Part shown: positions 1-64,000 of the stretch, piece by piece
Layout of the letters: the number at the start of each line of letters is the position of its first letter
Position numbering within the stretch: the first letter of the stretch is position 1
IMG/VR virus record: IMGVR_UViG_2599185359_000001
Span: 1-64,000 of that record
DNA: 64,000 bases
Reading direction: 5' to 3' (one strand)
Source of the DNA: a virus
Taxonomy: Duplodnaviria > Caudoviricetes
Notes under the pieces: generated by a model
Seen by the model: the letters and a program-made list of their open reading frames with translations, nothing else
What the model was told of the DNA's origin: nothing
Databases searched by the model: none
Position numbers and translations under genes: made by a program

Positions 1-1236
1 CTAACTTCGATTTTCAGCCGCCTGTCCGAAGTTCCCGTTCAACACCTTCGCACCGTCGCGCAGGAAATCGAGATGATCGGACCAATGCTGCATCATCCGC
101 ACGCGTTCGTCCCAATACTCGCCTCGGGTGTAGGCGCGGCGCACGGCATTGTTGTCGCAGTGCGCGAGCTGTCGTTCGACGGCGTCGGGGTGCCATAGAC
201 CCATTTCGTTGAGCAGCGTGGCTGCCATTGCGCGGAAGCCATGGCCGGTCATTTCGTCCTGCGCATATCCCATCCGGCGGAGTGCTGCATTAATCGTGTT
301 CTCCGACATCGGCTTTCGGACGGATCGGAGGGATGGGAAGAGATAGCTGCTATAGTCTGCGTCGTGCTCGATCGAGGCAAGGATCGCGAGCGCCGGGCGG
401 GAGAGGGGGATCGCATGAGCTCGCCGCATCTTCGTCTTGTGCGGCGGAATGGTCCAGATCGCCCGTTCCAGATCGAAGTCCTGCCATTCTGCGAAACGTA
501 GCTCGCCAGGGCGGACGAAGACGTGTGGCAGGAGCCGCAGCGCCGCGAGGGTGTTCGGCTGCCCCTGGAAGCCCTCTATGGCCCTTAGGAGCTCTCCTGC
601 GGCCTTTGGCGTGGTAACAGCTGCGCGATGTGCTGGCTTGGGCGCGATCAGTGCGCCGCGGAGGTCGGCGGCAACGTCACGCTCGGCGCGGGCGGTGGCA
701 ATCGCGTAGCGAAATACCTGCGAACAGGTGCTGCGGAGCCGCTTTGCCGTCTCGTAACGCGCGTTGCCTTCCATCTTCCGCAGCATCAGAAGCAGTTCCT
801 GCGCGGATATCACGGCGATCGGGCGCTTGCCGATCGACGCGTTGATGAAACCGAGAAGCCAGCGGAGCTTCTTCATCGTGACCGGTGAGCGGCCTTCCTT
901 TTCGACCTTGGACAGCCATTCGTCCGCAACCGCTTCGAAGCTGTTGGAGGCAGCGACGGTCGCCGCTACCCGATTGAGCTTGATCCGCTCGGCGGGATCT
1001 TCGCCGCGGGCCAGCACTTTCCGCGCGGCATCACATTCTGCGCGTGCCTCTGCCAAGCCGGTGTCGGGCCAAACCCCGAAAGCGAGGGTCTTTTGCTTCC
1101 CATAATGCCGAAAGTTCATCCGCCAATAGCGTCCGCCGGATGGCGTCACGAGCAGGTAGAGCCCGTCTCTATCGCTTAGCTTGTAAGCCTTGCCGCGAAT
1201 CTCTGCGGCTTTGATGGCAACCACCGACAGCGCCAT
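1..1236 (-). CDS. P4-family tyrosine integrase with N-terminal Arm DNA-binding domain (belongs to an island extending left of the window)
   Basis: N-terminal DRDGLYLLVTPSGGRYWR arm domain; catalytic RPGE..., HGFR, H and Y (RRAY) motifs; start taken at MALSVV (1236); sits just downstream of a tRNA 3' end. Confidence 0.95.
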   Translation of the reverse strand: MALSVVAIKAAEIRGKAYKLSDRDGLYLLVTPSGGRYWRMNFRHYGKQKTLAFGVWPDTGLAEARAECDAARKVLARGEDPAERIKLNRVAATVAASNSFEAVADEWLSKVEKEGRSPVTMKKLRWLLGFINASIGKRPIAVISAQELLLMLRKMEGNARYETAKRLRSTCSQVFRYAIATARAERDVAADLRGALIAPKPAHRAAVTTPKAAGELLRAIEGFQGQPNTLAALRLLPHVFVRPGELRFAEWQDFDLERAIWTIPPHKTKMRRAHAIPLSRPALAILASIEHDADYSSYLFPSLRSVRKPMSENTINAALRRMGYAQDEMTGHGFRAMAATLLNEMGLWHPDAVERQLAHCDNNAVRRAYTRGEYWDERVRMMQHWSDHLDFLRDGAKVLNGNFGQAAENRS

Positions 1237-1400
1237 GATGGTATCTCCCGTCGAAGCGACCGGCACATGCCATCAGAAATACCATCAGCTTGTTGGTATG
1301 TAGTGGCATTTTGCCAGCTTGAATGAGAGACTTATACCACCAAAAAACCGCAGAAAACAGCCAGTTATGGCATGTTCTGGAATGCCTTGAGAAGGCAATT

Positions 1401-1440
1401 TGGTGACCCCTACGGGAATCGAACCCGTGTTTCAGCCGTG
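1401..1440 (-). pseudogene. 3' half of tRNA-Glu (anticodon loop to CCA); displaced att copy marking the prophage boundary
   Basis: Reverse complement CACGGCTGAAACACGGGTTCGATTCCCGTAGGGGTCACCA has a T-arm (GGTTCGATTCC) and CCA; the 5' half is absent and phage-like DNA follows at 1441. Confidence 0.85.
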
Positions 1441-1495
1441 CATTGCCCAACACACATATTTTCGCGGGGTAGGGATCGCGGGTTTACCTAACTGA

Positions 1496-1524
1496 GTGCA
1501 ATGCTGTGCAATGCTATGCACGCT
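1496..1524. repeat. Tandem 10-bp direct repeats GTGCAATGCT x2 plus a degenerate third copy; candidate integrase arm-type sites
   Basis: Seen directly 55-85 bp inside the att core. Confidence 0.5.
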
Positions 1525-1738
1525 AGAATCACCTAACCGCGAAGCACCGGGTCGAGCTTGGGGACACCGCTGCCCGGTGGGATCTAGCACCTTTCGAGCT
1601 GCAGGCGAAAATAAATATTGCGCCCGAAAAGCGTATGTGCAACGACACACACAAGAAGCGCGATCGAGGTAGGAGTCGAAAGCGCGGTCACCGCGGAGGA
1701 GCCGGTAGGACGGCAAGCCCGCAAAGCGAAGGAACCCC

Positions 1739-2896
1739 ATGCAGAAGAAGTTCGAACAGCTCTATAAACTGGACAGCAAGGGTAAGACCCGCGTCTGGTT
1801 CATGGAGCAGGATGGGGCGAAATATCGCACCCACGACGGCATCCTGGGCGGCACCGTCAAGGCGTCGAGCTGGCGCACCGCGAAGGCGACGAATGTCGGT
1901 CGCAGCAACGAGCGCACCCCGATCGCCCAGGCCTCATTCGAGATCGACGCCGCCTACGTGAAGCAGCTGAAGGGCGCCTATTACGACAACGTCGCCGACA
2001 TCCACCTGGGCTGCCGCTACACCGAGCCGATGCTCGCGGAGACCTACAAGTCGTTCGAGCCCGGCGACGCTCAGCCCAAGCTCGACGGCGCGCGCTGCAT
2101 CATGAAGGCCGCCGGCGGCTTCTCTCGCGAAGGCGAGGCGCTGCCGGGCGCCGCGCACATCCGAGCAGCGCTCGATGCGATATTCGAGAAGGCGCCGAAC
2201 CTGATGCTCGATGGCGAGCTCTACAATCACGAGCTGCGCGAGAACTTCAATGAGCTGATGAGCCTCATCAAGAAGGGTTCGCCGCCGGCCGAGCGCGCCG
2301 CGGAGATCGAAGCGACGATCCAGTACCACGTCTACGACATCCCCTCGATGGTAGGCGTGCCCTGGGAAGCGCGGCGCGACAAGCTCCGTGCGTTGATCAA
2401 GGCGATCAACCACCCCTCGATCGTCTATGTCGAGGCGCTCCCGGTCAACACGCCGGAGCAGTTCGACGAGCTGCACGTCCACTGGTGCGGCGCCGGCTTC
2501 GAGGGATCGATGTTCCGCAAGCGCGACGGTCTCTACGAGCAGGGCAAGCGCTCGAAGAACCTGCAGAAGCGCAAGGACTTCGACGACGCCGAGTTCGACA
2601 TCATCCCGGGCGGCATCGAGGAAGGTGAGGGGAACTGGGCAGGGGCCGCAAAGCGCGTGATCTGCTGGCTGCCGAACGCCGACCGTTCGATCGACCTCAG
2701 CGACGACAAGGCGCGGAAGGCAAACACCTTCGAGGCCGGTCTTCGCGGCAAGTATCCGGCGAACGCCAAGCTCTTCGCCGAGCGTGACCAGCACAAGGTC
2801 GTGACGGTGCGCTTCTTCGGCTGGACCCCCAGCGAGATCCCCAAGCCGCGCTTCGGCGTGGCGACCAAGTTCCACGGCGCCGCGCGGACGCTGTGA
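1739..2896 (+). CDS. Phage ATP-dependent DNA ligase
   Basis: Motif I PKLDG, DGELY, YHVYD, GFEGSM, KRSKNLQKRK; C-terminal PRF; SD AAGGAA upstream. Confidence 0.9.
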   Translation: MQKKFEQLYKLDSKGKTRVWFMEQDGAKYRTHDGILGGTVKASSWRTAKATNVGRSNERTPIAQASFEIDAAYVKQLKGAYYDNVADIHLGCRYTEPMLAETYKSFEPGDAQPKLDGARCIMKAAGGFSREGEALPGAAHIRAALDAIFEKAPNLMLDGELYNHELRENFNELMSLIKKGSPPAERAAEIEATIQYHVYDIPSMVGVPWEARRDKLRALIKAINHPSIVYVEALPVNTPEQFDELHVHWCGAGFEGSMFRKRDGLYEQGKRSKNLQKRKDFDDAEFDIIPGGIEEGEGNWAGAAKRVICWLPNADRSIDLSDDKARKANTFEAGLRGKYPANAKLFAERDQHKVVTVRFFGWTPSEIPKPRFGVATKFHGAARTL

Positions 2897-2942
2897 TCAA
2901 CCAGCCCGGCCTCGCGGCCGGGCCACAACCCGAGAGAAGATA

Positions 2943-4601
2943 ATGCTGAAGCGGTTCATCAACTGGCTGGCGCGCAAGACGCCGCAATACAAGGCGCTCG
3001 AGGCCAATCGCGACGAGTGGCGCGACGACTACCTCGAAATGTGCGCACGTCGCAGCACCTGGGAGAAGAAGGCCAGGGGCTACCAGGACGTCCTGGTGGA
3101 GATCACCGGCTCGATCGAGAGCATCACCACGCCCAACGGCACGCTGCGCAAGATCCGCCGCATGGCGAACGAAGGCCTCGCCGGCTGATGGCCAGCGTGC
3201 CGCCATCGGTCGCGCAGGCGATCCAGGACCACGTCTTGGACTTCGAGCGAGAGACCAAGAACAACGGAAATCCGCCGTTCTATATGCGCGATCTGACGGC
3301 CGCGGTGCTGGCCAAGGTGGTAGCGGCGCCGGATAGCCCGGGCCGTATCCTCCGCATGTTAAAGCGCCAGGGCTTCGTCGACTATCGCGTCGAAGATCGC
3401 GCGCGTTCGCTGTATCGGTTTGTCTGATGACTGTGTCGAGCAACACACACGCAATTTTGCGGTCTCACTCATTCGCGAAGCTGATGCGATATGCTGATCG
3501 ACAAGCTCTCGTGTTTCTGACGCGCGACGAGACCGGGTCGCTGAAGATCATCGTGCAGCTGTGGTGCGTTCGCGAAGACAATCAGCTGCGCATTTCGCTC
3601 GCGGTCGACGGCGCCGACGATGAGGTGATCGCCCAGGGCTTTCACACCCTGGACGAAGCCCAGCTGAAGCGAACGCTGGACGAGCTCGGCGTCGACAAGA
3701 CGCTGGCGCAGCTCGAACAAGCAGCCCTGCCGCCGGCTGTTACGAACGCACAGCCGGCTGCTGATAGCGAGCCGAGGGTCTACTTCGACTGCGGCCAGTG
3801 CGGCGAAATCGGAAAGGTGGCCGACCTGAAGCAGCACGCCACCCGCCCCATGCCGGACGATATCGGGTTCTGTCCGAAGTGCCGCGTAGAGGTCGACGAC
3901 GTCCTGAACGAAACGGAGGTGCGCGAGCGGCTCAGGGAATACGACGAGGACCCGGACGCGTTTCTCGCGAAGCTCGGGGCTGGTTGATGACCGATCGCGG
4001 CATTCTGATGCTGAAGCCGATAGGCAGCGTGCCGCGCGACGGGCGCACTGTCGGGGTGTTCTGCCCCGGCGAGACGCCGGAGCACGTCTCCTGCCGCTGG
4101 TCGAGCGCGCCCAACGAGGATGGTACCGTCGCGTGGGAGGGGTTGATGTTCGTCGAGCCGATGCTCGCCGACGTTTGCCCTGACGGCCCGCAGAACGCGA
4201 CCCACTGGTACGATCTGCCGAGCATCGAGACCCAGTTGGTAAACCCGGCGTGGAAGTCGGAGCGAGAGATGCTTCGGGAGTCCTACGAGCAGGAGTTCGG
4301 CCGCCCGCGCGACAAGACCTGGCTCGGCGAGCTCGAGCCTCATGAACGCTTCACCCAAGAACAGCGGGCCGTGCTGATGGAGCGGCAGCTGCGGGCGGAT
4401 GCGGCCGACGTCTACTGGTTCGTTCAGTTGGAGCGCCAGACTGATGATATCCGCAATCCTCTGCGCTCCGGCTACCGCAAGATTTCGGCGCCCTGTCCGG
4501 TGCTGCAGGACTTCCGGCCGGAGCGGGGTGACGCCTACATCGTCGTGCCTTCCGGCAACATTCAGCGCGCCGAGTGGTCGGTGCAAGGCGAGCCAAGCTG
4601 A
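2943..4601 (+). CDS. Four translationally coupled hypothetical proteins (2943-3188; 3188-3427, wHTH-like; 3427-3987, two CxxC; 3987-4601)
   Basis: TGATG stop/start overlaps and phage-like codon use. Confidence 0.7.
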
Positions 4602-4999
4602 TGCGCGTCCTGGTCACCGGCGGCCGGTACTTCAACCTGGTCGACGAGGTTCATCGGGTGCTCAGCCGCGTCCACCAGAAGCACGGCATCGAAGAGCTCG
4701 GAGAGGGCTGGGCGACGGGGGCCGACGAGCTATGCCGCCTTTGGGCGCTTGCTCACGGGATACCCGTCGCCAGCTATGAGGCGAACTGGAAGACGTTCGG
4801 CGGCCGGGCAGGGATCATGCGCAATGCATCGATGCTGCGCGCGTTCAAGCCCGACCTTGCGATCGCATTTCCTGGCGGGGATGGCACCCGTGACATGCGG
4901 TACCGGCTGCGCGAAGCTCGCGTTCCCACGATGGTGGGACGCTTCACCGACACGAGCGAGACCGCTCTAGCCTGGGATCTGTGGCGCCCCGGGCATTGA
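4601..4999 (+). CDS. YspA/SLOG-family (DUF2493-like) protein
   Basis: MRVLVTGGR...GADE...AGIMRN...AFPGGDGT signature. Confidence 0.8.
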   Translation: MRVLVTGGRYFNLVDEVHRVLSRVHQKHGIEELGEGWATGADELCRLWALAHGIPVASYEANWKTFGGRAGIMRNASMLRAFKPDLAIAFPGGDGTRDMRYRLREARVPTMVGRFTDTSETALAWDLWRPGH

Positions 5000-5071
5000 T
5001 CCGCCACCGCAATTCGCTGTTGCGCTGACAGCGTGTGCGTTTTAACACACACCAACATTCACGAGGTTCAA

Positions 5072-5380
5072 ATGCGAAAGATCTTCAAGGCTTCCATGTT
5101 CGCCGCCGCGGTTCTCCTGGCCGCATCGCCGCTCGCCGGGTGCTCGGACGCGCGCATCGCAAAATTCCAGGCGCTCGGCACGCCGGCGCGGGTCACCTGC
5201 TACTCAGGCGGACGCGTCATCCTCGACGACTTCTCGACCGGCAAGGTGCTCAGCGAGAGCGAGAGTGACGGCATCTACTTCAACTCGCGCACGACCGGTC
5301 GCCTGATCGAAACCAGCGCCGACTGCGTCATCGACCACATGACCGCGGTGCCCGCCGGCTGGACACCGGTGCTACCGTGA
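5072..5380 (+). CDS. Putative lipoprotein
   Basis: Basic N-terminus, hydrophobic stretch and LAGC lipobox. Confidence 0.7.
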   Translation: MRKIFKASMFAAAVLLAASPLAGCSDARIAKFQALGTPARVTCYSGGRVILDDFSTGKVLSESESDGIYFNSRTTGRLIETSADCVIDHMTAVPAGWTPVLP

Positions 5381-6205
5381 GCGGTAGCCCAACCGAGCTT
5401 GAGGCTGTCGTCTACCGTGAGATCAAGCGGTCCGGCGCCCGCGGGGCAACTCTGGACGACGTTGTTCTGGTCACGCAGCTGGATAAGGTGACTGCTTCCC
5501 CTCGCTTCCGGCCGCTCGAAAACAAGGGGCTCATCAAGCGCGCCGGGAAGCGACCTGGCGCCGCGGGGCGAGGTCAGACGGTATGGGTGACGGCTTGAGC
5601 GGCGGGGCCGAAGACCTGCTTGACGCCGAGGTCGACGAGCTCCTGAAAGAGCTCGCGGCCACGGAGCAAAAGGCGAGGGCAAGCGATCTCTACCGCCAGT
5701 TCATGGCGCTACCGGATGAGCAGAAACGCGCGTGGGCGGAGATGATCATGCCTAGCATGATGCCGCGGTTTTTCGAGCCGATGAAGATGGACATCAGCTC
5801 GGAGCGTGAGAGCGACAGCTTCAGGTATCGCATGGACTGGAGCTTCGCGCCGGTGGTGCGTCACCCTAGGTCGATCGTGAGCATCCAGAGCGTATGAAGA
5901 CGCTGCGGCCCGAGAGCCCACCCGGCGGCGTCCGCTATCGACTGAGCTTCACCAAGCCCGGCGAGATGGAGAACGGCCGCGCCTGCCGGGTCTACTGCGA
6001 GGAGGAAGAGGCTGACGAGTGCATCGTCGAGCTGAGCGGCGTTCGCTGGACCGACTGGCGTTTCGGGCGCAGCGAACGCGACCCGAAGCAATGGGATAGC
6101 GATCTCCAGTATCTCCTCGACGCCTTCCAGCACGCGTTCGCCCAGGGCGTCACTCACCAGAAGAACCAGATCCGCGACCAGCTGCGGGAATTGATAGGTC
6201 TATGA
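5377..6205 (+). CDS. Small wHTH-like protein (5377-5598) and two hypothetical proteins (~5595-5897, 5894-6205)
   Basis: Coupled ORFs; first has GATLDDV...SPRFRPLENKGLI. Confidence 0.6.
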
Positions 6206-6594
6206 CGCACAACGAGGGCAACACGAAATACCGCCTGCAGCGGCTCATGGCGTCCCGTCAGTGGCTGATCCGTGCGGAGACGTTCATCGCCGGAAAGCCA
6301 CAGCCCCTGATCCATATCGAGAAAATCACGGATGTTGGCCAGGACGAGGAAGGCGCGCTCGTCGAGGGACTGCAGCGCCTGCGGCCAAAAGTGAAGCGCG
6401 GCGAGGAGCTCGCCTTGGGGCGAGACGTCTCTCTTCCGCCGGACCCGGTCGTCGATCGGATCGTCGCCCGAGAGCGCGCGCAGCGGGAGAAGGCCGAGGA
6501 AGCTCGCCGACGCGCGCTGGACGAAGCGCAAGCTCACCGTGAAGCAGCTGCTCGGCAGCTCGATGAAGCCAATCCGATGTGGGGGATGTTCTGA
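6202..6594 (+). CDS. Hypothetical protein with C-terminal NPMWGMF tag
   Basis: Coupled ORF; charged helical tail then tag and stop. Confidence 0.75.
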   Translation: MTHNEGNTKYRLQRLMASRQWLIRAETFIAGKPQPLIHIEKITDVGQDEEGALVEGLQRLRPKVKRGEELALGRDVSLPPDPVVDRIVARERAQREKAEEARRRALDEAQAHREAAARQLDEANPMWGMF

Positions 6595-7332
6595 TGGCCT
6601 CAAACCTCATCTGTGACACGGGCCGACACACCCTGTCGACCGAAGCGATCAACCGCCACTGCCATCACTGCGTGATGGAAGCCGCACGGCAGCGTTGCAT
6701 CGAACGCGGGGAGGGGTGGCGCTGGGGCGTCGAGACGATCGTGGTAGAGGTCAACCGCGACGACGCGGCCGCCTTCCGTGTGCTGGTGGGCAGCTTCCGC
6801 AACGCGAGGATCCTGACATGATCACGATGGAGGAGAAGGCTGCGGCCTGGATCGTAACCGCACGACACATGCTTCGACTGAACTCGGCCGGGCCGCTGCA
6901 CGCGGTGATCGAGGACGGGAACGTCGACGACGAGCACCTTTGTGCCGCGCTGGAAGACCCGGCGCTCACAGAGGCAGAGCGCCACTTCGCGACCATGTTC
7001 CTGCAGTGCTTCACCGCCGACGAGCGCGTGGCCATCTACGAGCTGACCACCGGCGCCAGCTGAGGCGTCGAGAGCAATGCCCTCTTTGTGTCATGTTCGC
7101 TCGCTGCTACCTCCAGGTCTCCCAAAATGAGGAGAGAGCGATGGATAAGCAGCAGATCGCGGACATGCTGGAGAAGATCGACGCCAACCTGAAGTTCATG
7201 TTTGGTGAGGCGGCGCGTCTCGCCGGGTCTCCCAAGGAAGGCTTGGGCCGATACGAGATGTGGGACGACAAGACCGGGGAGAAGATGCCCGACCTGGTCG
7301 AGCTGGCCGCAGCGGTGCGCAATCTTCCTTGA
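6594..7332 (+). CDS. Three small hypothetical proteins (6594-6821, 6818-7063, 7141-7332)
   Basis: Coupled starts; GAGGAG SD before 7141. Confidence 0.6.
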
Positions 7333-7468
7333 TGGCCAGACCCCGCCGGCCCTATCTGTGTCGGCGGGGTCAGACAGCAACGAATCGGGCCGAGCCATGT
7401 GCCGATCGTCGCGTTTTCCCTGCGCCCGCACTCAACCGTTCGTTGACTTCTGCGTTGTACCACCGATA

Positions 7469-7494
7469 TTGACGTAACGGTCAATACCGTTACG
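7469..7494 (+). promoter_or_regulatory. Promoter/operator of the TA pair: TTGACG overlapping a perfect 9-bp inverted repeat CGTAACGGT-caat-ACCGTTACG
   Basis: Seen directly upstream of 7517. Confidence 0.6.
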
Positions 7495-7516
7495 GTCACA
7501 GCGCTAGGAGGGCGAA

Positions 7517-7663
7517 ATGGCTACCAAGTTCATTGCTGGCGACGCCACCACGACCCGCCGCAAGCGCGTCGCGCGCCCGACCGGCAAGCGCGTCGATATC
7601 GGCAAGGTGGTGAGCGACATGCACGATCGCTACCCGACCGTTATGGCGCACCTCGCTGAATGA
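7517..7663 (+). CDS. Small putative antitoxin (48 aa)
   Basis: SD AGGAGG; ATGA overlap with the Doc/Fic gene; C-terminal RYPTVMAHLAE resembles Doc-partner antitoxins. Confidence 0.65.
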   Translation: MATKFIAGDATTTRRKRVARPTGKRVDIGKVVSDMHDRYPTVMAHLAE

Positions 7664-8307
7664 GTGAGCCGCTCTGGCTCACTACGAGCGAGATAATCGA
7701 GATCAATGCACGCATCGTTGCGAGGACGGAAGAGCCCTCGTTTGTAAAGGATTGGCCGGCGCTTGAGAGCGCGGCTGACCGGCCTCGCAACGCATATGGC
7801 TACGGGCAAGATGACATTGCCTACCTGGCCGCGATGACGTGCGTTGCGATCGCCCAGAACCACCCGTTCATGCAGGGCAACAAGCGCACGGCGCTGATCG
7901 GAATGCAGGTGTTCCTGCAGAACAACGGCTACAGCTTCAACGCGCCCGACGTGCGCGAGGTCTCCCAGCTCATCTATGACGTGGTCGAGCATCGCCTCGA
8001 TGTTGATGGCCTTGCCGACCGCTTCGATCCGTGGATCGAGGAGCTAGGGGAGGGGTATAGCGGCATGGATCTCGGCGACCTGATCGCCGGAATGCCAGCG
8101 CAGTCGTTCTCGATCCACTTCACCGCTGGGAGCAAGTTCGACGGCGGTGGTGAGATCAACCTCACGCCCAAGGGAATGAAAACCATCACTGTATCTGTGC
8201 TGCGGCAGTCCGTTGACGCCGTTCAACATGAGGCAAGACGGCAAGCCGCCCAAGCGCGCTTCTGGTCCAAGGCAAAAAAGCGGCCGCCGGGCGACGAGCC
8301 AGCCTAA
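7660..8307 (+). CDS. Doc/Fic-family toxin
   Basis: HPFMQGNKRTA Fic/Doc motif; LESAADRP. Confidence 0.9.
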   Translation: MSEPLWLTTSEIIEINARIVARTEEPSFVKDWPALESAADRPRNAYGYGQDDIAYLAAMTCVAIAQNHPFMQGNKRTALIGMQVFLQNNGYSFNAPDVREVSQLIYDVVEHRLDVDGLADRFDPWIEELGEGYSGMDLGDLIAGMPAQSFSIHFTAGSKFDGGGEINLTPKGMKTITVSVLRQSVDAVQHEARRQAAQARFWSKAKKRPPGDEPA

Positions 8308-8811
8308 CGGTGCTTCTTCTTGGCCGACCGCAGCGCGTGGAAGTAGGCGGTCACCACCCGAGTGCCATCCACAGGGCCAGGATCCGGCCGCCGGGCGGGA
8401 ACCACGAGCACCTGATCCGATCGGCGGCAGGATGAGCACCTGAAGTGCCGGCTGGCGGCCGGCAGTTCCAGGGGCCAGCCGCGCTGGCGGAATTGCAGCC
8501 AGATGATCGCGTCGATCCGCTCGCCTCGAGCGCAGCGGAAGCACCACACCCTGATGTCCTGTCCCGCCTGGTCTATGGCCTCAATGGTCCGCATCGGTGG
8601 AACATAGACGGAACACTCACGGCCAGCCAGATCAGAAATCGATGTCGCGGCGCTCCATCTCCGAGGCGAGCGCCTCGACCGCCGGCGTTGTGGCATCGCC
8701 ACACGCGGCGGCCGTGCGCTGCCACTGGTCCACGAGTTCCTGGTCCGTTTTCCCGGCGAGCTCGCGGGTCCACTGGTCCAGCTGGTCCTTTGTCCAAGGG
8801 TCCGTCGTCAT
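8304..8811 (-). CDS. Zn-ribbon protein (8304-8594) and small hypothetical protein (8632-8811)
   Basis: CFRC...CSSC in the first; the second is DQ-rich. Confidence 0.55.
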
Positions 8812-9151
8812 CCTGGCAGCATGGTCCAGCTGGTCCAGCGAGGCAAGTGGGGCAGGGAGCTCGGCGGTGGATGGCACAAGCGGGCTCATCGGCGCCTGTG
8901 GATGGCAGAGTGATCGGACCACCGGCTGATAGGCGGCATCCGGGTCTAGCACTTGACGCGTTTTCTAGGACCTCCTCCTTGACAGCACTCCGATGGTTGC
9001 GAGTCGCGGTCGATGCGAGTCGCGCTTCTGTCAAGCAAACGCGACACTGTCTCTAGAGCGTTTTAAGCTACGCTAGAGCGCATAAACGAAAAAGAGCTAG
9101 TGCGACCGCTCTAGCTCTTTGATCGTGCTCTAGCGCGCGTCGTAGCGCATT

Positions 9152-9301
9152 CTAGCGTATGCTGCTAACCGCATTGCGAAGCTTGCGCGCAGCGGTGCGA
9201 ACCGCGCGGTTATCGCTAGAGCAATCGCGTGCGATGATAGCGCGAGCGTTAGCGCACTTGCGAAGTGCGGTGCGAACCTTGCGCTTGTCAGTGCGAGACA
9301 T
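9152..9301 (-). CDS. Small basic 49-aa protein (MSRTDKRKVRTALRKC...)
   Basis: SD GAGGT; ORF read by hand; contains no Pro, Trp or Gly. Confidence 0.55.
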   Translation of the reverse strand: MSRTDKRKVRTALRKCANARAIIARDCSSDNRAVRTAARKLRNAVSSIR

Positions 9302-9340
9302 AATCAAACCTCAGTAATAGCGTTGGTGCGGTGCGTAGCA

Positions 9341-9368
9341 GGTAGGTGCGCACCGAAGTGCGCACCTT
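9341..9368 (-). terminator. Hairpin AGGTGCGCAC-TTCG-GTGCGCACCT after the 294-aa gene
   Basis: 10-bp stem with UUCG loop; no U-tract, so it may be a stability or processing hairpin. Confidence 0.45.
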
Positions 9369-9375
9369 GTTAGCT

Positions 9376-10260
9376 TCACTTCATGAAGTCAGCGCGGAAC
9401 ATCGCGAAGAAAGCGTGCGAACCATCAAGCGCGATAGCGTCGCGGTTCTTCTGTACGCTCTTGATCGCACCGAGACCGAGAACGTCTAGAACGTTGCGCG
9501 CTTGCGACGACTGCGTCTCAGCACCGCTAGTCATTGCAGTGTGCGCTTGTTCGGTGAGGTAGTCGATCAGCTCTTGATCGCTGAACAGGTTCGTAAAACC
9601 TTGCGAGCAAAGAAAGCGACGATTCATGTCGTTAGTGATATCGGTGCAACCGCGATCGGTAGCAACCAGTGCGCAAGCGATGAAAGCGCGCGTTACCTTT
9701 TCGAGACGCGAACCGAAACCAGCGACGTACTTAGCGATTTCGGTAATCTTCTTGAGCGCTTTCGCGTTAAACATCGCGTTCGACGAAACCTTGCGTTCGA
9801 TGACGTCGCTTGCGTTGATACCGAGCGCGAGAAACAGACGCGCAATCGCTTGTTCATTTGCAAGCATGCGCTTGCGTTCGCGAGTGTAAGAATTGTCTTC
9901 GCTCAGCGAAAGACCGTTGCTCGCTTCGAAAGCGTCGCGACGCTCGAAGCTTTCGCGCACCGACTGCACCGCATCTTGCACGGTGACGGTATCGAAAGAC
10001 AGCGCAACGTCGCGCAGCGTGACGACTTCGCTTGCGTCGGTGTTTTCGAGCGATGCGAGCACGTCGGCAACGTCGTCAGCGTCGAGCGTGTCGTCGATGG
10101 TCGCGACCGAGGTGTCAGCGTCACCGATGATAGCGAGCGCACCAGCGCTGGCAGCGAGCGTCAGACCGTTCTTTTTCGCATAGCGCTTTGCGGCTGCTTC
10201 GCTCTTGAACGCGTGAACCGAAACCGAACCAGCGACGTCGACGAGATTGAAATCGATCAT
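9376..10260 (-). CDS. 294-aa Pro-free, Trp-free hypothetical protein; acidic N-half and probable C-terminal winged-helix
   Basis: SD AAAGGT; two AGCGGT hairpins upstream; SGAETQSSQARNVLDVLGL motif resembles the 39079-39945 protein. Confidence 0.8.
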   Translation of the reverse strand: MIDFNLVDVAGSVSVHAFKSEAAAKRYAKKNGLTLAASAGALAIIGDADTSVATIDDTLDADDVADVLASLENTDASEVVTLRDVALSFDTVTVQDAVQSVRESFERRDAFEASNGLSLSEDNSYTRERKRMLANEQAIARLFLALGINASDVIERKVSSNAMFNAKALKKITEIAKYVAGFGSRLEKVTRAFIACALVATDRGCTDITNDMNRRFLCSQGFTNLFSDQELIDYLTEQAHTAMTSGAETQSSQARNVLDVLGLGAIKSVQKNRDAIALDGSHAFFAMFRADFMK

Positions 10261-10593
10261 GATAAAGAACCTTTTCGTGAGAAGCTGCGAACCGCTTCGC
10301 AGCACCGAACCGCTTCGGTGAAATCAGTTCTAGTGTGTTCCGACATACACGCAAGCGCTTTTCCGCTTTTTCTGAAAAACCGCAGGAAAGCGCGCTTTTT
10401 GCACGTCGACTACAAGCGTGGTCGTACCAGTGTGCGAGGTTTTTGAGCGCGAATCACCGCGAATCGCTGTGTCGTTTCACACGATTCGCACCGCGCACCG
10501 ATCATGCGATTCGCAGTCGCGGTCACCGCGGCCCCGATTAAGACGAAACCGCGCGCTCGCACGTCACGCGCGCACACGCATAGGCGCCGCGCG

Positions 10594-12825
10594 CCATGGC
10601 ACCCCTACGCCCACGCGCACGCGAGTTCGCAAAATCGCCCATCCCCGAAATCGCCCAAGGACCCGAGCCCAATATGCCCACCGAGCCATACGGATTTTGA
10701 GCCATTCATCATCCGAGCCCATAGAGCTCCATAAGCCCATGGGAGCACCTGGGCACCATGAGCCCCGAAGATCCATGGCACCACCGCGCCCGGCGAGCAC
10801 CATTGGTCCATGGGCATCCATGGGCATGCCGAGATACGCGAGATCCATGGGGTGGTGCGCTCCCGAGGACGCATGGGGGATGAGACCCTCGGGAGCGCTT
10901 GCACCGGGCTCGCCGAAATGGGGAAGCGAGCCCAGGCAATCAGTGAATTTCGTGGATCATGCCGCGATGGCGATGATCTCGATAGCGGGCGCAAGCTGCT
11001 GAATTATTTCCATGAGCGCGCCCATATCGCTCCAGTGACAGCGGATGGATGCACCCCGAGGGCAAACGACCATCTCGAAGGGCATGGGCACGATGGGGGC
11101 GCCGCGCATGGTGGGATGCAGGACCATGATGCCCGAGAACCGCGAGGCGCCGGCTTCGATCCGCCAAGGTTCGCCCATCCGCGCACGCACCATGGACGCG
11201 ACGGCGTGATCGATCTTCACGATTTCCGTGTGATCCACCTCGGGGAGGATGGGCATGCCATAGGTGGCGAGCGTGACGTTCATGGGATCTGGCCTCTTCG
11301 ATTACTCGCGAGCACCGCTGCTCGCTGAAACCGATATGAGCGCATGCGTGCATGGATGCGGGCGGCTTTATGCACCGGCCGCGCGAGCCTCGATGAGCCC
11401 AAGCATCAGGAAAGCCTGGTGCCCATGGACGCCTGGAGACGCCGCACGCCTAGGGAGCCTGGGAACGCCTGAAGCCCATGGGCACGCCTGGCTGCACGAA
11501 ACCCGCGGCGCTAGGGGTCAGCAACGCCGCGGGCTCGACGGGTGTGTGGGATCAGGTGGCTGGGGTGTTGGCCACCACGAGGCTGACAAGGCCGGCGATC
11601 ATGCCGATGGAGGTGATGGTAACGCATGCCAGGTGCGTCTTGAGGGCATTAGCCACGAATGTCCTCCCATGCGGTAATGAAGCCGATGATGGCCGATGCG
11701 CCGAGAAAGATGGGCCAGGTCATTTGGCCATCACCTTGGTGCGCTCACAGGCGAACGATACCATGGCAATATCGCCGGCGGGCTTGATGTGGGCGGGGAC
11801 CCGGTAGAGCGGCTGATTGTTGGTGCGGCGAAGCATGCCCAGGCAGCTGCCCGCAGTCGGCGCGCGATCTATCACATATTCCGTGGGCTGCCCGCCCACC
11901 GTGATCGTCATGACGAGAGCCCAGAACATCAGCGGGTCTTGCCACCGAGGCGGCTCTTGCGTCGCGCCCAGCGGGCGCGGCGAGCGTCGCGATCGGAGGA
12001 ATTGATGCCCGGCGCGATACCGGTGGCGAGGGCGAATGCGATGCTTTCTTCGCGATAGTTGGACATGGTCACCTCTTCATTCTGCGAGCACCGCTGCTCG
12101 CTTGCTGAAGCTGATATGATCGTCCTGTCCGGTGGATGCGGGTGGGTATGCGAGCCTGGTCGACGGGATCTCTTGTCCTCGCCGAGCATCATGGGCGCGG
12201 TGGGCATAGCGGATCCATGGATGCCCATGGGAACGGTGTGCTCTTATTGGCTCAGATACGATCGAAAAGCTCGCCGGGCTCCATGGGCGCGGGGAGGCAT
12301 TGTCCTCATGGGCATATGGGATCGCTGCCGTACATGGAATTTGGGAGCGTGAGGGGCGGGTGCCATGGATGCCCATGGATCTCAGGGCACAAGCAAATGC
12401 CGCGAGAACCCCATGCTCTCGCGGCATTCACCCCTCGGCCAGCGGGAAAAGGAACCGGCTGGCGTCGTTGCGGTCTGGTTTTTATGATCGCCCTTGTGAC
12501 CGCGGGCAAGGGCTATTGGGTCAGAATGAGCGACGGCCGGGTTAGATTGAGTGGTCGCGCCGGAGCTTGTTTAGCTCGTTTTCCTGATCCGTGGTGAGGT
12601 CGTCCGTGCACAGCAGATCATCCGCCTCACTCCTCGCGTCGGAGACTATCTCCTCGATGCGTTCGATCCGCCGCTTGAACTCTGCATCGTCCATTTGCGC
12701 GTGCTCCTTGATGCGCGTTGTCTCGTTGATCTCGGTATAGCGATCGTTCCGGCGGACTAAAGCGGCTTGTTGACGGCATCAAGCTTGGCGAGGGGCGGGA
12801 GGCTATGGGCTCGGGTGACCCATGG
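10594..12825. repeat. CCATGG-dense region (16 copies)
   Basis: Counted directly; three pairs lie exactly 10 bp apart. Confidence 0.85.
10957..12694 (-). CDS. Small hypothetical proteins (10957-11283, 11720-11929, 11929-12066, 12542-12694)
   Basis: SD sequences; two are preceded by AGCGGT hairpins. Confidence 0.55.
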
Positions 12826-13130
12826 AGCGCGTGGATTTAGGTGGGCGTGGGGCTGGATGGGCGCTCCGAGATTTCGGTGCCCGGCCGTGTAGGGCAGAAA
12901 TGACAAAGGGCGTTCGGTTGAAAGTGAGCGCGCGAATTTCCTCGTCCAGCGTCAACCACGAGCTCCATATGCTCCAAGCACTCCATATGCCCGGTGAGAT
13001 CCATGCTTCCCTTACCCCATGAGTACCCATCGCCCCTATGATCCATACGCTCCGATGTGTCCCTAGTGCGTGACCCTTCCTTATGGGTGGACGCCTATAT
13101 GCCTGGTGCCTTTGAACGCCTGGGGAATGC

Positions 13131-15041
13131 CTAGGAAGCCTGTGTATCGGGTTGGCCTAGGTCGTAACCATCGAGATTGGTGGCGATCTCCTCGTGGATC
13201 GACACCTCGCCTTTGTCGATGTGGACGATCAGCGTTTGGTGTTTGCCCGTGGGTGCTTTGATCCGGCCTTTGCTCATGGTGATCTCGACGTCCTTGGCGA
13301 CATAGTCGTTGCATCCGATCGAGATGACGGCTTCTGCGATGCGAATGACGTCCTGGGTGGTGTCGATCGCCTCGGGTGTGGTGACGGTCACGCCGTCTCC
13401 GAGTTTGATGTGGGTCACGGATCAGTCCTCTCCGAGATATGCTGCTGTCGTCGCGAACCTGATGTGCGTGATGACGCGCTCTCTGGTGAGGGCTTCGGTG
13501 CGGCCGAGCTGCCACGGCTCCTCATCGTCCGACTTGGTGCAGAAGAAGGCATGGTTCGCCTTGGCATTACGAGCGTCGATTGCTGCGATGAGCGGCTCGA
13601 CCAGATCGTCGTCCCAGGTTTCCGCGATCCACTCCAACAGGTCAGCCTGACCTTCGAGGGCGATCGCCTTGGCGTTCGGTGTTGCCAGCCAGCTCGCGAA
13701 GTTCGGGCGGGGCTCTGGCTTGGGCGCCTGGTCGCTCACCGCAAAGCTGGAGAGGGAGCGTGGGTCGATCATGGTTATGCCTTTCTCTCGGGGATGTAGC
13801 GCCAGCCCAGGCGTGGGTGCTTCTCGGGGATCAGACGCATGCCGACGAGCTGCTGCGGGTCATCGCAGCCGCGACGCGCCGCCTCATTGTGGATCAGGCG
13901 CAACAGCGTTCCGCGGATCTGAACCTTCTTGCCATTGGCATCCGCGATCAGCTCGCCGAAGCTTGCGTCATGCACCGCCGTGATGGTGACGGGCACCGGC
14001 TCGCTTCCATAACCTGCGGACCGCAGGAGCGGCAGCCTGTCGTGGCGTTCGAGCTCCGCGGCTCGCATAGCCTTGATGCGTTCTAGGGCGCTGCGCATGG
14101 TCACTCTCCCTTCGCGATCCATCTGCGGGCCAGGGTGGTAGCGCCGATGATCAGCCATATCAGCCACAAGGAAGCGCTGGCGACCGCGAGTGCTTTCCAC
14201 GGGATGGTCGCCCGATCCTGCGAAAGCCCGGCCTCGTACTCCTTGATGCAGTCTTCGTAGGTGGGCAAGTCGGCGGTCCACGTCGACTCGAGGCGCGGGT
14301 TGCAGCCGATCCGTTCAAGATCGTTGGCTACTCCCCTCGCGACGTGTTCGCCCGCCATCCACGATCCCGCGAACGCTATGGTGAAATAGGCAGCGGATAG
14401 CGTGGCCGCGAGGCGAGCCCGCTTGGTCTTCAACATTCCCGTCGTCCCCCTGTGTTCTCAAATCGCCCGCGCGATCCTTACGATGGTCTCTTCCCAGGTG
14501 AAGCTGCCATCGCCCTCTTCATGCTGATTTTTGCCGTCTGCCTTGCCCGCGAAGCAGAACTGCTCGACGTGGGCTCGACGCGGAACCTCTACATAGAGGC
14601 TGATCGGGTCACCGGCATAGGCGGCGGCGAGATATTCGACCATGTGGCTCGCGACAAGCCTGGCGTCGTCGGGGTTGCCGTCCAGGCTGAACTCCGCGGC
14701 GAACGCTGGGGAGGCATATGCTTCCATGCCGGGGATCGCCTCATGCTGGCGCCACACCTTGATGATGATCTTGCCCATGGTCAGAACTCGTACTTCTCGG
14801 CCCACCACGCCGTGATCCGCTTCCAGACCTCCGCCGGCTCGATCTCGCTGGCGTTCTCGATCACCAGGTCGGGCAGCGGGCTCATCATCGGATGGATGTC
14901 GAAGATGATCTGGTTACCGCGCCGCTTGGCGGGGACTGGGCACTGGTCGTCGGGCAGGGTGTTGGCTTCGGCCGAGCCGGGCGCGAACTCGCCGAGAAAC
15001 GCACCGGTCATTTGGTTGAAGTAGAGGTAGGTCTTGGCCAT
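13131..15041 (-). CDS. Operon of hypothetical proteins (13131-13418, 13422-13772, 13775-14098, 14101-14436 two-TM, 14458-14778, 14781-15041)
   Basis: Tightly packed same-strand ORFs behind a hairpin/promoter cassette. Confidence 0.7.
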
Positions 15042-15125
15042 CGTCGCTTCCTTTTCATCGAGCACCGCTGCTCGGTGATTTCGGTATGCGCGCTGCCGGT
15101 GATGGATGCGGGTGGGCAGTGATCG

Positions 15126-17317
15126 TCAGAAGCTTGCCCAAAGGGGGTGCGCTTCCATGGAGCTGTGGTCGATAGGCTCGGGCTGCAACTCTTCCAGGTC
15201 GCTCACGCCGATGCGGCTGCGTTCATTGCCGTGGCGATCTGTCCATCCGCACTCCAGCGTCAGCTCCCACTCTCGCGCGTTCGATCGATGGGTGGTTTCG
15301 ATCTGAATGCCGCGGAAGCTGACTATACCGAGGCTGCCGAGCAAGTTCTCGTTCGCCAGCGCCATGCGGGCGTCGTCACGCATTACAATGCGCCACACCG
15401 GGCAGCCCTTTTCACGGGCCAACTGCAGCCCGTCGTCGATCTGCTCCGTCAGGGTGCGGAAGGTCATGTCACTGCCCCATGGCGGCTTCCCATCCCGCTT
15501 TGATGTTGTCGAGGCTCATCAATCAGATACCCTCCCTGACCGGCGGGAAGTAGATGGTGATCGTGTCTTCGTGGGCCGAGAATGCCCAAGCATGATTATT
15601 CCGCACCTCGAAAGGATGCGGCGCGCGATCGCGCTTGTGCGCAATGATGTAAACGGTCGCGGGATCGTAGTTGCGTTCGCTGCACGACAGCTCCACTGCG
15701 TCCAATAGAGCCGTAGTGTTGACGCCGCCATAACCCTGGCCCACCCAATCCATCAGCTCGCCGGTCCCAATCATGCAGACGGCACCTACCAGTGCGGAGG
15801 GGCGCCATCCCGTCTCGGGCGGCTCCAGATCGCGCAACCAATCGGTGAAGTTCGGGCGCGGCGAGGGCGTATTCATTCCGTGGGCTCCTCGTCCGCCTCG
15901 GAGATAGGCGCTTGCTTGATCGGCTCCTCGAAGGCGCAGATATTCAGCTTCACGACCTTCGGCTTGTGCCAGGGCGGCTGCTTGTCAGCGTGCTCCTTCG
16001 CGTCACCATGACACTGGAACCAAAGCGTGCGGTCTGCCCACGCCGTCTGCCCGCTGGTATAGCCTTCGCGGGAAGGGTGTGTGTAGCCGCCCACCGTGTC
16101 GACGAGGTAGATCAGCTTAGGCCGAAACCTGAGCTGGCCTTTGCGAAGGCGTAGCTTTCGTGCCGCCTCCATCAGTTCGGCAATCTTCATCGTTCACCTT
16201 TCCGCACCCACCGTGCTACGAGCAGCACGGGCGTGACGATTAGCCAGATCGCTATCAGCGTGCCGGCGGCGCGCGTGATTGCAAAGTACCAGGCGCGATC
16301 ATTCAGCCATTTCATTCTCTCATCTGCGCCAGCGAGGCAGTCGACGTAACTATCGCCGGGCTGGGGAGAAGTAAGCTGGGTCTCGCACACCGTGCTTATG
16401 AATTGGTCATGCTGGCTCGTCGCCAGATAGCCAGCGAGCCAATACATGGCGCCTATCGCCAGTATGAGATAGGCGCCGGAAAGCGCGATCGCGAGCCGTG
16501 CGCGCCTAGTCTTGAGAGTTATCCCCACGTTTATCCCCTATGCAACTGTGTCACCCATCACACCTGAATTGAAAGTGATCAAGGGCACGCGCTCAACGCC
16601 GAGCGCATCGCAATCGTCCAGATATTGCTGCACGCGCGCCATGGTGACGTCGTGCTCGTGACGGCACTGCGCCTGGATGACGCACCCGAACCCATACTGT
16701 TCTGCGTCCTTGATGAGCGCCGCCACCCCGCGCTCCTCGAAGCCGAAGTCGCCGGAGATATCTTGCAGGTCGCCGTTGGGTGCCCAGGATGCCGTGATGA
16801 CGTCGGAGCTCGCGACGAAGCCGAAGCAGGGCCAGTGGATCGCGAACGCCATGATGTCGGCGGCGGGGATGAAGGCCGAGAGGCCCCCATCGGTATGTCT
16901 GGTGACCAGCATCGGTCAGGCCGCCAGGCTGTCGGCATAGGCGTTGACCGGCGCCAACGCAGCCTCGAGGCTGCAGGCATAGTCGCTGATCACGTCGTCG
17001 CCACCATTGCCATAGACGAACCAGACGAAGCCGACGCGCTTGCCCTCGGCGTCGAAGGCGATCAGGCGATCATCATCCGTGGTGTTCATAGCCGCCATGA
17101 TCTCGCCGATCGAGGTGGACCGGGTGACAGTGGTCTCCTCGCCATCATAGACGCTCACCGAGTAGCCGGCGTCCAGAAGCGCCTGGGCCGCCTTGCGAGC
17201 AATCTTGCCCTCGGTCTCGATGCGCTTGATGAGGCGCTTGTAGCCCGCGTCGGTGGGGTCGTAGTCGCTGCCGCTCTTGATGCGATCGATCGACTGGCTG
17301 AAACCCGACTTGTCCAT
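15126..17317 (-). CDS. Operon of hypothetical proteins (15126-15467 ends HPLWASF; 15523-15876; 15873-16190; 16187-16528 two-TM; 16538-16912; 16916-17317)
   Basis: Tightly packed ORFs behind a hairpin/promoter cassette. Confidence 0.7.
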
Positions 17318-17402
17318 GTGATGTGTCCTTTCGTCACCGCACCGCTGCGGTGATTCTCTTTTCGCATGCGCTGCCGGTGGATGCGGGTGGGCTCGATGAG
17401 CC

Positions 17403-18991
17403 TCAGAAGGTCCCGTAGAGGGGGTTGCCCTCCATGGCAGCGAGCTCGGCCTGGCGCGCGTGCCGGTCACACGCGGCGTCGGATCGCAGCTTGGCGATGG
17501 GCAGCAGCTGGTCGGCCGGGCACGCGTCCTCGCCGAACCAGTTCTCCAGGCGCGTCAGCGTGCCCTCGGACATGCCGTAGACTTTCGCAGCGCGTTCCAA
17601 GGCGTCATCTAGGCATTCGAAATCCTCGTAGACGTGGACGGTGTCGCCGCCGACCTCTTCGAGCGAAGCGTCCCAGTGCAGACGGAAGCCGCCATCGGGG
17701 ATAGGCATGGTCAGTCCTTGATAAGCCCAGCTGCCCGCATCTCCGCAAGGCTAGGCATGTGTTCGTTCCCGCGGGACGCGCTGGGCTCCAGGTGCAGGAT
17801 CAGCTTGGTCAGCGGGTCGACGCCATCGTCGGTGACGGAGCGGATGACGACGCGATCGGGAGCCATGGAAACCAGCTGCACGCCGGCATGTCGCAGGATC
17901 TGGATCATCCGCGGGTTGTTGAGCGGAGGGTAGGTTCGGGCGCCCATCAGATGCACACCGCCTGGTCGAGCTCGAAGCGGTTGTACGCTCGCAGCATGTA
18001 CTCGCGCCATTCCAGGCTGGCGTCCGGCCAAGCCTTCACCTTCAGGTCGTCGAAGAAGATGCTGGCGACACCACCGTCCGTCTGGCCGAGCAGCAGCTGG
18101 ATGGGGGCAACTGCCTTGTCCAGGTTATCGACCTGGCATGATTGGGTGATCTGGTCGAACAAGGTCATGGCTCAGGCGGCCTCACCCATCACGGTGATCT
18201 CCGCGCCGCGATCCGTGGCAGCGATCGCGTCGAGCTCTTCCAAGAGCGTCGCGATTGCCTCCAGATCCGCGTCGGTGTTCTTGCCGCCAACGTCGACGTG
18301 GTTGTCGCTCGCGCCCTCGAGACCGATGGTGATACAGCCTGCCAGCAGCTGCAGCTGCCGATCGTTGAGCATGAAGCTCGCCATGTTCGTTTCCTTCTCT
18401 GTCACCGCACCGCTGCGGTAAAACCTATATGACCGAGCAAGCGTGCGGATGCGGGTGGGCAGTCATGCGGCGAGCAAGGGCACGCACTCGCCAGTCCTGA
18501 AGAGGTGCATTCGCTGCCAGATGGTGAAATTGCCATCGAGCTCCCCGGCGAGGATCTGGGCTACGGTCGACTCCAGCTCCCTGATCCAGGCCTTGGGGTC
18601 GTTGCACCGGGTCTCACCCGACCGGATGCTGGCGATCAGCCGGCGCTCGGGCTCGGCCGCGAACTGTCGCGCAGCCTGGCGATCGTCGAAGCCGGGGACG
18701 GGACGGGCTGCGCTTGCCATGTCAGCAGGTTGCGATGCGGACCCGGGTATCGCCGGTCGGGCGATGAAGGATGCCCGGCGTATTTTCGATGATGCGGACC
18801 TTGTAGCCCGCGCGCCGGTACTTGATCGCGAGGACGCCGGCCTGCCGGCGGGCTTCGTTTTCCTGCATGACGCCGATGCGACCGGTGCTGCACACGCCCG
18901 GCGGATCGATGATGATGGTCTGGACGGGGCGCGGGGCCGCGTCGAGCGGGACCGGCAGGGCCGGGGCGAGCAGAAGGGCGAGGAAAAGCAT
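17403..18991 (-). CDS. Small hypothetical proteins (17403-17708 ends NPLYGTF; 17711-17947; 17947-18168; 18172-18384; 18463-18720; 18722-18991 with signal-like N-terminus)
   Basis: Coupled ORFs with SD sequences. Confidence 0.65.
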
Positions 18992-19034
18992 GGGCGGCTC
19001 CTTTGGCCTAGAGGGATACGAATGAAGGGAAGGG

Positions 19035-19450
19035 GGAGCGTTCGCCTACTCGCGACAGACCAGGCGCCACTCTTGGCCCTGCTCCAGTCCTTTCGTGCCT
19101 ACTTGCTCCCCAGCTGACCGAGTGCTCGCGCGCTCATCCTCGGCCCTTGGTGCCCGTTGGGCTTTATTTCCTCTTGCGAGGCGTGTGCGTTTCGTTGTGC
19201 ACCGCTGGCCTTGTGCGGTTGGCTCAGCCGGCCGATCTACGTGTCGGCGTCGCTATCGTGATGCATTCGCGCTCCTTCGTCGCCTACCGCGATGTGAGAA
19301 TTGCCTCTTTTCAAACCCTGGCGCGCGTCGTGCGGCGCTGGACCCAATGTCGCCGGTCAGCTCGGGGAGCGGGCAGTTTTCGGGGATGCCAGCCCGATCT
19401 CTATCGCTTCATCATCGTTCCTTTCGTCAGCGCGTTGTTTGCTTCACTGC
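19035..19450 (-). ncRNA. Candidate large structured non-coding RNA
   Basis: Long-range helix 19105-19120 with 19354-19370, GNRA hairpin, AGUA/GAA loop-E-like motif, upstream sigma70-like promoter; no credible ORF. Confidence 0.55.
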
Positions 19451-19620
19451 GTTGGTGTGTGTTGTCTAGCACAGCTTTTGTGTCGCACAAGTGGCGTTTT
19501 GGTGCTCATCAGCCCGATGATGGTTGACAGAAAACGCCTCGCTGCCGTCAACAACCGACCAAGAACCGTCAACCTAGGGCGGAGTAAGTTATTGAAAACA
19601 AACGTCTATGTTGTGGCCGC

Positions 19621-20322
19621 TCACCTGAACACCACATTCGGGAAGATCCGCTTGAGAGCGGTGCGCCAGTGCGCATCCGTGTAGCTGTGGTGCTGCAGGG
19701 CGCGATAGGCCCCGCTGTCGTGTAGCGATCGATAGGCTTCCGACCCTTCAGTGACCTTGGCTGGCCACGTACGGCGCAGGCCAAGATCCTGCACGATCAG
19801 ATTGGTGGCGATCTGGACGTGGTCGTCGGTGATCTTCGCCATGCTCACTTGTCGCCGAAGCCGATGCGCAGGCGCAGCGTGCCGTGGATACGCTCGGTGC
19901 GCTCGACCAGGCGATCGGGCTGCTCGCCGCGCACCATCTTCTTCCAGTCGCGATTGCGGATGCCCGAGTTCGCACCGGTGGGGATCTTGTCGACCGTACC
20001 GCCCTTGCTTGCGAACAGCGCCACCGCTTCGGCGGTAGCGAGAGACATGCGTGCCATCTGAAAACCTCATCGTTGCCGAGCACCGCTGCTCGGTGATTTG
20101 GTTGTGCGCTCCGATGCGCGCGGATGCGGCTGGCTTTCGCGGTTATTATGCGGCGAGTGATGCGCTGTGCTGAGCTGTCAGGCGCCCCAGCTGGGCGGCG
20201 ATCTCCAGCATGGTGTCCAAGTCCTCAACTGTGGCCGCCTCATCGTAGGCACGCCAAAGAGCGTCGCGCGCTGCGAAGCAGGTGGGCCGGCGTTGGGGGA
20301 AGGGGATGATTGCGACGCTCAC
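19621..20322 (-). CDS. Three small hypothetical proteins (19621-19842, 19845-20057, 20146-20322)
   Basis: SD sequences; the last is divergent from the repressor. Confidence 0.55.
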
Positions 20323-20355
20323 TCGACTCGACTCCGCTTTGATGAAGCCAATATG

Positions 20356-20415
20356 TGCGGTCCACAGACCGCATTTGTCAACGGGTGTCCCGCATTTTGC
20401 GGTTGATAGACCGCG
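20356..20415. promoter_or_regulatory. Divergent control region: two GCGGT-N6-ACCGC operators around a leftward TTGACA (20376-20381)
   Basis: TGCGGTCcacaGACCGCA and GCGGTtgatagACCGC. Confidence 0.6.
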
Positions 20416-20437
20416 GCGGGAACGATACACGCGGGGC

Positions 20438-21151
20438 ATGACTGACCCCAACGCCATTCTCATTGATCGGATTGATGCCCGCTTGCAGGTGCTCAACCTG
20501 TCAGATCGCAAAGCGTCCCTCAACGCGATCGGCAAACCCGACCTGATCCGCGACATTCGCCGCGGCAAGAAGCGTGCGGAGCTTCCTGCGCTGGCGCGGG
20601 CGTTGGCCACGACGGTCGATTTTCTGGAAGGGCTGACGGACAACCCGTCGCGCGCCGAGCCAGTGAGTGACGGTGCTCCCCAGATGCCCCGCCCAGAGGA
20701 GATGGAGAAGGACATTCCGGTCTACGGCACTGCCCTCGGCGCGGAGGTCAGCTTTTGGTCCGAGCACAACGGCGAGGTGGCAGTCGAGCAAACGGACCTG
20801 AACACAGGCGAGGTCATCGATTACTTCCGCCGGCCGCCAGCCCTACGTGATCGCCGCGACGTCTACATGCTCTACACGGCCGGATCGTCCATGGCGCCAG
20901 CGTTCGAGGAAGGCAGCCCGATCCCCGTGGATCCGAAGCGACCGCCGGCGATCGGCAACTACGTGGTGGTCTATCTGCGGGACCAGGACGATGAGTATGC
21001 GGCGGGCGTCCTCATCAAGCGCCTCGTCAAGCGCTCGGCCAGCTTCATCGAACTCCAGCAGTTCAACCCGCCGGCGACGTTCCGCCTGGAACCGCGCCAG
21101 TTTCGAGCGGTGCACCGGGTGATGCCCTGGGAAGAAGTGTTGGGGGTATGA
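20438..21151 (+). CDS. CI/LexA-like repressor (HTH plus S24 peptidase)
   Basis: N-terminal HTH; IPVYGTALG cleavage region; catalytic Ser in GSSMAP and Lys in LIKRL. Confidence 0.9.
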   Translation: MTDPNAILIDRIDARLQVLNLSDRKASLNAIGKPDLIRDIRRGKKRAELPALARALATTVDFLEGLTDNPSRAEPVSDGAPQMPRPEEMEKDIPVYGTALGAEVSFWSEHNGEVAVEQTDLNTGEVIDYFRRPPALRDRRDVYMLYTAGSSMAPAFEEGSPIPVDPKRPPAIGNYVVVYLRDQDDEYAAGVLIKRLVKRSASFIELQQFNPPATFRLEPRQFRAVHRVMPWEEVLGV

Positions 21152-21275
21152 GCGATTTTAAGCGCTTCTGAGCGCGTCTAACGCGACGCGCGGTCGCACT
21201 ACCTAGAGCGCTCTAAACGCGCTGAGCGAGCGCGAGAGAGCGATTTAGAGCATATCGCGCTCGCTAGTGCAGAAC
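21148..21275. repeat. GG/CC-free, helically periodic element homologous (inverted) to 35098-35173; strong-gyrase-site-like
   Basis: Direct alignment of the two copies; lies between convergent genes. Confidence 0.6.
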
Positions 21276-21292
21276 CCTGCGAGCGCGATCGT

Positions 21293-21976
21293 TCACTGGA
21301 CGCTCGCAGGTGTCACGATCGCCTGGCACCGACCGTACCGTAGGACAAACTCCAAGCCCGGCTCGCTCACGGCGGCAGCAATGGGACGTAACGCCTCCTT
21401 CACCGCCATGAAAAGCTCATAGCCGTCCCAACCATCGCCGAAGCGACGGTGTGCCTTGCGGTAGCCCCGCCGCAGAAGATGCCGAGCGTCGGCGATGAAC
21501 TGGTCGACGGGGAAATCTTCGGGCAAGTTCGCGCAGCGGTCCTCCATACGCGACGAGATCTCGTGCCGCGCTACATCAAGCGCATCTGCGAAGTCCATGT
21601 CCGCTTCATGCCGGCGCGTACAGTAGGTGCGCGTGCCGGGCCACCAACCCACGGCACCATTTGCCTCCTGGTCGCATAGGTCATCGGCGACCTGGGCTAT
21701 GTTGTGGCCCAGGCGGGTGGTTGGCTTGTGAAAATCGCCGTGCCGATCGCCGAAGGTGCCCCAGCGTCCGCGTACCTGCCAGAGTCCACCCAGCGCCTCC
21801 AGCTCGTCCGCTGGGCACCCAATCGACGCGATGCCGTTCTGATGCTCCAGCAGATCGTGCGGCAATAGGCCACCGTTCCAGTCGACCAGAATACCAGGCG
21901 TGATTTCGGTGCCCTTGATCACGAGCCCAAGATTGCCGTTGTCGTCTTCGTGGCTGACGATGCGGACTGACCTCAT
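21293..21976 (-). CDS. Hypothetical protein (HDLLEH, possible HExxH-like metal site)
   Basis: ATGA-coupled to the upstream methyltransferase. Confidence 0.7.
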   Translation of the reverse strand: MRSVRIVSHEDDNGNLGLVIKGTEITPGILVDWNGGLLPHDLLEHQNGIASIGCPADELEALGGLWQVRGRWGTFGDRHGDFHKPTTRLGHNIAQVADDLCDQEANGAVGWWPGTRTYCTRRHEADMDFADALDVARHEISSRMEDRCANLPEDFPVDQFIADARHLLRRGYRKAHRRFGDGWDGYELFMAVKEALRPIAAAVSEPGLEFVLRYGRCQAIVTPASVQ

Positions 21977-23421
21977 GCCCGCTTCCGGTTCAGCGTGACG
22001 AGGCAGGTGTTTACGTTTGTCCCGCTCTCCGCGAACGAGCCGGGCGGCAGATCCTTGATGTTGCCATTCATGGTCTCCACCAGCTTGCGGAACGCCTCGG
22101 TCTTTCGATCGGTGCGGAACTCGATACTGGCGCTCATCACCGCGACGATCTTCCCGCCGGGAGCAAGGAACTTCACGGCATGGGCGACGTGGTCGATATC
22201 CAGGCCGCGATCGAATGGCGGGTTCATCAGGATCCGGTCGTAGATCGGCTGCGGCGAGCGCTTGAGGAAGTCGCCATCGATCACGTCGCCGACCTGGCAT
22301 GTCTCGCGCAGGGTGTCCGCGCGGCCAGGGTGGAGCTCGATCATGTCCACCGAGAACGTGGCGCCGCTTTCCCGCATGCCGCGGCACAGAGCCTTCACGA
22401 TCGCACCTTCGCCTGCCGAGGGCTCGAGGACGCGGAAATGCAGGTTGTTCTGTTCGGCATACCAGCGGGACACGTTCATCTCTGCTTCGCCGACGACGCG
22501 ATCCGCTACCGCGTCCGGCGTTGGGAACCAGCCCATGTTCTTCGCGACAGCCGTCGACTGCCGCGCCAAGGGATCGTCCTCGACCGCATCGCTGCCAGCG
22601 CCCAGCGCCTCACCGTAGTAGTCGGCGAGCTCCTTGTTCACCCGCTTCAGGAGATCGTCCCGCTTGAACCACAGGTGAGCGTTACCGTTCTTGAATACCC
22701 GGACGCGGAAGTATTCGTTCTCGACGGTGAATGCGCCGCGGACCAGACCGCGCGGCCGCGCGTCGTTGATCTGGCCGATGATACCAGCATAGCGCTCGGG
22801 CACCGATCGCTTCTCGGGGTCGGGATCGTTCTCGTGGTCGAGCTCCCAGAAGGCGCGCTCGATGTCGCGGATCGTATCCTCGTGGCGCGCATGCGTGTTC
22901 CACATGCCGTACGCATCGAAGACGTAGGTCAGCACCACCCGCTCGCCGATCTTGAAGCCGTCATGGCTGCGGAAGCGGCGGTCGAGCTTCGCGAAAGCGT
23001 TGGCGATGCCGCGCTGGAAGATCATCTTGGCGTTGCCGGCGAGGTTCGCGAGCGTGGAATAGGCCGTCTCGATCGAAACCTCGGGCGGGTCCTTCTCCAG
23101 CTGGTCGCGGAACTCCTGGTGCGCCTGGCGATCCATGAGCTTGTCAAAGCCATAGCCTTGGATGAGGTGGCCCCAGATCGTGCGGTCGGCTTGCTGGCGC
23201 AGGTAGGTGAGGAACCTGGCCCGCTCGTCAGGGCCGCGGCTGAATGCGCGCGAGGCGTTGGACTGGTCTACATAGAACTGCAGACCGCCGGCGGCCTTAG
23301 CTGCAGTCGCGAACGCCTCGTCGATCGCCTGGAAGGCTGTCGCGAACTTCTCGATGGCAAGGTTGCGATAGCCGACGATCTCGCTGATCTCGGCGCGGGT
23401 CACAAGGGCAGTGCCGGTCAT
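21973..23421 (-). CDS. DUF4942-domain amino-methyltransferase
   Basis: FKNGNAHLWF (DUF4942-like), WFPTP, VLEPSAGEG (motif I), ILMNPPF (motif IV). Confidence 0.85.
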   Translation of the reverse strand: MTGTALVTRAEISEIVGYRNLAIEKFATAFQAIDEAFATAAKAAGGLQFYVDQSNASRAFSRGPDERARFLTYLRQQADRTIWGHLIQGYGFDKLMDRQAHQEFRDQLEKDPPEVSIETAYSTLANLAGNAKMIFQRGIANAFAKLDRRFRSHDGFKIGERVVLTYVFDAYGMWNTHARHEDTIRDIERAFWELDHENDPDPEKRSVPERYAGIIGQINDARPRGLVRGAFTVENEYFRVRVFKNGNAHLWFKRDDLLKRVNKELADYYGEALGAGSDAVEDDPLARQSTAVAKNMGWFPTPDAVADRVVGEAEMNVSRWYAEQNNLHFRVLEPSAGEGAIVKALCRGMRESGATFSVDMIELHPGRADTLRETCQVGDVIDGDFLKRSPQPIYDRILMNPPFDRGLDIDHVAHAVKFLAPGGKIVAVMSASIEFRTDRKTEAFRKLVETMNGNIKDLPPGSFAESGTNVNTCLVTLNRKRA

Positions 23422-24924
23422 CAGTGCTGCCCCTGTTCCACGATGCGGATCATGTCGAATGCGGTGAAAGGCGACATCGAGATGGGCCACGGCTCTCCAG
23501 GCTGCTTCTCGGCGGCCGGCGTGAGTCTGAGGCCATCGGCGAGCACCTCGTGCAGCTTCATTTCGACCTCGTGGTCATCGCCGTTCCAGATCACCTTGAG
23601 CGTGAAGTTGGCGCCGCCGTGTGTGTCGCTCTCGTCCTTGAGGCGCTCGTCGAGGATCTGTGCAATCGTGCGGAGGGGCATTGTCTGTTCCTTCATCACC
23701 GGTCACCGCTGACCGTGTGAGTGTTATTGCACACGCGCTGAAGGCGTGCGGGTGGCTTACTCGCTGACGCGAGCGGCGATGTGCTTCTGCAGGTGTTCGG
23801 GCAGCGCGAGCCAATTGATGCGTTCGCCGAGACACGGCCCCTCTTCGCAGATCGAGAATTGCGAGAACCCCAGGGGGCGTGTGGGCTGGTCGTCAAGGCC
23901 AAGGCACTCGAACAGCGAGCCCACCGGCAAGTCGAGCACGACAGTATAGCGGTCCTGGGTGCTGCCGCCGTTATCCCAGATCGATCGGACATTGCTCGGC
24001 TTCGGCATCGATGGCGGGACGGCCGGCGTGCACACGCGGCAGATCTCGGAGCCCTGATCGCCGTGGATCGTGCCGGTACCAGCGCAGCCGAAGCAGATGA
24101 GGCTCATGCGCGTCGCCTCGCTCGCTTCAGCATGCGTTCCAGGCTCATGCTCTGCGGCTTCTGTCGCCCGGGCGACTGGTAGAAGTAGGGCGCCACGAGC
24201 TCTTGGATCTTGTCGTCGATATTGGGCAGCTCCGGCGGCTTCGCGGCCTCGCGAGCGTCGATCTCTGCACGGGTCTCGAACTGCGGGTGGCCTAGGCGTG
24301 GGAAGAAGTCTTGCGCCCACCCTCGTCGATTGACAGCATCTTCACCGATGTCCCGCGCGCAGTCGGCGCAGTACCAGGAATAGGATCCGTGATTGTAATG
24401 GAGCGCGGGCTCTGCTTGGCAGCGCGAGCGGTTGCAGGCGCCGCCTTCCTTGCCCTTGTTGGGCTTGTCAGGGCCGTTGTAGTCGCCGTAGGCCATCAGC
24501 CGCGCTCCGCTTTGCGATCCGCGAACAGCTGCAGCGCTTCGTCGGCGCAACGTTCCCAAGGCGCGTAGGCAATCATGCCGGCGTTCATGCGATCGCGCTG
24601 GTCCTGCGGCATCTGCTTCACCAGCTCGGAATACTTGGCGACGGCCTCCAGGACGAACGCCTGCATCAGAACGCCGGTGCGCGAGCCTTCCATCATCCGC
24701 GCCACGAACTCGACATTGGTCTCGGGGTCCGTGGGATGCGGATTGAGGGCATCGCCGGGCACCAGCATCTCGCGGTTGTCCGACATGGACGTGACGACGA
24801 ACATGTCCTCGTCGACGCGGCGGTCATGGGCGCGCAGGACCCTAACCTGCTGCCGGCGCATGTCGATGAAGCCGCCAAACGGGCGCTCATAGGTGCCGTC
24901 GTCGATCTCGCTGATCTTTCGCAT
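23421..24924 (-). CDS. Hypothetical proteins (23421-23681; 23757-24107 with CxxC; 24104-24496 Cys-rich; 24496-24924)
   Basis: Coupled ORFs, two behind hairpin cassettes. Confidence 0.65.
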
Positions 24925-25002
24925 TTCGTTCCCTTTCGATGCGCACCGCTGCGCTGCATCGTTCTTGTGCATCATGTGATTGGTGGATGCGGCTGGCTTA
25001 GG

Positions 25003-26365
25003 TCAGAAGGTGCCCCACAGGGGGTTCGCCTCGATCTCATCCTGCGCGCGCTCATCTGCGAGCTTGGCGTCGATGGCCGCCTGGGCAGCCTTCTCGCGGC
25101 GTTCCCTCAAGGCCTGGTGCGCTTGGCGCCGAGCCTCCTCAATCTTGCGGAGCGCCTCGACCGCCTTGCTTTCCATCTCCCCAAGTGGCGTTCGCGGCCC
25201 ATCCTCGTTCATGAGGTTCGCGTGATGCGAGAGCCATGGCGTGCCGTCTGCCTTGTAGTAGATCGGGTTCCCGCCCTGACCATCGGCCTTGACCATGAAG
25301 CGTACACCCTGGCCGAACTGCTGCCGGAAGTGGTCGGTGATATCTCGACCGATACGGGTAGGCGACAGCGGGACGACCTTGCCGTCGTCATCGAGCATCG
25401 CGACGAGATGGACAGAAGGGCCATAGTAGCCACCGTCTGAGTCCTGCCGCGGCACCATCCTGAGCGGGGCTTCCCAGTCGATCATTGGCCGGCGCTCCGC
25501 ATGCCTGCGCCGAGCTTCTTCCACTCAAGCTCACCGCGGCGGTTGCGAACCTGGACCATGCCAGGCTCGGGCGCGAGTTCACGCTTGCCCTCGGGAGGCT
25601 TGCGGTAGCGCCCGCCGCGCTCGAAGTGGCTGCGGTCGCGGGGAGGTGCCGCTCGATCGATGAAAGGGTGCGCGTTGAACCACTCGTCATGGATCACGAT
25701 CATCTTGCGTGCGGCCCTGGCAGCGTGACCCGCTTGCTCGGCGGCTGCACGCAATGCGTGATTGAGGAGCATGAACGACTTGCCCTGCTGGCGCGCGCCG
25801 ACAATTGCGATGGCTCGATGAATACCGTCGACCGGCACGTGCGGGGCGATGATAGTAGGCTCCATCAGAACATTCCGAACATCGGGTTGTCGAGCATGGC
25901 GGCCTGCTCTGCTGCGGCAGCTTCCTCCGCCTCCAGCTGGGCGACGGTGATCTCGACGAGCTTGGGCGCTCCGTTGATCGGCGTCAGACGCGGCCACACG
26001 TAGAGATACCGCTGCCCAGATGCCGTGACGAGTCTGAGCTTGGTCCCGCGATCGAAGATCCGGCCGGCGATCGGGTTCGTGGCGTCAGGGAAGCGCAGCA
26101 GCGGCATCTGCGTGTTGACGATCCTCGGAGCGCCTGGCCCGCGCGCTGCGTCGAGCGTGCCATCGGGATTGACCATGACAGGCTTGGTAGTGCTGAGCTT
26201 CGGCATGGTCGCGGCGTTCCAGCCGCGGGGCGTGTCGATCCCGACGACCATGTAGGCGGTGAGCTCCTCGCCGTCGCACACCCGGCGCCACTCGGTCGGG
26301 TCAAGCTCGCACGCGGTGCCGTCGTCCCACTCGATCGGCATCCGCCAGTTCAGAACAGTCCCCAC
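25003..26365 (-). CDS. Hypothetical proteins: 25003-25485 (ends NPLWGTF), 25482-25865 (GARQQGKS P-loop-like remnant), 25865-26365 (ends NPMFGMF)
   Basis: Coupled ORFs. Confidence 0.7.
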
Positions 26366-26673
26366 AGGGCGCTTCCTTCCATTTCAGTTGTGTCGATTGG
26401 CGCAGGCGGCGGGGCAGGGGCGCCGACAGCTGCCTGAACGCCCGCGTCAAGCATGATCGCGAGCGCCTCGTAGGTGATGACCTGGGCGCCGCGGGCGGCT
26501 GCCGTCTTCGCCTTGACGGTATTCGTGCGCGACGCGACCAGGATGTCGCAGTTGTCGGCGGTGTCCGTGTAGACGTAGCCCGCATCCTCGATCATCTTGA
26601 TCCAGTCAGGCCGGTGCACCTGGACATTGTTCTTCATGCCCTTGCCGGTGAGGGCGATCCGCTTCCATCCCAT
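26350..26673 (-). CDS. Stand-alone BRCT-like domain protein ending SALWGLF
   Basis: IALTG...R..WIKMIEDAG...CDILVA...K..A...GAQVITYE pattern matches ligase-type BRCT. Confidence 0.65.
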   Translation of the reverse strand: MGWKRIALTGKGMKNNVQVHRPDWIKMIEDAGYVYTDTADNCDILVASRTNTVKAKTAAARGAQVITYEALAIMLDAGVQAAVGAPAPPPAPIDTTEMEGSALWGLF

Positions 26674-27978
26674 CAGAACATCCCCCAAAGCGGGCTGCTG
26701 GCGTTGGCGCGCTCGGTCTCCTCGCGCGCTCGTCGAGCCCACGGCGTCTCGACCTCTTCCTCTTCCACGAAGAGATCCTCGGTCGGATCGAAGGTCTCGA
26801 TCTTGCCCCAGGGGCAGCCTTCATCCACCGGGCTCCCGAGAGCGCCGTAGACAAAGCCGGTCCCGATCGCGTCAGGGCGCGTGTCGAGGCGCTGGCCGCC
26901 GGTGACATACAGCCGGCGACGCGTGCGCACGGTTCGGATCGGAAGCGAGAAGTCGATCATCGTTATTCGTCCAGCTCGGGGAGCTCAGCGCCGTCGAGGA
27001 TCGTGCCGAGCTCCGGTTCGCGCGCATCGAGGAACAGCGCAGCATCGAGCACCGCCTGGGAGCCGAAGCCCTCCATGCTCTCAAGCCGCAGACATTCCGC
27101 TTCGATCGCTTCCTTGGCGCCAGCGCGCGCGAGATTCTCCGCCTGTGCAGGCGTGTCGGCTTCGATCGTCGCCGTGATGTAGCGGCGGCAGTTGAACGCA
27201 TAGGTGACGGTGAACTCCGCCATCAGAACTGCGCCATTTGGGAGTAGCGCGGATCGAGCGCTTCGGGCGCGCGATTGGTGGGCGCTGCGATTGCCGCCTG
27301 GGCCGGCGTGAGCTGCTTGGGTCGCGACATCTGAATGGCGATGGCAGCAGTCCGAGCGAACTTGAATTGGCGTCCGGTGCTCTCGCACACGCCGTCAATC
27401 GGATACTTCGGCCTGCTCGGAGACACGCCGGTGAACCGGTAGCGTTTGCCCAGGCTCGTAAACACGAGCCCATAGTCGCTGCCCGCCAGGCCGAGGGACC
27501 GACCGTTGACGTCGATCAAGCGGCGCGCGGCGTCATCTGCCGCAGTCGTGTCGGCCGAGGACGCGACCAGCGAGAGGGTGAGGCTGTGCGCGCCTAACTG
27601 ACCGCCCTTGACCTCGAACTTCAGCCCATGCCGCTGCCCGAGCTCCGCGAGCTCGGCGACCACGTCAGCCGAAAGCGCGCGGTGGCCGGTCTTGTTGAAA
27701 TCTTTGAACATCGAACATCCTTCTCGTCTACGGTCACCGCTGACCGCATGTGTGTTATTCACCATATCTAGCAGGCGTGCGAATGGCTTCTGTTACGGTG
27801 CTTCGCCATCCACGGTGTCTTGCTCAGCGGCTTGGACCAGGAACTCTCCGTGGCTGGCGCAACGGCCTTTGAAGATGGGTCCGTCGTCATCGATATCGAC
27901 CGGTTCGCCAGTCTCCAGGCGAGCGCCACATTTAGGGCACGCGAATGGCACGTCGTAGAAGACGAGGATCTCGAGCAT
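26673..27978 (-). CDS. Hypothetical proteins (26673-26960 ends SPLWGMF; 26963-27223; 27223-27711; 27793-27978 Zn-ribbon)
   Basis: Coupled ORFs. Confidence 0.65.
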
Positions 27979-28223
27979 CAGGCGACGATCGCCGTTGAGG
28001 GAAAGGGGCCGAGGACCTCGAACTTGTCGGCCGGCGCGATCAGCGAAAGCGTGCGGCCATTTTCCCAGTTTACGCCGATGTGCCAGGTGCCATCGAACCT
28101 CGTGCAGTCCGTGACCATCGTCACTTCGCCTTCGGTCCCGGGGTCAATGGGGTTGGGGTCCTTGCCCATCTGGATCAATCGAATGCGCTGCCCGAGCATA
28201 ACGGGCGCCGTGTTGTCGGTCAT
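27978..28223 (-). CDS. DUF4314-like small beta protein
   Basis: GQRIRLIQM..DP..PGTEGEV...VNWENGRTLSLI...DKF. Confidence 0.6.
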   Translation of the reverse strand: MTDNTAPVMLGQRIRLIQMGKDPNPIDPGTEGEVTMVTDCTRFDGTWHIGVNWENGRTLSLIAPADKFEVLGPFPSTAIVA

Positions 28224-28312
28224 TGGTGCTGCCTCGCTTCGCGGTCACCGCTGACCGCATGTGTGTTGCTAACCACACGTTGCGATTCGCGCAAGAGGGC
28301 TGTGCTTCGGGC

Positions 28313-28341
28313 AAAAAGAAAGGCCGGGATCGCTCCCGGCC
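28313..28341 (-). terminator. Rho-independent terminator
   Basis: GGCCGGGA-GCGA-TCCCGGCC followed by TTTCTTTTT on the minus strand. Confidence 0.8.
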
Positions 28342-28538
28342 ACTGACTTCAACGCTGAAGGCGTTCACTTCTGGGACTCGTGGTCCTTCACGAAGTTGAG
28401 CCGCGGCTTCTTTCGTCCGACGAAGGCCGCCGTAGCCCCGTAAACGACAACCGCCGCCAGCACGCCGGCGAGGAACCCGCCGAGATGGAAATACTGCATG
28501 GCTTATGAGTTCCCCGATGGATAACAGGCCGATCGCGC

Positions 28539-29766
28539 TCAGTTGCGCGTCTCGTTGTTCATGATGTCGGCCAAGACCACCGTGAGAATCGGGAAGGCGA
28601 CGAAGATGCAAAACAACGTTGCGACAACACCGAGAACGAAAGAAATAGAAAGTGCGAGCATGTGTCCCCCTGTTGAACTGTGAAATTCTACAGTCGTTAT
28701 CGACCTTGTTAGCATGACTAGCAATCGGCTAATTGCGATCATTCACTGAACGGCGTCTCGGCATTTACTAAAGCCATGGGGACGGACGCGACCAACATGC
28801 AGGCAGCATAGATACCTAACGGCCAAACGGGACCGCCGTGCAACACAAGCCAAGCAGAGTGGATCATCATGCCGGCGGTCGCCAGCACGAGTGCGAATGA
28901 GGAAATAGCGGCGATCAAATCTCGCAAAACAAGCCCTTAACGTAGCATCGACTAGATGATGCTTACGTTAACTGCAACAAAATATTGCAGTCATGAAATG
29001 GGTTTGTGTGGCTTCTTTACGAGGTGTCCCGCAATGGCATAGCCCTCGGGCGAGTGCGAGAGGACGCCGGAGTGCCCGGCATTCAGAACATGCGCCAGCT
29101 CATGCGTGGGGCCGAAGTCGCCGATCACCTCGAACGTCTCCCCAGCGAGCGCCTTTTCCGTAACGTCAGCGAAGCGGCGATACTGCTGCGCGCGCCGAAG
29201 GTGCTTCACGCTCTCGGCGATCAGCAATGCCTCGGACACGTCTTCTGCGACGATGCAGAGCCGCTTGTAGGATCGGTTCCAGACCACAAAAAGTCGCCGC
29301 AAGTGTGCCCCCAAGTCGTCGATTTGCTCCGATTCGGGAGCCTGGTCCAGCTGCGTTGTAACATGATGCAGCGCCATGCCTAGAAACGTGCCATTCATAC
29401 GCGGCCACTCGCACACCGCGGAGAGCCTGTCGTCAAGCCGTCGATTCGATAGTGATCGTAGGCGCCGAAGCGCCGCTCATTGGTCATTTGCCCTCCCTGT
29501 GCGCATCGCGCGCTTGCATGTGTGCTATCACGCACCTGCAATCGATGCGCAAGCTGGATCGACTTAACACCAATGCTTTACAGGGAGGTCTTCAGATAGC
29601 TACGCATCTGGGCTCGCGACGGCGCGGGCGCTGCTCGGTTCACCTCGCGTTCAGCGTTCGCGATGAAAGCTTCGCGGCTGGCGCCCTGTAGCGGATCGGC
29701 CAAGCACGAAATAGCAGCGCGCAAAATTGCGCGCTGCTCGAGGGTTTTTGATGCGTCGTTGCCCAT
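28539..29766 (-). CDS. Lower-GC stretch with two small membrane proteins (28539-~28661, 28739-28927) and hypothetical proteins (28991-~29416, 29578-29766)
   Basis: Hydrophobic ORFs and visibly AT-richer DNA. Confidence 0.45.
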
Positions 29767-29799
29767 GGTCCCATGGCTACGAGCGCTCTGACTGGTTCG

Positions 29800-32700
29800 T
29801 CAATCGGTGGACTGGTCCGACTCCGCTGTCTTTGCGGTCATCTGTTCCATGGCCGCGAGCATCAGCATGCCCAGGCCCTGCTCGACAGATCGCGACCCGG
29901 GAGTCCACGAGTAGACGTGCTTCGCGAACGCGCCCCATCCATTCGTACCAGCGATCTCGCCAAGGCGACCGATCGCGGCCGAGAGAATGGCTGGCAGCGC
30001 CGCGACGTCGAGCTCGAGGATCTCGGCGCCCAGGTCTCGCTTGGGTGCCGTGGGTTGCTCGCCGGGTGGCGTCCACCCCAGCTTGCGCGCAACGGACTCG
30101 AAGCGCTCCAGCTGGGCCGCGCGCATTTTGGAGGGGTCCGGCTCTGTCGTGCGCGGCGCTTCCTCGATCGCTGGCGAAGGTGGCGCGCTTTCTTCCGTCG
30201 TCGGGCCGACGGCAAAGGAAGACCACCGATCATTGAGCCACTGGATCAGCTCGGGCTTGTTGGTCGGAACCTCGATCGTCTCGAAGCCCGCGCCGCCCTG
30301 GGCAGCCTTTGCGTCGGCTTGCGTGCCGCTCCAGATGCGGGAGAGGGAGAGATAGAGCTTCATTCCTCCCGGTCCCCCTCCTTCTCGTCGTCGTGGTTGC
30401 CCTTCGCGCGCTGCAGGAGCTGATCGAGATCCGTCACGCCCGCATCGCGCCGCGCGAGGTGGAGAAGGTTGCAAATCAGATCGCCGATTCGGGTCTCCAG
30501 GTCTTCCACGTCATCCGCGTTGCCGAGGTAGACTTGAGCGTCGAATGCCTCCTGCGCGGTTCGTGCCCACTCAGCGCGATCGGCGTTGGTGGGTCCGGTG
30601 GTCAAGCCCATCATTTCTCCTCCTCGACTTCGCTCTCGCCATCGACGTCGAAGGTGCCGGTGCTGTCCAGGACGAGCGCAGCCTCGCCGAACTCCTTCAG
30701 CTGGTCCGAATAGCCCCGGATGTAACTCCCAGTGGGCGACAGGTTCTCGACGAATAGGTCGGCGGCAGCGCGGGCAGAGGCTTCGTCAGGAGCCTCCACA
30801 GCCACGCTGATAAACGCCTTCACGTCCACATTGTAGCGGGGCATCAGCGATCCTTCTCAGTGGGCAGTTGAGCGTCGCCACCTTCGAGGATCTCGATGAT
30901 GGCGGCATAGTCAAACACGTTGGCGGTAAGCTCGAGCCGTTCCAGCTCAGCATGATAGGCGGCGATCCGCTCAAGGCGATCGGCGGCTACGCAGGTCGCT
31001 GCTATGGCATCATCGACGGAGGCCTGACATTCATCCGCATCCGTGTAGATGTCGCCCGTGCTCGCGTTGCGGAGCTCGGCTGCGAGCTGCGGAATATCGC
31101 TCATGCCGACACCCGCGCCAGGTCGCGTGCCTTGAGGTCCAGCGAGCGCGCCTTCAGCTGCTCGTAGGTCTTCTCCGTGTCTTCGACGGCGTGGCGGGTC
31201 AGCAGCAGCGAGAGCCCCGCCTCTGCTCCGAGCGACTGTGCGCGGCGCAAGCAGTCCAGCAGCATCCCGACGCGCTCTTCCTTCTGGAAGGCGTCGAGCG
31301 TCGCCGGGGTCAGCGGCTCGGCGTCGGCCGGGATCAGGTGATGCTGCATCCAGTCGATACCATCGTGGTCGGTGAACATCGTCGCGCCGGCGATCTCGAC
31401 GGTCTCGATCGCGTCCCAGAACATCTCGGTGCCCGAGCCGTCATGCTCGAAGCCACATGCTTCATCGGGGGTGAAGACGACACCTGCCGCGCCGGGGACA
31501 AGCTCCTGTGTCCCCCGGATCTCGGTGCCGTTCGGCGCTTTCAATTCGCTCATAGTCTGCTCCTCATTGCTGAGTGTGTTATTCACAACATGCGGAAGGC
31601 ATGCGGGCGGCTTCGGTGCGCTGATGCAGGAACCTCACGTTCTTCTCAGCGCCCTGGGTGGAGATGATCGCCGCGCGGACCTTGTCGGTTGCTTGGCGCG
31701 CGTCGGCGAGCTTGAGGAGGTCGCGGGCTTCCTTCAGCAGAGAGTGGGCGCGCTCGACAGCATGGACGCGATCAAGCGAAGCCTTCTTCACCCTCGTCCT
31801 CCTCGGTCAAGGGCCCGGTGGTCACCTCGATGGCGTGGACCATCCACTCCTGACATTCGCCAGAGCCCTCTTCGGACATCGTCACGTCGTCGGGGCAAGA
31901 CGAGTCGAACTCGCATGCCATCAGCGCCGCAATCTCTCTGGCGTGCTGTGGACTGGAAGCTTCGATCACCCTCGTTACGCGGTCGACCTGGATGACCTCG
32001 CGTTCAAAATCGATCTGGAAACGGGCCATTATCTGGCACTCCCTTTCCGTTGCGGCTCTACGATGATGCTGGCGATGGCGTCGGCCGTGGCGAACAACCC
32101 GTCTTCGGTGCGGGTAACCACGAGCCGAACCTGCCGACCCTTGAAGTGCGTCAGCGTTCGCGCGTCGTCCGCGTTCACAGATAGCTGGCTCCAGTCGGCG
32201 CCGGTGATTACGAGCCCGGTCAGGCTGGCCAGCTCAAGCCGTCCACTGAGAACGGCTTGCTGGCCGTCGCGGAGATCGAGCCAGTCGATATGTCCGCCGA
32301 TCTTCGGTAGGTCGCTCACGCGGCACCCGCCAAATTGTCGTTGCTCGCCACCGGCACTACGCCGGTCGGAGTGAGGCAGCGCAGACCGGACTCGCCGACG
32401 AACGTTCTGACCTTAAAGCCGCGCCCATAGTCACGAACGATTTCGCCGAAGATCAAGCCCCAGAGGTAGTAGAGCATATCGCCTCCTTGTTGTGCATGTT
32501 GGTATACACCGACGCAGCACGCAAGTCGGGTGGCGATTGACCACCTCGACCGCAGTTTACTGAGCTCCGAGCCGCTTCATCACCTCGTCCGCGCGGCACT
32601 TGCTCTCGCCGCCGCTGAAGATCGAGGCGCACGGATCGCGCCGAGATTCCATATAGTTGAAGGCGAGGAAGGCGACGATTGCGATCGCCGCCAGCAGCCA

Positions 32701-34026
32701 GGCCGTCTGTTGCCCGCGCGTCATTTCCTTCCGCTCGGGTGCGGGGCCGCCGCGGCCGAACATCAGCCGGTGCAGCAGTCCGCGGTCGTTGCGCCGATCC
32801 ATCGTAAGCTCCTCAGTGAAGAGCCCCACATAGACGCGGCGCCGCGCGGAAGGAAAGGGCACGTCAGCCATCGTCGAGCGCATCGAACTCGCGCAAACGG
32901 CGGGCGACGCGGCGATCTCGGCGGCGATCGGGATTGGCGAGGGGCCGGAACGATGCGGCCATCGGGCGTCGGTTGGTCAGGGGAGCCTCCAGTTGCTGTT
33001 GCATCATTCGTAGATCCTGTTCGTCAGATTGTCGGGTGGGTTAACTGTCGTCGCGGGTAGGGCGCGAGCGGACATGCACGGCGAGGATGTCGTCGGGGTC
33101 GACGATCAGGAAGCCGGCGTTCCGTTCAAGGGTGAGCTCGAGGGCGAAGCCCTTGTTGAGGATCGCGGATACGCGCTGCAGATCGGCGATGCCGCGGATC
33201 GCGATCGCCGGCTTCTCGCCGGCGGCGATTGCTGCTTGCGCGCGCTGGATCTTGTAGGTGCTGGCGGTCTTCACGGTTCGTCCTCGATGATGTCTTGGGC
33301 ATTGAACTTGCTGGGCTCGTCACGCTCGCTGCCCTTGGCGAACACGACGGTGTCGGTCTCGTGAATCTCGAGACTCGCTCGGACGTCCCAGCGCGGGTGG
33401 TAGAAGTCGGGTGCGCCCCAGATGCGAACCGCCGTCGTGTGCTCGTCGCCTCGGAATCCTACGAAATGCAGGGCAGGACGGACTATGCCTGGCGGCGCTT
33501 GAAGCGCGGCTTGCTGCCGTCTGGGTTTGGCGGGCTGAATGGGCACTTGTTCTTTCTCTGGTGCTTCCACCAGCTCCAGCCACAACGGGCGCAGGTGTTG
33601 GTGGCCATCAGTTGCCCTGCTCCAGAAGGCGAAACATTCGCTTCAGCTTGCGGCGGTCGTAGTTGCCGGTGCGCATCATGCGCACCCACATGCGGCTCGA
33701 CCGCAGCTCACCGCGCCACAGCTTGAGCAGTGTCGGATTGGTGATCACCAATGTGTCGCCCGGCTGAGGCAGGCTGTCGAGAATGGCGTTAATACGCTCG
33801 AACGTGAGGCCGCTGCCGTCACATGCCGTTGTAATCGTAGGCATCAGCTGCGGACCTCCAAGCCCATGACCCGCAAAAGGTGCGCTTTCGCGAGAAGGAA
33901 AATCCTATCTATCTCAGCCCAGTCGTCGGGGTGCGCAGCGCCCTTGAAGGCGTGATCGCGTGCCGCGCGCTCGAAGCGGGTCACCGCTCCCAGTCGACGA
34001 CGGCGCTCCTTCGCGTCCATCACCAC
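29800..34026 (-). CDS. Run of small hypothetical proteins (29800-30363, 30360-30614, 30611-30844, 30844-31104, 31101-31553, 31579-31791, 31772-32029, 32029-32319, 32557-32802, 33041-33274, 33271-~33585, 33608-33844, 33844-34026)
   Basis: Overlapping stop/start coupling on the minus strand. Confidence 0.65.
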
Positions 34027-34343
34027 AAATCCTCGGAGAAAAGCCCGGGGAAACTGGATCCCGACTTCCGGTTGGCCGGATCCACCTGGCCGGCGGCAAC
34101 CGCGATCTCCAGCGCCTCCGCGCGTCCGACATAGCGGCCGATCGAAGTCGTGAAGCCTTGATCATCGCCGCCTGTGCCGTGCCCGAGAATGTCGAAGCTG
34201 GGGTGCAGCAAGGTGTGGTGCCGCGCCGGTGGCGGTGCGCTTATGGTCAGGAAGTCGGGATAGGGCTTCGCGCAATCATGTTCGCGCTTGGCCCAATGAT
34301 CGGGTACACGAACCCTAATTGCCGCCGCGACGATCGTTTCCAT
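34020..34343 (-). CDS. Phage hypothetical protein (RHH...QGFTTS.GRYVGR.EA...LFSEDLW type)
   Basis: Motif pattern familiar from phage hypothetical proteins. Confidence 0.7.
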   Translation of the reverse strand: METIVAAAIRVRVPDHWAKREHDCAKPYPDFLTISAPPPARHHTLLHPSFDILGHGTGGDDQGFTTSIGRYVGRAEALEIAVAAGQVDPANRKSGSSFPGLFSEDLW

Positions 34344-34945
34344 CAGAACATCCCCCAAAGCGGGCTGCTCTCCAGCACGGCAGTCTGCTTCTCGGTCAGC
34401 GGCTCGTTCTTGCCGACAGCAGGCGGCGAGCCGGCGAAGGCTTTCGCGCACGCGTCGGCAGCATCCTTGCTCTCCCAGAGCTTGCCGGGCACGACGACGC
34501 GCCCGGTGGGCAGATGCAGCGTGGTGCTGCTCGTGCCGCGGTCGAAGAACACCTGGACGGTCTTGTCGCGCCAAACAGCGCGGCGCCGACCTGTGGTGAC
34601 GTCTTGCGGCAGCAGGCAAAGGGTCTCGAACTGCGCGCCACGGGTACCCTGCGGGCCGATGCCACACAGGGAGATGAGCTTCTCGGGATCAGGGCGGCGA
34701 AGGTTCGCGCCGGTCTCCCAATCGTTCTTCGGCAGCAGACCGTTCCAGGTCTTCGCGAACAGCCAGTCGCCCTTGCTCTGCTTGATCAGGCGGAAGTGGT
34801 GCCCGTTGCGATTGACGAACACGATCGGGCAATCCTGCCAGCGGTCATCGGCATCGAAGTGGAAGATGTGGATGTCGTTGGCCAGCGAGACCACCGCGGG
34901 CTCGCCGCGCTGTGCAACGAAGTCGGTTACGGACTGCAGGTCCAT
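34343..34945 (-). CDS. Hypothetical protein ending SPLWGMF
   Basis: SD AAGGAG, hairpin and promoter upstream. Confidence 0.75.
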   Translation of the reverse strand: MDLQSVTDFVAQRGEPAVVSLANDIHIFHFDADDRWQDCPIVFVNRNGHHFRLIKQSKGDWLFAKTWNGLLPKNDWETGANLRRPDPEKLISLCGIGPQGTRGAQFETLCLLPQDVTTGRRRAVWRDKTVQVFFDRGTSSTTLHLPTGRVVVPGKLWESKDAADACAKAFAGSPPAVGKNEPLTEKQTAVLESSPLWGMF

Positions 34946-35046
34946 GAGAATCTCCTTGTGCGAGCACCGCTGCTCGCGTTGTGTGTGTCACCTAGCACAG
35001 TCTCAGCGTCGCGCAAGTGGGTTCTTTCGGTGCGTGTTCGCGCCGG

Positions 35047-35173
35047 TGAAGTTTCTTCGAGGTGTGCAAGGTGCGCTAGATTGCGCTGCGGTGCGATCTC
35101 AGCGCGATTTGAGCGCTTGAGGTAGTCTGACCAACCTTGCGCAAGCGATGCGCTCAGACGCGCTTAAAATCGC
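35047..35173. repeat. Second GG/CC-free periodic element (strong-gyrase-site-like)
   Basis: Aligns with the reverse complement of 21151-21228. Confidence 0.6.
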
Positions 35174-35435
35174 CCGGCCGATCGTCGTTATCGTAATCCC
35201 CAGGTTGTGTGACCTGGGCAGCCGACGTGAGAGAAGCGTACGGCAGTGGGGTTGGGGGTCGAACCAGACTCCACGAAGCCCTTGGACAACTCCTGAATAG
35301 CGAAATTCGGGCCGTTGTCGTTGTCGGTCCCGTGAGCGGTGCCGGTCGCGCCGCAGCTGCATGTCAAAACGTAGTGCCAGTGATCGGTAGCCATAGCGGT
35401 CGTGTAGCCGTATCACCGCCGTTCCACCAGTGGAT

Positions 35436-36191
35436 CTAAGCGGCAAGATCCATTGGCTCGATGCCGGTGATCTCGGGCAGCCGCTTGCCGGTCATGCTGA
35501 CTGTAAAGCCCAGCTCGATCTCCTTGTGGCAGTATCGGGCGTAGACCTTCGGCTGGAGCTCGGCTGCGCGCGTCAGATCGTCCTTGGAGGACATGATGCA
35601 GATGATACAGCTCTTGCGGCTCATCCCGGCACCGTAGGTCCAGAACGGCTCTTCGCCCGCTGCCTTGATCAGCTGAAACACATGCTCGGTTGAGAAGCCG
35701 TGGATCGGCAGCCAGTCGTACCATTCGCGGCCGGCGACGGAGTTGCGCTCGTTCCGCTTGAAGTCGACCAGCTTGCCACGCTTCGGGCTTTCCGCCGCGC
35801 GCATGCCCATGCAGTTCACGACCAGCCCGCCGAACTCCGGGTGCGCGGCGAGGAAGCGACGGATCTCGCGTGTGATCGGGCCGGTCTTCAGGTCGGACGT
35901 GCACTGGCGGTTTGAGGGCGAGGGGAACATGCCGCGGTGATCGACCATCTGCCAGAACGTCTTGCAGGCGTGCGCCTCGATGATCGGGATACCCGCGCTG
36001 TACCGCTCGATGTGCTCGACCGATGCGTCCCACTCGACCTCGGGCAGAACCGCGTGAACGATCAGCAACTGGCGATGAGGGATCAGCCGCTTCAGCATCA
36101 CCTTCATCGCCTGGCTGTCCTTCCCGCCGCTGTCGTTGATGACGAACAGCCCGCCGCGCTCGACAAGATCCTTGATGTGCGCGGGCAGCAT
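35436..36191 (-). CDS. PAPS-reductase/DndC-like PP-loop protein
   Basis: SGGKDS, RQCTSDLK, GMRAAESPKR, WLPI, SCIIC. Confidence 0.85.
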   Translation of the reverse strand: MLPAHIKDLVERGGLFVINDSGGKDSQAMKVMLKRLIPHRQLLIVHAVLPEVEWDASVEHIERYSAGIPIIEAHACKTFWQMVDHRGMFPSPSNRQCTSDLKTGPITREIRRFLAAHPEFGGLVVNCMGMRAAESPKRGKLVDFKRNERNSVAGREWYDWLPIHGFSTEHVFQLIKAAGEEPFWTYGAGMSRKSCIICIMSSKDDLTRAAELQPKVYARYCHKEIELGFTVSMTGKRLPEITGIEPMDLAA

Positions 36192-37852
36192 CAGAAAGCC
36201 ACCTCGTCCTCGATGACTGGATCGATGACGATGCCGGCAGCCGGCAAGCGGCGTTGCCACTCAATTGCACCAGCTTCGGGGAACGCCTCACGAAGTCGAT
36301 CCAGCGCCTCCATCTCGGTAGAGCCGCGGATCGCTCCCGCGCTACCGCCGTCGATCTCGCGCCAGAACCACGTCTGCGCGTCGGGGTGCGGCTCGCCATA
36401 AAGCTTGCTCTCACGGCCCAGGATCTGTGCAGCGATCCATGGTATGACGGCATTGTAGTCGCCGATGCCGGGAGGGACGCAGCCTTCCCAGACGATGGTG
36501 CCCGGCAGCCCCTTCGACGCTCCTTCGACGTATACCAGCCCGTCCTTGAATACGCCCGACCACGCGCCATTGAGGCAGTCGAAGTGCCGACCCCGTTCGT
36601 CCACTTTGGTCTCGGACGCCCACACCGTCACGGTGCTGCCATGACCTAGCGCGAAGTGCTTGCTCATCAGAACGTCGCCCCCTCGCGCATGCGCCGCTCA
36701 TCAATGCCGCGGCCCTCGTGTTCGACGGCGGCGGTCACATCGATCTTGATCGTTAGGTGATCTTTGAGGAGCTTCTGAGCTTCCTCGCGAATGACCTTCT
36801 CGATCAGCTCGTTCAGCTTGGTCACGCCCGAGCCTTGCGGCACACGCCATTGCGTCAGCTTGCGGCCGACCTCGTCGCGGATGATGCTCTCGATGAAGGC
36901 ACCACCCACGAAGCCCTTGTTCACGCGGGTCTCGACAACCTCCTTGAACAGCCCCCGGATCATCTCCCTAGGATCGACACCCACCTCGTTGACGTAGGTG
37001 CGGATCGCCTGGAGCAGACGCTGGTTGCGCTTGCGATTGGCGGCATTCTTCTTGCGCACGGGCTTGTCCGTCATGCCGCCACCGCCAGGTCGACGCGAGC
37101 ATTGGCATTCTGCGAGACGTGAATCAGGCCCGCGATGAAGTTCACCTCGCGCTGCGAGAAGCCGCCGACGCTGGTGCGCTCCTCACGATCCACGCCGTCG
37201 ACGGCCCAGCGCGCGGCGTTTTCGAGAAGGCTACGCGTCAGCTTATCGCCGGTCCGGCGGTTGTTGTAGACGAGCATGTAGAAGAGGCGTTCGGTCTTCC
37301 CGCGCTTGCCGGCAACCCACGCGAAGAAGCGATGAGCGAGGCCCGGCCACATGACGCGCCGTTCGATCAGCGTTGCCGCGACCGTCGCGGCCACGTTACC
37401 GCGGAGCGCGCGCAGATCGAGCGCAAGCTCCATCATATCGGTACGCTGGGCAGCGCTGTAGAACTTGGCGCCGGGGTGAAAGGGGACGATTTTGGGGAGG
37501 CGGGTGCCGCGCATCAGTTGTGCTCCGGGTGCTTGCCGTGGATCGGTGCGTGACGGCACGCATCAATCATGCCCAGCATGATGAAGGCGCGACGCTCGCC
37601 ACCGACACGGTAGGAGAGATAGAAGGGGCGGGGGCCGATCGGGAAATCGTCGGCCCAATATGCGTCCTGATTGAACATCTGGGAGTTGTGCCAGGATGCG
37701 ATGGACAGGCGTCGATCGCCCTTGCGGAAGAAGATGAGGTTGAAGCGACCGTGCAGCAGCACCGCATACAGCCAGATCAATGCCGCAAGTACGAGGAGCG
37801 TGGCGATCGCTGCGGTCGCCCCGACCCCGATCCAGTAGAACGCTTCGGTCAT
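36191..37852 (-). CDS. Hypothetical proteins (36191-36667, 36667-37074, 37071-37514, 37514-37852 membrane)
   Basis: Coupled ORFs. Confidence 0.7.
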
Positions 37853-38472
37853 GCCGCTTCCTTCAGCGGCGGTAGGCCGAGCGACTGGTTGAGGTTCACG
37901 AGGGGCACTGCCGGCAGCTGCACCTTGGCGACCGCCTTGATGAACTGCTCTGCGATGGGCATCACCTCGGGCCATCGCTCGCGCAACTGACGATCGGAGC
38001 GGATCTCAGACAGGATGCCCGTCACCTCTGCGCGACGAGTGTTGATTTCGTCGGCGATCCCCTCTTGGTAGAGGACGAACTCCATGACCTCGGCGCCAAA
38101 CGCATCGTCAGCCTCGAAGCTCGCAAGAGGGTTGTCGCCGGTGTCGCTATAGGGCACGTAGAAGCCAGGCAGCTTCACCTCGGCCGGCTTTAGGCGATTA
38201 ATAGCGTTGCCGGAGGCGTTCGAGTTTCGCCCCAGCGTTACGCGCGCGCCGGCGATGTTCAGCGGCAGCGTGTTGCGGAAGTATGTCGAACCTTTGTGCG
38301 TCTCGCTCATGAGCTTCAGGGCCGCCCGAACCTCGGCGGAATAGATGCGCTCGAATACGCGCCGCATCAGCGGTGCCTCGAGTTGGAAGAAGGCCAGCAG
38401 CTTGTCACGGAAGCCGTGCTTGAGCACCGCGTTCGTGATGTCGGCGCGGATGTCGTTGTTGATCGCGACCAT
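37849..38472 (-). CDS. Nmad5-like (nucleotide-modification-associated domain 5) protein
   Basis: N-terminal NNDIRADI; C-terminal QLRERWPE...LPAV..LNQSLGLP pattern. Confidence 0.6.
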   Translation of the reverse strand: MVAINNDIRADITNAVLKHGFRDKLLAFFQLEAPLMRRVFERIYSAEVRAALKLMSETHKGSTYFRNTLPLNIAGARVTLGRNSNASGNAINRLKPAEVKLPGFYVPYSDTGDNPLASFEADDAFGAEVMEFVLYQEGIADEINTRRAEVTGILSEIRSDRQLRERWPEVMPIAEQFIKAVAKVQLPAVPLVNLNQSLGLPPLKEAA

Positions 38473-38987
38473 CAGCCCCGCACCCCCTCGGGCCAGTAGG
38501 AGATCTCGGCCTCGCCCTCGCGCTGTTCCTGAGCGTCATCGGGGATCGCGCCGTGCGTCAGCAGCCAGTTGATGCGGTGGGCGGCGCCGTGCGCGGTGTT
38601 GTCGGTGTCAGACCAACCGCTGCCGAAGCACCACTCCCACACGGCACCTTCGTAGCGATATTCCTGACCGTCCTCGTCGACCGGGGACGGGACGAAAGCG
38701 CGATATGAATAGCTGATCCAGTTCTCGCCCGCGACGAAGTCGATGCCCGCGACGGGGCCGTGACCGACCGCGCATGCAGCGGTGCCACATTCGGCGCGGA
38801 AGGCCGGGTGGTGCCCCCTGCCGTGAAGTTCGTTGTCGACGAACAGCCGCATGCTGAAATCGGGATATGTGGCGGGCAGCTGCAGGAGATGGTCCGCCAG
38901 ACGACGCAGATTCGCCTGCTGCTCGACGCTGATCGTGGTGACGAAATCCGTTTCGCCGGGCTCCTGGATGATGATCGGTTCGCTCAT
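38472..38987 (-). CDS. Hypothetical protein (CGTAACAVGH motif)
   Basis: SD AGGAG; coupled to the downstream gene. Confidence 0.7.
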   Translation of the reverse strand: MSEPIIIQEPGETDFVTTISVEQQANLRRLADHLLQLPATYPDFSMRLFVDNELHGRGHHPAFRAECGTAACAVGHGPVAGIDFVAGENWISYSYRAFVPSPVDEDGQEYRYEGAVWEWCFGSGWSDTDNTAHGAAHRINWLLTHGAIPDDAQEQREGEAEISYWPEGVRG

Positions 38988-39078
38988 TTCGCTCCTCGCG
39001 AGTCGTTGTTCGTTTGCGATGTGTGTCACTTACCACAGGTCGCAGCGAGAGCAAGTGGCAAGCGACACACACAATGCA

Positions 39079-39945
39079 TTAGGCGGCGAGCTTCACCAGC
39101 TCGGCGGCGAGGGCTTGGTCGGCGATCACCAGATCGCGGGGCGCGGTGGGCGACGGCTGGACGAGTCCGGTGATCTTGAACAGCGCCGTCATCTGCTGCG
39201 CTTGGGCGCGGGCGGTGCCGGTGGAGAGGTTTTCGCCCTCGTAGGCGGCCACGAGCGACTTGCCGCTGATCATGCCATCGGCAACCAGGCGACGGACCGC
39301 GACCGAGGTGTACCGCGAGAGGCGCTTGCCGGCGGCGATCGACTGGATGAGGTTCTGCGCCTTCTCCTGCACCTTCTTCGCGGCACAGGCGTCGAGGTTA
39401 GCCTTGAGCGTGGCGGGGTCGATCGCGGCGATCGAGTGGAAGTCGCGGGCGGGGGCGGGGGCCGCTGCCGGCGTGGTATTCGCGGCGATCTTCGGCTTGC
39501 GTGCGCTCTTCTGCTTGGCGGGCTTGGTGACGCTCTCGGCCGCTTCGATCTCGGCGAGCAGGGCGTCAGCGTCGTTGGCGATGACCTCGCTCACATCACC
39601 GCTGGCAACCTGGGCGGTCGCGCTCTCACCATCTGCGGGAGCTTGGAAGCCGAACTCGTCCTCTTCGGCTTCTTCCGCCGCGGCGAGCATGTCCTCGATC
39701 TCTTCGTTACCGGTGGCGACGTCGATCACGACGCTGGAGGGGGTGACGTCGATCGTGACCTCCTCGACGTCCGCGAGGCTCATGATCTCGTTCGTTTCGT
39801 CCATCTCGGCCTGGATCGCGGCGAGCGCCGCATCGACAGGATCTTCGAGGTCGGTGGCGACCACGAGTGCCGTGGTCGCCTGGGTGTTGTCAGCCGCGTC
39901 GGCGGCGGGCTTGGGGCTGCTGTTGCGGTTGCGCTTGCGGCTCAT
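39079..39945 (-). CDS. Acidic protein with probable C-terminal winged-helix
   Basis: D/E-rich N-half; STGTARAQAQQMTALFKITGL. Confidence 0.75.
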   Translation of the reverse strand: MSRKRNRNSSPKPAADAADNTQATTALVVATDLEDPVDAALAAIQAEMDETNEIMSLADVEEVTIDVTPSSVVIDVATGNEEIEDMLAAAEEAEEDEFGFQAPADGESATAQVASGDVSEVIANDADALLAEIEAAESVTKPAKQKSARKPKIAANTTPAAAPAPARDFHSIAAIDPATLKANLDACAAKKVQEKAQNLIQSIAAGKRLSRYTSVAVRRLVADGMISGKSLVAAYEGENLSTGTARAQAQQMTALFKITGLVQPSPTAPRDLVIADQALAAELVKLAA

Positions 39946-40312
39946 CGTCGATCTCCTCGTGCTCGACGCTCGATTGCGTCGTTGCAACCGAGATAACCGC
40001 ATCGTCGGTGCCGGTCGGCTGGCTTCCTGCGACCGGCTCGACGGCAGCCGAAGCCCGCGCGAGCTCGTAGCGGGCCGAAGCGATGTCGGTGCGGAGCATC
40101 TTGAGGCCCGCGAGCTCGTTGACATCCTCGCGGCCGACGATCTCCGCCACGACCTTGTCGTCGAGTTCGGCGAGGCGTTCGACCTTGTCCTCTTCCGACC
40201 CTTCGCCCAGGTCCCAGGCCAACAGCGCGCCTTCGCGCTTGACGATGTTCTGGTCGCCGAGGAGGGCGACCGCGGTGAGCGAGAGTTCGCCCGCGGAATG
40301 CTTGAACTTCAT
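39890..40312 (-). CDS. Hypothetical protein
   Basis: SD GAAGGA, start MKFKH. Confidence 0.55.
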   Translation of the reverse strand: MKFKHSAGELSLTAVALLGDQNIVKREGALLAWDLGEGSEEDKVERLAELDDKVVAEIVGREDVNELAGLKMLRTDIASARYELARASAAVEPVAGSQPTGTDDAVISVATTQSSVEHEEIDDEPQAQPQQQPQARRRRG

Positions 40313-40326
40313 TGCGTGATCCTTCT

Positions 40327-40890
40327 CTATTTGGACTGGGGGCCGGTGGGCAGATTGAACCAGTTGAGGCGGCGGCCGACGAAGAGGCACTGAGCGAGCA
40401 CATCCACGTCGTATTCGGCTGCGTGGGCTTTCGCCCGGTCGTATGGGACGTCGCAGCACGTCGCGAGTTCTTGGAGCCGGGGCAGCTTGCCGTTGGCAGT
40501 TGCCCAGCGTCCCTTCATCATCGTGTCATAGGTCGCGGGCCAGGTCGTGCGCTGCCCAACGCGCTCCAGCTCCCGCTTTAGGAACGGGAAGTCGTACCCG
40601 TCGCCGTTGTGAGCGACCACCAACACCACCTCGGGGTGCTCGATGACGCCGCGGACCTGCGGCGCGATCACATCGAACGTCGGTTCGTTGGCGAGATCGT
40701 CGAGCCGAATGCCGTGAACCTTCTGGGCAGAGGCGTCGATCTTTCGCAGCGGGTTGCAGCGCCACACGAAGCCCTTCACGAGCTCTTCGGTGTCGAGGTC
40801 GTAGAGCCGGCAGCAGATTTCGATCAGGCGGTGCTCGGGCTCATTGAGGCCGGTGCCCTCGGTGTCGCAGACGTTGACCAGGCGGCGCAT
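40327..40890 (-). CDS. DEDDh 3'-5' exonuclease (DnaQ-like)
   Basis: DTEGTG, AHN..YD, HAAEYD. Confidence 0.9.
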   Translation of the reverse strand: MRRLVNVCDTEGTGLNEPEHRLIEICCRLYDLDTEELVKGFVWRCNPLRKIDASAQKVHGIRLDDLANEPTFDVIAPQVRGVIEHPEVVLVVAHNGDGYDFPFLKRELERVGQRTTWPATYDTMMKGRWATANGKLPRLQELATCCDVPYDRAKAHAAEYDVDVLAQCLFVGRRLNWFNLPTGPQSK

Positions 40891-41271
40891 CAGACGCGCG
40901 CCCCGTCGACCGTAGCAAGCGAGATCTTGCCCACCTTGCGCACAGGAGTGCTGACCGGGCGAGCTAGTTCCACCTCGATGGTGTCGAGGGGGAACGTCTC
41001 GCGCTGGGCGCCCTTGCCGTGATCGACCAGGACGGCGTGGATCGCCACGCAGTCCAGATCAGCCAAGCCGACGGAGGTGTCCTTCACCACCTGCGCGATT
41101 GCCTTCATGAGGGCGTCGCGTGACAGGGTGAGCTTGTGGGTCTTCGCCATCACCGCAGCACCGCCGCCGCGGCGCAGTATCCCGCCGCGAACGCAAGGTA
41201 GCCGACGATCGCATAGCCGGTGAGGTTGACCGCCGTTCGCGCCTTGACGCGCATTTTGCGGAGGCGCGCGA

Positions 41272-41934
41272 TCATGCCGCTGCCCGATTGGCGAGGCCGA
41301 AGGTGGCTGCCACGAAGTCCGCCGCGGTCGCGATACGGTCGGCGCGGTCGGTGTTCTCGCGCAAGATGGTGCCGATCCGCGGCGCCATGTCCGCCAAGCT
41401 CTCATCGAAGAGCATGCCGCGCACCAGGAAATGGATATGCTCCTGGTAGGCGGCATTCATCGGCGGTTTGCCATCCATCGGCTCGAAGGTGATGGCCGGC
41501 GGGACCAGGATCACGAGATCGAAATGCTGAGCGGTGAGGCTGATGGCGCTCTCGACATACTGAACGCAGTCGTCGCGAACGCGAGGCGAGCCGGCCGCCG
41601 CCGAGGCATCGGCGAGGTAATAGGCGGCTGCATCGATCGGCGTTCGGTCGCACACGTAGCTCACCGGGCCGCCGTGCGCCTTGCTGAGCGCCGCGGACGC
41701 CTCGATCTGGCCCACCATGGCGTCCATGATGCGCCCCTGCATCACAGTGCCCGTGTTCAGGCGATTGTGTCGCTCCATGTCGAAGCCGTGAATTTCGGCA
41801 ACAACGCCCGCCGAGCTGGACAAGAAGGGGACGTCGAAGAGCTTGGCGATGGCGCGGGCGAGGGTGGTCTTGCCCACGCGGTGAGCGCCAGCGAAGCCGA
41901 TGCGCGTTCCGTTGAGGTGTGTGTTGTTCACCAT
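41272..41934 (-). CDS. P-loop nucleotide kinase (AAA_28/dNMP-kinase-like)
   Basis: GAHRVGKTT Walker A; DRTPID. Confidence 0.75.
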   Translation of the reverse strand: MVNNTHLNGTRIGFAGAHRVGKTTLARAIAKLFDVPFLSSSAGVVAEIHGFDMERHNRLNTGTVMQGRIMDAMVGQIEASAALSKAHGGPVSYVCDRTPIDAAAYYLADASAAAGSPRVRDDCVQYVESAISLTAQHFDLVILVPPAITFEPMDGKPPMNAAYQEHIHFLVRGMLFDESLADMAPRIGTILRENTDRADRIATAADFVAATFGLANRAAA

Positions 41935-41943
41935 ACGCTCCAG

Positions 41944-42591
41944 TTAAAATGGGTGCCGGAGGACGAGGTCCGTCCAGGTTTCCAGCGTGATGTCGCCGGC
42001 CGCCGCGCCGAGAACGAGGGCCTGCGGCGCCGCCCATCGCGCGTTCTCGATCACGTCCTCGAACTTGGCAGGATCAATGCCCGGCAAAGCCTGGACGTCG
42101 ATAACGGCCACAAGGCCGACGTGCACCTTGTCAACATCGGACGCCGCCGAGCTGATCACCGCCGCCCAGTTGCACAAGCCCGCGCGCTGTTCGTCGGAAA
42201 GGCGCAGCAAGCTGATGCCGAGCTCTTCCTCGAGCTCGCGGATGCAGGCGGTCTGCATCGTAGCGCGAAGATCGATGACGCCATCTGCGTCATAGACCGC
42301 GTCGCTTCCGTCGACATGGCCCCCGAACCCGATCGACGCTTTCGCATGCAGCCGAGCGTCGCCTCCGCTGGCGCCGCGCTGATAGACCAGCACGTTCTTG
42401 CCATCACGGATCACGATGTAGGGGATCGGCTGAACGAAGTCGAAATCCACTTCCAGCTTCGGCCGCGGCCCGATCCACACCTCGCCTTCTGCGAAGATAT
42501 GGCCCACGTCGTCCGGTTGGTGACTGATACCGAAGCCCAGATCACCAAGCGAAGCTGCACGGATCGCGATAATATGCGCGATCTTGGACAT
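41944..42591 (-). CDS. NUDIX-family hydrolase
   Basis: GFGGHV...RELEEELG Nudix box; QPIPY. Confidence 0.8.
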   Translation of the reverse strand: MSKIAHIIAIRAASLGDLGFGISHQPDDVGHIFAEGEVWIGPRPKLEVDFDFVQPIPYIVIRDGKNVLVYQRGASGGDARLHAKASIGFGGHVDGSDAVYDADGVIDLRATMQTACIRELEEELGISLLRLSDEQRAGLCNWAAVISSAASDVDKVHVGLVAVIDVQALPGIDPAKFEDVIENARWAAPQALVLGAAAGDITLETWTDLVLRHPF

Positions 42592-43487
42592 CAGAAGTTC
42601 CCCTTCTCGGCCATGATGCTGCTGATGCCGTCTTCGCCGACCATCGCAACGAAGTCCGAGAAGAACTGCGGCGCATGGGAGCGGGCGGACTCGAGGATCA
42701 CCGGCGCCAGGCGACGGATTTCGAGGTCGGCAGGCTCAGCGCCGCGGATCGAAAGAATGTGGCGGAGCGAGCGAAGGTTGGCGGTGAAGATCAGTCGCGT
42801 CTCGGCGGCATTGGGAAGAAGCGACCGGGCTGCCTCGTTCGCGCGCTTCTTCAGCGACACGATGGCATTCTCCTTCGCGCCGGCGGCCTGCATTGCGCGC
42901 AGGCGGGCGACGAACTGCTCCTGCAGCGCGACATATTCACGCAGGGAGTTGTTGCACGAACGGCGGAAGATCGTGAGTTCGGGATCGGCCTCGAGTTCCT
43001 CGGGCGTCATGCCCTCCAGGTGGTAGGCGAGGAGCGGCGGCAAGACGAAGCGAATGTTCTTCGCATCGACATAGCGCTGGCTCTCTTGGCTGTAGGCGAC
43101 TCCGACGCGGTGACGCAAAAGTTCGTGGGTCAGGGATCGCGAGACGCCGGAGATCAGGAAGCAAAGGCTGACATGCTCGTAGATCGAGCCGTGCCGCTGC
43201 TCCTTGATATTCAAATGATAGGCGGTCGAGTCGCGACCCTTCTCGAATGAATTGTAGCACTGGCGGCCAGCAAACTCGGCGATGTCATCACCGTTGCCGC
43301 CAAACTCGGCGTCGGGCACTGCGAAGGTGCGGCCCATGATTCCGCCGATGGGCGACGCGGCATTTGCGGCGGCATCTTCGACGTCGAGCTGGCTGACGGC
43401 GTCTTCCAGGCCAGAAAGACTGAAAACGGTTCCGGCGAACTTGGAAACGGCCGGATTGAATACGATTTTATCCATCGAAATGGGCAT
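42591..43487 (-). CDS. thyX: FAD-dependent thymidylate synthase
   Basis: HGSIYEH, THELLRHR...SQESQRY, ARSLLPN, EIR. Confidence 0.95.
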   Translation of the reverse strand: MPISMDKIVFNPAVSKFAGTVFSLSGLEDAVSQLDVEDAAANAASPIGGIMGRTFAVPDAEFGGNGDDIAEFAGRQCYNSFEKGRDSTAYHLNIKEQRHGSIYEHVSLCFLISGVSRSLTHELLRHRVGVAYSQESQRYVDAKNIRFVLPPLLAYHLEGMTPEELEADPELTIFRRSCNNSLREYVALQEQFVARLRAMQAAGAKENAIVSLKKRANEAARSLLPNAAETRLIFTANLRSLRHILSIRGAEPADLEIRRLAPVILESARSHAPQFFSDFVAMVGEDGISSIMAEKGNF

Positions 43488-43573
43488 GAGCTTGTTTGAC
43501 CCCTATGCTCTCTACTTGCGACTCGTGTGTGTCACTGCGCACAACCTCTGTAAGAAGCTTCGACAGGTAACGC

Positions 43574-43624
43574 AAACAAAAATGTGTCGGGCAACACGGT
43601 TTTCACCAGTGTTGCCCGACACAT
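43574..43624 (-). terminator. Terminator after nrdB
   Basis: 16-bp inverted repeat (43582-43597 / 43609-43624) then a T-rich run on the minus strand. Confidence 0.7.
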
Positions 43625-43645
43625 GCAGGACGCAAATGATACGGT

Positions 43646-44599
43646 CTAGAACGCTTCGCCCCACTCGCCTTCGGTTGCTGCGCGGCTGTAAGCCGTGCCC
43701 TGCTGCTCGAAGAAATTGGCGTGCTCGACGCCCGAAGCCTGGGTGTCGAACCACGGCAGATACTTGGCGTCGTCGTAGATGGGGAGCTCGCCGAGCTGCC
43801 GGAGGCGGATGTTCGCGACGTTACGGATATGGGCCTTGAACTCGTCCTTGGCGACGCCCGGCATATCGCCGTGCTGGTGCACCAAGTCGATGAAGGCGTC
43901 CTCCATCCGCACCGATTCACGGCACGTCTCGATGTTCTTGCGGGACAGCCGCTCGCGGTCGATCTCACCAGCCTTCTCGCGCAGGTAGGTGTGATAGAGC
44001 CACATGATGCCTTCGCAATGCAGGCTCTCGTCCCGGACCGACCAGCTGACGATCTGACCCATGCCCTTCATCAGGTTGTGTCGCGGCAGGTTGAGCAGCA
44101 TCGCGAAGCTGGCGAAGAGCATCAGACCCTCGCCGAAGCCGGACACGCCTGCGAGCGACGCGGCCACCTCTTCGGGATTGTTCGGGTTGAAGCTGTGCAT
44201 CCAGTCATGCTTCGCCTTCATCTCGGTGTAGTCGAGGAAGGCATGATACTCGCTCTCGGGCAGGCCGAGCGTGGTCATGAGGTGGCTGTAAGCGTCGATG
44301 TGCACCGTCTCCATGTTGGAGAAGGCGCTCAGCATCATCTGCACCTCGGTGGGCAGGAAGATGGTCTGGTAGAGCTTGTGGTAGCACTTGTGGACGTCAA
44401 TGTCGGCCTGGACGAACATGCGGAAGATCCACGTCAGCGTGTCGCGCAGTTTCGGATCCAGCTTGGCCCAGTCACGGACGTCCTGACCCATCGGCACCTC
44501 GGCCGCGAGCCAATGCACCTGCTGCTGTCGCTTCCAGAACTCATAGGCCTGCGGGTACTGGAACGGTCGGTATGCCTTGCTCGGGAGGATTAGGGACAT
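43646..44599 (-). CDS. nrdB: Ribonucleotide reductase class I beta subunit
   Basis: HW...E, METVHIDAY (radical Tyr), DESLH, NFFE. Confidence 0.95.
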   Translation of the reverse strand: MSLILPSKAYRPFQYPQAYEFWKRQQQVHWLAAEVPMGQDVRDWAKLDPKLRDTLTWIFRMFVQADIDVHKCYHKLYQTIFLPTEVQMMLSAFSNMETVHIDAYSHLMTTLGLPESEYHAFLDYTEMKAKHDWMHSFNPNNPEEVAASLAGVSGFGEGLMLFASFAMLLNLPRHNLMKGMGQIVSWSVRDESLHCEGIMWLYHTYLREKAGEIDRERLSRKNIETCRESVRMEDAFIDLVHQHGDMPGVAKDEFKAHIRNVANIRLRQLGELPIYDDAKYLPWFDTQASGVEHANFFEQQGTAYSRAATEGEWGEAF

Positions 44600-44737
44600 G
44601 TCAGTGGCTCCCCAGGTACTGGGCGAGCGAAACGCCGACATAGACGAACGTGCCGAGCGTCAGGACGCCGGCAATCCCGCATGCGACGAACGCCGCGGCC
44701 ATGCCGAACTTGAAGGATTTGGGCACTGTTGCTCCTG

Positions 44738-45367
44738 TTAGTTGATGGCGGCCCTGATCGGCCGCGCATTGTTGGGGTGGATGTATCGGATGGGGGCGAG
44801 GGTGCCGGCGGGCTTCGCCCAGTCCCAGACGAACCAGGCGTAGCTGTGCCGCGGCGAGCCCTTCGAACCTTCTATGAAGCGCGGGCGCTTGGTGACGCAC
44901 ACCTTCATTGCGTATGCCGGGTGGCCTTCGAACAGATCGGGCCGGTCCTCGGAGCTCATATCCCACTCGTTGCGCAGGAACATGGCCACCGATCCGCCGC
45001 GGGGCCGCATCAGCTCCAGCGCCTTCCGCACGAACGCCTCCGCTAGATCAGCGAACGGCGGATTGGTGATGATCATATTGACCCCGCGGGGCGTCACGTC
45101 CGCACGCAGGAAGTCGATGCCGCCGCGCCCATAGCCGCGATCATGCAGATCGGTGCTGTAGACGCTGGCGGTGGTCACCTTGAGGAGCCGCTTGCTGATG
45201 TGGCCCTCGCCGCAAGCCGGCTCCCATATGACGCGCTTCGACAGGTCGACGAAGTGAGCGAGGCAGTCGACGTTCTCCGGCGGCGTGGGGTAAAAGTCCC
45301 CCTCGCGTCGCTCGTAGACCACCTGGCCCAGCATAGCGCCGTCCCGGTGCGCTGCCTCGCTCAGCAT
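44738..45367 (-). CDS. Orphan amino-methyltransferase located between nrdA and nrdB
   Basis: DFYPTP, WEPACGEG, IITNPPF, YAWFVW. Confidence 0.85.
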   Translation of the reverse strand: MLSEAAHRDGAMLGQVVYERREGDFYPTPPENVDCLAHFVDLSKRVIWEPACGEGHISKRLLKVTTASVYSTDLHDRGYGRGGIDFLRADVTPRGVNMIITNPPFADLAEAFVRKALELMRPRGGSVAMFLRNEWDMSSEDRPDLFEGHPAYAMKVCVTKRPRFIEGSKGSPRHSYAWFVWDWAKPAGTLAPIRYIHPNNARPIRAAIN

Positions 45368-45691
45368 CAGCTCTGCGCCGCCAGATCGGCGTTGAAGCGG
45401 TCGACGATCTTGAGGGCGTCGGTGCGGTTCGAGAGCGCAACGTGCATGCTGCGTTTGACGCCGCGCGAGCGCGCAGTCGGTTGCGGCGTGATGTGGGGAT
45501 TGCTCACCGCGCCGGCCGCATCGACGATATCGAAGCTGTGATGATTGTGGTCACGGATCGACCAGGGGCCAGTGCCCGGCAGCTCGACGTGTCCCAACCC
45601 CTCGATGAGAGTTGCGGGCAGATCAGTCATATGATTCTCTCTCTGTTGGTGCGCGTGTGCGTTAAGACACACACGCGCACAGATCAAGCGT

Positions 45692-47725
45692 TTACTGGCA
45701 GGACTCGCAGACCGGCTCGTCGATGTAGACGGGGCCGGCTGGCGCTGCCTCGATGTGGGCCTGCGGCATCTCGCCGGCCTGATTGCCGATCGCCATCGCC
45801 TTCGAGGCGGACTTCGACCGGAGGTAGTAGAGGCTCTTCACGCCCTGCTCGTAGGCATAGCGATGGATCTCCACGAGGTCCTTCTTGTGCACCGTCGACG
45901 GCAGATAGATGTTCAGCGACTGCGACTGGCAGATGAACGGCGTCCGCATCGCGTGATGCTTCACCACCCAACGCTGGTCGATCTCGAAGGCGGTCTTGTA
46001 GTTCGCCTTCTCGAGACGGCAGAAGTAGGCGAGGTGCTGCACCGAGCCGTCATTGACGGTGATCGATGCCCACTGCGCCTCTACCCACTCTTGCTCGCTT
46101 TGCTCTTCGACGCCGCGGAACATGGGCTGCTCGCGCAGCAGCACCGCGACCGTCTTGTTGGCGGCTGCCAGGCTGTCACGCAGCTGGTGGTAGCGCCGAC
46201 GCAGCTGGGCATCGAGGTACTTGTTCCGCACATTGAACGAGCCGGAAAGCGTCTTCTGGGTGTAGCTGTTCGCCGGGATCGGCTCGCCGCAGGCGCTGGC
46301 GCCGCCGCAGATGATCGAGATCGAAGCCGTGGGGGCGATCGAGAAGCGGTTCGTCAGGCGCCGCGGCTTGACGGACGGGTCGAGCTGGCGGGCGTCCGCG
46401 GAGTCAGGGTTCTCGCCGCGCTCGCGGACGAGCTGCTCATCGGCTTCGTCGGCCTCGGCCTTCATGAACTCCCAGAAGCTCATGTTCTCCTTCTCGGCCG
46501 CGACGCTCTCGAAGGGGATCTCCTTCGACTGGAGGTAGCTGTGGAAGCCCATCATGCCCAGGCCGACCGAGCGCTCGCGCATCGCCGAGTAGCGGGCTCG
46601 CTCGAAGCCCACCATGCCGGCGGTCTGCGCGATGAACTCGGTGAGCACGTTGTCGAGGAAGCGCAGGACGTTCAGCACGAGCTTCTTCTCGCCGCGCCAC
46701 TGATCCCAGGTTTCCATGTTCATGGACGAGAGGCAGCACACCGCGGTGCGCCAGTTGCCGAGGTGATCCTCGCCGGTGGGCAGCGTGATCTCGGAGCACA
46801 GGTTGGACTGCACGACCTTCAGGCCGAGCACCTTTTGGATCTCGGGGAGCATGCTGTTCACACGGTCCGAGAAGACGATGTACGGCTCGCCCAGCTCAAG
46901 GCGCGCGGTCACCAGCTTGATGAACAGCGCACGGGCATCGACCGTCTTGATGACGGCGCCGGTCTTGGGGCTCTTCAGCTCCCAGACACGCTCTTCCTGC
47001 GTTTCGAGCCATACCTTGTCCATGAAGGCGTCGGGCACCATCACGCCGTGGTGGATGTTGTGCGCCTTGCGCCGCTGATCGCCGCCCTGGTGCCGGCGGA
47101 TGTCGATGAACTCTTCGATCTCCGGGTGGGCGAGGTCGAGGTAGACGGCCGCCGAGCCGCGGCGCAGCGAGCCCTGGCTGATCGCCTCGGTCTGAGCGTC
47201 CTGCCAGCGGACGAACGGAACGATGCCGCTGGTGGTGCCGGTGATCGAGCCGCCAATGGGCTCGTCGATCGAGCGCACGTCGCCCCAGAACGTGCCGATG
47301 CCGCCGCCCATCGCCGCGAGCCAGATGTTCTCGTGCACGCCCTGGGCGATCGACGTCATGCTGTCGCCGATGCGGTTGAGGAAGCAGCTGATCGTCAGGC
47401 CGCGCTTGGTGCCGCTGTTCGAAAGGATCGGCGTTGCCGGCATGAAGTAGAGGCGCGAGATGGCGTCATACATGACCTGGGCGTGGCCGGTCTTCTCGCC
47501 GCGCACGACTTCATCGGAGTTGGCGCAGGCGACGCGGGCGAACAGATCCTGGTAGCTCTCGCCCGGCAGGAGGTAGCGGTCGCGCAGGGTCGCCTTGCCG
47601 AACTCGGTCAGCAGTGCGTCGCGGCTGTCGTCGATGGTGATCGACACGAGGGCGCTGGCCTCGGTCGGGTAATGGTAGACGCGAGTGGTCGCGCCCGGCG
47701 CTTGCGTGTCCGCAGCATCCGTCAT
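45692..47725 (-). CDS. nrdA: Ribonucleotide reductase class I alpha subunit (no ATP cone apparent)
   Basis: PATP, SCFL, GGGIG, SNLCSE, APTAS, SLYY, C-terminal CESC; SD AGGAG before 47725. Confidence 0.95.
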   Translation of the reverse strand: MTDAADTQAPGATTRVYHYPTEASALVSITIDDSRDALLTEFGKATLRDRYLLPGESYQDLFARVACANSDEVVRGEKTGHAQVMYDAISRLYFMPATPILSNSGTKRGLTISCFLNRIGDSMTSIAQGVHENIWLAAMGGGIGTFWGDVRSIDEPIGGSITGTTSGIVPFVRWQDAQTEAISQGSLRRGSAAVYLDLAHPEIEEFIDIRRHQGGDQRRKAHNIHHGVMVPDAFMDKVWLETQEERVWELKSPKTGAVIKTVDARALFIKLVTARLELGEPYIVFSDRVNSMLPEIQKVLGLKVVQSNLCSEITLPTGEDHLGNWRTAVCCLSSMNMETWDQWRGEKKLVLNVLRFLDNVLTEFIAQTAGMVGFERARYSAMRERSVGLGMMGFHSYLQSKEIPFESVAAEKENMSFWEFMKAEADEADEQLVRERGENPDSADARQLDPSVKPRRLTNRFSIAPTASISIICGGASACGEPIPANSYTQKTLSGSFNVRNKYLDAQLRRRYHQLRDSLAAANKTVAVLLREQPMFRGVEEQSEQEWVEAQWASITVNDGSVQHLAYFCRLEKANYKTAFEIDQRWVVKHHAMRTPFICQSQSLNIYLPSTVHKKDLVEIHRYAYEQGVKSLYYLRSKSASKAMAIGNQAGEMPQAHIEAAPAGPVYIDEPVCESCQ

Positions 47726-47797
47726 GAAGGGGTTACTCCTAGGGTTGAACGTCGAGGGGATTGTATCAGACGTGTGTGTGTCGGTCGACACATTGCA

Positions 47798-48406
47798 TTA
47801 AGAAATAAGAGCCGCCATCATCCCCGCGAGCTGACGGAATTGTTCGCTGGCGATCGCCGCCTGCACGCCGGAGATGGCGTCGGCCTGGTGCTCCATGTCC
47901 TTGAGGATGTAGCCGCCGCGGTGCTCGATCTCGAACTCGTTCTTCCGGGGACCGACTCCCCACTCGACCGGACTGTCCGTGCGTTCGGTGAGGGCCAGCG
48001 CCCAGCGCATGATGTCCTCCTTGTCGGCAGTCTTCGAGCCTACCGAAGCCATCTTCACCTCAGCCGGGCTGACCTCGATCAGCGGAATGGTGAGCGATGC
48101 GAGAATGCCGATCGCGATACCGAACGCGCTCGCTGCGTTCGCGCTCTGACCGCCAGACGGTACCTCAGCAGCACCAACCCTGATCTGGTGCTGTGCGATC
48201 ACCTCGCGCAGCTTGACCGCGTGAGCGCGTGCGCGGTGCATCTTGTCGCTCGAACTGCGAACCTGCTTGTTCTTGGTCTTCTCGGTCTTGATGGTGCTCA
48301 TCTCGAGGACGCGGATGATCTTCCGGGTCTCCGTGCACACCTCGCACACCGCATAGCCGGTGTGCGTGAGGCTGGGATCGATGCCCAGCATTCGAATGAT
48401 TGTCAC
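47798..48406 (-). CDS. RuvC-like Holliday junction resolvase
   Basis: GIDPSL.HTG, AE, VSPAEVK, K, HQADA. Confidence 0.85.
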   Translation of the reverse strand: MTIIRMLGIDPSLTHTGYAVCEVCTETRKIIRVLEMSTIKTEKTKNKQVRSSSDKMHRARAHAVKLREVIAQHQIRVGAAEVPSGGQSANAASAFGIAIGILASLTIPLIEVSPAEVKMASVGSKTADKEDIMRWALALTERTDSPVEWGVGPRKNEFEIEHRGGYILKDMEHQADAISGVQAAIASEQFRQLAGMMAALIS

Positions 48407-48545
48407 TGCTTCCTCTTGAGCGCGAGGTGAGGGCAGCCGCCGGAATACAGGCGGCAGTTAAGCGGCGTCTTCGTCCCGCCGGCTGCGTGGTGCGTCTTGG
48501 CGGCCTCGACGATGCGTGCGGGTGCGCCGCAAGGGGCGCAGCTCA

Positions 48546-49091
48546 TCAGAACTGGCCCCATAGGGGGTTGGATTGATCGATGCTGTTCGTCACCTGCTCT
48601 TTCTTATCCTGCTGGGCGACCACAAAGCCCTCTGAGAGGATCTTGTGCATCGCCGCGTTCTTCTTGATCGCATCGACCACGGCTGCCTGGATGTCGGCGA
48701 CCTTGGCGCCGTCCAGGTAACTCTCGACCCGCTCAGCCAGGTCGCCGAAGCAGTTGATGATGTCATCCCAGGCCAGCTCGATCCATTCGACCGGACCCTT
48801 GTCGCAGACCCATTCGCCGTCGACCGGCATGACGAAGATGAGCCCGTCGCGTTTGCCGAGCCGGATCTCCTTCGCGTTGACGCGCGTACCGGTCGGCACG
48901 CTATGCCGGCGGTACCCCTTCTCCTTCACAGCGCACGCGCAGAGGATCGGGAGCTCGACAGGGTAGGGGCCGTGGACACTCGCCCGGGCGAAGGCCGCGG
49001 CCAGCTTGACCAAATCCTTCACCGTCGAGGTATTTGCGGCCTTGGAGATCATGTCGGCGGTCACCTGGACCGCCGGTGCTTTCTTGCTCAT
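48546..49091 (-). CDS. Hypothetical protein ending NPLWGQF
   Basis: SD GAGG; lies within the core replication block. Confidence 0.75.
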   Translation of the reverse strand: MSKKAPAVQVTADMISKAANTSTVKDLVKLAAAFARASVHGPYPVELPILCACAVKEKGYRRHSVPTGTRVNAKEIRLGKRDGLIFVMPVDGEWVCDKGPVEWIELAWDDIINCFGDLAERVESYLDGAKVADIQAAVVDAIKKNAAMHKILSEGFVVAQQDKKEQVTNSIDQSNPLWGQF

Positions 49092-49101
49092 TGTGCCTCG
49101 T

Positions 49102-51078
49102 TCAGATGATGCTGACGCTTGCCCGGCCGCCCGACTTCTCCACCTGGATCGTCTTGCGCGCGTAGGCCGCGATGTCGTTGTGGCTGATGACCAGGACAGT
49201 GCCGCGGTCGCGGGCCTTCTCTTCGAGCACGCCCATGAGGCGTTCGAGGCCGGCTGCGTCGAGTGCGTCGTCGATCTCGTCGCCCAACCAAAGCTCAAGG
49301 CTCTTGGTCGCCCGGGTTGCGACGAGATCCTGGAGCGCGAGCGCGCATGCGAGCCGCGCCTTGCGCTTCTCGCCGCCCGACAGGTTGTTGAAGCTCGGCG
49401 CGCTGCCCGGCTTCTCCACCGTCACCGAGAACTTCTCGACCAGCTGGCCCTTCTTCGTCTCGGAAAGCGTGGTCCAGAATGCATCGATCGCGCCGTCCGA
49501 CAGGCTGCCGAGATAGTGTGCGGTCCGCTCGTTGAGGAAGGGCGTTGCCTCGTCCAAGCGATGGGCACGGACGCCGGCAGGCGCGAAGACGCCAGCAACA
49601 GCCTCGGCGTAACCAAGCTCTTCGGCCGCCTTCAGCAAAGACCCCTTGGACTTTTCGAGCTCGGCGGCGCGCGCGACGACCGTGTCGTCGGCATCCTTCA
49701 GCATCTTGTTGAATGGGTTCTCGGCCGCAGCCTCATCCTTCCAACGCTTGCCGATGGTTTGGGCAGCGACGCGCAGGCGCTCGACTTCGGTTCGCGCCGC
49801 CTGGGCGATCTGAAGCTCGCGCTGCAGATTCTTCAGGCGAGCGCCCTCGGCTGACACGTCGGTCATGCTGGCGCGATGATCGTCCAGATCCTTCTGGGCG
49901 GCGGTGACCGCACGCTCGAATGCAGCGACCTTCGACTTGGCGGCGTCACGGTGAGCGATGCACTTGTCTCGGTCGGCCCTCTGCGCCTTGAGCTTGGTCT
50001 CGGCGTTGGCGATCGCGTCGGCGAGATGCTCCTCCTCCAGCGGACGACCGCAATCATCGCACGGCTGCCCCACGCCGTTCTTGGTCCGCTCCAGCGCCGC
50101 TTCCGCCGCGGAAACGGATCGATCAGCTGCCGCGGCAGTCGTTTCTTCGGACGCCAACCGGCGCTGGATTTGCGCAAGCGCCGACTGCGCCTGCGTAAGG
50201 TCGGCCGCGAGGTCACGCTCGCGCGCGACTTCGGACTGCACGGCTTCGATCTTCTCCTGCGCATCGACGATGTCTTCGCGGACCTTCTTCAGGCCATCAT
50301 CGTCGAGCTCGGCCTTCGCCGTCTGGAACGCCTTCACAGCGGCGCCGGTCTGCGTCTTGAGCCCAGCGATCTTCGTGACCTGATCGGTGTCCCATTGTGT
50401 CTTCTGGTCGTTCAGACGCTCTACAGACGCGAGCGCGTCGCGGTGACGCTCGGTTGCTCGGTCGAATGCGATTTGCGCTTGTGCGCGCGTCTCAGCGACC
50501 TTGCGCATGCGTTCGCGCGCGATCTCATACGCCCCGGCGAGCACGTCAACGCCGGCGGCCTGCTCCACGAGGAGCTTCAGCTGACGGTCCGTCATGCGGG
50601 GGATGTCGGGCATCATTTCCTGCCCCGAGTAGACAGCGGCGTTGAACACTTCCTCGGAGCAGCCGAGCAAGCGCTCGATCGCCTTCTGGGTGAGGGCAGT
50701 GGTCCCCTTCGTCGCGTCAATCCATTCGCCGGTCGCGGCGTCATGGTGCGCGAGGTTGAGGCTATTCTTGCCCTTCGGGTGCTTCCGGTAGCGGGTGACC
50801 CGCCAGAAATCGCCGTCGTCATCGATGGTGATCGACACGAGGGCGCCCTTGCCGACGATGGTATTGACGATGTCGTCGCCCGAGACGCCGCGCGCCGTCG
50901 AGCCCCACAGGCACCAGCTGATCGCATCGCCGATGGAGCTCTTGCCAGATCCGTTGCTGTCGGCGCTGGTCTCGTCGTTGTTGATGCCCGAGATGTGCGC
51001 CAGGCCGAGCGTGTCGAGGCTCAGCTTAGCCTCGCCGATCGCGAGCACGTTCTCGATCTGAACGTCGGTGAATTTCAT
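49102..51078 (-). CDS. SbcC/Rad50-like ATPase
   Basis: NGSGKSS, CDDC hook, LSGGE, WLGDE, ISH. Confidence 0.92.
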   Translation of the reverse strand: MKFTDVQIENVLAIGEAKLSLDTLGLAHISGINNDETSADSNGSGKSSIGDAISWCLWGSTARGVSGDDIVNTIVGKGALVSITIDDDGDFWRVTRYRKHPKGKNSLNLAHHDAATGEWIDATKGTTALTQKAIERLLGCSEEVFNAAVYSGQEMMPDIPRMTDRQLKLLVEQAAGVDVLAGAYEIARERMRKVAETRAQAQIAFDRATERHRDALASVERLNDQKTQWDTDQVTKIAGLKTQTGAAVKAFQTAKAELDDDGLKKVREDIVDAQEKIEAVQSEVARERDLAADLTQAQSALAQIQRRLASEETTAAAADRSVSAAEAALERTKNGVGQPCDDCGRPLEEEHLADAIANAETKLKAQRADRDKCIAHRDAAKSKVAAFERAVTAAQKDLDDHRASMTDVSAEGARLKNLQRELQIAQAARTEVERLRVAAQTIGKRWKDEAAAENPFNKMLKDADDTVVARAAELEKSKGSLLKAAEELGYAEAVAGVFAPAGVRAHRLDEATPFLNERTAHYLGSLSDGAIDAFWTTLSETKKGQLVEKFSVTVEKPGSAPSFNNLSGGEKRKARLACALALQDLVATRATKSLELWLGDEIDDALDAAGLERLMGVLEEKARDRGTVLVISHNDIAAYARKTIQVEKSGGRASVSII

Positions 51079-51253
51079 CGCGTTTCCTTCTCGATAAGGG
51101 AGGCTACCCGCTTCGTGATGCCTGGTTTGCCCTTCAGGCTTTGGAGGAGCGCCCTGCGGTTCCTGCGTGGGCTGGGATTGATGACCGGGCAGAACTCCGG
51201 CTCCCAGGTGTGATGGTGGCTGCCGCCGCAGCACGGGCAGGGCGGAACCTCCA

Positions 51254-52309
51254 TCACTCAGCTCCGACCATGCGGGCTTCGCGCAGCACATCCAGCGCAT
51301 CGACGGCGATCCGCTTCTTGGACAGCTTGCCGGCGTCCAGGTGCTTTGCGACGTAGGAGGCGACGGACACCTCGAGTGTGACATTCTTCGTGCCAGTCGA
51401 CTGTCCACGCGTGACTTCGCGCTTCTTGGAGCTGTGATCCACCCAGGCGAGCGCTCCAGCCTGCTTCAGCGCTTCGCGAGCGCTGGTGAGGGTGTCAGCG
51501 TCAGCATCCTTGAGACGAAGGCGCACATAGTTGCCGTTGACCGCGTCGACATCGATCTCGGCGACATCGTCGATATTGACGAACTTCGGCGCCAGGCTTT
51601 CGTGAAACTCGACGCTGGTCGGGTCGACGATGAGGAAGCCGGCGAGGGTGCCGGGATCGCTCCAGGTCTGATGCGTCGTTGCACCGATCGAATAGACGCC
51701 GGGAGCCGGCTGCTGGTGGTGGTGGTAGTGCCCGATGAATACGCGGCGATAGCCCCACGCCTTCACCTCGGCCGGGTCGAGCCCGTGGTCGGGCAGGCCT
51801 TTGATGACGCCGTTCAGCGGCGCGTGAATGATGAGATCGCGCTCCGGGTCGGCACTGGCCTTGCAGACCTCCCGGAGCTCGTTCAGGTCCTCGATCCAGG
51901 GGACCATCATCACCTGCTCATCGTCGGCGGTGTCGATCAGGGTGGAGTTGGTGACCGCGGTGAAGCCGTCGAGCTCGTCGAGCGCCTGCATGGCGTTGCC
52001 GAGCGCCGAGGCGTGCTTCCCCTTGAGATCGTGGTTGCCCGCGAGCGCCCAAACGGACACGCCCTTAGCGATGATCCGCTTGAAGCAGGCGATGACGGGG
52101 TTCTGGACCTCGGGGTCGATCTTGCCGCGGACGTGGTAAAGATCGCCGCCGAGGAACAGATCCTTGCCTCCGGCCGCCAGCACCGCGTCAGCGCTACGCT
52201 CGAGTTCGCCCAGGATGATTGCCAGGCGGGTGTTCACGCCGTCCGCGTTGGTGGTAGCGAAAGCGGACCATTCGTGCGCGTGCTGGTCGCTGCTGAGGCC
52301 GTAGGGCAT
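51254..52309 (-). CDS. SbcD/Mre11-like nuclease
   Basis: SDQH, GGDLYH, GNHD, GHYH. Confidence 0.92.
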   Translation of the reverse strand: MPYGLSSDQHAHEWSAFATTNADGVNTRLAIILGELERSADAVLAAGGKDLFLGGDLYHVRGKIDPEVQNPVIACFKRIIAKGVSVWALAGNHDLKGKHASALGNAMQALDELDGFTAVTNSTLIDTADDEQVMMVPWIEDLNELREVCKASADPERDLIIHAPLNGVIKGLPDHGLDPAEVKAWGYRRVFIGHYHHHQQPAPGVYSIGATTHQTWSDPGTLAGFLIVDPTSVEFHESLAPKFVNIDDVAEIDVDAVNGNYVRLRLKDADADTLTSAREALKQAGALAWVDHSSKKREVTRGQSTGTKNVTLEVSVASYVAKHLDAGKLSKKRIAVDALDVLREARMVGAE

Positions 52310-52321
52310 AGGATCCGATCC

Positions 52322-54410
52322 TTAATTCGCGAGAGTGTCGAGTGCGGCTTCGGCGCCTTCCACAGCGGCCAGCGCATCGGTGGCGTCGTTACGCGCGATG
52401 TAGGAGGCGTGCTTCAGCTGCTCCGCTGCCGCGCGGAGGCAGTCGGTGACCGAGGTATTGCCGCGCATGGCAAAGCCATCTGCCTCTCCGTTCAGGGCCG
52501 CAGCGCGGGCGTCCATTTCCTGCGCGAAATCGAACATGGCCTCGACGCTTTCCTCGGTTTCGTCGATCAAGCCCTCGAGCTCGGCGGCGGCTGCCTCATT
52601 CTGCTCGGCGGCCCAGGCGGCTTCCTTTGCCACAGCCTCTTCACGTTCCTGCTGAGCCTGCCGTTCCTTGATCGCAACGGCGAGAGCGGCGGCCATCGGA
52701 TGGCCGCTAGTCCGAACGAACTCGTTCGCCTGGTCGGCCGGCGTCGCGGCGGTCTTCGCTTCATCGTGGATGGCGCGGCACGCGCGTTCGGCGCGGGCGA
52801 AGCTCGAATGGTAGTTCATGGGCAATCCTTACTGCTGGGCGGCCGACTGGCGTTCGCGACGGGCGATCTCCCGCGCGTCGCTATGCGGGTCGAGTGTGTG
52901 TCGGTTGGCACGCGACATGCGACCGAAGGCACCGGCGGGGACGCGTGCGAGCGACTTTTGCAGGCGCGTGGGTGCCGCGAACTGCTCGTTGAGCTTCTTG
53001 CCGGCGAGCTTCGCCTTGTGCGCCTCGAGGCGCTCGGCTTTGGTGGCGTTGTGCGGGAGGCGAGCCATCAGCGGCAGGCCTCCACGGTCTTGGCGATCGT
53101 GAGCGCGATCAGCCCCCAGATCCCCAGATTGAAGAGCGCCGCGACCGTAATCCACTGGCGCACACTCAGAACGTCGATATTCATTGCTGACCTTTCGTCG
53201 GTGTGTGTTGTTTAACACTCGACCTTGTTAGCGGTGCGTTTGCGCTTGCGCAAGCTGGGACCAAGAAATTTATTCGTGTAGCGCGTATACGGAAGCACCC
53301 GGTGCGCGCGGCCGCGATAGTCGGCCTTCGTGCGGTAAAGCTCGGCGTCATCGAAGTCATCGATCGGCGTCAGAAAGATCCGGCGCTGCTCCTCGACGAC
53401 GACCATCACAACGGAGACGTTGTGCTGTGGCGCGCGGCGGAGCAGCTCTCGATCAACGCCGATGCCTGCTTCGCCTCTCTCGATCGCTTCGGCGATTGAC
53501 TTCGACCGGCCGCGCCAGATGTCACGCCCCTTCTGCTCCACGATCAGGAAGCGCGTCCCGCTGGGCGTCTCCATGATCTTGCCCTGCACCCTGGGCGCCA
53601 CTTTCAGCAGCCCGATCCGCTTCATGCCCTGCGAGATAGGTCTCAGCATCTTCGACAGAGAGGCGTTGAAGGTAAATGGCGGTAATGCGGGTTTTTTCGT
53701 TGATGATGCGGGGGCCATAGTTCTGTCTCTGCCATTGCAGGAGCGCGCGCGCCGCTTCGTAGCTGGGCTTCTCCTGCATGAGGTGGTTCATGGATGCGTG
53801 CACGGCGAGGATCTCGGCGATCGGGCCGGCGAAGAGAGCCTTGACGCGGCTGTAGCCGAACACCGTTTGCTTTTTGGCGTCGTAGAGGGCGATGACCTGG
53901 TCAATGCGCAGGCGCTGGGTCCACGCGACGCCCACGCGCACGGTGTTGGCGAACCGATTGAGGCCGGTCTCGTCCTGGAAGGGGATGGCGGGCACGAATA
54001 TCGCGCAAGCCGTGCGGCGCTGCAGTTGGCACACGTCGTTGACCGCGCAGTGGTCGCACGGGAGCTTGCCGGCGCCGGACGTATAGGTATCGTCGGGGCG
54101 ACGCTTCAGCTGTCGTGTGTCCGTGTCGATCAAGTATCATCTCCATAAAAGAGCGCTCGCAAAGTGGTTAGACCTTGCGAGCGCTCGCTTCTACTTGGCT
54201 TGTGGTGGCTTACGCTGCTGCGTTCCAGCCGTTCACTACGTTGCGCTCCTCCGGGGCCAGCGACGCTCCCCACCCGGAGAAAATGAACTGCGGGTCGTCG
54301 CCGGTGATTTCACGAAATGCCTTCGCGACCGCGGCACGCATAGGAGCGTCCGAGCCCGGCGGAAGCTTCGACGCATCAACTTCCCCGATCTTGCAGCCCC
54401 AGACCTTCAT
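52322..54410 (-). CDS. Hypothetical proteins (52322-52825, 52829-53068, 53068-53184, 53212-~53650, 53522-54133 possibly ASCH/PUA-like, 54210-54410)
   Basis: Same-strand packed ORFs. Confidence 0.6.
54147..54186 (-). terminator. Terminator-like hairpin
   Basis: 12-bp stem GAGCGCTCGCAA/TTGCGAGCGCTC then TTTT on the minus strand. Confidence 0.6.
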
Positions 54411-55447
54411 GCTGCCGCGTCCTGCGCTTCGGCGATGTCGATCAGGATATCAAGGTTGGCCGGGTCCTCGTTCAGATGCTCGATGAAGGCCGCCTTGCCC
54501 TGGATCCGCTTGCTCTGCCAGGTGAACCAGGCGCCGCCCTGAATACCGAGCTCCGTCAGGTGTTCGGCGCCGATGTGGTCGATCATGGAGTCCATGACGT
54601 CGATGTAGCCGGTGCCATCCTTGCGCCACTTGAACTCCCAGCTGGTCTTCTGGAACGGCTGGTAAGTCTTGTTCTTGATGGACTCGGCCTTGATCTTTTG
54701 CGCGATGACCTCCTTGGTCTTCTTGTCGCGCTCCATCTCCCGGCCGAGGAACAGACGCAGCGATGCGTAGTAGGGCAGGGCCTCGCCGCCCACCGTGTAC
54801 CGCGGATCGCCATAAGCGACGCCCGGCTTCATGCGCAGCTGATTGAGGAAGATCGCGAGGACGTTGTTCTCGGTCACGAACTGGTTGAACGCCGGGAGCT
54901 CCTGACTGGCCGCCATCGCGAGCGCCAGATTGTCCTTCATGTTCTGCCCATCGCCCTCCTTCTTGTCGCGTGCGAGCTTGGCGGCCGGCACCATGCTTGC
55001 GAAAGAGTCGAACACCATCACGAGCGGCGCTTCGAACGGGATGATGTCGGCCTTGCGGATCGTCTCCATCCAATCGATCGACTGGTCGAGCGAAGCCTCG
55101 AAGGAGCGGGGGCGCTTGTAGTTCCAGATCCCCGGCGTGTCGTCGAGCCCAAGCCCCTTGGCGAGGTTGAGCATGAACGAACCTTCGTGATCTTTGAACC
55201 CTGCGGCGCCACCAGCCTTTTGAGCCTGCGCCATCACCGCGGTCGCCAGCTGCGTCTTACCGGCGCTCGGCGGCCCTGCGATCTCGACGATGCGACCGGT
55301 CTTGATGCCGCCGCCGCGATACTTGCCAGATAATGCGCGATCGAGGTTGGGGACGCCGGTGGAGAGGAACAGGTCGTGGTCGGAAACTTCATCCGACGTC
55401 ACGCCGCCCTTGTCGAGAGCTCCAGCCAACTTTGCTGCGATACTCAT
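54407..55447 (-). CDS. recA: Phage RecA-family recombinase
   Basis: STG..LD.ALSG, GPPSAGKT, FDS, FLNQLR, GGEALPYYASLR. Confidence 0.93.
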   Translation of the reverse strand: MSIAAKLAGALDKGGVTSDEVSDHDLFLSTGVPNLDRALSGKYRGGGIKTGRIVEIAGPPSAGKTQLATAVMAQAQKAGGAAGFKDHEGSFMLNLAKGLGLDDTPGIWNYKRPRSFEASLDQSIDWMETIRKADIIPFEAPLVMVFDSFASMVPAAKLARDKKEGDGQNMKDNLALAMAASQELPAFNQFVTENNVLAIFLNQLRMKPGVAYGDPRYTVGGEALPYYASLRLFLGREMERDKKTKEVIAQKIKAESIKNKTYQPFQKTSWEFKWRKDGTGYIDVMDSMIDHIGAEHLTELGIQGGAWFTWQSKRIQGKAAFIEHLNEDPANLDILIDIAEAQDAAA

Positions 55448-56430
55448 TACTTTCCGAACTCCTGTTCAAGCTGAATAAACGGGGAAATGAACTCGTCCAT
55501 CTTCGAGAGCATGGACGTGAAGCCGAACTCGGCGCAGAACTTCTCGAAGGCTGCGCGGTCGACCTTGGCTTTGGTGCCGCGAATGTTGGTCGGGGCGGGG
55601 ATATCCGGGTGACCCAGATCCATCATCTTCAGCGCGAACTCGAACCGGGCCTGAAGCTCGGTGTCATCGCGCAGCTTCTGGAACTTGGCCGGGAGCAGCT
55701 GCGGGTCGCCTTTCTTTGCCTTCGGCACAGTCTTGCCTGCTGCCAGCCACTTAGCGACGGCATCTTCTTGGCTGAGCCGCATAAAGCTGTGCACGCAGTC
55801 GAACACCGAGAGGAGCTCCACCGCGCCCGCGTGACCGATGCCGGTGCGAGGCTTGACGTTGTCGCCGGTGTCGCCCTGCAGCGCCTTGGCGTGAATGAAC
55901 GCTTTTTGTGAGGCGAACTCGGTGAACTCGTGGAAGTTGGTCACCGTGACCTTGCGGTCGATCTTGTGATCGATCCAGGCGACGCCGCGCTCGACGAGCT
56001 GGATCCAGTCCTGGTCGCCGGTGATTAGCGTCACCTGATCGCCGCGGGCCAACGCCTTGCGCGTCAGGATCGCCGCCATGTCGTCGGCTTCCATGTTGCC
56101 GGCGACGAGCTGTGAAATGCCGAGGAGGTGAAGGCCGCGAAACATGTCGCGACGCTGGGCCTTGTAGCGCTCGCGCTCGGCCATCTTCTCGGCGGTGTCG
56201 GTACGAGTGCCCTTGTAGTCGGGGAACTCGCTGTAGCGCCATGAGCGGCCATCCCAGAGGATGATCGGCGTAGCGGCCAGGCGGGTGCGGAGGATCTTCT
56301 GGATCGAGCGCAACATCCCGAAGATGGCGGTCGTCTCGCGTTCGCCTGCGTAGAGCTTGCCCTGCTTGCCGTTGCCGTGCTGCGCGGCGTGACCGACCGA
56401 GTTTCCGTCAATGTAGGTCCGGCGGATCAT
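55447..56430 (-). CDS. 5'-3' exonuclease / flap endonuclease (PolA N-terminal-like)
   Basis: IDGN, WDG..WR...PDYKG.R, EADD, TGDQD, GDTGDN..GIG. Confidence 0.92.
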   Translation of the reverse strand: MIRRTYIDGNSVGHAAQHGNGKQGKLYAGERETTAIFGMLRSIQKILRTRLAATPIILWDGRSWRYSEFPDYKGTRTDTAEKMAERERYKAQRRDMFRGLHLLGISQLVAGNMEADDMAAILTRKALARGDQVTLITGDQDWIQLVERGVAWIDHKIDRKVTVTNFHEFTEFASQKAFIHAKALQGDTGDNVKPRTGIGHAGAVELLSVFDCVHSFMRLSQEDAVAKWLAAGKTVPKAKKGDPQLLPAKFQKLRDDTELQARFEFALKMMDLGHPDIPAPTNIRGTKAKVDRAAFEKFCAEFGFTSMLSKMDEFISPFIQLEQEFGK

Positions 56431-56537
56431 GGTATTCCTGTCGGGTAGAGGGTGCGGGGGAGGGCAACGCGCGCTCCCCCGCCTTCAATCGGCGGCCTGG
56501 GCCGCCCGCCTGGAGCCGAAGCCCCAGGCACCTTCCG

Positions 56538-57572
56538 TCATTCGAGGCCGGCGAGGATGTCGTCGATGTCGTCCGAGTCCGCGGCGGCCGGTGCCGGCTT
56601 GGCGGCGGGCTTCGAGGCCGGCTTGGCGGCGGGCTTCGCCGGTTCCGGCTCGGCTTCGGGCTCTTCGTCGACGACCGACGCGATCGCGGCGTCGAGATCG
56701 GCATCTTCGAAGTCGGCGTCCTCGACTGCCGGCGCTTCTTCCTCGTCCTCGTCGAGCACTTCGGTCACCGCCGCGGCGTTGGTCTTGCTCGCGGCAGCGG
56801 TGCCGCCCGCGTTGGTCAGGCGAGCCTGCGACGTCGACGACGCGCTCGTGATCGCTGCGGCAACGGTGATGCCCGCCGCGCCATTGATCTTGCCGAGGAA
56901 CTCGAGCGCCTTGCCTTCGAGATTTTCGAACTGCGAGGCGATCCAGGCGTCGAGGTCGATCGCCTTCTCGAGGATCTTCGGCGTGAGCTTCGCCTTCTTC
57001 GGGGTCACCGTGAACTGGTACTTGGTGTCCATGCCCGAGCCCGATTTCTCGCACTTGAAGACGTGGCCGTTGTCGAGGCTGGCGATGTCGTAGTCAGGGT
57101 CTTCGTCGGTCCACGCCTCGAACTGCGACAGAATGCCGTCGAACGCACCTTCGCTGACCTCGATCAGCACCGGCTCGTTCGGCGCCTGATCCTTGTCGTC
57201 GAGGATGAGGGCGCAGAAGATCTCGCGCGGGCTGGCGAGCATCTTGCGGTAGTGCTCCTTCGTTTCCGCGTCCGGCGCCTGGCGCATGGCGTCGAAGAGC
57301 ATCTCCTTGATCGGGTCACGCTCGCCATAGGTGATGTCGCGGTCACCGATGCCGAAGAAGCTCTGGCCGTCGAACGACTTGAGGTAGGTCTTGCCATACT
57401 TGCGCGAGAAGTCGCCCGAGACGGTCGGCGTGCCCGAGGTGTCCGGCGCCGGCAGAATGCGGAACTTGGTCTCGCCGTTCTTGAACTTGTAGGGGCGGAG
57501 ACCCTTGCTGCGGTTGGCTGCGATCGCCTGCCGCTTCTGCTGGATCCGCTCGCGTGCGGTGAGTGCGCCCAT
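56538..57572 (-). CDS. gp32-like single-stranded DNA-binding protein
   Basis: KFRILP, G.GMDTKY, acidic tail DDIDDILAGLE; position in the replication block. Confidence 0.7.
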   Translation of the reverse strand: MGALTARERIQQKRQAIAANRSKGLRPYKFKNGETKFRILPAPDTSGTPTVSGDFSRKYGKTYLKSFDGQSFFGIGDRDITYGERDPIKEMLFDAMRQAPDAETKEHYRKMLASPREIFCALILDDKDQAPNEPVLIEVSEGAFDGILSQFEAWTDEDPDYDIASLDNGHVFKCEKSGSGMDTKYQFTVTPKKAKLTPKILEKAIDLDAWIASQFENLEGKALEFLGKINGAAGITVAAAITSASSTSQARLTNAGGTAAASKTNAAAVTEVLDEDEEEAPAVEDADFEDADLDAAIASVVDEEPEAEPEPAKPAAKPASKPAAKPAPAAADSDDIDDILAGLE

Positions 57573-57662
57573 AATTCCTAATGCTCCTGTGTTCACTTCG
57601 AATAGAGTGTGTGTCGTTCATAACTCGCGCGAGACACACCTGTCGCGCGGCTTCGTGGTGGG

Positions 57663-58214
57663 TTATTCGGTTGCGTCAGCCTCCTGTCGCATGGGCCGCG
57701 CCCGGTTGTTGCGTTGAGAACGGCGCTGGTCGTAGCTGGAGGCTGCTTCGCGTGCGTTCTGGATTACGAGATTGGATTTCAGCTGCGCCTGGGTCAGGAT
57801 GCCCAGGGACTTCAGCATCTCCTCGCGCGTCTTGAACGCGTAATAGGCGACCTTGCAGATGGCTTCGATCTCGTCGGCGTCCATCTTCTTGATCTGCCAC
57901 TCGCGTGAGGACTTATCGAGCGCGACGGCGGCGGCCACCATGTCTGCGGTCACCCGCTCGGGCTTGGTGTTGGTCTGGGAGGCCTCCTCCTCGGCGGCCT
58001 CGCGCAGCTTGGCGCGGTGGGTCGTCGTGAGCTTGGCCTCGATCGCCTTCAGGGTGAGCGCTACCTTAGCCGCCTGCTTCTTGGCTCGGGAGTGCTGGAT
58101 ACCGTACCAGGCGGCGCGAGCGGTCTGGGTTCGCATCGCCTCGGAGATGTCGCCGATCTCGGCGTCGATCTCCTTGACGAACTCATCCACGTCGATGAAA
58201 TCTTCAAGCGTCAT
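57663..58214 (-). CDS. Helical hypothetical protein (possible UvsY-like mediator)
   Basis: Coiled-coil character; lies between dnaE and SSB. Confidence 0.6.
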   Translation of the reverse strand: MTLEDFIDVDEFVKEIDAEIGDISEAMRTQTARAAWYGIQHSRAKKQAAKVALTLKAIEAKLTTTHRAKLREAAEEEASQTNTKPERVTADMVAAAVALDKSSREWQIKKMDADEIEAICKVAYYAFKTREEMLKSLGILTQAQLKSNLVIQNAREAASSYDQRRSQRNNRARPMRQEADATE

Positions 58215-58265
58215 GCTGTTCTTTCGCTGGGTGTGATGTGTGTTGTAACGCACGCGCTCAGAAGG

Positions 58266-61200
58266 TCAACAAGAATTGTCGACCAGAGCGCGCACTTCGG
58301 AGAAAACTTTCGTCAGCGCTTCCCGCTTGCTCGCATCGTGATAGATCTGCGTTGGCTTGAACCCAACGATAACCGTGGCATCGAGCTCGGCCGAGTAGGT
58401 CTTGCGGCCGACATGATCGGCAAGGCCCTTCAGGTCGGGGTAGAATGTCTTGATTGCCTGCGGCCCGAGGAGCACGATGACTGGCGGCTTCATCGCCGCG
58501 ATTTCGCGGTAGAGGTAGGGCAGGGAGTCCGCCACTTCCTTGGCCGGCAGATCCCGCTCGCCCTTCTTCAGCGGCCGGCGAAGCACCCAGGTCCACACGG
58601 CGTCGTCAAGCCGCATACCGGCATCGTGGAGGCTCGGCGCCACATAGTTCACATAGGAGAACTGGTGCTTGAGCTCCTCGTAGTCGTTGAACGGCGCGTC
58701 CAGGATGACCATGAATTTCGGCGCGCGGCCGAGCTCGCATGGCACCGCAGCCTCGCCCAGGTTCGCCATCATATCTTCGACCACCTGCACCACCGTGTCG
58801 GCGACGAGATCGTCGACCGGGATGTCGCGGGTCGCGACGACGCCCTGGTCGCTAATTGCCGGCATCAGCTCGATCTGGTCACGCTGACGGGACGGGTCAG
58901 TCGACTTGGCTTGACCGGGCACGATGCGCGCGAACGCGCCGACGCGATCGAGATGGTCGATGGCCTTGCTGTTCACCGCGCGGCTCGGCACGCGAGCCTT
59001 GAAGTCCTCCATGCTCACAAACCGGCCAGGGCCGAAGGTCTCGGTTGTGGTCACCTTGTTCTTGCGGCGCCCGGTGCTGCTCTCGACGACGACGGGGTTC
59101 GGGTCCGAGCGCGCGGCCATGATTGCACTGGCGCCCTTCTCGGACACGTTCTTCACCGCGGACAGGGGCGCGATGATGATGCAGTCGTTCAGCGGCTCGA
59201 ACTGGCCCGTGGAAATGTTGACGTCGGGCGGGATGACCCGGATTTCGTCCTTGGCCGCCTGCTTCACGATGCTGGCGAGCTTGTCACTGTCCGCGATGCC
59301 CATGCTGGCGGTATAGAACTCGACCAGGTAGTGAGCCTTCAGGTAGGCGGCCTGATACGCGATCAGCGTGTATTCCACGGCGTGGCTGCGATTGAACGCG
59401 TAGCCGGCGAAACCTTCGATGTCCGTGAAAAGGCGATCGGCGTCCGTGTCCGGCATGCCCGAGGTGTCGACGGCGCCCTGCACGAACTTGTCGCGCTGCT
59501 GGGCCATCATCACCGGGTCCTTTTTGCCCATCGCCTTGCGGAGCACGTCGGCTTCGCCAGGCGTGAAGCCGCAGAGGACACGGGCGATCTGCATCACCTG
59601 CTCCTGGTAGGCGATCACACCATAGGTGTCCTCGAGGATGGGCTTGAGGCTCGGCCACGGGTAGCTCACGGCCTCGGTCCCGGCGCGGCGCCGGATGTAT
59701 GCCTCGGTGATGCCCGCATCGAGCGGGCCGGGACGGTTCAGGGCGTTAAGCGCGACGAGATCCTCGAAGCTGAGCGAAGCAGTTTTCGCCATCTCCTTCA
59801 GCAGGCGCCGCACGGACCCGCCCTCGAACTGGAACACGCCGGCGGTCTTCGCGCCCGAGAAAATCGCGAGCGTTGCCTCGTCGTCCAGCGGCAGCTTGTT
59901 GATGTCGACGCGGACGTTCCGGCGCTGGAAGATGAGCTTGAGCGCCTGGTCGAACATGTCGAGCGTGGACAGGCCGAGCACGTCGAGCTTGATGAGCCCC
60001 TGCTCTTCGCTGACGCGCTTGTCCCAGTTGATCACGCGCGCGTCGCCGCGCTTCTCTACCACCGCGCGCTTGGTGAGCGGCTCGCCCGCGACAACGACGC
60101 CGCCGGCGTGCGTGCCATAGGCTCGCATCTTGCCCTCGAGCTTCAGCGCCCGATCCCAGATGTGCGGGAACTGCTCCGCAAACACCTGGATCTCATGCGT
60201 GGTTTCGAACGCGTCCTTCAGCCCGGCCGAAACGCCGTGGGTGTCGCCGATGAACTTCGTGGCGCCCAGCTGGTCCTGCGGGAGGCCATAGATGCGCGCG
60301 ACGTCACGGATCGCACCGCGGGCGCCCATGGTGTTGTAGTTCACGATGCCCGCGACGTTCTCCGCACCATACCGGTCTGCCAGGTAGGCGATCACCTCTT
60401 CGCGGCGCGTGGACATGAAGTCGAGGTCGGCGTCGGGGAGATCGAGACGATCGGGGTTGATGAAGCGCTCGAACAGCAGCTTGAACCGGATCGGGTCCAC
60501 GTCGGTGATGCCGACGAGATAGGCGACCAGGCTGCCGCCCACGGAGCCGCGGCCCGGGCCGACATAAATGCCCTTGCTCTTCGACCAGCGAACGAGATCG
60601 GACACCAGCAGGAAGTACGGCGCAAAGCCGAGGCGCCGAAGCGTGTCGAGCTCGAACTGGAGGCGCGGCAGGTATTCCGCCTTGAGCTCCGCCGGGCTCG
60701 GCTGGTGCGCGAAGATGGGCGCGGTGAAGCGATCGCTCCAGCCTTCCTTGCATAGGCGCTTGAGCTCTTCGTCAGGATCGTTGGCGAGTGACGGCAGCGA
60801 TGGGTCGAGCTTCGCCCATTTGTACTCGGCCAGCTCCACCAGACGCTCGGTGTTCATCAGCCCGCGCTTGAACTCGGCGCCCCAGTTGCGGCCATAGCGG
60901 TCGGCGACCGCGTTGCTGGCGCGCACTGTGGCGGCGGCCAGCTCCTTTACCGTGTGCGGCTGGTACCGCGGGACCGGCTGGAGGTAGTCGCTGTAGGGGC
61001 GACGATCGGCGATGCCCGCGTTGCAGCTATAAGCGTCGTCGTCGTGATCGAGCCAGAACGCCGGCTGCACCACCAGCGGCTCCCACTCGGGCATGGCGCT
61101 GAAACAGCCGTTCAACTTCGCCCAGTCGATCACGCGGTGGTTCTGTCGCGAGAAGTAGGGCGTGTCGCTCGGCACAAGCTCGTAGAAGCGCGCTACGAAG

Positions 61201-61685
61201 CGAACGCGCTGCGCGAGGTCAGACATCGCTTTGAGCATGTCGTCGCGCTGTGCGACGCTCTCAAGGTCACCGGTGCTTATGACGAGACAGTCATCGTCTA
61301 GCGTCGACGCGAGATCGTCCCAGGTGACCCGCGGGACGAAGTAGAAGCGGTCAGCGTCGAACCCGCGGGTAAGCAGGCGGTAGAGCGACCGCATGCCCTC
61401 GTCGTTGGTGGGGTAGAGCTTGAGGAAGCATGCTGTCTCGCGCTCGCTTTTGTCGCGGCCAGCGTCCTCCTCCATGATCACGCGGACGCGCACGCCGGCG
61501 AGGAGCCGCTTGTCGAGCTTGCCCAGCTTCTTCGTCGCCTCCACCACGGAGGAGATCGTCATAGTGTCGCAGATGCCAACGACGTCAGCGCCCGCCTTCT
61601 CGGCCACGGCCGGCAGATCGTCGATGCCCAGGATGGACTCGCCAAGGGAGAAGTCGGTGCGCACACCGAGCAGGGGGTGGATCAT
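58266..61685 (-). CDS. dnaE: DNA polymerase III alpha with C-terminal UDG-like domain
   Basis: PHP N-terminus, GPGRGS, PDADLD, KLDVLGL, FNRSH; last ~150 aa show a family-4 UDG-like pattern (EIAAMKPPVIVLLG). Confidence 0.93.
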   Translation of the reverse strand: MIHPLLGVRTDFSLGESILGIDDLPAVAEKAGADVVGICDTMTISSVVEATKKLGKLDKRLLAGVRVRVIMEEDAGRDKSERETACFLKLYPTNDEGMRSLYRLLTRGFDADRFYFVPRVTWDDLASTLDDDCLVISTGDLESVAQRDDMLKAMSDLAQRVRFVARFYELVPSDTPYFSRQNHRVIDWAKLNGCFSAMPEWEPLVVQPAFWLDHDDDAYSCNAGIADRRPYSDYLQPVPRYQPHTVKELAAATVRASNAVADRYGRNWGAEFKRGLMNTERLVELAEYKWAKLDPSLPSLANDPDEELKRLCKEGWSDRFTAPIFAHQPSPAELKAEYLPRLQFELDTLRRLGFAPYFLLVSDLVRWSKSKGIYVGPGRGSVGGSLVAYLVGITDVDPIRFKLLFERFINPDRLDLPDADLDFMSTRREEVIAYLADRYGAENVAGIVNYNTMGARGAIRDVARIYGLPQDQLGATKFIGDTHGVSAGLKDAFETTHEIQVFAEQFPHIWDRALKLEGKMRAYGTHAGGVVVAGEPLTKRAVVEKRGDARVINWDKRVSEEQGLIKLDVLGLSTLDMFDQALKLIFQRRNVRVDINKLPLDDEATLAIFSGAKTAGVFQFEGGSVRRLLKEMAKTASLSFEDLVALNALNRPGPLDAGITEAYIRRRAGTEAVSYPWPSLKPILEDTYGVIAYQEQVMQIARVLCGFTPGEADVLRKAMGKKDPVMMAQQRDKFVQGAVDTSGMPDTDADRLFTDIEGFAGYAFNRSHAVEYTLIAYQAAYLKAHYLVEFYTASMGIADSDKLASIVKQAAKDEIRVIPPDVNISTGQFEPLNDCIIIAPLSAVKNVSEKGASAIMAARSDPNPVVVESSTGRRKNKVTTTETFGPGRFVSMEDFKARVPSRAVNSKAIDHLDRVGAFARIVPGQAKSTDPSRQRDQIELMPAISDQGVVATRDIPVDDLVADTVVQVVEDMMANLGEAAVPCELGRAPKFMVILDAPFNDYEELKHQFSYVNYVAPSLHDAGMRLDDAVWTWVLRRPLKKGERDLPAKEVADSLPYLYREIAAMKPPVIVLLGPQAIKTFYPDLKGLADHVGRKTYSAELDATVIVGFKPTQIYHDASKREALTKVFSEVRALVDNSC

Positions 61686-62248
61686 TTCAGCTCCAAGGTT
61701 GCACCGTTGCGCTGCACGCGCTTGCACACGGTGAGAATAGAAACGGTCGCGTAGGTGCTGCGCTGCGCGTTCTGAGCGCTGAGCGAGAAGCTTTGCGCGA
61801 TGCACGCGGTCAATTCGCGCATCGTGTGCGGTCGCTCTCGCAGCGCGCTGATGACGGCCGCCATGATGCGGTTCACGCCGGCCACGACTTCGATATGCGC
61901 GTGCCGCGGGTCGATGCGATTACGAACCATTTTGTCGATTGTGGAATGCGCTCGCAGATCCAGGTGCGTCTTGAGCGCCATCACGCCTTCTTCGTCCGGC
62001 ATCGGGGCGGGCGGGGTTGGCTCGGGCTTCTTGCGAGCAGCTGCCTTCTCGGCGCGCGTCTTCCAAGCCTCACTCATTTTCTTACCCGTGCCGTCGCTGA
62101 AGCGATCAAGCAGGCGCATCATCTGCGGCCGACGCTTGTCTACCATAGTGGCACAGTCGGCGTGCGCCGCGCACGCGGTGCAGTTCGGCGAGCCCGCGTC
62201 GAACGCGAGCGAGGAGCCGAAGCAACCAGGGGCGGGCATGTGTGTCAC
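61682..62248 (-). CDS. Hypothetical protein with N-terminal Cys cluster and wHTH-like C-terminus
   Basis: PGCFGS...CTAC...C. Confidence 0.7.
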   Translation of the reverse strand: MTHMPAPGCFGSSLAFDAGSPNCTACAAHADCATMVDKRRPQMMRLLDRFSDGTGKKMSEAWKTRAEKAAARKKPEPTPPAPMPDEEGVMALKTHLDLRAHSTIDKMVRNRIDPRHAHIEVVAGVNRIMAAVISALRERPHTMRELTACIAQSFSLSAQNAQRSTYATVSILTVCKRVQRNGATLELK

Positions 62249-62335
62249 CTTGCACGGATCCAGATCAAAAAGGTGGGCGACATTCCTGTCGCCCGAGGTG
62301 AGGAGCCGAAGGTGAGCGCCTTCGACGGGAGTTGC

Positions 62336-63577
62336 TTATCCGAAGATGCGTTGCGCGGTCTGACGCACGGCCTCGGCCTGCGTGGAGTCCAGGCGATTTG
62401 CGTAGGCGAGCTCGATGCCCTTGCGGAACGCGCCGCCCTTGATCATGCCGATCATGGTCGCGCGGATCGATTCACGCGGTGAGATCGGGAGCGACAGTTC
62501 GCCATTGCCGTACATCTGGCGGATGCGGCTGGCGAAATCGACCATCTTCTCCGCGACGTCCTGGCTGACGCCGACGCGCTGCTTCAGGATTTCGATTTCC
62601 GTCTTCGTCTCGGGATAGTGGACCTGGATGGTCACGCCAAAGCGTGAGTAGGCGGCGGCGTTGCCGATCTTGGTGCCGCTGTAGAGACCGGTATCGTCGC
62701 CCGAGCCGTTGGTGTTGCCCGTCGCGATGAAGCGGAAATTCGGGTGCGGCTTGACCAGACGCTGATGGGGAGGGGCCTCCTTGATGTAGAGCGGCTTGCC
62801 CTCGAGGATCGGCTGATAGACCGCGATCACGGCGGGGTGCGCGAAGTCGTATTCGTCGGCGACATATACCCAGCCGCGCATCATGGCCTCGGCGAGGGGG
62901 CCGTAATCGAACTCGGTGCCCCCGTTGCGGACGACCATCTGCCCGATGATGTGCGCCTCTTCGGTGGTGTCGGTGTGCTGGACACGGACCCAGGGACGAT
63001 GGAGGCGGGCGCAAATCTGCTCGACCAGCGACGTCTTGCCGGTGCCGTGCATCCCCCAGGCGAGCAGCGGGAAGTTGAGCTGCACGGCCATCACGGCATC
63101 CTTGAGCTCTTCGGCGCGGAAGACGTAGCTGTCGTCGATCGCCGGCACCGCCTCGGCATCGGAGACGTCCAGGTTTTGCATCACGTCGATCTGGATGGGG
63201 TCACCCTGCGACGCGCCGCGCTTGGGCGGCGAGCGAAGCTCGTCGGTCAGCGGCATGTCGAACACCTCGAACATGGGCTTCTTGACGGTCGTGCCCGGCT
63301 GGGTGAACGGGAGAACCTTGGCCGCCATCTTCTGGCTGGCCTCGTCCTGGGCGCGACGCTCAGCGGCCCGCCGGGCGGCGGCCTCTTCGAACGTTTTGCT
63401 TTTGGTCGGCGCTTCGGGGTAGTCCGCCTTGTACTTCTGCTCCGTGACGCCAGGATGGGCGTTCGCGAGATGCTTGGGGATGAAGTGCTCGGCCGATCCG
63501 CAGATCTGGCAGAGGACCTTATCGCCGGCTGCGTCGTAATAGCCTTCAGGCTGCTTGAGTGCGGTCGCGGTGCTCAT
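62336..63577 (-). CDS. MoxR/CobS/CbbQ-like AAA+ ATPase with N-terminal C2H2 finger
   Basis: CQIC..H..H, GMHGTGKT, VADEYD, ATGN, RF, SPR. Confidence 0.9.
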   Translation of the reverse strand: MSTATALKQPEGYYDAAGDKVLCQICGSAEHFIPKHLANAHPGVTEQKYKADYPEAPTKSKTFEEAAARRAAERRAQDEASQKMAAKVLPFTQPGTTVKKPMFEVFDMPLTDELRSPPKRGASQGDPIQIDVMQNLDVSDAEAVPAIDDSYVFRAEELKDAVMAVQLNFPLLAWGMHGTGKTSLVEQICARLHRPWVRVQHTDTTEEAHIIGQMVVRNGGTEFDYGPLAEAMMRGWVYVADEYDFAHPAVIAVYQPILEGKPLYIKEAPPHQRLVKPHPNFRFIATGNTNGSGDDTGLYSGTKIGNAAAYSRFGVTIQVHYPETKTEIEILKQRVGVSQDVAEKMVDFASRIRQMYGNGELSLPISPRESIRATMIGMIKGGAFRKGIELAYANRLDSTQAEAVRQTAQRIFG

Positions 63578-63675
63578 TTCTCACTCCTCAGTGCGCTTTT
63601 GCGCTTTCGATGTGTGTCAGTTACCACACGCACAAACCAATTCAAGCGGGAATGTGTGTGGCAGTTCGCATTGGA

Positions 63676-64000
63676 TCAGCCGACAATGAAGCGCTTTAGC
63701 AGCGCCAGCAGCTGCCGGGGCATCTCGTTGACATCGTTGATGACGATGGCGTTGCTGTAATAGGCGGTGGGGCCTGCATGCTGAATGCCCACGCCTACCA
63801 GGTCGATGCCCGAGGCCTCGATCGCCTTCACCACCTGGCGGGACTGCCGGGCATAGGCGCCATAGTCTTCCGCGCTGCGGGCTTCAAAGACCAGGCTGCC
63901 CGGCTCGCCGTCGGTCATGCAGATGAGGATCTTGCGGCGCTCCTTACGCTGCAGAAGGCGACGGGCTGCGAACTCAAGGCCACAACCTTCCGGCGTGTAA
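63676..64000 (-). CDS. vWA-domain (CobT-like) protein, C-terminal part
   Basis: RKILICMTDGEP...GVGI; adjacent to the AAA+ gene; truncated by the window edge. Confidence 0.8.
   Translation of the reverse strand, partial: YTPEGCGLEFAARRLLQRKERRKILICMTDGEPGSLVFEARSAEDYGAYARQSRQVVKAIEASGIDLVGVGIQHAGPTAYYSNAIVINDVNEMPRQLLALLKRFIVG

What the first reader, a model, noticed from the sequence alone, without database searches (positions are those of the whole stretch)
3373..63647. The same GG/CC avoidance recurs in short patches over promoter/operator regions throughout the prophage
Seen: clean or near-clean runs (only GGT/ACC) at 3373-3534, 5006-5088, ~19422-19510, 21148-21275, 35047-35172, ~38998-39078, 43504-43588, ~45620-45695, 53159-53256, ~57590-57647 and ~63590-63647. 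Most contain the ACACACA box and some a TTG-type -35; SDs at ~5063 and ~53190 are again GAGGT/AAAGGT. Some runs extend into coding sequence (3373-3534), so intergenic AT-richness alone does not explain them. Inference: sites that must contact host RNA polymerase, gyrase or a phage regulator are kept free of a modifiable motif, which would be a sequence footprint of an undescribed epigenetic layer.
Basis: partly seen in the sequence, partly recalled or inferred. Interest (0 to 1): 0.8.

Follow-up and report, generated by a model that had tools for sequence, protein, structure and literature searches.

The report
Promoter zones purged of GG/CC words
In a 111-kb prophage, about a dozen promoter-and-leader stretches and a few gene-internal stretches contain no GG followed by A, C or G on either strand. 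This is the same three-letter word that is erased from a nearby regulator gene and packed into arrays beside it, so some factor probably reads this word on DNA and key control regions are kept invisible to it.

Summary
With the 1.5-kb island removed, the window still has 12 GGV/BCC-free runs of 80 nt or more and 6 of 130 nt or more. Shuffles give 0.1-0.5 and 0. The rest of the host genome gives 0.39 and 0.04 per 64 kb.

Nine of the 11 claimed patches carry the ACACACA box. In 11 aligned promoter-like modules the word is absent from about -30 to +9, and nearly absent as far as the Shine-Dalgarno site.

GGT/ACC stays at its normal density, and no other exemption rule gives long runs. The same modules are purged in related phages.

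AT-richness, repeats, RNA structure and codon bias do not explain this.

The 'modifiable motif' reading is unproven. The window has a candidate modification operon (Nmad5, PAPS-reductase-like), but a complete relative that keeps the purge lacks it.

I favour a DNA-word reader. Arrays of BCCATGGV flank the purged winged-helix regulator gene in all seven genomes, and they show the same A/T exemption (p = 5e-13).

The mechanism remains inferred. Earlier notes of this scan had already found purged transcription units in other phages; the promoter patches and the array-exemption link are additions made here.

The parts
3372..3610 (+). GGV/BCC-free runs 3372-3535 (164 nt) and 3536-3610 (75 nt), separated by one word. 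They hold an ACACAC module at 3433-3450 and span a gene junction.
5004..5089 (+). Promoter-leader module. The run is 86 nt, the SD is GAGGT, and the run continues into the ORF.
19420..19493 (-). Promoter-leader module, 74-nt run (GCC-aCTTGTG ... TGCTAGACAACACACAC ... SD GGA).
21145..21275 (+). 131-nt word-free element at the 3' end of a gene (GAGCGATTTTAAGCGC..., palindrome TAGAGCGCTCTA). It has no ACACAC box and is related to 35043-35172.
28232..28297 (-). Promoter-leader module, 66-nt run.
34954..35019 (-). Promoter-leader module, 66-nt run, with a leader hairpin GCGAGCAGCGGTGCTCGC.
35043..35172 (-). 130-nt word-free 3'-of-operon element. It is an inverted relative of 21145-21275 (matches of 23 and 29 nt).
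38994..39057 (-). Promoter-leader module, 64-nt run, heading the operon that contains Nmad5 and the PAPS-reductase-like gene.
43502..43589 (-). Promoter-leader module, 88-nt run, upstream of thyX.
45618..45697 (-). 80-nt word-free junction after the RNR gene. It holds a 13-bp-stem hairpin GTGCGCGTGTGTG...CACACGCGCAC (RNA fold z = -4.0).
48179..48307 (-). 129-nt word-free patch inside the RuvC-like gene (codons 33-76).
50392..50531 (-). 140-nt word-free patch inside the SbcC-like gene. Synonymous codons and codon junctions are chosen so as to avoid the word.
53158..53257 (-). Promoter-leader module, 100-nt run. The SD is AAAGGT, and the run continues into the ORF.
57586..57649 (-). 64-nt run upstream of the gp32-like SSB gene (GTGTGTC...GACACAC).
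58230..58299 (-). Promoter-leader module, 70-nt run, downstream of dnaE.
61172..61318 (-). 147-nt word-free patch inside the DnaE gene.
61693..61856 (-). 164-nt word-free patch in the 3' part of the 188-aa ORF directly upstream of the likely dnaE start (ATG at 61685). The homologous ORF of G062 also carries a patch, but at different codons.
63586..63648 (-). Promoter-leader module, 63-nt run, upstream of the MoxR/CobS-like AAA+ gene.
8990..10530 (-). Reference case, the subject of a separate finding. This is a whole transcription unit purged of the word: a promoter-like motif at 10333-10350, a 295/309-aa winged-helix protein gene at 9376-10305 (0 Pro, 0 Trp, all 15 Gly = GGT), a small ORF, and terminator hairpins built without the word.
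10531..13050 (.). Array zone rich in the word: 15.2 GGV/BCC per 100 nt, against 11.9 for the window. It holds 14 of the window's 24 BCCATGGV palindromes.

Best explanation
The patches are footprints of negative selection against a three-base word on duplex DNA: GG followed by A, C or G, which is the same as CC preceded by C, G or T.

Shown:
- The purge is real.
- GGT/ACC is exempt.
- The purge covers 11 promoter-like modules from about -30 to the SD.
- It recurs at the same modules in related phages.
- It matches the rule of the fully purged regulator transcription unit.
- That unit is flanked in seven genomes by arrays of the palindrome BCCATGGV, which almost never carries A on the 5' side or T on the 3' side.

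Inferred:
- A factor encoded by this phage family reads the word. The most likely candidate is the winged-helix protein made from the purged unit.
- It nucleates on the arrays and occupies word-containing DNA weakly or cooperatively.
- Occupancy within about 35 bp either side of a start site would hinder RNA polymerase binding and promoter escape.
- Gene bodies tolerate the word because elongating polymerase displaces such a protein.
For: - Non-randomness.
- Specific rule: only the GGT/ACC exemption gives long runs. GGT/ACC density in patches is 3.2-4.3 per 100 nt, against 3.19 phage-wide, while GGV/BCC is 0 against 11.9.
- Anatomy: in 11 modules aligned on ACACAC there is no word from -30 to +9. 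Word peaks occur at about -35, where 5 modules carry a BCC one base before CTTG, and at the SD.
- The variable spacers and leaders differ between copies, so shared ancestry does not explain the purge.
- Relatives: the modules in G061 (runs of 55, 93 and 59 nt), L014 (61 nt) and L015 (66 nt) are also purged.
- Selection at the DNA level: in coding patches the synonymous codons and codon junctions avoid the word. In the island gene Gly is 15/15 GGT, against 45/45 GGC in the RNR gene. Its 118-member family has 0.89% Pro and 0.09% Trp.
- Reader link: 5 of the 15 most word-dense 120-nt windows of the prophage flank the island. BCCATGGV arrays lie upstream of the gene in all 6 relatives. The base 5' of CCATGG in the arrays is C 120, T 68, G 53, A 11, against 20% A in the host (p = 5e-13).
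- The C-terminal domain of the island protein has a winged-helix fold (Z 7.6).
Against:
- A protein with an 8-bp palindromic site would not normally select against every isolated 3-bp half-word.
- In the Novosphingobium relative L015 the winged-helix homologue carries a normal word load (86 in 654 nt), while neighbouring DNA stays purged.
- The deep intragenic patches (SbcC, DnaE, RuvC) have no evident regulatory role and are not conserved in position in G062.
- Motif sites in the right arm of the prophage are not purged.
- Promoter status is unverified.
- The choice of the 11 'good' modules was partly post hoc.
Confidence: 0.4

Rival explanations
1. The phage, or a common host system, chemically modifies G or C within GGV/BCC. 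Regions that must be recognised by RNA polymerase or by regulators, and one gene that must be expressed from modified DNA, are kept free of modifiable sites.
For: - The three-base degenerate word and its strand symmetry suit a frequent-site DNA enzyme. From my own knowledge, chlorella-virus M.CviPII/Nt.CviPII act on CCD.
- The window carries a candidate nucleotide-modification operon (Nmad5 37852-38472, PAPS-reductase-like 35439-36260) bracketed by two patches, and a DUF4942-methyltransferase. Nmad5 is described as being involved in making modified DNA bases (PMC11846954).
Against: - The complete relative G062 (103.5 kb) keeps the purged unit and has patches, but has no Nmad5 or PAPS-reductase family match. 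It also has no tblastn homologue of those genes or of the methyltransferase.
- No enzyme with GGV specificity is known to me.
- The model does not explain why word-rich palindrome arrays sit beside the purged gene.
Confidence: 0.2
2. A promoter-intrinsic requirement. This promoter class needs GG/CC-free DNA from -30 to +30 for physical reasons (bending, melting, promoter escape, leader accessibility). On this view the short patches are unrelated to the island.
For: - The purge zone is registered on the module and is conserved in relatives.
- The leaders end at the SD. Avoiding GG and CC there would limit spurious SD-like and SD-sequestering sequences (own knowledge).
Against: - The same unusual GGT/ACC exemption holds in the island, in 3'-of-gene elements and in deep coding patches that have no module.
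- Host intergenic DNA of equal GC does not show it.
- Right-arm sites with the same core motif are not purged.
- The RNA folds are unremarkable.
Confidence: 0.12
3. Escape from a host weapon that acts on the word: a restriction or nicking enzyme, a CRISPR PAM (CC/GG type), or a context-specific cytosine deaminase acting on transcribed or single-stranded DNA.
For: - Motif avoidance is the classical signature of such pressure.
- Local avoidance has a precedent in the T5 first-step-transfer region (own knowledge).
- The purge weakens in some integrated or metagenomic copies (L014 16 words, L019 11, L015 86), as expected if selection acts only during infection.
Against: - About 12,000 words remain elsewhere in the prophage, so local purging gives no protection against cutting or CRISPR.
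- The phage-wide GG/CC observed/expected ratio (0.75) is close to the host's (0.78).
- No PAM or restriction site known to me exempts ACC/GGT.
- The hosts differ (relatives range from 48% to 64% GC).
- Deamination cannot produce GGC to GGT changes or the GCG/CGC enrichment, and the ORFs are intact.
Confidence: 0.1
4. An artefact of base composition, shared ancestry of repeated promoter cassettes, or codon usage.
For: - The patches have a lower GC content (0.47-0.63) than the window (0.63).
- The modules share a core of about 25 nt without the word.
Against: - GC-matched host windows, local-composition shuffles and host intergenic gaps all fail to reproduce the runs.
- The patches are dissimilar outside the core.
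- Codon junctions and non-coding DNA are purged as well.
Confidence: 0.03

Closest known systems
Short-motif avoidance in phage genomes (restriction-site avoidance; PAM depletion, e.g. PMC6282206 on AAG-poor regions and primed adaptation)
   Same: Selection removes a short word from phage DNA on both strands.
   Different: The word here is only 3 bp and degenerate. It is not depleted genome-wide. It is erased only in about 20 discrete stretches that coincide with control regions and one transcription unit. No matching enzyme or PAM is known.
First-step-transfer region of phage T5, which lacks sites for several restriction enzymes (own knowledge)
   Same: The avoidance is local rather than genome-wide, and it is tied to expression that must succeed early.
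   Different: The T5 region is one terminal block avoiding 6-bp sites. Here many 60-165-nt patches are scattered over more than 60 kb, and they are not at a known genome end.
Genes lacking the word their own product acts on (GCU-free mqsR/mqsA messages; ACA-less mRNAs resistant to MazF; own knowledge, also cited in scan note e1-5961610)
   Same: Self-immunity through absence of a 3-letter word, at the cost of codon and amino-acid choice.
   Different: Those cases act at the RNA level and on one strand. Here the purge is strand-symmetric and includes non-transcribed promoter DNA.
Genome-wide operator networks of temperate phages (stoperators of mycobacteriophage L5; KorB operators of RK2; own knowledge)
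   Same: Dozens of copies of one short site at gene junctions (GTG-N6-13-ACACAC, about 45 hits confined to the prophage).
   Different: In those systems the sites themselves are the feature. Here the additional feature is the absence of another word around the sites.
CpG islands of vertebrate promoters (concept only)
   Same: Promoter-associated DNA whose dinucleotide content is set by its relation to a genome-wide DNA-marking or DNA-reading system.
   Different: CpG islands retain the word because they escape methylation-driven decay. Here the word is removed by selection. There is no evolutionary relationship.

Membership tests
Sigma-70-type promoter (for the ACACAC modules) | A -35 hexamer resembling TTGACA about 17 bp upstream of a -10 element | tested here: inconclusive
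   CTTGCG/CTTGAA/CTTGCT lies 17-18 nt before TGnTA in 6-8 modules. The E. coli-type consensus scan, which needs T at the last -10 position, finds none of them in 34000-53900 apart from the site at 47788-47760.
Sigma-70-type promoter (for the ACACAC modules) | A mapped transcription start | not testable with these tools
   There are no RNA data.
Restriction-site or PAM avoidance | The word is under-represented genome-wide relative to the host or to expectation | tested here: not met
   GG/CC observed/expected is 0.75 in the window and 0.77-0.80 in the host contigs. The prophage has 11.9 GGV/BCC per 100 nt outside the patches.
Restriction-site or PAM avoidance | The word equals the recognition site or PAM of a system present in the host | not tested
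   The host's defence systems were not scanned. I know of no enzyme or PAM with GGV/BCC specificity.
Avoidance of a self-encoded DNA modification | A modification enzyme conserved in every genome that shows the purge | tested here: not met
   Nmad5 and PAPS_reduct are absent from the complete relative G062. G062 has no tblastn homologue of these genes or of the DUF4942-methyltransferase. Other, unrecognised enzymes are not excluded.
Avoidance of a self-encoded DNA modification | A modified base at the word in virion DNA | not testable with these tools
   This needs SMRT or nanopore sequencing, or LC-MS.
Winged-helix DNA-binding protein (product of the purged unit, the proposed reader) | A winged-helix fold | tested here: inconclusive
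   The AF2 model has pLDDT 89.6. Residues 187-295 align to winged-helix domains (AF1382, Sir3, Orc/Cdc6, MarR) at Z 6-7.6, which is within the range of common folds. There is no Pfam, PHROG or PDB sequence match.
Genome-wide operator network (stoperator-like) | Many copies of one short site confined to the phage and placed at gene junctions | tested here: met
   Of the 52 GTGTG-N6-14-CACA hits in the genome, 40 are on contig C16 and 34 of those lie within the prophage. The looser pattern gives 45 hits in the prophage.
Genome-wide operator network (stoperator-like) | A repressor shown to bind the site | not testable with these tools
   There are no binding data.

The most novel reading that the evidence does not exclude
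A family of roughly 100-kb phages of alphaproteobacteria (complete relative 103.5 kb, prophage about 111 kb) runs a DNA-reading layer based on a 3-bp word (GG not followed by T). A phage protein occupies or marks word-containing DNA globally, possibly including the host chromosome. This would be a prokaryotic-virus counterpart of promoter islands defined by absence of a mark.
Probability: 0.3. Interest if true: 0.85.

Novelty: new variant of a known kind. Interest (0 to 1): 0.65.

Why it matters
If a factor reads a 3-bp word and phage control regions are built to be invisible to it, that is a new principle of phage genome organisation. It would give a purely sequence-based way to find the promoters and units that must stay active.

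It would also explain why one conserved regulator family has almost no proline or tryptophan.

The work gives a concrete, cheap experimental handle: one 295-aa protein, one palindrome with a predicted flank rule, and promoter modules into which words can be inserted.

Tried and rejected
- **Composition.** GC-matched host windows, dinucleotide shuffles and local-block shuffles reject AT-richness.
- **Host promoters.** Crude host intergenic gaps lack such runs.
- **Other rules.** Exempting GGA, GGC, GGG, AGG or TGG, or purging any other dinucleotide pair, gives no comparable runs. Exempting CGG gives 9 runs of 100 nt or more (max 309), fewer than the host's 28, and only because the permitted GG are mostly CGGT.
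- **Repeats.** The patches are not copies of one another, except 21145-21275 and 35043-35172.
- **Non-coding RNA.** There are no Rfam hits and no tRNAs. RNA folds are unremarkable except the hairpin at 45618-45697.
- **Codon bias or high expression.** Codon junctions and non-coding DNA are purged too, and the host has no such runs.
- **Whole non-coding fraction.** The prophage's non-coding DNA as a class is not depleted, so the effect is patch-specific.
- **Deaminase hypermutation.** This is inconsistent with intact ORFs, with Gly encoded only by GGT, and with the GCG/CGC excess.
- **Modification operon as the general cause.** It is absent from G062.
- **Identity of the island protein.** Pfam, PHROGs and a PDB profile search found nothing. 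Foldseek found nothing below E = 1e-3. The protein atlas was uninformative.
- **Relatives.** There was no match in the GenBank phage collection. None of 60 related genomes had a match.


Full report
**Setting.** The window is G000:C16:25307-89306 of a 4.77-Mb, 67% GC genome. It forms the left 64 kb of a prophage of about 111 kb at 63% GC (C16 about 24000-136000).
- Identified genes: an integrase at 1-1266, ATP-dependent ligase, DUF4942-methyltransferase, RNR, SbcC-like, gp32-like SSB, a DnaE-UDG fusion and a MoxR/CobS-like ATPase.
- Further Pfam matches: ThyX, RuvC, NUDIX, RNase T, RecA, DnaB, DnaG, PhoH, Nmad5 and a PAPS-reductase-like gene.
- The closest named homologues of one gene come from Sphingomonas and Novosphingobium.
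- Syntenic relatives are IMG/VR contigs G062 (103.5 kb, complete, 48% GC) and G061 (41.7 kb, 61% GC), and loci L014, L015, L016 and L019.

- Maximal runs free of GG[ACG]/[CGT]CC reproduce every claimed patch. Two of the stated ends overshoot by one word.
- The window holds 12 of the genome's 18 runs of 100 nt or more and 17 of its 46 runs of 80 nt or more. The rest of the genome gives 0.08 and 0.39 per 64 kb.
- With the 1.5-kb island (8990-10530) removed, runs of at least 60/80/100/130 nt number 26/12/8/6. That compares with 6.4/0.48/0.03/0 in 100 dinucleotide-preserving shuffles and 1.8/0.14/0.02/0 in 200 shuffles that keep composition within 100-nt blocks.
- For each patch of 98 nt or more, none of 59,000 to 1.3 million host windows of the same length and GC (within 0.03) is word-free. 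For the 58-89-nt patches the fraction is 0.1-1%.
- In crude host intergenic gaps, 2 of 396 hold a run of 60 nt or more at GC 0.48 or above, against 8 of 37 in the window (Fisher 5e-8).

**Is the rule real or post hoc?** It is real.
- Exempting GGT/ACC gives 14 runs of 100 nt or more in the prophage (maximum 670).
- Exempting any other GGN or NGG gives 0-4. The exception is CGG (9), because the permitted GG are mostly CGGT.
- Purging any other dinucleotide pair gives none.
- In 4.7 kb of patch DNA, GGT/ACC occurs at 3.2-4.3 per 100 nt, the phage-wide rate being 3.19. GGV/BCC is 0 there, against 11.9 phage-wide.

**Anatomy of the short patches.** Nine of the 11 claimed patches contain ACACACA/TGTGTGT.
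- Eleven sites in the window were aligned on the ACACAC box. They share a CTTG-type -35, a spacer of about 17 nt, TGnTA, ACACAC, a leader of 20-35 nt, an SD and a start codon. In five of them a BCC sits one base before the CTTG.
- No GGV/BCC occurs from -30 to +9, and almost none up to +29. Word counts peak at about -35 and at the SD.
- Two modules use GGT-type SDs (GAGGT, AAAGGT), so the run continues into the ORF.
- Spacers and leaders differ between copies, and the patches are otherwise dissimilar. Shared ancestry therefore does not explain the purge.
- Of 21 motif hits in the window, 11 lie in unbroken runs of 64 nt or more. In the right arm only 2 sites do, and there the -30 to -1 zone carries words.
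- I chose the 11 'good' modules partly after seeing the runs. That weakens the positional profile but not the run statistics.
- The same module is purged in relatives: G061 (runs of 55, 93 and 59 nt), L014 (61 nt) and L015 (66 nt). The median run seen from a random position in those genomes is 13-16 nt.
- Promoter status is an inference. An E. coli-type consensus scan misses these modules, and there are no TSS data.
- As RNA the modules fold no better than shuffles (z from -2.4 to +1.5). The exception is the 13-bp hairpin at 45618-45697, with z = -4.0.

**Other patch classes.**
- 21145-21275 and 35043-35172 lack the box. They are inverted relatives of each other, each lying just 3' of a gene. 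They share GAGCG-TTTTAAGCG and CTAGAGCGC motifs with the DNA downstream of the island gene and with G062 8384-8557.
- Five patches of 129-164 nt lie in coding DNA: the RuvC-like gene, the SbcC-like gene, DnaE, the 188-aa ORF before dnaE, and the junction at 3372-3610. There, synonymous codons and codon junctions are chosen to avoid the word. Examples are Ala by GCG/GCA/GCT and never GCC, and CAA before G.
- These patches are not conserved in position in G062. The nearest case is the small ORF before dnaE, homologous at 27% identity, which carries a patch in both genomes but at different codons.

**Link to the island.** The island is a whole transcription unit.
- It comprises a motif site at 10333-10350, a 295/309-aa gene, a small ORF and terminator hairpins built without the word. 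It ends sharply at an element conserved in all six relatives.
- Its protein has no Pro and no Trp, and all 15 Gly are GGT. The RNR gene uses GGC 45 times out of 45.
- The 118 homologues average 0.89% Pro and 0.09% Trp.
- Word counts inside the homologous genes are 1-2 in three viral contigs, 11 in L019, 16 in L014 and 86 (normal) in L015.
- The AF2 model (pLDDT 89.6) has a C-terminal winged-helix domain at Z 6-7.6.

**Word-rich arrays.** I followed a lead from scan note e1-5961610.
- The island's flanks are the most word-dense DNA of the prophage: 5 of the top 15 120-nt windows lie at 8.3-12.9 kb, and the density is 15-16 words per 100 nt.
- The stretch 10531-13050 holds 14 of the window's 24 BCCATGGV palindromes.
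- In all six relatives the 2-4 kb upstream of the gene is equally dense in these words.
- Over the seven genomes the base 5' of CCATGG is C 120, T 68, G 53 and A 11, against 20% A in the host (p = 5e-13). This is the same A/T exemption as in the purge, found independently in a place where the word is enriched rather than removed.

**Interpretation.**
- A strand-symmetric 3-bp rule that holds in non-transcribed promoter DNA, leaders, coding DNA and terminator stems points to something that reads duplex DNA.
- Local purging cannot protect a genome that keeps about 12,000 words from cutting or from CRISPR. Phage-wide GG/CC is no lower than in the host.
- A deaminase footprint does not fit the intact ORFs, the exclusive use of GGT for Gly, or the GCG/CGC excess.
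The complete relative G062 has no Nmad5 or PAPS-reductase family match and no homologue of the methyltransferase.
- I therefore favour, at about 0.4, a family-encoded word-reading DNA-binding factor, most simply the winged-helix protein. It would nucleate on the arrays, and its weaker occupancy of word-containing DNA would interfere with initiation. Early and middle promoter-leader modules and its own unit are kept blind to it.
- Weak points are the unexplained intragenic patches, the unpurged L015 homologue, and the fact that an 8-bp-site protein would not usually select against isolated half-words.

**Earlier work in this scan.** Notes e1-5961610, e1-5961623 and e1-5884269 report purged transcription units in other phages. 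The present report adds three things: the recurrent purge of promoter-leader modules, its replication in relatives, and the matching exemption rule in the arrays.

**Limits.**
- The Python budget ended.
- Gene calls are crude (GC3-based), and several start codons are uncertain.

Noticed in passing
window 8880-8960 (minus strand); L014 11190-11260, L015 15095-15150, L016 1325-1400, L017 10720-10800, L018 11095-11170: A word-rich element, GAAGTCCTAGAAAA-N15-GACCCGGATGCCGCCTAT..GCCGG...CCATCCACAGG, is nearly invariant across six phages of 48-64% GC, including the synonymous positions of the ORF that starts there. It contains DnaA-box-like ATCCACA copies (three in G062) and marks the sharp edge of the purged unit. 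It may be an origin or a primary binding site.
   Followed up: partly
window 10531-13050: Arrays of BCCATGGV and YCCATR words lie mostly between small minus-strand genes, with preferred spacings of about 10 and about 35 nt. They are present upstream of the winged-helix gene in all relatives.
   Followed up: partly
window 35188-39029 (minus strand): An accessory operon encodes Nmad5 (37852-38472), a PAPS-reductase-like PP-loop protein with weak DndC similarity (35439-36260), and three unknown proteins. It is absent from G062; L019's contig (G064) has an Nmad5 match.
   Followed up: partly
window 58266-61805 (minus strand): A DnaE-type polymerase carries a C-terminal uracil-DNA-glycosylase-superfamily domain (residues 1029-1159). 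It is conserved at 59-60% identity in G062. The true start is probably the ATG at 61685.
   Followed up: no
L015 10001-10654 (Novosphingobium sp.): This homologue of the purged winged-helix gene has a normal word load (86 GGV/BCC) and array words inside it, while the DNA at 14660-15076 of the same locus stays purged. It is a natural 'loss of purge' case worth dissecting.
   Followed up: partly
window 45640-45680: A near-perfect 13-bp inverted repeat, GTGCGCGTGTGTG/CACACGCGCAC, lies between the RNR gene and the next gene (RNA fold z = -4.0).
   Followed up: partly
G000:C16:126199-126328 (about 100893-101022 on the window scale, outside the window): A 130-nt stretch with (TATA)n-like, very AT-rich DNA is flanked by GCGTGCGTG repeats, between structural genes. 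It may be a packaging or origin-like site.
   Followed up: no
window 7660-8304 (+) and 4574-4996 (+): A Fic/DOC-family gene and a YAcAr (SLOG) gene lie in the left arm near the integrase. The SLOG gene is conserved in L014, L015 and G061.
   Followed up: no
G062 as a whole compared with the prophage: The gene order is the same circular permutation. The G062 contig ends fall between the homologues of window genes at about 40.9 kb and 43.6 kb, near the patch at 43502-43589.
   Followed up: no

What the first reader, a model, noticed from the sequence alone, without database searches (positions are those of the whole stretch)
6202..49091. Shared C-terminal tag (N/S/H)PxWGxF-stop on at least nine mostly unrelated proteins
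Seen: C-termini NPMWGMF (6202-6594), HPLWASF (15126), NPLYGTF (17403), NPLWGTF (25003), NPMFGMF (25865), SALWGLF (26350, BRCT-like), SPLWGMF (26673), SPLWGMF (34343) and NPLWGQF (48546), usually after an acidic or Ala-rich linker. A looser variant is RYSQMAQF (27223). The genes lie on both strands and codons vary while residues are conserved, which points to a protein-level signal. Established analogies are the T4 clamp-binding LDFL(F/L/Y) tails, SSB C-terminal tails and capsid-targeting peptides. Inference: a docking tag recruits diverse cargo to one hub, for example capsid loading for injection, the AAA+/vWA chaperone pair at 62336-64000, or the replisome.
Basis: partly seen in the sequence, partly recalled or inferred. 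Interest (0 to 1): 0.88.

Follow-up and report, generated by a model that had tools for sequence, protein, structure and literature searches.

The report
Shared C-terminal address tag, SSU5-like phages
Nine otherwise unrelated small proteins of this 108-kb prophage end in the same peptide (NPxWGxF). The same ending recurs on 2 to 14 proteins in every related phage I examined, from Sphingomonas to E. coli and Klebsiella, so it behaves like an address label read by one partner that is still unidentified.

Summary
Nine ORFs at 6.2-49.1 kb end in [NSH][PA][LM][WFY][GA]xF-stop. The rest of the 4.77-Mb genome has one such ending among about 41,000 ORFs.

The element is a ~108-kb integrated SSU5/RHEph10-like siphophage. 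It has a T4-like recombination and replication set (gp32, UvsX, UvsY, SbcCD, RuvC), a DnaE-UDG fusion and a CobS/CobT-like AAA+/vWA pair. No clamp was detected by the Pfam clamp models.

The tag is a feature of the whole lineage. Variants of aromatic-[GA]-x-aromatic occur in all nine other genomes examined:
- RHEph10: 7 proteins (NPNFGRF)
- Pseudomonas phage nickie: 10-14 (FGGWA)
- Stenotrophomonas phage BUCTxx99: 6-11 (NYGDW)
- two complete IMG/VR genomes: 7 and 5
- E. coli phage Cyrano: NPIWGTW and SWGSW (50 kb read)
- SSU5 and Klebsiella pJN2-26: 2 each (WATW)

In two orthologue sets (40-73% identity) W/F, G and F are invariant while the linker varies. Codons differ and the tails model as disordered.

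The best reading is a docking motif for one common, probably phage-encoded reader. Its identity is unresolved. CobS/CobT is the leading single candidate, on circumstantial evidence only. Beta-clamp, R2-tail and HslV readings were rejected. CheR/CheB pentapeptide mimicry fits formally but fails in Klebsiella phages and in nickie.

This scan has found shared C-terminal tags before in other phages, with different motifs.

The parts
6202..6594 (+). Tagged gene 1, 130 aa, ER/K-rich helical spacer then ..LDEANPMWGMF-stop
   Evidence: no Pfam/PHROG family
15126..15467 (-). Tagged gene 2, 113 aa, ..SMEAHPLWASF-stop (last four residues identical to host chemoreceptor tails)
17403..17708 (-). Tagged gene 3, 101 aa, ..AMEGNPLYGTF-stop
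25003..25485 (-). Tagged gene 4, 160 aa from the ATG, long charged helix then ..EIEANPLWGTF-stop
25865..26341 (-). Tagged gene 5, 158 aa, ..AMLDNPMFGMF-stop
   Evidence: weak similarity to RHEph10 tagged gp140 (E=0.003)
26350..26673 (-). Tagged gene 6, 107 aa, probable BRCT-like domain, Pro/Ala linker, ..EMEGSALWGLF-stop
   Evidence: PHROG 3869 NAD-ligase C-terminus E=0.0018; language-model neighbours are BRCT clusters at 0.88-0.89
26673..26960 (-). Tagged gene 7, 95 aa, ..ANASSPLWGMF-stop; its last 30 nt are identical to those of gene 8
34343..34945 (-). Tagged gene 8, 200 aa, ..VLESSPLWGMF-stop. 17 orthologues keep WG[MA]F across a variable linker
   Evidence: A2; AF2 pLDDT 78, residues 194-200 below 50; no fold match
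48546..49091 (-). Tagged gene 9, 181 aa, between SbcC and RuvC, ..IDQSNPLWGQF-stop. A tagged gene sits just downstream of SbcC, between SbcC and the RuvC-like gene, in SSU5, pJN2-26, Cyrano, nickie, G402 and G403; RHEph10 has a tagged gene in that interval but several genes downstream of SbcC
   Evidence: (A1); AF2 pLDDT 85, tail below 50; no fold match
27223..27765 (-). Possible tenth carrier, HicB-like, ..RYSQMAQF-stop (fits only the loosest form, hydrophobic-A-x-F)
62336..63577 (-). CobS-like MoxR AAA+ ATPase with an N-terminal ~140-aa extension that cyanophage, IncC and S. meliloti CobS matches do not cover. Candidate tag reader, not shown
63676..64000 (-). 3' part of the CobT-like vWA gene (runs off the window; MIDAS DCSGS intact). 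The upstream half carries HEVGH and a sigma-70 region 4. Candidate tag reader, not shown
47798..61805 (-). Recombination and replication block that holds tagged gene 9: RuvC-like 47798-48406, SbcC 49102-51408, SbcD 51254-52309, UvsX/RecA 54407-55447, FEN 55447-56430, gp32-like SSB 56538-57596, UvsY-like 57663-58253, DnaE-UDG fusion 58266-61805. These are alternative candidate readers

Best explanation
The ending is a short linear docking motif. In this phage its extended form is hydrophobic-E-x-[NS]-P-[LM]-W-G-x-F-COOH; across the lineage the core is aromatic-[GA]-x-aromatic, with nothing or one small residue after it. It sits at the tip of a disordered or long charged-helical spacer on small, fast-evolving accessory proteins. 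One common reader recognises it and so gathers these unrelated proteins at one place. That place is most likely the phage's recombination and replication machinery, because the few carriers with a recognisable domain bind DNA ends or nicks (Mu Gam-like, WGR, probable BRCT). The most conserved carriers sit next to SbcCD/RuvC and next to the primase.

The best single candidate is the CobS/CobT-like MoxR AAA+/vWA pair at the head of the replication block. The remaining candidates are gp32, UvsX, UvsY, SbcCD, the helicase-primase, or two conserved proteins of unknown function.

What is shown: the motif, its enrichment, its conservation under purifying selection, its modularity and its spread across the lineage.
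For: - Enrichment: 9 in the window against about 0.02 expected.
- Protein-level constraint: codons vary between copies.
- Purifying selection: in 10 orthologues of gene 9 (57-73% identity) P, L, G and F are invariant. In 18 members of the gene 8 family (40-61%) W, G and F are invariant, while the preceding linker varies in sequence and length.
- Modularity: the carriers are unrelated to each other. Pfam and PHROG domain matches stop before the tail (WGR 43-116 of 214, Mu Gam 1-99 of 110). Positional equivalents in G402 and G403 share no detectable similarity with gene 9 yet carry the tag.
- Lineage-wide: the tag is in all nine other genomes I examined, on hosts of two proteobacterial classes.
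- The tail is modelled as unstructured after a helix.
- For a phage reader: the motif differs by phage lineage (F-final in the Sphingomonas and Rhizobium phages and in the two uncultured 61% G+C genomes, W-final in enteric and Stenotrophomonas phages, an extra small residue in nickie). It matches no host hub motif that I could name.
- For CobS/CobT: both genes are in every annotated tag-bearing genome. In G402 and G403 only CobS was searched for, and it was found.
- The full-length form of CobS is confined to about the same 32 phage records as the DnaE-UDG fusion.
- The CobT-like MIDAS site is intact in all seven proteins read.
- Independent parallel: in IncC plasmid pEC2-NDM-3, an operon bounded by a CobS-like AAA and a vWA gene has four of seven proteins, including Bet and Exo, ending in an acidic run plus two or three aromatic residues (DHFF, GSYY, TFYW, DYFF). 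The DUF3150 partner ends VFSF and FALFL in two other plasmids.
- Precedent: the NorD C-terminus docks on hydrophobic post-sensor-1 loops of the MoxR ATPase NorQ (PMC13036017).
Against: - No binding was tested, and no multimer modelling was possible with these tools.
- CobS/CobT cannot be separated from some 30 other core genes by presence or absence, because every relative has all of them.
- The CobT-like C-terminus itself does not resemble the tag.
- A phage with a distant MoxR (Vibrio phage Saratov-12) has no shared tail.
- The IncC tails (two adjacent aromatics) differ in form from this tag.
- The near identity of the motif in E. coli phage Cyrano and the Sphingomonas phage (NPIWGTW against NPLWGxF) would also fit a conserved host reader.
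- SSU5 and pJN2-26 have only two carriers each, which is not enriched over the reversed-sequence control.
- Similar claims of one common reader for other phage tags in this scan were later priced low.
Confidence: 0.55

Rival explanations
1. Degron. The tail marks early accessory proteins for timed destruction by a host protease or adaptor (Lon, ClpXP/ClpAP, FtsH, HslUV) or by a phage protease, which could include the zincin-like half of CobT working with CobS as unfoldase.
For: C-terminal, exposed, hydrophobic or aromatic tails are classic degrons (established knowledge). The carriers are small accessory proteins in early-type gene arrays, and no core enzyme carries the tag in any genome. CobT-like proteins keep an HExxH motif in five of the seven read. 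RHEph10 and nickie encode an HslV-family peptidase.
Against: The HslV-like gene is absent from this phage and from SSU5. The motif resembles no degron I know (ssrA LAA, the ClpX C-motifs, sul20). The strict conservation of N-P and G is more specific than most degrons need. The two most conserved carriers look like stable accessory subunits of SbcCD and the primase.
Confidence: 0.12
2. Host hub mimicry of the chemoreceptor pentapeptide. The tails copy the C-terminal xWxxF tether of methyl-accepting chemotaxis proteins and bind host CheR or CheB.
For: Every tag in the window fits the published operational definition xZxxZ-COOH, where Z is F, W or Y (PMC7390727). Five of the host's 25 MCPs end in [DE]WA[SN]F, the host has seven CheR homologues, and one phage tail ends ..PLWASF.
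Against: Klebsiella phage pJN2-26 keeps both tags exactly (..VWATW..GWATW), although K. pneumoniae normally lacks chemotaxis genes (my own knowledge, not tested here). Most nickie tags carry an extra residue after the last aromatic. RHEph10 tags have Arg at position -1, and tags in general lack the negative charge typical of pentapeptides, whose site on CheR is positively charged. The conserved N-P and G have no counterpart in MCP tails. It is hard to see why nine different proteins would need to meet CheR.
Confidence: 0.05
3. Capsid-targeting signal. The tail docks cargo on the procapsid interior, scaffold or portal, so that anti-defence or end-protecting proteins are packaged and injected with the DNA.
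For: C-terminal targeting peptides exist in HK97-fold shells (encapsulin cargo peptides, the C-terminus of the HK97 protease; my own knowledge). A Mu Gam-like end-protection protein carries the tag in nickie, and co-injection of such a protein would be useful.
Against: No scaffold, protease or other structural-module protein carries the tag in any genome examined. Tagged genes lie in replication and early-type arrays, often translationally coupled to replication genes. No virion proteome was found.
Confidence: 0.08
4. Binding to a conserved host replication hub, the beta sliding clamp or SSB.
For: Clamp-binding and SSB-binding motifs are short, often C-terminal and end in F (review PMC11139829, found but not read; the motif statement is my own knowledge). 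The phage encodes a DnaE-type polymerase but no clamp or canonical SSB of its own that Pfam models detect.
Against: The tag has no Gln. Its aromatic spacing (positions -3 and 0) differs from QL[SD]LF and QxxLxF. The enteric variants WATW and WGTW do not resemble the well-defined E. coli motif. None of six phage DnaEs has a Q..[LM].?F motif where clamp-dependent alpha subunits carry one. Host hub motifs are nearly constant across proteobacteria, whereas this tag varies by phage lineage.
Confidence: 0.05
5. No protein reader. The tail is a small interfacial membrane anchor, or it acts in cis as a nascent peptide that tunes termination and re-initiation at overlapping stop-start junctions.
For: Trp and Phe favour the membrane interface. 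Many tags end at TGATG or ATGA overlaps with the next gene, and in nickie the extra Ala or Ser is usually encoded by xCA TGA, which creates the next ATG.
Against: Tags also occur without an overlapping downstream start. The invariant N-P, G and final aromatic are encoded by varied codons. Two aromatic residues give only weak membrane affinity. RHEph10 tags carry Arg.
Confidence: 0.06

Closest known systems
T4/RB69 clamp-binding C-terminal tails (gp43, gp33, gp55 and others docking on gp45), and the acidic F-terminated tails of T7 gp2.5 and gp4 that dock on gp5
   Same: Several unrelated phage DNA-metabolism proteins end in one short hydrophobic or aromatic peptide read by one phage hub. The tail is C-terminal and sits on a flexible spacer.
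   Different: No clamp was detected here, and the motif is different. Here the carriers are mostly small accessory proteins, not the core enzymes.
Chemoreceptor C-terminal pentapeptide (NWETF / xZxxZ) that tethers CheR and CheB
   Same: Identical formal pattern: aromatic at -3 and at the C-terminus, at the end of a linker. The host uses [DE]WA[SN]F on five MCPs.
   Different: The carriers are not chemoreceptors. The tag has extra conserved N-P and G and no negative charge. It persists in Klebsiella phages and, with an added residue, in nickie.
MoxR AAA+/vWA couples (NorQ-NorD, CbbQ-CbbO, CobS-CobT), in which a hydrophobic C-terminus docks on the ATPase ring
   Same: The phage encodes a CobS/CobT-like pair with an intact MIDAS site next to the tagged module. 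In NorQD a C-terminus contacts hydrophobic post-sensor-1 loops (PMC13036017). IncC plasmids have aromatic tails on proteins inside a CobS-like/vWA operon.
   Different: In NorQD the docking tail belongs to the vWA partner itself, not to many clients. No client tag has been described for any CobS/CobT-like pair. The link here is by co-occurrence only.
SSB C-terminal tip (DDDIPF) interactome
   Same: An acidic spacer plus a terminal hydrophobic-Pro-Phe tip mediates many replication and repair contacts.
   Different: The polarity is reversed: one hub carries the tail and many partners read it. The phage's own gp32-like SSB has a separate conserved acidic tail (..DDIDDILAGLE).

Membership tests
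Chemoreceptor CheR/CheB-tethering pentapeptide | C-terminal xZxxZ (Z = F, W or Y) | tested here: met
   All nine tags fit, for example LWGMF, LWASF, LYGTF, MFGMF; definition from PMC7390727
Chemoreceptor CheR/CheB-tethering pentapeptide | Carried by a methyl-accepting chemotaxis protein (MCPsignal domain) | tested here: not met
   No Pfam family on any carrier. All 25 MCPsignal matches lie outside the prophage
Chemoreceptor CheR/CheB-tethering pentapeptide | [quoted passage not shown] | tested here: not met
   The last five residues of the window tags are uncharged and RHEph10 tags contain Arg, against the acidic consensus
Chemoreceptor CheR/CheB-tethering pentapeptide | Binding to a pentapeptide-dependent CheR or CheB of the host | not testable with these tools
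   The host has seven CheR homologues and five pentapeptide MCPs. Retention of the tag in a Klebsiella phage argues against this as a general function
Bacterial beta-clamp-binding motif (QL[SD]LF / QLxLxL) | Gln at position 1 and hydrophobic residues with the canonical spacing | tested here: not met
   No Gln; aromatics at -3 and 0 with G at -2
T4-type clamp-binding tails | A phage-encoded sliding clamp to read them | tested here: not met
   PF02768 matches only the host dnaN on C10. PF09116 and PF02916 find nothing in the genome. A very divergent clamp among the unknown proteins is not excluded
Short linear docking motif (SLiM) shared by multiple clients of one hub | Short, lies in a disordered or spacer region, conserved while the flanks vary, and occurs on unrelated proteins | tested here: met
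Short linear docking motif (SLiM) shared by multiple clients of one hub | A demonstrated common binding partner | not testable with these tools
   Only single-chain structure prediction was available. No interaction data were found in the literature
Client tag of a MoxR AAA+/vWA (CobS/CobT-like) machine | Tag and machine co-occur, and are absent together | tested here: inconclusive
   CobS and CobT are in every annotated tag-bearing genome, and CobS is in G402 and G403. No relative lacks the pair, so the absence half cannot be tested. IncC and other plasmids give an independent parallel. Saratov-12, with a distant MoxR, has no tag

The most novel reading that the evidence does not exclude
The tag is the client-recognition signal of the phage CobS/CobT-like MoxR AAA+/vWA(-zincin) machine. 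These widespread genes, annotated as 'porphyrin/cobalamin biosynthesis' in phages and in IncC/SXT-type elements, would then be a protein-remodelling or processing device. It would act on DNA-end-binding and recombination accessory proteins that it grips by an aromatic C-terminal tail.
Probability: 0.22. Interest if true: 0.85.

Novelty: new variant of a known kind. Interest (0 to 1): 0.66.

Why it matters
Shared docking tails organise the T4 and T7 replisomes and the bacterial SSB and clamp interactomes. A new tail implies a new hub.

I found no description of this tail in the paper searches I ran. It sits in cultured, genetically tractable phages and phage-plasmids: SSU5 and Cyrano in Salmonella and E. 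coli, the SSU5-like plasmids common in clinical Klebsiella, nickie and RHEph10.

The tag gives a handle on about 50 proteins of unknown function across these genomes. It could also give the first function to the CobS/CobT-like gene pair, which is widespread in phages and in IncC/SXT resistance elements. It also shows that a published sequence rule for CheR/CheB-binding pentapeptides is met by non-chemoreceptor phage proteins.

Tried and rejected
- Beta-clamp binding: no Gln, wrong spacing, and the phage DnaEs have no clamp motif.
- Phage-encoded clamp or canonical SSB: none found.
- Mimicry of the RNR small-subunit tail: the window's R2 ends EWGEAF and SSU5's ends FADL, which looked suggestive. 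RHEph10's R2 ends ADDEF while its tags are NFGRF, so there is no parallel.
- HslV-like peptidase as reader: present in RHEph10 and nickie, absent from this phage and SSU5.
- CobT's own C-terminus carrying the tag: it does not; it ends in a conserved amphipathic helix.
- DUF3150 partner in this genome: none.
- SSU5_105 (..PAWDW): not a tag, because the ending is part of the DUF5983 domain.
- Function of two carriers by fold: AF2 models are good, but Foldseek against the PDB found nothing significant.
- The conserved 264-aa protein upstream of DnaB: no Pfam family or PDB relative.
- Related prophages among 400 genomes of the host's class: none with the gp32-like query.
- The IMG/VR relative found through alignment A1 was a fragment with a single tag.
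- A pattern scan of IMG/VR gave 21 loci, of which four were true.
- Literature: nothing on this tail or on the function of phage CobS/CobT.
I ran no further homology search with the third slot, and no multimer prediction is available.


Full report
**What is there.**

It also finds the loose variant ..RYSQMAQF at 27223-27765. All nine have the codon-position G+C pattern of real genes in this 63% G+C genome.

In the whole 4.77-Mb assembly, 41,065 ORFs of at least 60 aa yield ten matches to the strict pattern. Nine are these. With the looser core [WFY][GA]x[WF][AGS]?$ the window has 9 of 760 ORFs, against 0 in the reversed-sequence control. The host genome outside the prophage has 32 of 47,725.

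Codons for Pro, Leu and Gly differ between copies, so selection acts on the peptide. The exception is a 30-nt identity between the ends of 26673-26960 and 34343-34945, which includes the rare codons CTT and GGG. This suggests that tag-coding ends are exchanged by recombination. With the tag removed, the carriers show no similarity to each other. None has a Pfam family, and only one has a weak PHROG hint.

**What the element is.**

The window lies in a prophage of about 108 kb (C16:25.3-133 kb). Its genes match, in order, those of Rhizobium phage RHEph10, Salmonella phage-plasmid SSU5, Klebsiella phage pJN2-26 and Pseudomonas phage nickie. An orthologue of one carrier is named as coming from Sphingomonas, so the host is probably a sphingomonad.

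The replication block is T4-like in its recombination proteins:
- gp32-like SSB with an acidic tail
- UvsX/RecA
- a UvsY-like protein (structure-based match)
- FEN
- SbcCD
- RuvC

The block also has a DnaE polymerase fused to a UDG-like domain, class I RNR, ThyX, a DNA ligase and a CobS/CobT-like MoxR AAA+/vWA pair.

Pfam models for the beta clamp, the T4 gp45 clamp and canonical SSB find no phage copy. None of six phage DnaEs has a Q..[LM].?F clamp-binding motif.

**The tag is a property of the whole lineage.**

| Genome | Tagged proteins | Tag form |
|---|---|---|
| RHEph10 | 7 | [NH]P[NMR][FY]G[RM]F; includes a WGR-domain protein right after the primase |
| nickie | 10 to 14 | aromatic-G-x-[WF]-[AGS], or without the last residue; includes the genes after the primase and after SbcC, and a Mu Gam-like protein |
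| Stenotrophomonas phage BUCTxx99 | at least 6 | NYGxW |
| G402 (IMG/VR, 109 kb, terminal repeats) | 7 | (P/A/E)xWGxF |
| G403 (IMG/VR, 106.5 kb) | 5 | PxWGxF, YGSW |
| E. coli phage Cyrano (50 kb read) | 2 | ..LENPIWGTW after SbcC; ..KMISWGSW after the primase |
| SSU5 and pJN2-26 | 2 each | ..WATW on the same two positional orthologues, identical at about 60% protein identity |

The two IMG/VR genomes were found by scanning for the back-translated tag.

A tagged gene sits between SbcC and the RuvC-like resolvase in this phage, SSU5, pJN2-26, Cyrano, nickie, G402, G403 and RHEph10. In RHEph10 it lies several genes downstream of SbcC. In BUCTxx99 the gene after SbcC is not tagged. The G402 and G403 proteins at that position are not detectably similar to the window's.

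**Selection and structure.**

Ten orthologues of gene 9 (57-73% identity) keep [NH]PL[WF]GxF, with P, L, G and F invariant. Eighteen members of the gene 8 family (40-61% identity) keep W, G and F invariant, with a nearly invariant Glu eight residues upstream. The 25-residue linker before the tag varies in sequence and length.

AlphaFold models of both proteins have confident bodies and a helical spacer. The last four to seven residues have pLDDT below 50. Several carriers present the tag on a long ER/K-rich helix. This is the anatomy of a short linear docking motif.

**Who reads it.**

This could not be settled.

I rejected the following:
- The beta clamp, on motif form and on the missing DnaE motif.
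- The RNR large subunit, because tail mimicry fails in RHEph10.
- An HslV-like peptidase, which is absent from this phage and from SSU5.

One resemblance deserves mention. The tags satisfy the published rule for the chemoreceptor pentapeptide that tethers CheR and CheB (xZxxZ-COOH; PMC7390727). Five of the host's 25 chemoreceptors end in [DE]WA[SN]F, and one phage tail ends ..PLWASF. However, the tag is kept exactly in a Klebsiella phage, and that host normally has no chemotaxis system (my own knowledge). Most nickie tags carry an extra residue. The tags lack the acidic character of pentapeptides. I rate this reading as unlikely to be general.

The lineage-specific forms of the tag favour a co-evolving, phage-encoded reader. 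Against this, the close match between the Cyrano and Sphingomonas-phage tags would also suit a conserved host protein.

Carriers with recognisable domains bind DNA ends or nicks: Mu Gam-like, WGR, and probably BRCT. The conserved carriers flank SbcCD/RuvC and the primase. The hub is therefore most likely part of the recombination and replication apparatus.

**The CobS/CobT lead.**

Earlier notes of this scan pointed to MoxR/vWA pairs as possible tag readers. I tested what I could.
- CobS and CobT are in every annotated tag-bearing genome. In G402 and G403 only CobS was searched for, and it was found.
- The full-length CobS form, with its ~140-residue N-terminal extension, is limited to about the same 32 phage records as the DnaE-UDG fusion.
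- The vWA MIDAS motif is intact in all seven CobT-like proteins read, and an HExxH motif is present in five.
- Independent parallel: in IncC plasmid pEC2-NDM-3 an operon runs CobS-like AAA, a hypothetical protein (..DHFF), ssb, bet (..GSYY), exo (..TFYW), DUF3150 (..DYFF), vWA. The DUF3150 partner ends ..VFSF and ..FALFL in two other plasmids.
- Precedent: in NorQD, a C-terminus docks on hydrophobic loops of the MoxR ring (PMC13036017).

This is co-occurrence and analogy, not proof. No relative lacks the pair, so the decisive absence test is impossible. The IncC tails differ in form from this tag. A phage with a distant MoxR has no shared tail.

**Novelty and verdict.**

The principle of shared tails read by one hub is known from T4, T7, SSB and clamps. 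Neither this motif nor its distribution appears in the papers I could search. The scan has reported other shared phage tags, with other motifs, and their 'one reader' claims were later priced low. I keep mine moderate for that reason.

What sets this case apart is the breadth of conservation, across phages of alpha- and gammaproteobacteria, and the fact that the carriers include cultured, tractable phages. The question is therefore directly testable.

I file it as a new variant of a known kind:
- a docking function is likely;

Noticed in passing
window 58266-61805 (-): The phage DnaE (Pol III alpha) carries a C-terminal UDG-superfamily domain (Pfam UDG at residues 1029-1159) where cellular alpha subunits have the OB and tau-binding region. 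It also has no clamp-binding motif. The fusion is shared by about 31 phage records. By analogy with poxvirus D4 (a UDG used as a processivity factor, my own knowledge), the UDG-like domain might replace the clamp.
   Followed up: partly
L053 (IncC plasmid pEC2-NDM-3, NZ_KC999035.1 79365-87358): The operon runs CobS-like AAA, hypothetical, ssb, bet, exo, DUF3150, vWA. Four of the seven proteins end in an acidic run plus two or three aromatic residues (DHFF, GSYY, TFYW, DYFF). This looks like a second, undescribed tail system on a clinically common resistance plasmid backbone.
   Followed up: partly
genome C9:217910-219781, C9:486034-488073, C10:32991-34874, C13:353497-354891, C16:453862-455778: Five of the host's 25 methyl-accepting chemotaxis proteins end in [DE]WA[SN]F, a CheR/CheB-tether pentapeptide. 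The host has seven CheR homologues.
   Followed up: partly
window 26670-26699 and 34340-34369: The 30 nt encoding SSPLWGMF-stop plus the next TGG are identical in two unrelated genes, including rare codons. Tag-coding ends seem to be exchanged by recombination.
   Followed up: yes
L058:1112-2527 (-) = C16:90418-91833, just right of the window: The CobT-like gene is split. The N-terminal half (CobT domain, HEVGH) ends in a sigma-70 region 4 domain (Pfam Sigma70_r4_2, E=6e-7). The vWA half is a separate downstream gene.
   Followed up: partly
window 56538-57596 (-) and relatives: The gp32-like SSBs of all relatives end in a conserved acidic motif (..DDIDD[IF]L..L) like T4 gp32. These phages therefore have two distinct tail systems.
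   Followed up: no
L014-L016 (nickie), ends of tagged genes: The extra Ala or Ser after the tag in nickie is usually encoded by xCA TGA, which forms the ATG of the next gene.
   Followed up: yes
window 21973-23490 (-): A DUF4942 plus methyltransferase protein, conserved in SSU5 and pJN2-26 (29% identity). It is probably a DNA-modification enzyme of the phage.
   Followed up: no

Follow-up and report, generated by a model that had tools for sequence, protein, structure and literature searches.

The 64,000-nucleotide stretch of prophage DNA from a Sphingomonas lysogen that we analysed, referred to here as the window, carries on its minus strand a gene for a 294-amino-acid (294-aa) protein and a predicted 49-aa ORF, set among the elements collected in Table 1. 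Together these elements would make up a complete small operon: a regulatory region, a gene for a winged-helix protein, a small second ORF, a terminator, and the promoter of the next gene. The putative promoter is similar to what we take to be the alphaproteobacterial sigma-70 consensus, and a scan for E. coli-type promoters did not pick it up; both Shine-Dalgarno sites within the island have AGGT as their core, as the first-pass annotation of this DNA had pointed out. Among relatives the second gene differs and is frequently a small membrane protein, and the conserved downstream gene forms a sharp edge in all of them.

Table 1. Features of the locus and word-free patches in the window (positions count from the first nucleotide of the window).
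Feature	Position	Strand	Remarks
Downstream gene, conserved	8632..8980	-	product starts LDPDAAY; strong Shine-Dalgarno site AAGGAGGAGG (8971-8980)
GGV/BCC-free island	8992..10529	.	7 words against ~180 expected; GGT/ACC density normal or higher
TTGACA and two GCGACTCGCA repeats	8998..9034	-	probable promoter region for the following gene; also word-free
Terminator-like hairpin, then T run	9092..9119	-	AGCGGT in loop
49-aa ORF (predicted)	9152..9301	-	very basic (pI 11.9); GAGGT Shine-Dalgarno site
Perfect 9-bp stem with TTCG loop	9345..9366	-	between the 294-aa and 49-aa genes
Gene for 294-aa protein	9376..10260	-	small N-terminal beta domain, acidic linker, conserved ~220-aa core; invariant helix motif G-x-x-TQSSQ-x-R
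C-terminal winged helix of 294-aa protein (predicted)	residues 185-294		end of the ~220-aa core
Two tandem leader hairpins	10285..10320	-	AGCGGT loops; directly upstream of AAGGT Shine-Dalgarno site
Promoter-like element TTGCGTG-N13-ACTAGAAC	10327..10354	-	putative
Four clustered GANTC (CcrM-type) sites	10451..10512	.	within word-free upstream region
B-CCATGG-V arrays	10594..12825	.	16 sites; three pairs with a spacing of exactly 10 bp; between small early genes
Largest in-window patch	61692..61856	.	5' end of PolIII-alpha ORF
Other in-window patches	3371-3535, 21144-21275, 35042-35172, 48178-48307, 50391-50531, 53157-53257, 61171-61318

Across the operon one short word is almost completely missing. 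We define this word as GGV/BCC (GG with A, C or G as the third base, on either strand), with GGT/ACC as the permitted context. The counts that first drew attention to the island were reproduced exactly: 64 GG/CC dinucleotides lie in the permitted context (39 ACC and 25 GGT) and seven elsewhere, at 9396, 10066, 10150, 10192, 10340, 10363 and 10385; three of these seven leak words fall in or adjoin the promoter-like element. GGG, CCC, GGCC and CCGG do not occur at all, where 26, 20, 10 and 11 would be expected from the window outside the island. Other palindromes are at least as frequent as expected (GCGC, 36; CGCG, 34; TCGA, 14; AGCT, 8), and both GANTC (7 against 1.4 expected) and CTAG (10 against 0.9) are enriched. 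The edges are as sharp as had been claimed, the nearest outside words lying at 8989 and 10530, and both sides have a normal density of 36–53 words per 300 bp. The GC content of the island is 56%, as against 63–67% outside it.

In 1-kb windows of the 4.77-Mb genome the average count is 145±18.6, the island has 1–7, and the next-lowest region has 63. When the 294-aa protein was recoded synonymously 5000 times with prophage codon usage, the gene contained 86.9±6.8 words with a minimum of 65; the real gene has four. Control sets made of words of equal density (GG[^A], GG[^G], [^A]GG and others) show no comparable gap. The purge is symmetric across both strands and includes non-coding flanks, extending from ~175 bp upstream of the promoter-like element to beyond the terminator. 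Its presence on both strands and in untranscribed flanks points to selection on duplex DNA.

This selection comes at a cost to the proteins. The 294-aa protein has no Pro and no Trp and all 14 of its Gly codons are GGT, and the 49-aa ORF lacks Pro, Trp and Gly altogether. Selection on a 2–3-bp DNA word can therefore recode a whole operon, removing two amino acids and fixing a single Gly codon, and recoding on this scale implies that very short words are read and that the reading has strong effects locally. The same sharp island is present at eight homologous loci whose proteins share 40–60% identity, one of them in a phage of 48% GC; the backgrounds span 48–67% GC, each with normal flanks. Within the islands ACC/GGT occurs at 1.26 times the flank density, and ~85% of the 103 family proteins are free of any dipeptide that would force the word. 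The purge is eroded in some prophages (L002, L007 and G001). Searches for the family found no member in the 400 Sphingomonadaceae and 400 Pseudomonadota genomes sampled, in INPHARED phages or in PLSDB plasmids, and scans of viral contigs with remote homologues (four single proteins and one alignment) returned a single locus, L038.

The 294-aa protein has no Pfam, PHROG or PDB-sequence match and no named match in the ESM Atlas; its BFVD matches are two uncharacterised phage proteins and nothing else, and none of ten remote homologues belongs to an informative Pfam family. Kinship to its 348-aa neighbour P0105 was rejected (hhalign probability 0.2%). An AF2 model (pLDDT 87.8) gave no Foldseek match in the PDB at E<=0.001, and residues 185–294 match many winged helix-turn-helix (wHTH) domains, the best with Z 8.5 and an rmsd of 3.5 Å over 84 residues and others, at Z 6–8, from ORC/Cdc6, MarR and ArsR-type chains. 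With Z values in this middling range, we predict with moderate confidence a wHTH fold in which a three-helix bundle carries a beta-hairpin wing. Iteron-type initiators (RepA/RepC-like) gave no Pfam, PHROG or PDB-sequence match, and the ORC/Cdc6 winged-helix hits are weak and generic. Invariant residues of the family gather on one polar helix, which reads TQSSQAR in the 294-aa protein and TQASQMR in L038, whose purged word differs. The invariant polar helix, the basic character of the family (median pI 8.9) and the adjacent, conserved palindromic arrays lend indirect support to sequence-specific DNA binding by the protein.

These arrays of CCATGG adjoin the gene in all 13 family loci, in the remote homologue L038 and in the cultured Rhizobium etli phage RHEph10. 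Pairs of CCATGG spaced 10 bp apart recur in them and are not found among ~1550 host sites. The flanking base is biased: of the 282 half-sites in arrays at seven loci ~4% are A-type, as compared with 20.2% of 3112 at host CCATGG sites, and the arrays of the 48%-GC phage have none in 20 although ACC accounts for 45% of all NCC there. The purged word corresponds to the outer three bases of the sites in these arrays. In the 294-aa family the array flanks are C, G or T, and CCC, GCC and TCC are purged with ACC spared. L038 has S-CCATGG-S arrays (flanks G 11, C 3, T 0, A 0), and its purge is limited to GCC and CCC (GGC/GCC 1 against ~27 expected, GGG/CCC 3 against ~15), with GGA/TCC (34) and GGT/ACC (28) at normal levels. 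RHEph10 has N-CCATGG-N arrays (G 18, C 8, T 5, A 5), and its purge covers all GG/CC, seven of any kind being left where 169 are expected. Over three lineages, two of them (L038 and RHEph10) represented by one locus each, flank and word agree in 12 of 12 base-by-lineage cells. A match that shifts in step in this way links an uncharacterised protein family to its probable sites, which can be tested, and points to a new kind of self-exemption.

Word-free DNA is not confined to the island. The prophage contains ten more GGV/BCC-free patches of 100–164 bp, eight of them within the window. The purged relative G003, which assembles as a circle, has such a patch directly upstream of its PolIII-alpha orthologue. 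The number of patches follows the state of the island: ten in the purged prophage, one in the unpurged relative G001.

The first-pass annotation had proposed that a phage-encoded modification or binding activity targets BCC/GGV and that the locus is kept unmarked, so as to be read first by the host polymerase or to act as a packaging, entry or origin landmark. The symmetric purge, its extension into non-coding flanks, its conservation among homologues and the identity of the word with the outer triplet of the CCATGG sites all support one part of this proposal, namely that a sequence-reading activity tells GGV/BCC apart from GGT/ACC on duplex DNA and that the locus is maintained without the word. 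The modification and the landmark were not supported: none of the candidate enzymes follows the purge, and word density is normal in the 15 kb that separate the island from the prophage end.

Our preferred reading, to which we give a probability of roughly 45%, is that of a word-exclusion zone: the protein that reads the arrays, probably the operon's own product, would be kept from binding the operon. Since the purged word is the frame of the array sites, the operon is probably invisible to its own putative DNA-binding protein. Purifying selection on duplex DNA would keep the operon without the outer triplet of xCCATGGx half-sites. The array reader would most simply be the island's own protein, acting through its invariant TQSSQxR helix, with strong binding to hexamer pairs and weak binding to single GGV words. 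A word-free operon may then escape occupancy, a roadblock or spreading by the reader, and would thereby be exempt from the regulation of the array-studded early region; the ten shorter patches may be further escape zones. We infer that the harmful event is binding rather than chemistry and that the exclusion has a regulatory purpose.

In favour of this reading are the word-flank match and its co-variation, the adjacency of gene and arrays, the predicted winged helix, the polar helix whose residues differ in L038, and the patches that track the purge. In addition, Stenotrophomonas phage BUCTxx99, a relative without arrays in its first 50 kb, has no island in the same stretch. Several observations weigh against it. 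A paralogous clade (eight proteins, SH-aLRT 99) has the same helix and the same arrays and is unpurged, and G001 has 61 words in the orthologous gene although its protein and arrays look intact. TGGV and all other GGV contexts are purged, so single triplets would have to matter, a sensitivity that is unusual for a DNA-binding protein, and the rest of the phage evidently works with ~119 words per kb. Furthermore, over 200 bp separate the arrays from the predicted promoter at the 294-aa locus, and in RHEph10 the arrays are downstream of the gene.

The main rival, which we consider possible but somewhat unlikely, is a context-specific covalent modification of C or G in BCC/GGV by a phage or host enzyme. 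The arrays would then be markable sites with mark-dependent occupancy, and the operon and promoter patches would be unmarkable and usable by host RNA polymerase and regulators in any state. Such a mark would account for every word counting in whatever context, would also explain the match of array flank and purged word, and has precedents in phage base-modifying enzymes with 2–3-nt specificity, such as the NTC and NTG thymine dioxygenases (PMC13229309). Candidates exist in the prophage, namely Nmad5, a PAPS-reductase-like PP-loop protein and two methyltransferases. However, purged G003 lacks the Nmad5/PAPS-reductase cluster and unpurged G001 has it, and the NPPF methyltransferase (an amino-methyltransferase) is common to the prophage, G003 and G001. 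In a presence/absence screen of the prophage proteins against these two relatives, the only protein found in both purged phages and missing from G001 is one of 104 aa without a known family. A 7-deazaguanine route was rejected, the sole TGT being a host gene on contig C13 and the prophage having neither TGT nor DpdA. A modifier and an array binder would also have to shift specificity together in three lineages. On balance, a covalent mark is less favoured by the evidence than a binding activity, for which the island's winged-helix protein would be the simplest candidate.

A more far-reaching form of the binding model, which we regard as unlikely, has the winged-helix protein read the 3-bp word and coat or spread over word-bearing DNA from the CCATGG arrays, so that the contrast of word-rich and word-free DNA would set the timing of phage genes and perhaps bring about host shut-off. 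If true, this would amount to a sequence-coded layer of visibility in which the reader's own operon is the sole fully invisible unit and the word (SCC, BCC or NCC) co-evolves with the reader's recognition helix.

Less probable still is avoidance of a hostile DNA-level activity, whether of a nickase or nuclease that cuts frequently, of a deaminase specific for CC or of a CRISPR system with a CC-type PAM, where an early operon product would be needed before the rest of the genome could be protected. A site-free first-step-transfer (FST) region was reportedly described in phage T5 by Davison and Brunel in 1979. T5-like phages, in which this region must be site-free for resistance to R-M, CRISPR and Ssp systems, offer a precedent (PMC10644984). 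Like the T5 region, the island is a bounded early segment of a large siphovirus that is free of sites frequent elsewhere and adjoins a repeat-rich non-coding region. However, the sites missing from the T5 region are 4–8-bp targets of particular host systems, whereas the word here is 2–3 bp and degenerate; the T5 region is the physical first-entering end, whereas normal word density begins on both sides of our 1.5-kb island; and the purge here reshapes protein composition, with a word that agrees with the flanking bases in the phage's own arrays. That the purge is near-total even at a cost in amino acids suggests harm from a single hit, the phage encodes a set of repair functions (a UDG domain fused to PolIII alpha, FEN, ligase, RecA and SbcC), and the erosion of the purge in some prophages fits a host-dependent pressure. 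On the other hand, ~13,000 words are left exposed elsewhere in the genome, other GC-rich palindromes are not avoided, and a match to phage array flanks in three lineages would be unexpected for a host agent. Avoidance of a type I-F CC PAM was rejected because ACC is kept in the island, whereas all NCC PAMs, ACC included, are functional in Zymomonas (PMC6868425). Cas1 (PF01867) is absent from the 100%-complete genome of this host, the one host searched.

The absence of any function, with the island as a mutational footprint (for example, of transcription-coupled deamination at CC) or as a recently acquired cassette from a word-free donor genome, would suit its lower GC and cassette-like edges but is already disfavoured and highly improbable, given that the purge persists through 40–60% protein identity and 48–67% GC with normal flanks and extends past the promoter and terminator, that conserved Gly residues are retained as GGT, that no globally purged genome was seen, and that the array-flank match would be left unexplained.

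The proposed exclusion of a word from its reader's operon has partial counterparts. ACA-less MazF targets and the GCU-poor mqsRA message lack the word that their own system reads, and the island would be similar in that a gene escapes a short-word reader encoded in or beside it. In those systems the reader acts on RNA and the sense strand alone matters, whereas GGV and BCC are both absent here from the sense strand and from untranscribed flanks, and word avoidance at the RNA level (mRNA-interferase escape) was rejected for this reason. A second tier of avoidance limited to the sense strand was looked for in the prophage and not found. The island is also like networks of multi-operator repressors, among them the L5 gp71 stoperators, and like iteron or operator arrays adjoining the gene of their binding protein, in having many sites among early genes beside an HTH-type gene, but differs in that the operon of the candidate binder is purged of a 3-bp sub-site. 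We know of no multi-operator system whose binding protein's operon lacks such a sub-site. Selective loss of a short DNA word through genome-wide PAM or restriction-site depletion is described for phages (PMC4246573, PMC12174588); those depletions are partial, whereas ours is near-total and confined to 1.2–1.6 kb plus short patches.

RHEph10 is cultured and contains the same module, with one Gly in total, so the question is open to bench work at once. Its island protein has 204 aa and is encoded at 99195-99809 on the minus strand of that phage. The database annotation of RHEph10 follows the antisense frame there; such islands therefore mislead gene callers.

The island at 8992-10529 is nearly free of GGV/BCC, that is, of GG followed by A, C or G on either strand, with GGT/ACC exempt. 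The counts in the first-pass annotation for 8992-10528 are exact (39 ACC and 25 GGT, other GG/CC 7), GGG, CCC, GGCC and CCGG are absent, and the edges are as sharp as described, the closest words beyond them lying at 8989 and 10530. GCGC, CGCG, TCGA and AGCT reach or exceed expectation, as expected from its remark that palindromes stay common; GANTC, also said to persist, is enriched (7 versus 1.4 expected), as is CTAG (10 versus 0.9). Across the 4.77-Mb genome, in which the window is contig C16:25307-89306, 1-kb windows hold 145±18.6 words, the island 1-7 and the next-lowest region 63; control word sets matched in density gave nothing similar. The 294-aa winged-helix protein encoded here does lack Pro and Trp, and 14 of its 14 Gly codons are GGT. 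The depletion stands against a codon-matched null: 5000 recodings of this protein with prophage codon usage give 86.9±6.8 words (minimum 65), and 4 are observed.

Homologues share the depletion. The protein has 103 homologues (33-99% identity) and no family in Pfam or PHROG. Eight loci at 40-60% identity (L004, L005, L006, L009, L010, L011, L012 and L013), one of them in a phage with a complete genome of 103.5 kb and 48% GC, have islands of 0.7-1.9 kb with 0-7 words each, against 110-130 per kb outside. In the pooled loci GGC/GCC, GGA/TCC and GGG/CCC are depleted at least 50-fold and GGT/ACC is enriched 1.26-fold. Partial erosion is seen in L002 and L007 (12-17 words; L007 and L014 are the same contig), and two homologous copies carry normal word density. 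The other prophage proteins have, per 220 aa, 6.9±2.9 dipeptides that force a word (Met before D, E, A or G; Trp before most residues; Pro after residues without an NNA codon), and about 85% of the family has none; the eight family proteins that have them form a single nested clade (SH-aLRT 99). Most of the more remote homologues have normal composition. Within the CCATGG arrays described below, some relatives have two paralogues separated by 3-4 kb (L003, 6001-6654 and 9961-10617; L008, 1385-2023 and 6314-6988). No type A copy is purged. Of type B, the L008 copy is purged (0 words), but the one in a Novosphingobium prophage has 61 words and intermediate codon usage.

Arrays of CCATGG adjoin the gene in every homologous locus, at about 5 sites per kb versus 0.34 per kb in the host, and none of the ~1550 host sites form the 10-bp pairs seen in the window. 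The A-type flank (5′ A or 3′ T just outside the hexamer) occurs at about 4% of 282 array half-sites versus 20.2% at host sites, and in the 48%-GC phage at 0/20 array versus 9/28 scattered positions. As this flank is nearly absent, the array site is B-CCATGG-V, whose outer triplets equal the purged word. At L038, the locus of a remote homologue with the helix TQASQMR, the adjoining sites are S-CCATGG-S (flanks G 11, C 3, T 0, A 0); in the region of the gene, GGC/GCC occurs once (~27 expected) and GGG/CCC three times (~15 expected), with GGA/TCC (34) and GGT/ACC (28) normal. A blind search of the cultured Rhizobium phage RHEph10 for gaps free of the word turned up an island at 98834-100054 with 7 GG/CC of any kind versus 169 expected and 3 GGT/ACC versus 37 (1-kb windows, 137.5±16.6; lowest, 4). 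In the arrays of this phage, at 86.8-98.8 kb, every base occurs at the outer position (G 18, C 8, T 5, A 5). Its island gene, 99195-99809 on the minus strand, encodes 204 aa with 1 Gly, 0 Pro and 0 Trp, and matches the superfamily over 166 collinear columns (hhalign, E 3e-4). Overall, the bases purged match the flanks used in the arrays in 12 of 12 base-by-lineage cells. GenBank CDS gp097 of RHEph10 (99105-99785; L042:3105-3785) appears to be the antisense frame of this gene. Word-free islands keep long antisense frames open; the window's purged region holds a 314-aa one (9502-10446, plus strand).

Outside the island the prophage contains ten GGV/BCC-free gaps of 100-164 bp; 3.9 Mb of host DNA contain four, and control words give 0-2. 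One patch lies within the N-terminal part of a head-module gene and covers the same coding segment in the purged relative G003; its retention in orthologues of two phages at ~45% identity suggests an embedded cis element. The two copies of this patch span 165-240 bp (G000:C16:114692-114856, ~25 kb past the window end, and G003 52174-52415). The PolIII-alpha ORF has a patch at its 5′ end, and the G003 counterpart of that patch lies directly upstream of the orthologue. The collinear Novosphingobium prophage G001, whose gene has the 61 words, has a single patch outside its island remnant; thus, island and patches vary together.

We propose that a single reader of the 3-bp word would set both targets (arrays) and exclusion zones (island and patches), with a specificity that would shift with phage lineage; such a shift points to a reader encoded by the phage. 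Of the candidates, the island's own protein alone is invariably present. Its AF2 model (pLDDT 87.8) has a winged helix at residues 185-294 (Z up to 8.5), invariant G246, T249, Q250, S251, S252, Q253 and R255 lie at the start of one helix, and the family's median pI is 8.9; homology searches by sequence and structure yield no function. Because the reader appears lineage-specific and this candidate alone is constant, we favor, at a probability of roughly 0.45, the reading that the island exempts itself from an array-binding regulator, putatively this protein. Against it count an unpurged paralogous clade, the unpurged G001 gene and the purging of all isolated triplets, beyond half-site contexts.

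Covalent DNA modification at the word would account for the flank match just as well. It has no candidate enzyme, however, and requires two co-evolving parts, and we consider it unlikely. Avoidance of host defence, which leaves the flank match unexplained, is more doubtful still, and a neutral footprint is in effect excluded since the purge is conserved across GC backgrounds.

Several specific agents were rejected: TGT/DpdA (none in the prophage), Nmad5 and the PAPS-reductase-like gene (presence does not follow the purge), the NPPF amino-methyltransferase (common to purged and unpurged relatives) and CRISPR PAM avoidance (the host has no Cas1, and the ACC exemption is at odds with a type I-F NCC PAM). 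A sense-strand-only tier of depletion is absent in the prophage. Candidate DNA-modification genes for a PAPS-reductase-like PP-loop protein and Nmad5 (35436-38472), together with those for a P-loop AAA_28 protein, NUDIX and ThyX (41272-43487), suggest a modified base in the phage; they do not follow the purge.

Features of the island, in minus-strand order, and of the surrounding prophage
Feature	Position	Strand	Remark
CCATGG arrays, 16 sites	10594-12825		upstream of island; three pairs spaced exactly 10 bp
Upstream word-free region, ~175 bp			four GANTC sites at 10451-10512
Promoter-like TTGCGTG-N13-ACTAGAAC	10327-10354	-	presumed from alphaproteobacterial consensus
Two leader hairpins	10285-10320	-	AGCGGT loops
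Shine-Dalgarno AAGGT and 294-aa gene	10260-9376	-	
Stem of 9 bp, TTCG loop	after 294-aa gene	-	
49-aa basic ORF	9301-9152	-	
Terminator-like hairpin	9092-9119	-	3′ of 49-aa ORF; AGCGGT in loop
CTAG-rich repeats	between terminator-like hairpin and TTGACA	-	
TTGACA and two GCGACTCGCA repeats	8998-9034	-	
Integrase	1-1266		
Doc toxin	7660-8307		
ATP-dependent ligase			
S24-type repressor, two methyltransferases			
PAPS-reductase-like gene, Nmad5			
ThyX, RNR, SbcC, RecA, gp32-like protein			
PolIII-alpha fused to UDG domain			

The island includes untranscribed flanks, so the purged unit is a DNA segment, more than a transcript. Its end coincides exactly with the strong Shine-Dalgarno AAGGAGGAGG of the next gene, whose product starts LDPDAAY and is kept downstream in all relatives. 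The terminator-like hairpin has the same AGCGGT apex as the leader hairpins. GANTC (CcrM-type) sites cluster at both island ends, with two inside the GCGACTCGCA repeats (8998-9023); this excess is five-fold here and absent in G003. CTAG, normally very rare, is up 5- to 17-fold in the three islands measured (8992-10529, G003 25.6-26.6 kb and RHEph10 98.8-100.1 kb), in the window partly owing to GCTAGAGC / GCTCTAGC repeats, which are similar to alphaproteobacterial -10 boxes.

The surrounding prophage is ~110 kb and chromosomally integrated. By PolIII-alpha its closest cultured relatives are the Rhizobium phages RHEph10 and B1VFA (~40% identity), followed by Klebsiella SSU5-like and Stenotrophomonas phages; the earlier label 'SSU5-like' therefore holds only broadly. 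The uracil-DNA-glycosylase superfamily domain is C-terminal in PolIII-alpha (58266-61805), and the RHEph10 annotation shows this fusion as well. A Phd-like small ORF precedes the Doc/Fic toxin gene (7517-8307 for the pair); the downstream edge of the island is ~0.7 kb away. Beyond the window, an intergenic AT-rich stretch with TATATA runs (G000:C16:126198-126328; 130 bp, 38% GC) adjoins terminase-region genes and may serve as a packaging or origin site.

Follow-up and report, generated by a model that had tools for sequence, protein, structure and literature searches.

Twelve accessory-gene transcription units of a 110 kb prophage are each preceded by a compact cassette in which a putative promoter is followed by a small hairpin with an invariant AGCGGT loop and a variable stem. 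Thirteen such hairpins lie on the minus strand between positions 10284 and 34977 of the window (the whole 64,000-nt stretch of viral DNA that was analysed), all with perfectly paired stems of 4–7 bp, and we regard the hairpin as almost certainly a real, selected element. Our preferred reading, to which we assign a probability of roughly one in two, is that it may act as a 5'-terminal mRNA tag, shielding the 5' end and docking a sequence-specific reader that sets translation or stability. To judge from the sequence, twelve accessory-gene messages would start with the hairpin, and a tag of this kind on phage mRNAs looks undescribed.

The coordinates, strand, perfect stems and AGCGGT loop of all 13 sites were recovered as the original prediction had given them. 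Between 10 and 35 kb the minus strand has 17 AGCGGT words, 13 of them bracketed by four or more perfect pairs, and the plus strand has seven (17976–34840), none of them so flanked; the expectation for this interval on the one strand is about 0.04 such hairpins, versus the 13 observed. Covariance-model scores in the window ranged from 22.6 to 32.1 bits at the hairpin sites, of which 12 were listed and the thirteenth overlaps a listed one, and the next best match, within a gp32-like gene, reached 16.8 bits. The tandem hairpins 10303–10320 and 10284–10303 have base 10303 in common, so the second can be counted as six or seven pairs. The genome as a whole (host plus prophage, 4.77 Mb) contains 30 hairpins of the AGCGGT type on both strands, 13 of which are the prophage minus-strand set. 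Copies placed at random in the host had been named as an observation that would speak against the element; the other 17 are all located within long open frames, without Shine-Dalgarno or start context, and no host leader in the 4.77-Mb genome scan carries the motif. A loose pattern of hexamer, gap and loop core matched more than 100 loci in genome contigs, with no true copy among the matches listed.

The cassettes and a hairpin-less sibling promoter of the same class are as follows.

Cassette 1, 34943..35016, minus strand: hexamer TTGCGC 35011-35016; hairpin 34960-34977, stem GCGAGC; ATG 34943-34945 of a minus-strand gene for a 200-aa ORFan.
Cassette 2, 28221..28294, minus strand: hexamer TTGCGC 28289-28294; hairpin 28241-28258, stem GCGGTC; ATG 28221-28223 of an 81-aa DUF4314 gene; an intrinsic terminator (28322-28341) precedes the cassette.
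Cassette 3, 27709..27783, minus strand: hexamer TTCGCA 27778-27783; hairpin 27729-27748, stem of five Watson-Crick pairs, then G.U, then U-A; ATG 27709-27711 of a 162-aa gene with a weak HicB-like PHROG match.
Cassette 4, 24922..24993, minus strand: hexamer GCCGCA 24988-24993; hairpin 24941-24954, stem GCGC (4 bp; 6 bp in the orthologue on related contig G301); ATG 24922-24924.
Cassette 5, 23679..23752, minus strand: hexamer CCCGCA 23747-23752; hairpin 23700-23715, stem CGGTC; ATG 23679-23681.
Cassette 6, 20055..20130, minus strand: hexamer GCCGCA 20125-20130; hairpin 20076-20093, stem CCGAGC; ATG 20055-20057.
Cassette 7, 18382..18455, minus strand: hexamer CCCGCA 18450-18455; hairpin 18402-18421, stem ACCGC, then U.G, then U-A; ATG 18382-18384.
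Cassette 8, 17315..17387, minus strand: hexamer CCCGCA 17382-17387; hairpin 17334-17353, stem TCACCGC; ATG 17315-17317.
Cassette 9, 15039..15112, minus strand: hexamer CCCGCA 15107-15112; hairpin 15059-15074, stem CGAGC; ATG 15039-15041.
Cassette 10, 12064..12142, minus strand: hexamer CCCGCA 12137-12142; hairpin 12084-12101, stem GCGAGC; ATG 12064-12066.
Cassette 11, 11281..11362, minus strand: hexamer CCCGCA 11357-11362; hairpin 11308-11325, stem GCGAGC; ATG 11281-11283.
Cassette 12, 10258..10354, minus strand: hexamer TTGCGT 10349-10354; tandem hairpins 10303-10320 (stem CACCGA) and 10284-10303 (stem GCTGCGA), both closed by A-U; ATG 10258-10260 of a gene for a 294-aa protein kept in relatives.
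Hairpin-less sibling promoter, 31554..31611, minus strand: GCCGCCCGCATGC ... GAATAAC; the orthologous gene on G301 has a hairpin.

Another 26 copies were found on six related uncultured phage contigs, where stems not seen here carry the same loop, bearing out the original view that structure plus apex is what is conserved. Across the seven phage genomes or contigs the loop is identical in 39 of 39 copies under 24 distinct perfect 5' arms: all stem positions vary, and the six loop positions are fixed. Orthologues of one gene carry the stems CCGAGC, GGTCAGC and TCACCGC, and those of another GCGC, CAGCGC and ATCAGC, each time with the same loop. Pairing was found in 88% of cells, versus 50% in shuffles and 22–49% with slid partners, with a covariation score of 0.84 vs 0.17; collection of the copies required 3–4 flanking pairs, which makes the inner pairs true by construction and leaves only pairs 5–7 and the enrichment statistics free of this bias. 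Outside these contigs, no hairpin copies were present in the isolates RHEph10, BUCTxx99 and nickie or in four viral contigs with more distant homologues of the gene that follows hairpin 17341, and a gp32-like query found no relatives in 300 genomes of the host's own family. A scan of Rfam, originally proposed as a check, matched the hairpin to no curated family: release 15 gave no match in the window at gathering thresholds and none between 9000 and 36000 at E values up to 5.

The cassettes run from the upstream hexamer through a -10-like box, a CA dinucleotide, the hairpin and a purine-rich Shine-Dalgarno block to the ATG. A hexamer was located in 32 cassettes (and in four more none was); in 30 of the 32 it starts 34–39 nt ahead of the point where pairing begins, and in 25 of the 32 it starts 41–43 nt upstream of the loop. 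A CA borders the stem on its 5' side in 31 of 38 copies. Since the hexamer-to-stem spacing is fixed, the transcript is expected to open with the hairpin, and a 5'-terminal position seems somewhat more likely than not on this geometry. The 32 hexamers fall into two types, CCCGCA (25) and the sigma70-like TTGCGC (7), and the hairpin, being common to both promoter classes, is therefore independent of how initiation is specified. A simple sigma70 consensus scan called none of these promoters of either type.

Downstream, the Shine-Dalgarno purine block begins 4–6 nt past the stem, and the loop mostly ends 20–28 nt before the ATG; over the copies, the invariant word lies 18–32 nt before the start, with the upstream tandem copy at 48 nt. 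The spacing of 16–25 nt to the start codon proposed earlier agrees with the values in the window, where the loop ends 20–30 nt and the stem 13–24 nt before it. In most leaders, predicted folds form the hairpin and leave the Shine-Dalgarno open, and the AGCGGU loop can alternatively be drawn as a GCGG tetraloop with A-U as its closing pair. The 3' flank of the stem is purine-rich, with T counts of 1–4 in 38 at positions 3–10 past the stem. A U tract is absent after the hairpin, and a terminator scan of the sense strand called no hairpin; only in antisense do a few copies look like terminators.

The genes of this arm are almost all ORFans. Their order is shuffled relative to G301, and nucleotide homology stops at or inside the cassettes, which marks the cassettes as recombination junctions. 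The promoter at 31611 has no hairpin and the orthologous G301 gene has one, so the hairpin is an optional module. With cassettes at the module boundaries of a mosaic ORFan arm, and with common flanks at some copies (e.g., 28247 and 27736), the hairpin might be conceived as a functionless passive repeat, a single junction sequence that recombination has multiplied and gene conversion has kept uniform. Gene conversion would homogenise the stems too, however, whereas 24 stems pair under an identical loop, including those of orthologous genes in different phages, and we consider this explanation highly improbable.

The stems also bear on whether the element is read as RNA or DNA. Where the first non-Watson-Crick position was G.U, a further Watson-Crick pair followed in 6 of 8 cases, versus 1 of 10 where it was A.C (Fisher one-sided p ~0.009, on 18 cases from related sequences). 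G.U is thus tolerated within helices and A.C largely not, pointing to sense-strand RNA, and the hairpin probably works in that form in the leader. The original suggestion of an extruded DNA hairpin is disfavoured by the same comparison (six helix-internal G.U against one C.A). An element acting at the DNA level could take the shape of an extruded or single-stranded hairpin serving as an N4-type promoter or as an attC- or REP-like recombination site, or that of a duplex protein site. N4 early promoters are indeed DNA hairpins, and the shuffled gene order and breaks in homology with G301 suit recombination junctions, but the prevalence of G.U over A.C on the sense strand, the strict co-orientation with genes and the fixed Shine-Dalgarno and ATG spacing point to a transcript, and a duplex site would keep its arms rather than covary them. 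The hairpin is also much smaller than an attC site, and attC or REP-like sites were ruled out on size and Shine-Dalgarno coupling. N4-type promoter hairpins have a 3-nt loop upstream of the start and use a phage single-subunit RNA polymerase, while the loop here is 6 nt and a PF00940 search of the genome, run without a positive control, returned no single-subunit polymerase match. Taken together, a DNA-level role appears very improbable. From promoter geometry, G.U tolerance, tight Shine-Dalgarno coupling and the 26 copies in relatives we infer, in line with the first proposal, an RNA signal located where the transcript begins.

Under the preferred reading of a 5'-terminal tag, the transcript would begin within ~0–4 nt of a 4–8 bp stem capped by AGCGGU, and a Shine-Dalgarno 4–6 nt past the stem, followed by the start codon, would give a leader of ~40 nt. 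With the stem at the 5' terminus, decay that depends on the 5' end (RppH, RNase E 5' sensor) should be blocked. The loop would be the most likely docking site for a sequence-specific reader, protein or RNA and probably phage-encoded. As the hairpin directly adjoins the ribosome-binding site, such a reader could jointly control how well the twelve accessory-gene transcription units are translated, how stable they are, or both. Such an arrangement would amount to a regulon-wide RNA operator in the style of T4 RegA or coat-protein operators. Among the functions originally listed, nuclease shield and translational regulator fit best. Docking of a reader is the most likely reason for a loop that stays constant while stems are freely replaced, and the absence of the motif from host leaders favours a phage-encoded reader; we put the chances that a sequence-specific reader exists at about even. 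More tentatively, AGCGGU could serve as operator for a dedicated RNA-binding regulator encoded by the phage, be it an RNA or a protein outside the known families, that turns the whole accessory arm of twelve transcription units on or off post-transcriptionally; the tag would then travel with its promoter cassettes and enrol newly acquired genes in the regulon at once. From the transcription start and in vivo folding to the reader and the direction of regulation, these steps are what we infer.

Loop invariance is the only argument for a reader, and an autonomous 5' cap-like stabiliser, its triphosphate end shielded from RppH and RNase E, would need none. The loop would then need an intrinsic reason to stay fixed, such as the kinetics of folding, a GCGG loop closed by A-U, or a constraint that acts at ~+7 to +12 of the initially transcribed DNA. 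To our knowledge, GCGG is not an extra-stable tetraloop, and we know of no DNA-level constraint at +7 to +12 for bacterial RNA polymerase. Stabilisation by a 5'-terminal stem-loop is established (review PMC3997798, citing Emory et al. 1992), and the predicted +1 position with a 0–4 nt overhang matches the classical requirement (PMC3997798), the 5'-terminal position here being deduced from the distance between hexamer and stem and from the CA that borders the stem. The optional nature of the hairpin and the failure of our searches to turn up a reader likewise agree with a stabiliser. In the ompA and papA (E. coli) and T7 phi10 leaders, however, structure alone matters and no loop is fixed family-wide, whereas here six loop positions are fixed in 39 of 39 copies from seven phages with all stems variable, for which stability alone is hard to invoke. 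We therefore consider a stabiliser acting alone unlikely.

A further alternative is a co-transcriptional signal, in which a nascent boxB- or put-like hairpin loads an antitermination or processivity factor at each accessory operon. Lambda boxB has a 5-bp stem and a GNRA-like pentaloop, occurs in 2–3 copies per genome with a boxA companion, and is bound by the arginine-rich N protein, which overrides terminators. The hairpin shares the boxB logic of a small promoter-proximal RNA element in which loop identity and pairing matter and stem sequence does not, and the cassettes head operons of up to ~six genes; the GCGGT loop core is also found in the RfaH ops element, which may be coincidence. Nevertheless, the loop is AGCGGU (or A-U-closed GCGG) rather than a GNRA-like pentaloop, there are 13 copies instead of 2–3, the flanks hold no conserved boxA-like word, and neither an N-like companion nor a NusG/RfaH paralog was found in the prophage. 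For intrinsic terminators, the scan of the transcribed strand listed six candidates in 20 kb, and the one well-formed example (28322-28341) lies upstream of a cassette, not within an operon. The fixed 4–6 nt to the Shine-Dalgarno is not required for antitermination. The boxB-like site put forward originally is thus a poor fit, and a co-transcriptional role seems quite unlikely.

Searches of the genome for the RegA, ProQ/FinO and CsrA families found no member. Several other candidates were considered. The 294-aa protein encoded behind the tandem hairpins, which has no family assignment and gave no Atlas lead, is kept in G301, G302 and L190 and was not found in G303 and G304, making it a weak candidate for the reader. 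An arginine-rich 49-aa ORF (9152–9301) is not conserved in relatives. For a partner RNA with the complementary ACCGCU on the transcribed strand, the examined words (19657 and 9191) are coding or loop-less, the rest appear scattered, and no such partner emerged. AGCGG is the Chi sequence of Bacillus AddAB, yet a Chi-like reading would leave both the stems and the placement in leaders unexplained. We likewise set aside a sigma-dependent pause element, as AGCGGT is unlike the -10-like boxes of these promoters.

Several described leader elements resemble the hairpin in part. The likeness to T4 RegA (T4 review PMC3014915) and to the coat-protein operators of RNA phages is that of one factor acting on many early messages through a short RNA signal by the ribosome-binding site, and the geometry agrees, with the hairpin 4–6 nt from the Shine-Dalgarno. 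RegA sites, however, lack structure and extend over the AUG, and no RegA family protein was found. In Cluster K mycobacteriophages, SAS is a 13-nt linear, asymmetric motif that includes the Shine-Dalgarno itself (AGGAG), 3–7 nt from the start codon, and in ESAS, an inverted repeat of 17 bp, the arms are conserved (Pope et al. 2011, PMC3203893). Like the hairpin, these are repeated leader motifs of single orientation, preceding unrelated genes in the non-structural half, absent from the host and conserved across subclusters; here, however, the arms vary, the loop is conserved and the word lies 18–32 nt before the start, which sets the hairpin outside the SAS/ESAS definition.

A close analogue in genomic terms is the PeSL cassette of T4-type phages, which the original prediction had invoked; the comparison stands as regards genomic role, both being promoter-plus-hairpin cassettes that sit where modules join amid ORFans, and fails for the anatomy (PMC2839356). 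As with PeSLs, a co-oriented repeat of promoter, stem-loop and Shine-Dalgarno precedes small ORFans in a hyperplastic arm, with cassettes as module boundaries and gene order shuffled between relatives. In RB49 and phi1, PeSL cassettes have a strong sigma70-like early promoter, and their polyG/polyC-rich stem-loop, which either covers the -10 box or occupies the spacer between it and the -35 box, acts as a terminator of upstream transcription (PMC2839356; Arbiol et al. 2010). The hairpin described here differs in placement, lying at about +1, 34–39 nt after the hexamer start, and has no U tract; it combines an invariant loop with variable stems and abuts the Shine-Dalgarno. The promoter classes differ too, and the present phage is a DnaE-encoding temperate phage.

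If the tag is read by a factor, it would define a regulon acting after transcription in a group of temperate alphaproteobacterial phages for which none has been described. The hairpin would then also offer a handle for a new RNA-binding protein or RNA, in the form of a 20-nt bait for which a loop mutant is the clean control, and the compact, portable promoter-leader module could be used as an expression part in sphingomonads. Repeated regulatory cassettes of this type would represent a second mechanism, besides PeSLs, that organises modular gene shuffling. Two smaller observations concern the cassettes themselves: GCGGUG shows some resemblance to the extended Shine-Dalgarno GAGGUG, and the loop might conceivably pair with 16S rRNA; cassette 6 is divergent from an S24 CI-like repressor gene.

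The window (contig 16, 25307-89306 of the assembly) is part of a ~100-kb region of a chromosomal contig with a lower G+C content (63% vs 67%). Encoded in it are a DnaE-UDG polymerase, a gp32-like SSB, RecA/UvsX-like and Mre11/Rad50-like proteins, ribonucleotide reductase and ThyX. Polymerases of Rhizobium phage RHEph10, Stenotrophomonas phage BUCTxx99, Pseudomonas phage nickie and SSU5-like phages share 36-42% identity with the one encoded here. The hairpins are limited to a single arm (~9.1-35 kb) of ~60 small minus-strand genes by our own crude gene calls, nearly all of them ORFans. The only family matches in this arm were DUF4314, a weak HicB-like match, several PHROGs of unassigned function, DUF7942, and the domains of two larger proteins:

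21973-23490, minus strand: DUF4942 and methyltransferase protein of 505 aa, 62% identical in the related phage contig G301 and among the few conserved genes of the arm
20282-21151, plus strand: S24 peptidase domain (LexA/CI type) protein of 289 aa, the sole plus-strand gene of the arm, divergent from cassette 6 (20055..20130, minus strand) and probably the prophage repressor

Re-inspection of the sequence reproduced all 13 hairpins of the original prediction (10284-34977), both in position and in stem. Of the 52 AGCGGT words of the window, 17 fall on the minus strand between 10 and 35 kb, where 13 are flanked by 4-7 perfect pairs; the plus strand of that stretch has seven (17976-34840), none so flanked. 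Both strands of the 4.77-Mb assembly contain 30 such hairpins, including the 13 of the arm. Random scatter of copies through the host had been named as an outcome that would speak against a leader signal; the 17 non-arm copies all lie within long open frames, without leader or ribosome-binding context. A repeat without function is, in our estimate, very improbable. With a covariance model of the hairpin, the window copies scored 22.6-32.1 bits and the next match (16.8 bits) lay inside a coding sequence, so the window holds no loop-variant copies.

Each hairpin sits in a compact, conserved module of five parts, which we call a cassette:

Part 1: upstream hexamer, either class A (TTGCGC or TTGCGT, sigma70-like) or class B (CCCGCA, GCCGCA or TTCGCA within the longer word (A)GCC(A)CCCGCATCC)
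Part 2: -10-like box (CATATC, AATAAC, CACAAC or TAGAAC), ~17 nt after the hexamer
Part 3: stem, beginning ~6-8 nt past the -10-like box (11 nt in two copies)
Part 4: purine block after the stem (GAAAGG, AGAAGG or GGAGG)
Part 5: ATG, after the purine block

Measured in the window and the relatives alike, cassette spacings are tightly constrained. The first paired base lies 34-39 nt after the hexamer start in 30 of the 32 cassettes with a located hexamer (none was located in four more), and the distance from hexamer start to loop is 41-43 nt in 25 of the 32. The stem end is followed 4-6 nt later by the purine block, and the start codon lies 18-32 nt (mostly 20-28 nt) past the loop end. At the 5' edge of the stem, 31 of 38 copies carry the dinucleotide CA, the usual pyrimidine-purine context of a transcription start; CACAC forms the 5' flank in several class A and two class B cassettes. 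With the hexamer taken as the -35 element, transcription would start 0-4 nt ahead of the stem, giving a leader of only ~40 nt. A scan for E. coli-type consensus promoters called none of these sites, so their promoter function is deduced from conservation and position. In predicted folds the hairpin forms, the loop A and U pair to leave GCGG, and the Shine-Dalgarno sequence is free in most leaders.

Several other features were noted. At least eight copies have GAATC, a CcrM-type GANTC site, directly 5' of the stem, at the predicted transcription start (17354-17358 in the window and many in the relatives G301, G302 and G303). The only sigma-like domain of the element, a sigma70 region-4 match in a 476-aa open frame just past the window end (G000:C16:90448-90603, minus strand), is a candidate reader of the CCCGCATCC promoter word. 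Immediately before class B promoters (~24995-25030, 17395-17430 and 15120-15150, minus strand), upstream ORFs end in NPLWGTF*, NPLYGTF* and HPLWASF*. In the DNA, these tails are CCC(CC)-N3-5-GGG(G) mini-hairpins with CTTCTGA behind them; what looks like a common "C-terminal tag" may thus arise from translating a nucleic-acid element carried by the cassette, perhaps a weak terminator.

Six uncultured phage contigs carry the same cassette; the copies were gathered from these contig fragments by pattern scans and searches:

G301 (109 kb, 98% complete): 7 copies, one a terminal-repeat duplicate, on one strand and clustered across the contig ends
G302: 10 copies on a single strand within 13 kb
G303: 4 copies
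L190: 3 copies
L240: 2 copies
L178: 1 copy

No copies were found in G304, a closer relative by replication genes (gp32 70% identical; 61% complete), in RHEph10, BUCTxx99 or nickie, or in four contigs that encode distant homologues of a single arm gene. The element is thus the mark of a narrow clade. Across 39 copies all six loop bases are invariant, while perfect 5' arms are of 24 kinds. In a 7-pair model 88% of cells were paired, vs 50% in shuffles and 22-49% with partners slid by 1-3 columns, and the covariation score was 0.84 vs 0.17; the collection of copies demanded 3-4 flanking pairs, so pairing of the inner positions is a consequence of how they were chosen. Outside that requirement, pairs 5 and 6 still form in 36 and 30 of 38 rows, respectively.

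At the first non-Watson-Crick position from the loop, the helix resumed with a Watson-Crick pair after 6 of 8 G.U, 1 of 10 A.C and 6 of 21 other mismatches (G.U vs A.C, Fisher one-sided p ~0.009, on a small sample of related sequences). Judged from these copies, the sense-strand helix is tolerant of internal G.U but not of the mirror-image A.C. Together with strict gene co-orientation, a constant spacing to the ribosome-binding site and the use of two promoter classes, this wobble bias indicates a transcript-level element that would act after initiation. The proposed extruded DNA hairpin, in the form of an N4-type promoter, is disfavoured by the same bias, by the 6-nt loop and by a search, run without a positive control, that detected no single-subunit RNA polymerase; we hold a DNA-level hairpin to be a highly doubtful explanation.

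Searched at gathering thresholds and with E values up to 5, Rfam gave no match to the hairpin, and no description of the element was found there or in the literature searched. The nearest known concepts are PeSLs (promoter-early stem-loop cassettes of T4-type phages), 5' stabiliser stem-loops, boxB, the RegA regulon and the SAS/ESAS motifs of Cluster K mycobacteriophages (PMC3203893). An intrinsic terminator was rejected on the purine-rich 3' flank. The suggested boxB-like role fits neither the form nor the copy number, and a co-transcriptional antitermination signal in general appears decidedly unlikely: the scan of 20 kb gave only ~1 convincing terminator on the transcribed strand, no NusG paralog was found in the prophage, and comparison of the relatives revealed no conserved Arg-rich peptide.

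The hairpin behaves as an optional part of its cassette. A class B sibling promoter at 31554-31611 (minus strand) lacks it, whereas the G301 orthologue has promoter and hairpin, the latter cleanly inserted between CA and Shine-Dalgarno. At least two other promoter-like arm sites are also without a hairpin (32478-32556 and 19455-19490, minus strand); the second heads a ~450-nt ORF-free stretch containing CAGCGGTGC, unpaired, at 19201. Orthologous genes of different phages have dissimilar stems and an identical loop. Only about one-third of arm genes have homologues in the available parts of relatives, in shuffled order, and nucleotide homology stops at or within cassettes, which thus behave as module junctions. 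The originally proposed PeSL analogy holds for this junction behaviour but fails in anatomy, since a PeSL carries its stem-loop between the promoter boxes or on top of them, where it stops transcription coming from upstream (PMC2839356).

We propose that the hairpin would serve as a tag at the 5' terminus of the leader. Blocking of 5'-end-dependent decay is an established property of 5'-terminal stem-loops (PMC3997798), and a stem at the extreme 5' end of the message should act likewise; a stabiliser working without any reader is unlikely in our assessment. In the tag model, the invariant loop would be the docking contact for a hypothetical sequence-specific reader, which, 4-6 nt upstream of the Shine-Dalgarno sequence, could occlude the 30S subunit, recruit it or alter mRNA life. 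Through it, all twelve tagged transcription units in the accessory arm would come under common control. The absence of the tag from host leaders favours a reader encoded by the phage; family searches of the genome found no RegA, ProQ/FinO or CsrA protein.

One weak candidate for the reader, conserved alongside the hairpins in three relatives, is encoded behind the tandem pair (cassette 12), near the end of the arm; three further features lie 3' of its gene:

9376-10260, minus strand: 294-aa protein that belongs to no known family; three relatives have homologues of 47-58% identity (L190:1929-2792; L148:331-981; L021:76-249)
9340-9365, minus strand: 9-bp hairpin with a UUCG cap, 3' of the 294-aa gene
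9152-9301, minus strand: very basic 49-aa ORF (31% Arg+Lys), 3' of the 294-aa gene, not conserved in relatives
9090-9125, minus strand: strong intrinsic terminator, 3' of the 294-aa gene, with a 10-nt loop starting AGCGGT

The leader of the 294-aa gene retains only degenerate hairpin relics in G301, and one of its two hairpins has decayed in L190. In L190 the homologue is also the last large arm gene before a shared end sequence. Past the arm, the window (~8925-8950), L190 (~3270-3300) and L148 (~1150-1180) have in common the word GGATGCCGCC..TCAG.C.G, which may represent the phage end or an attachment-site core.
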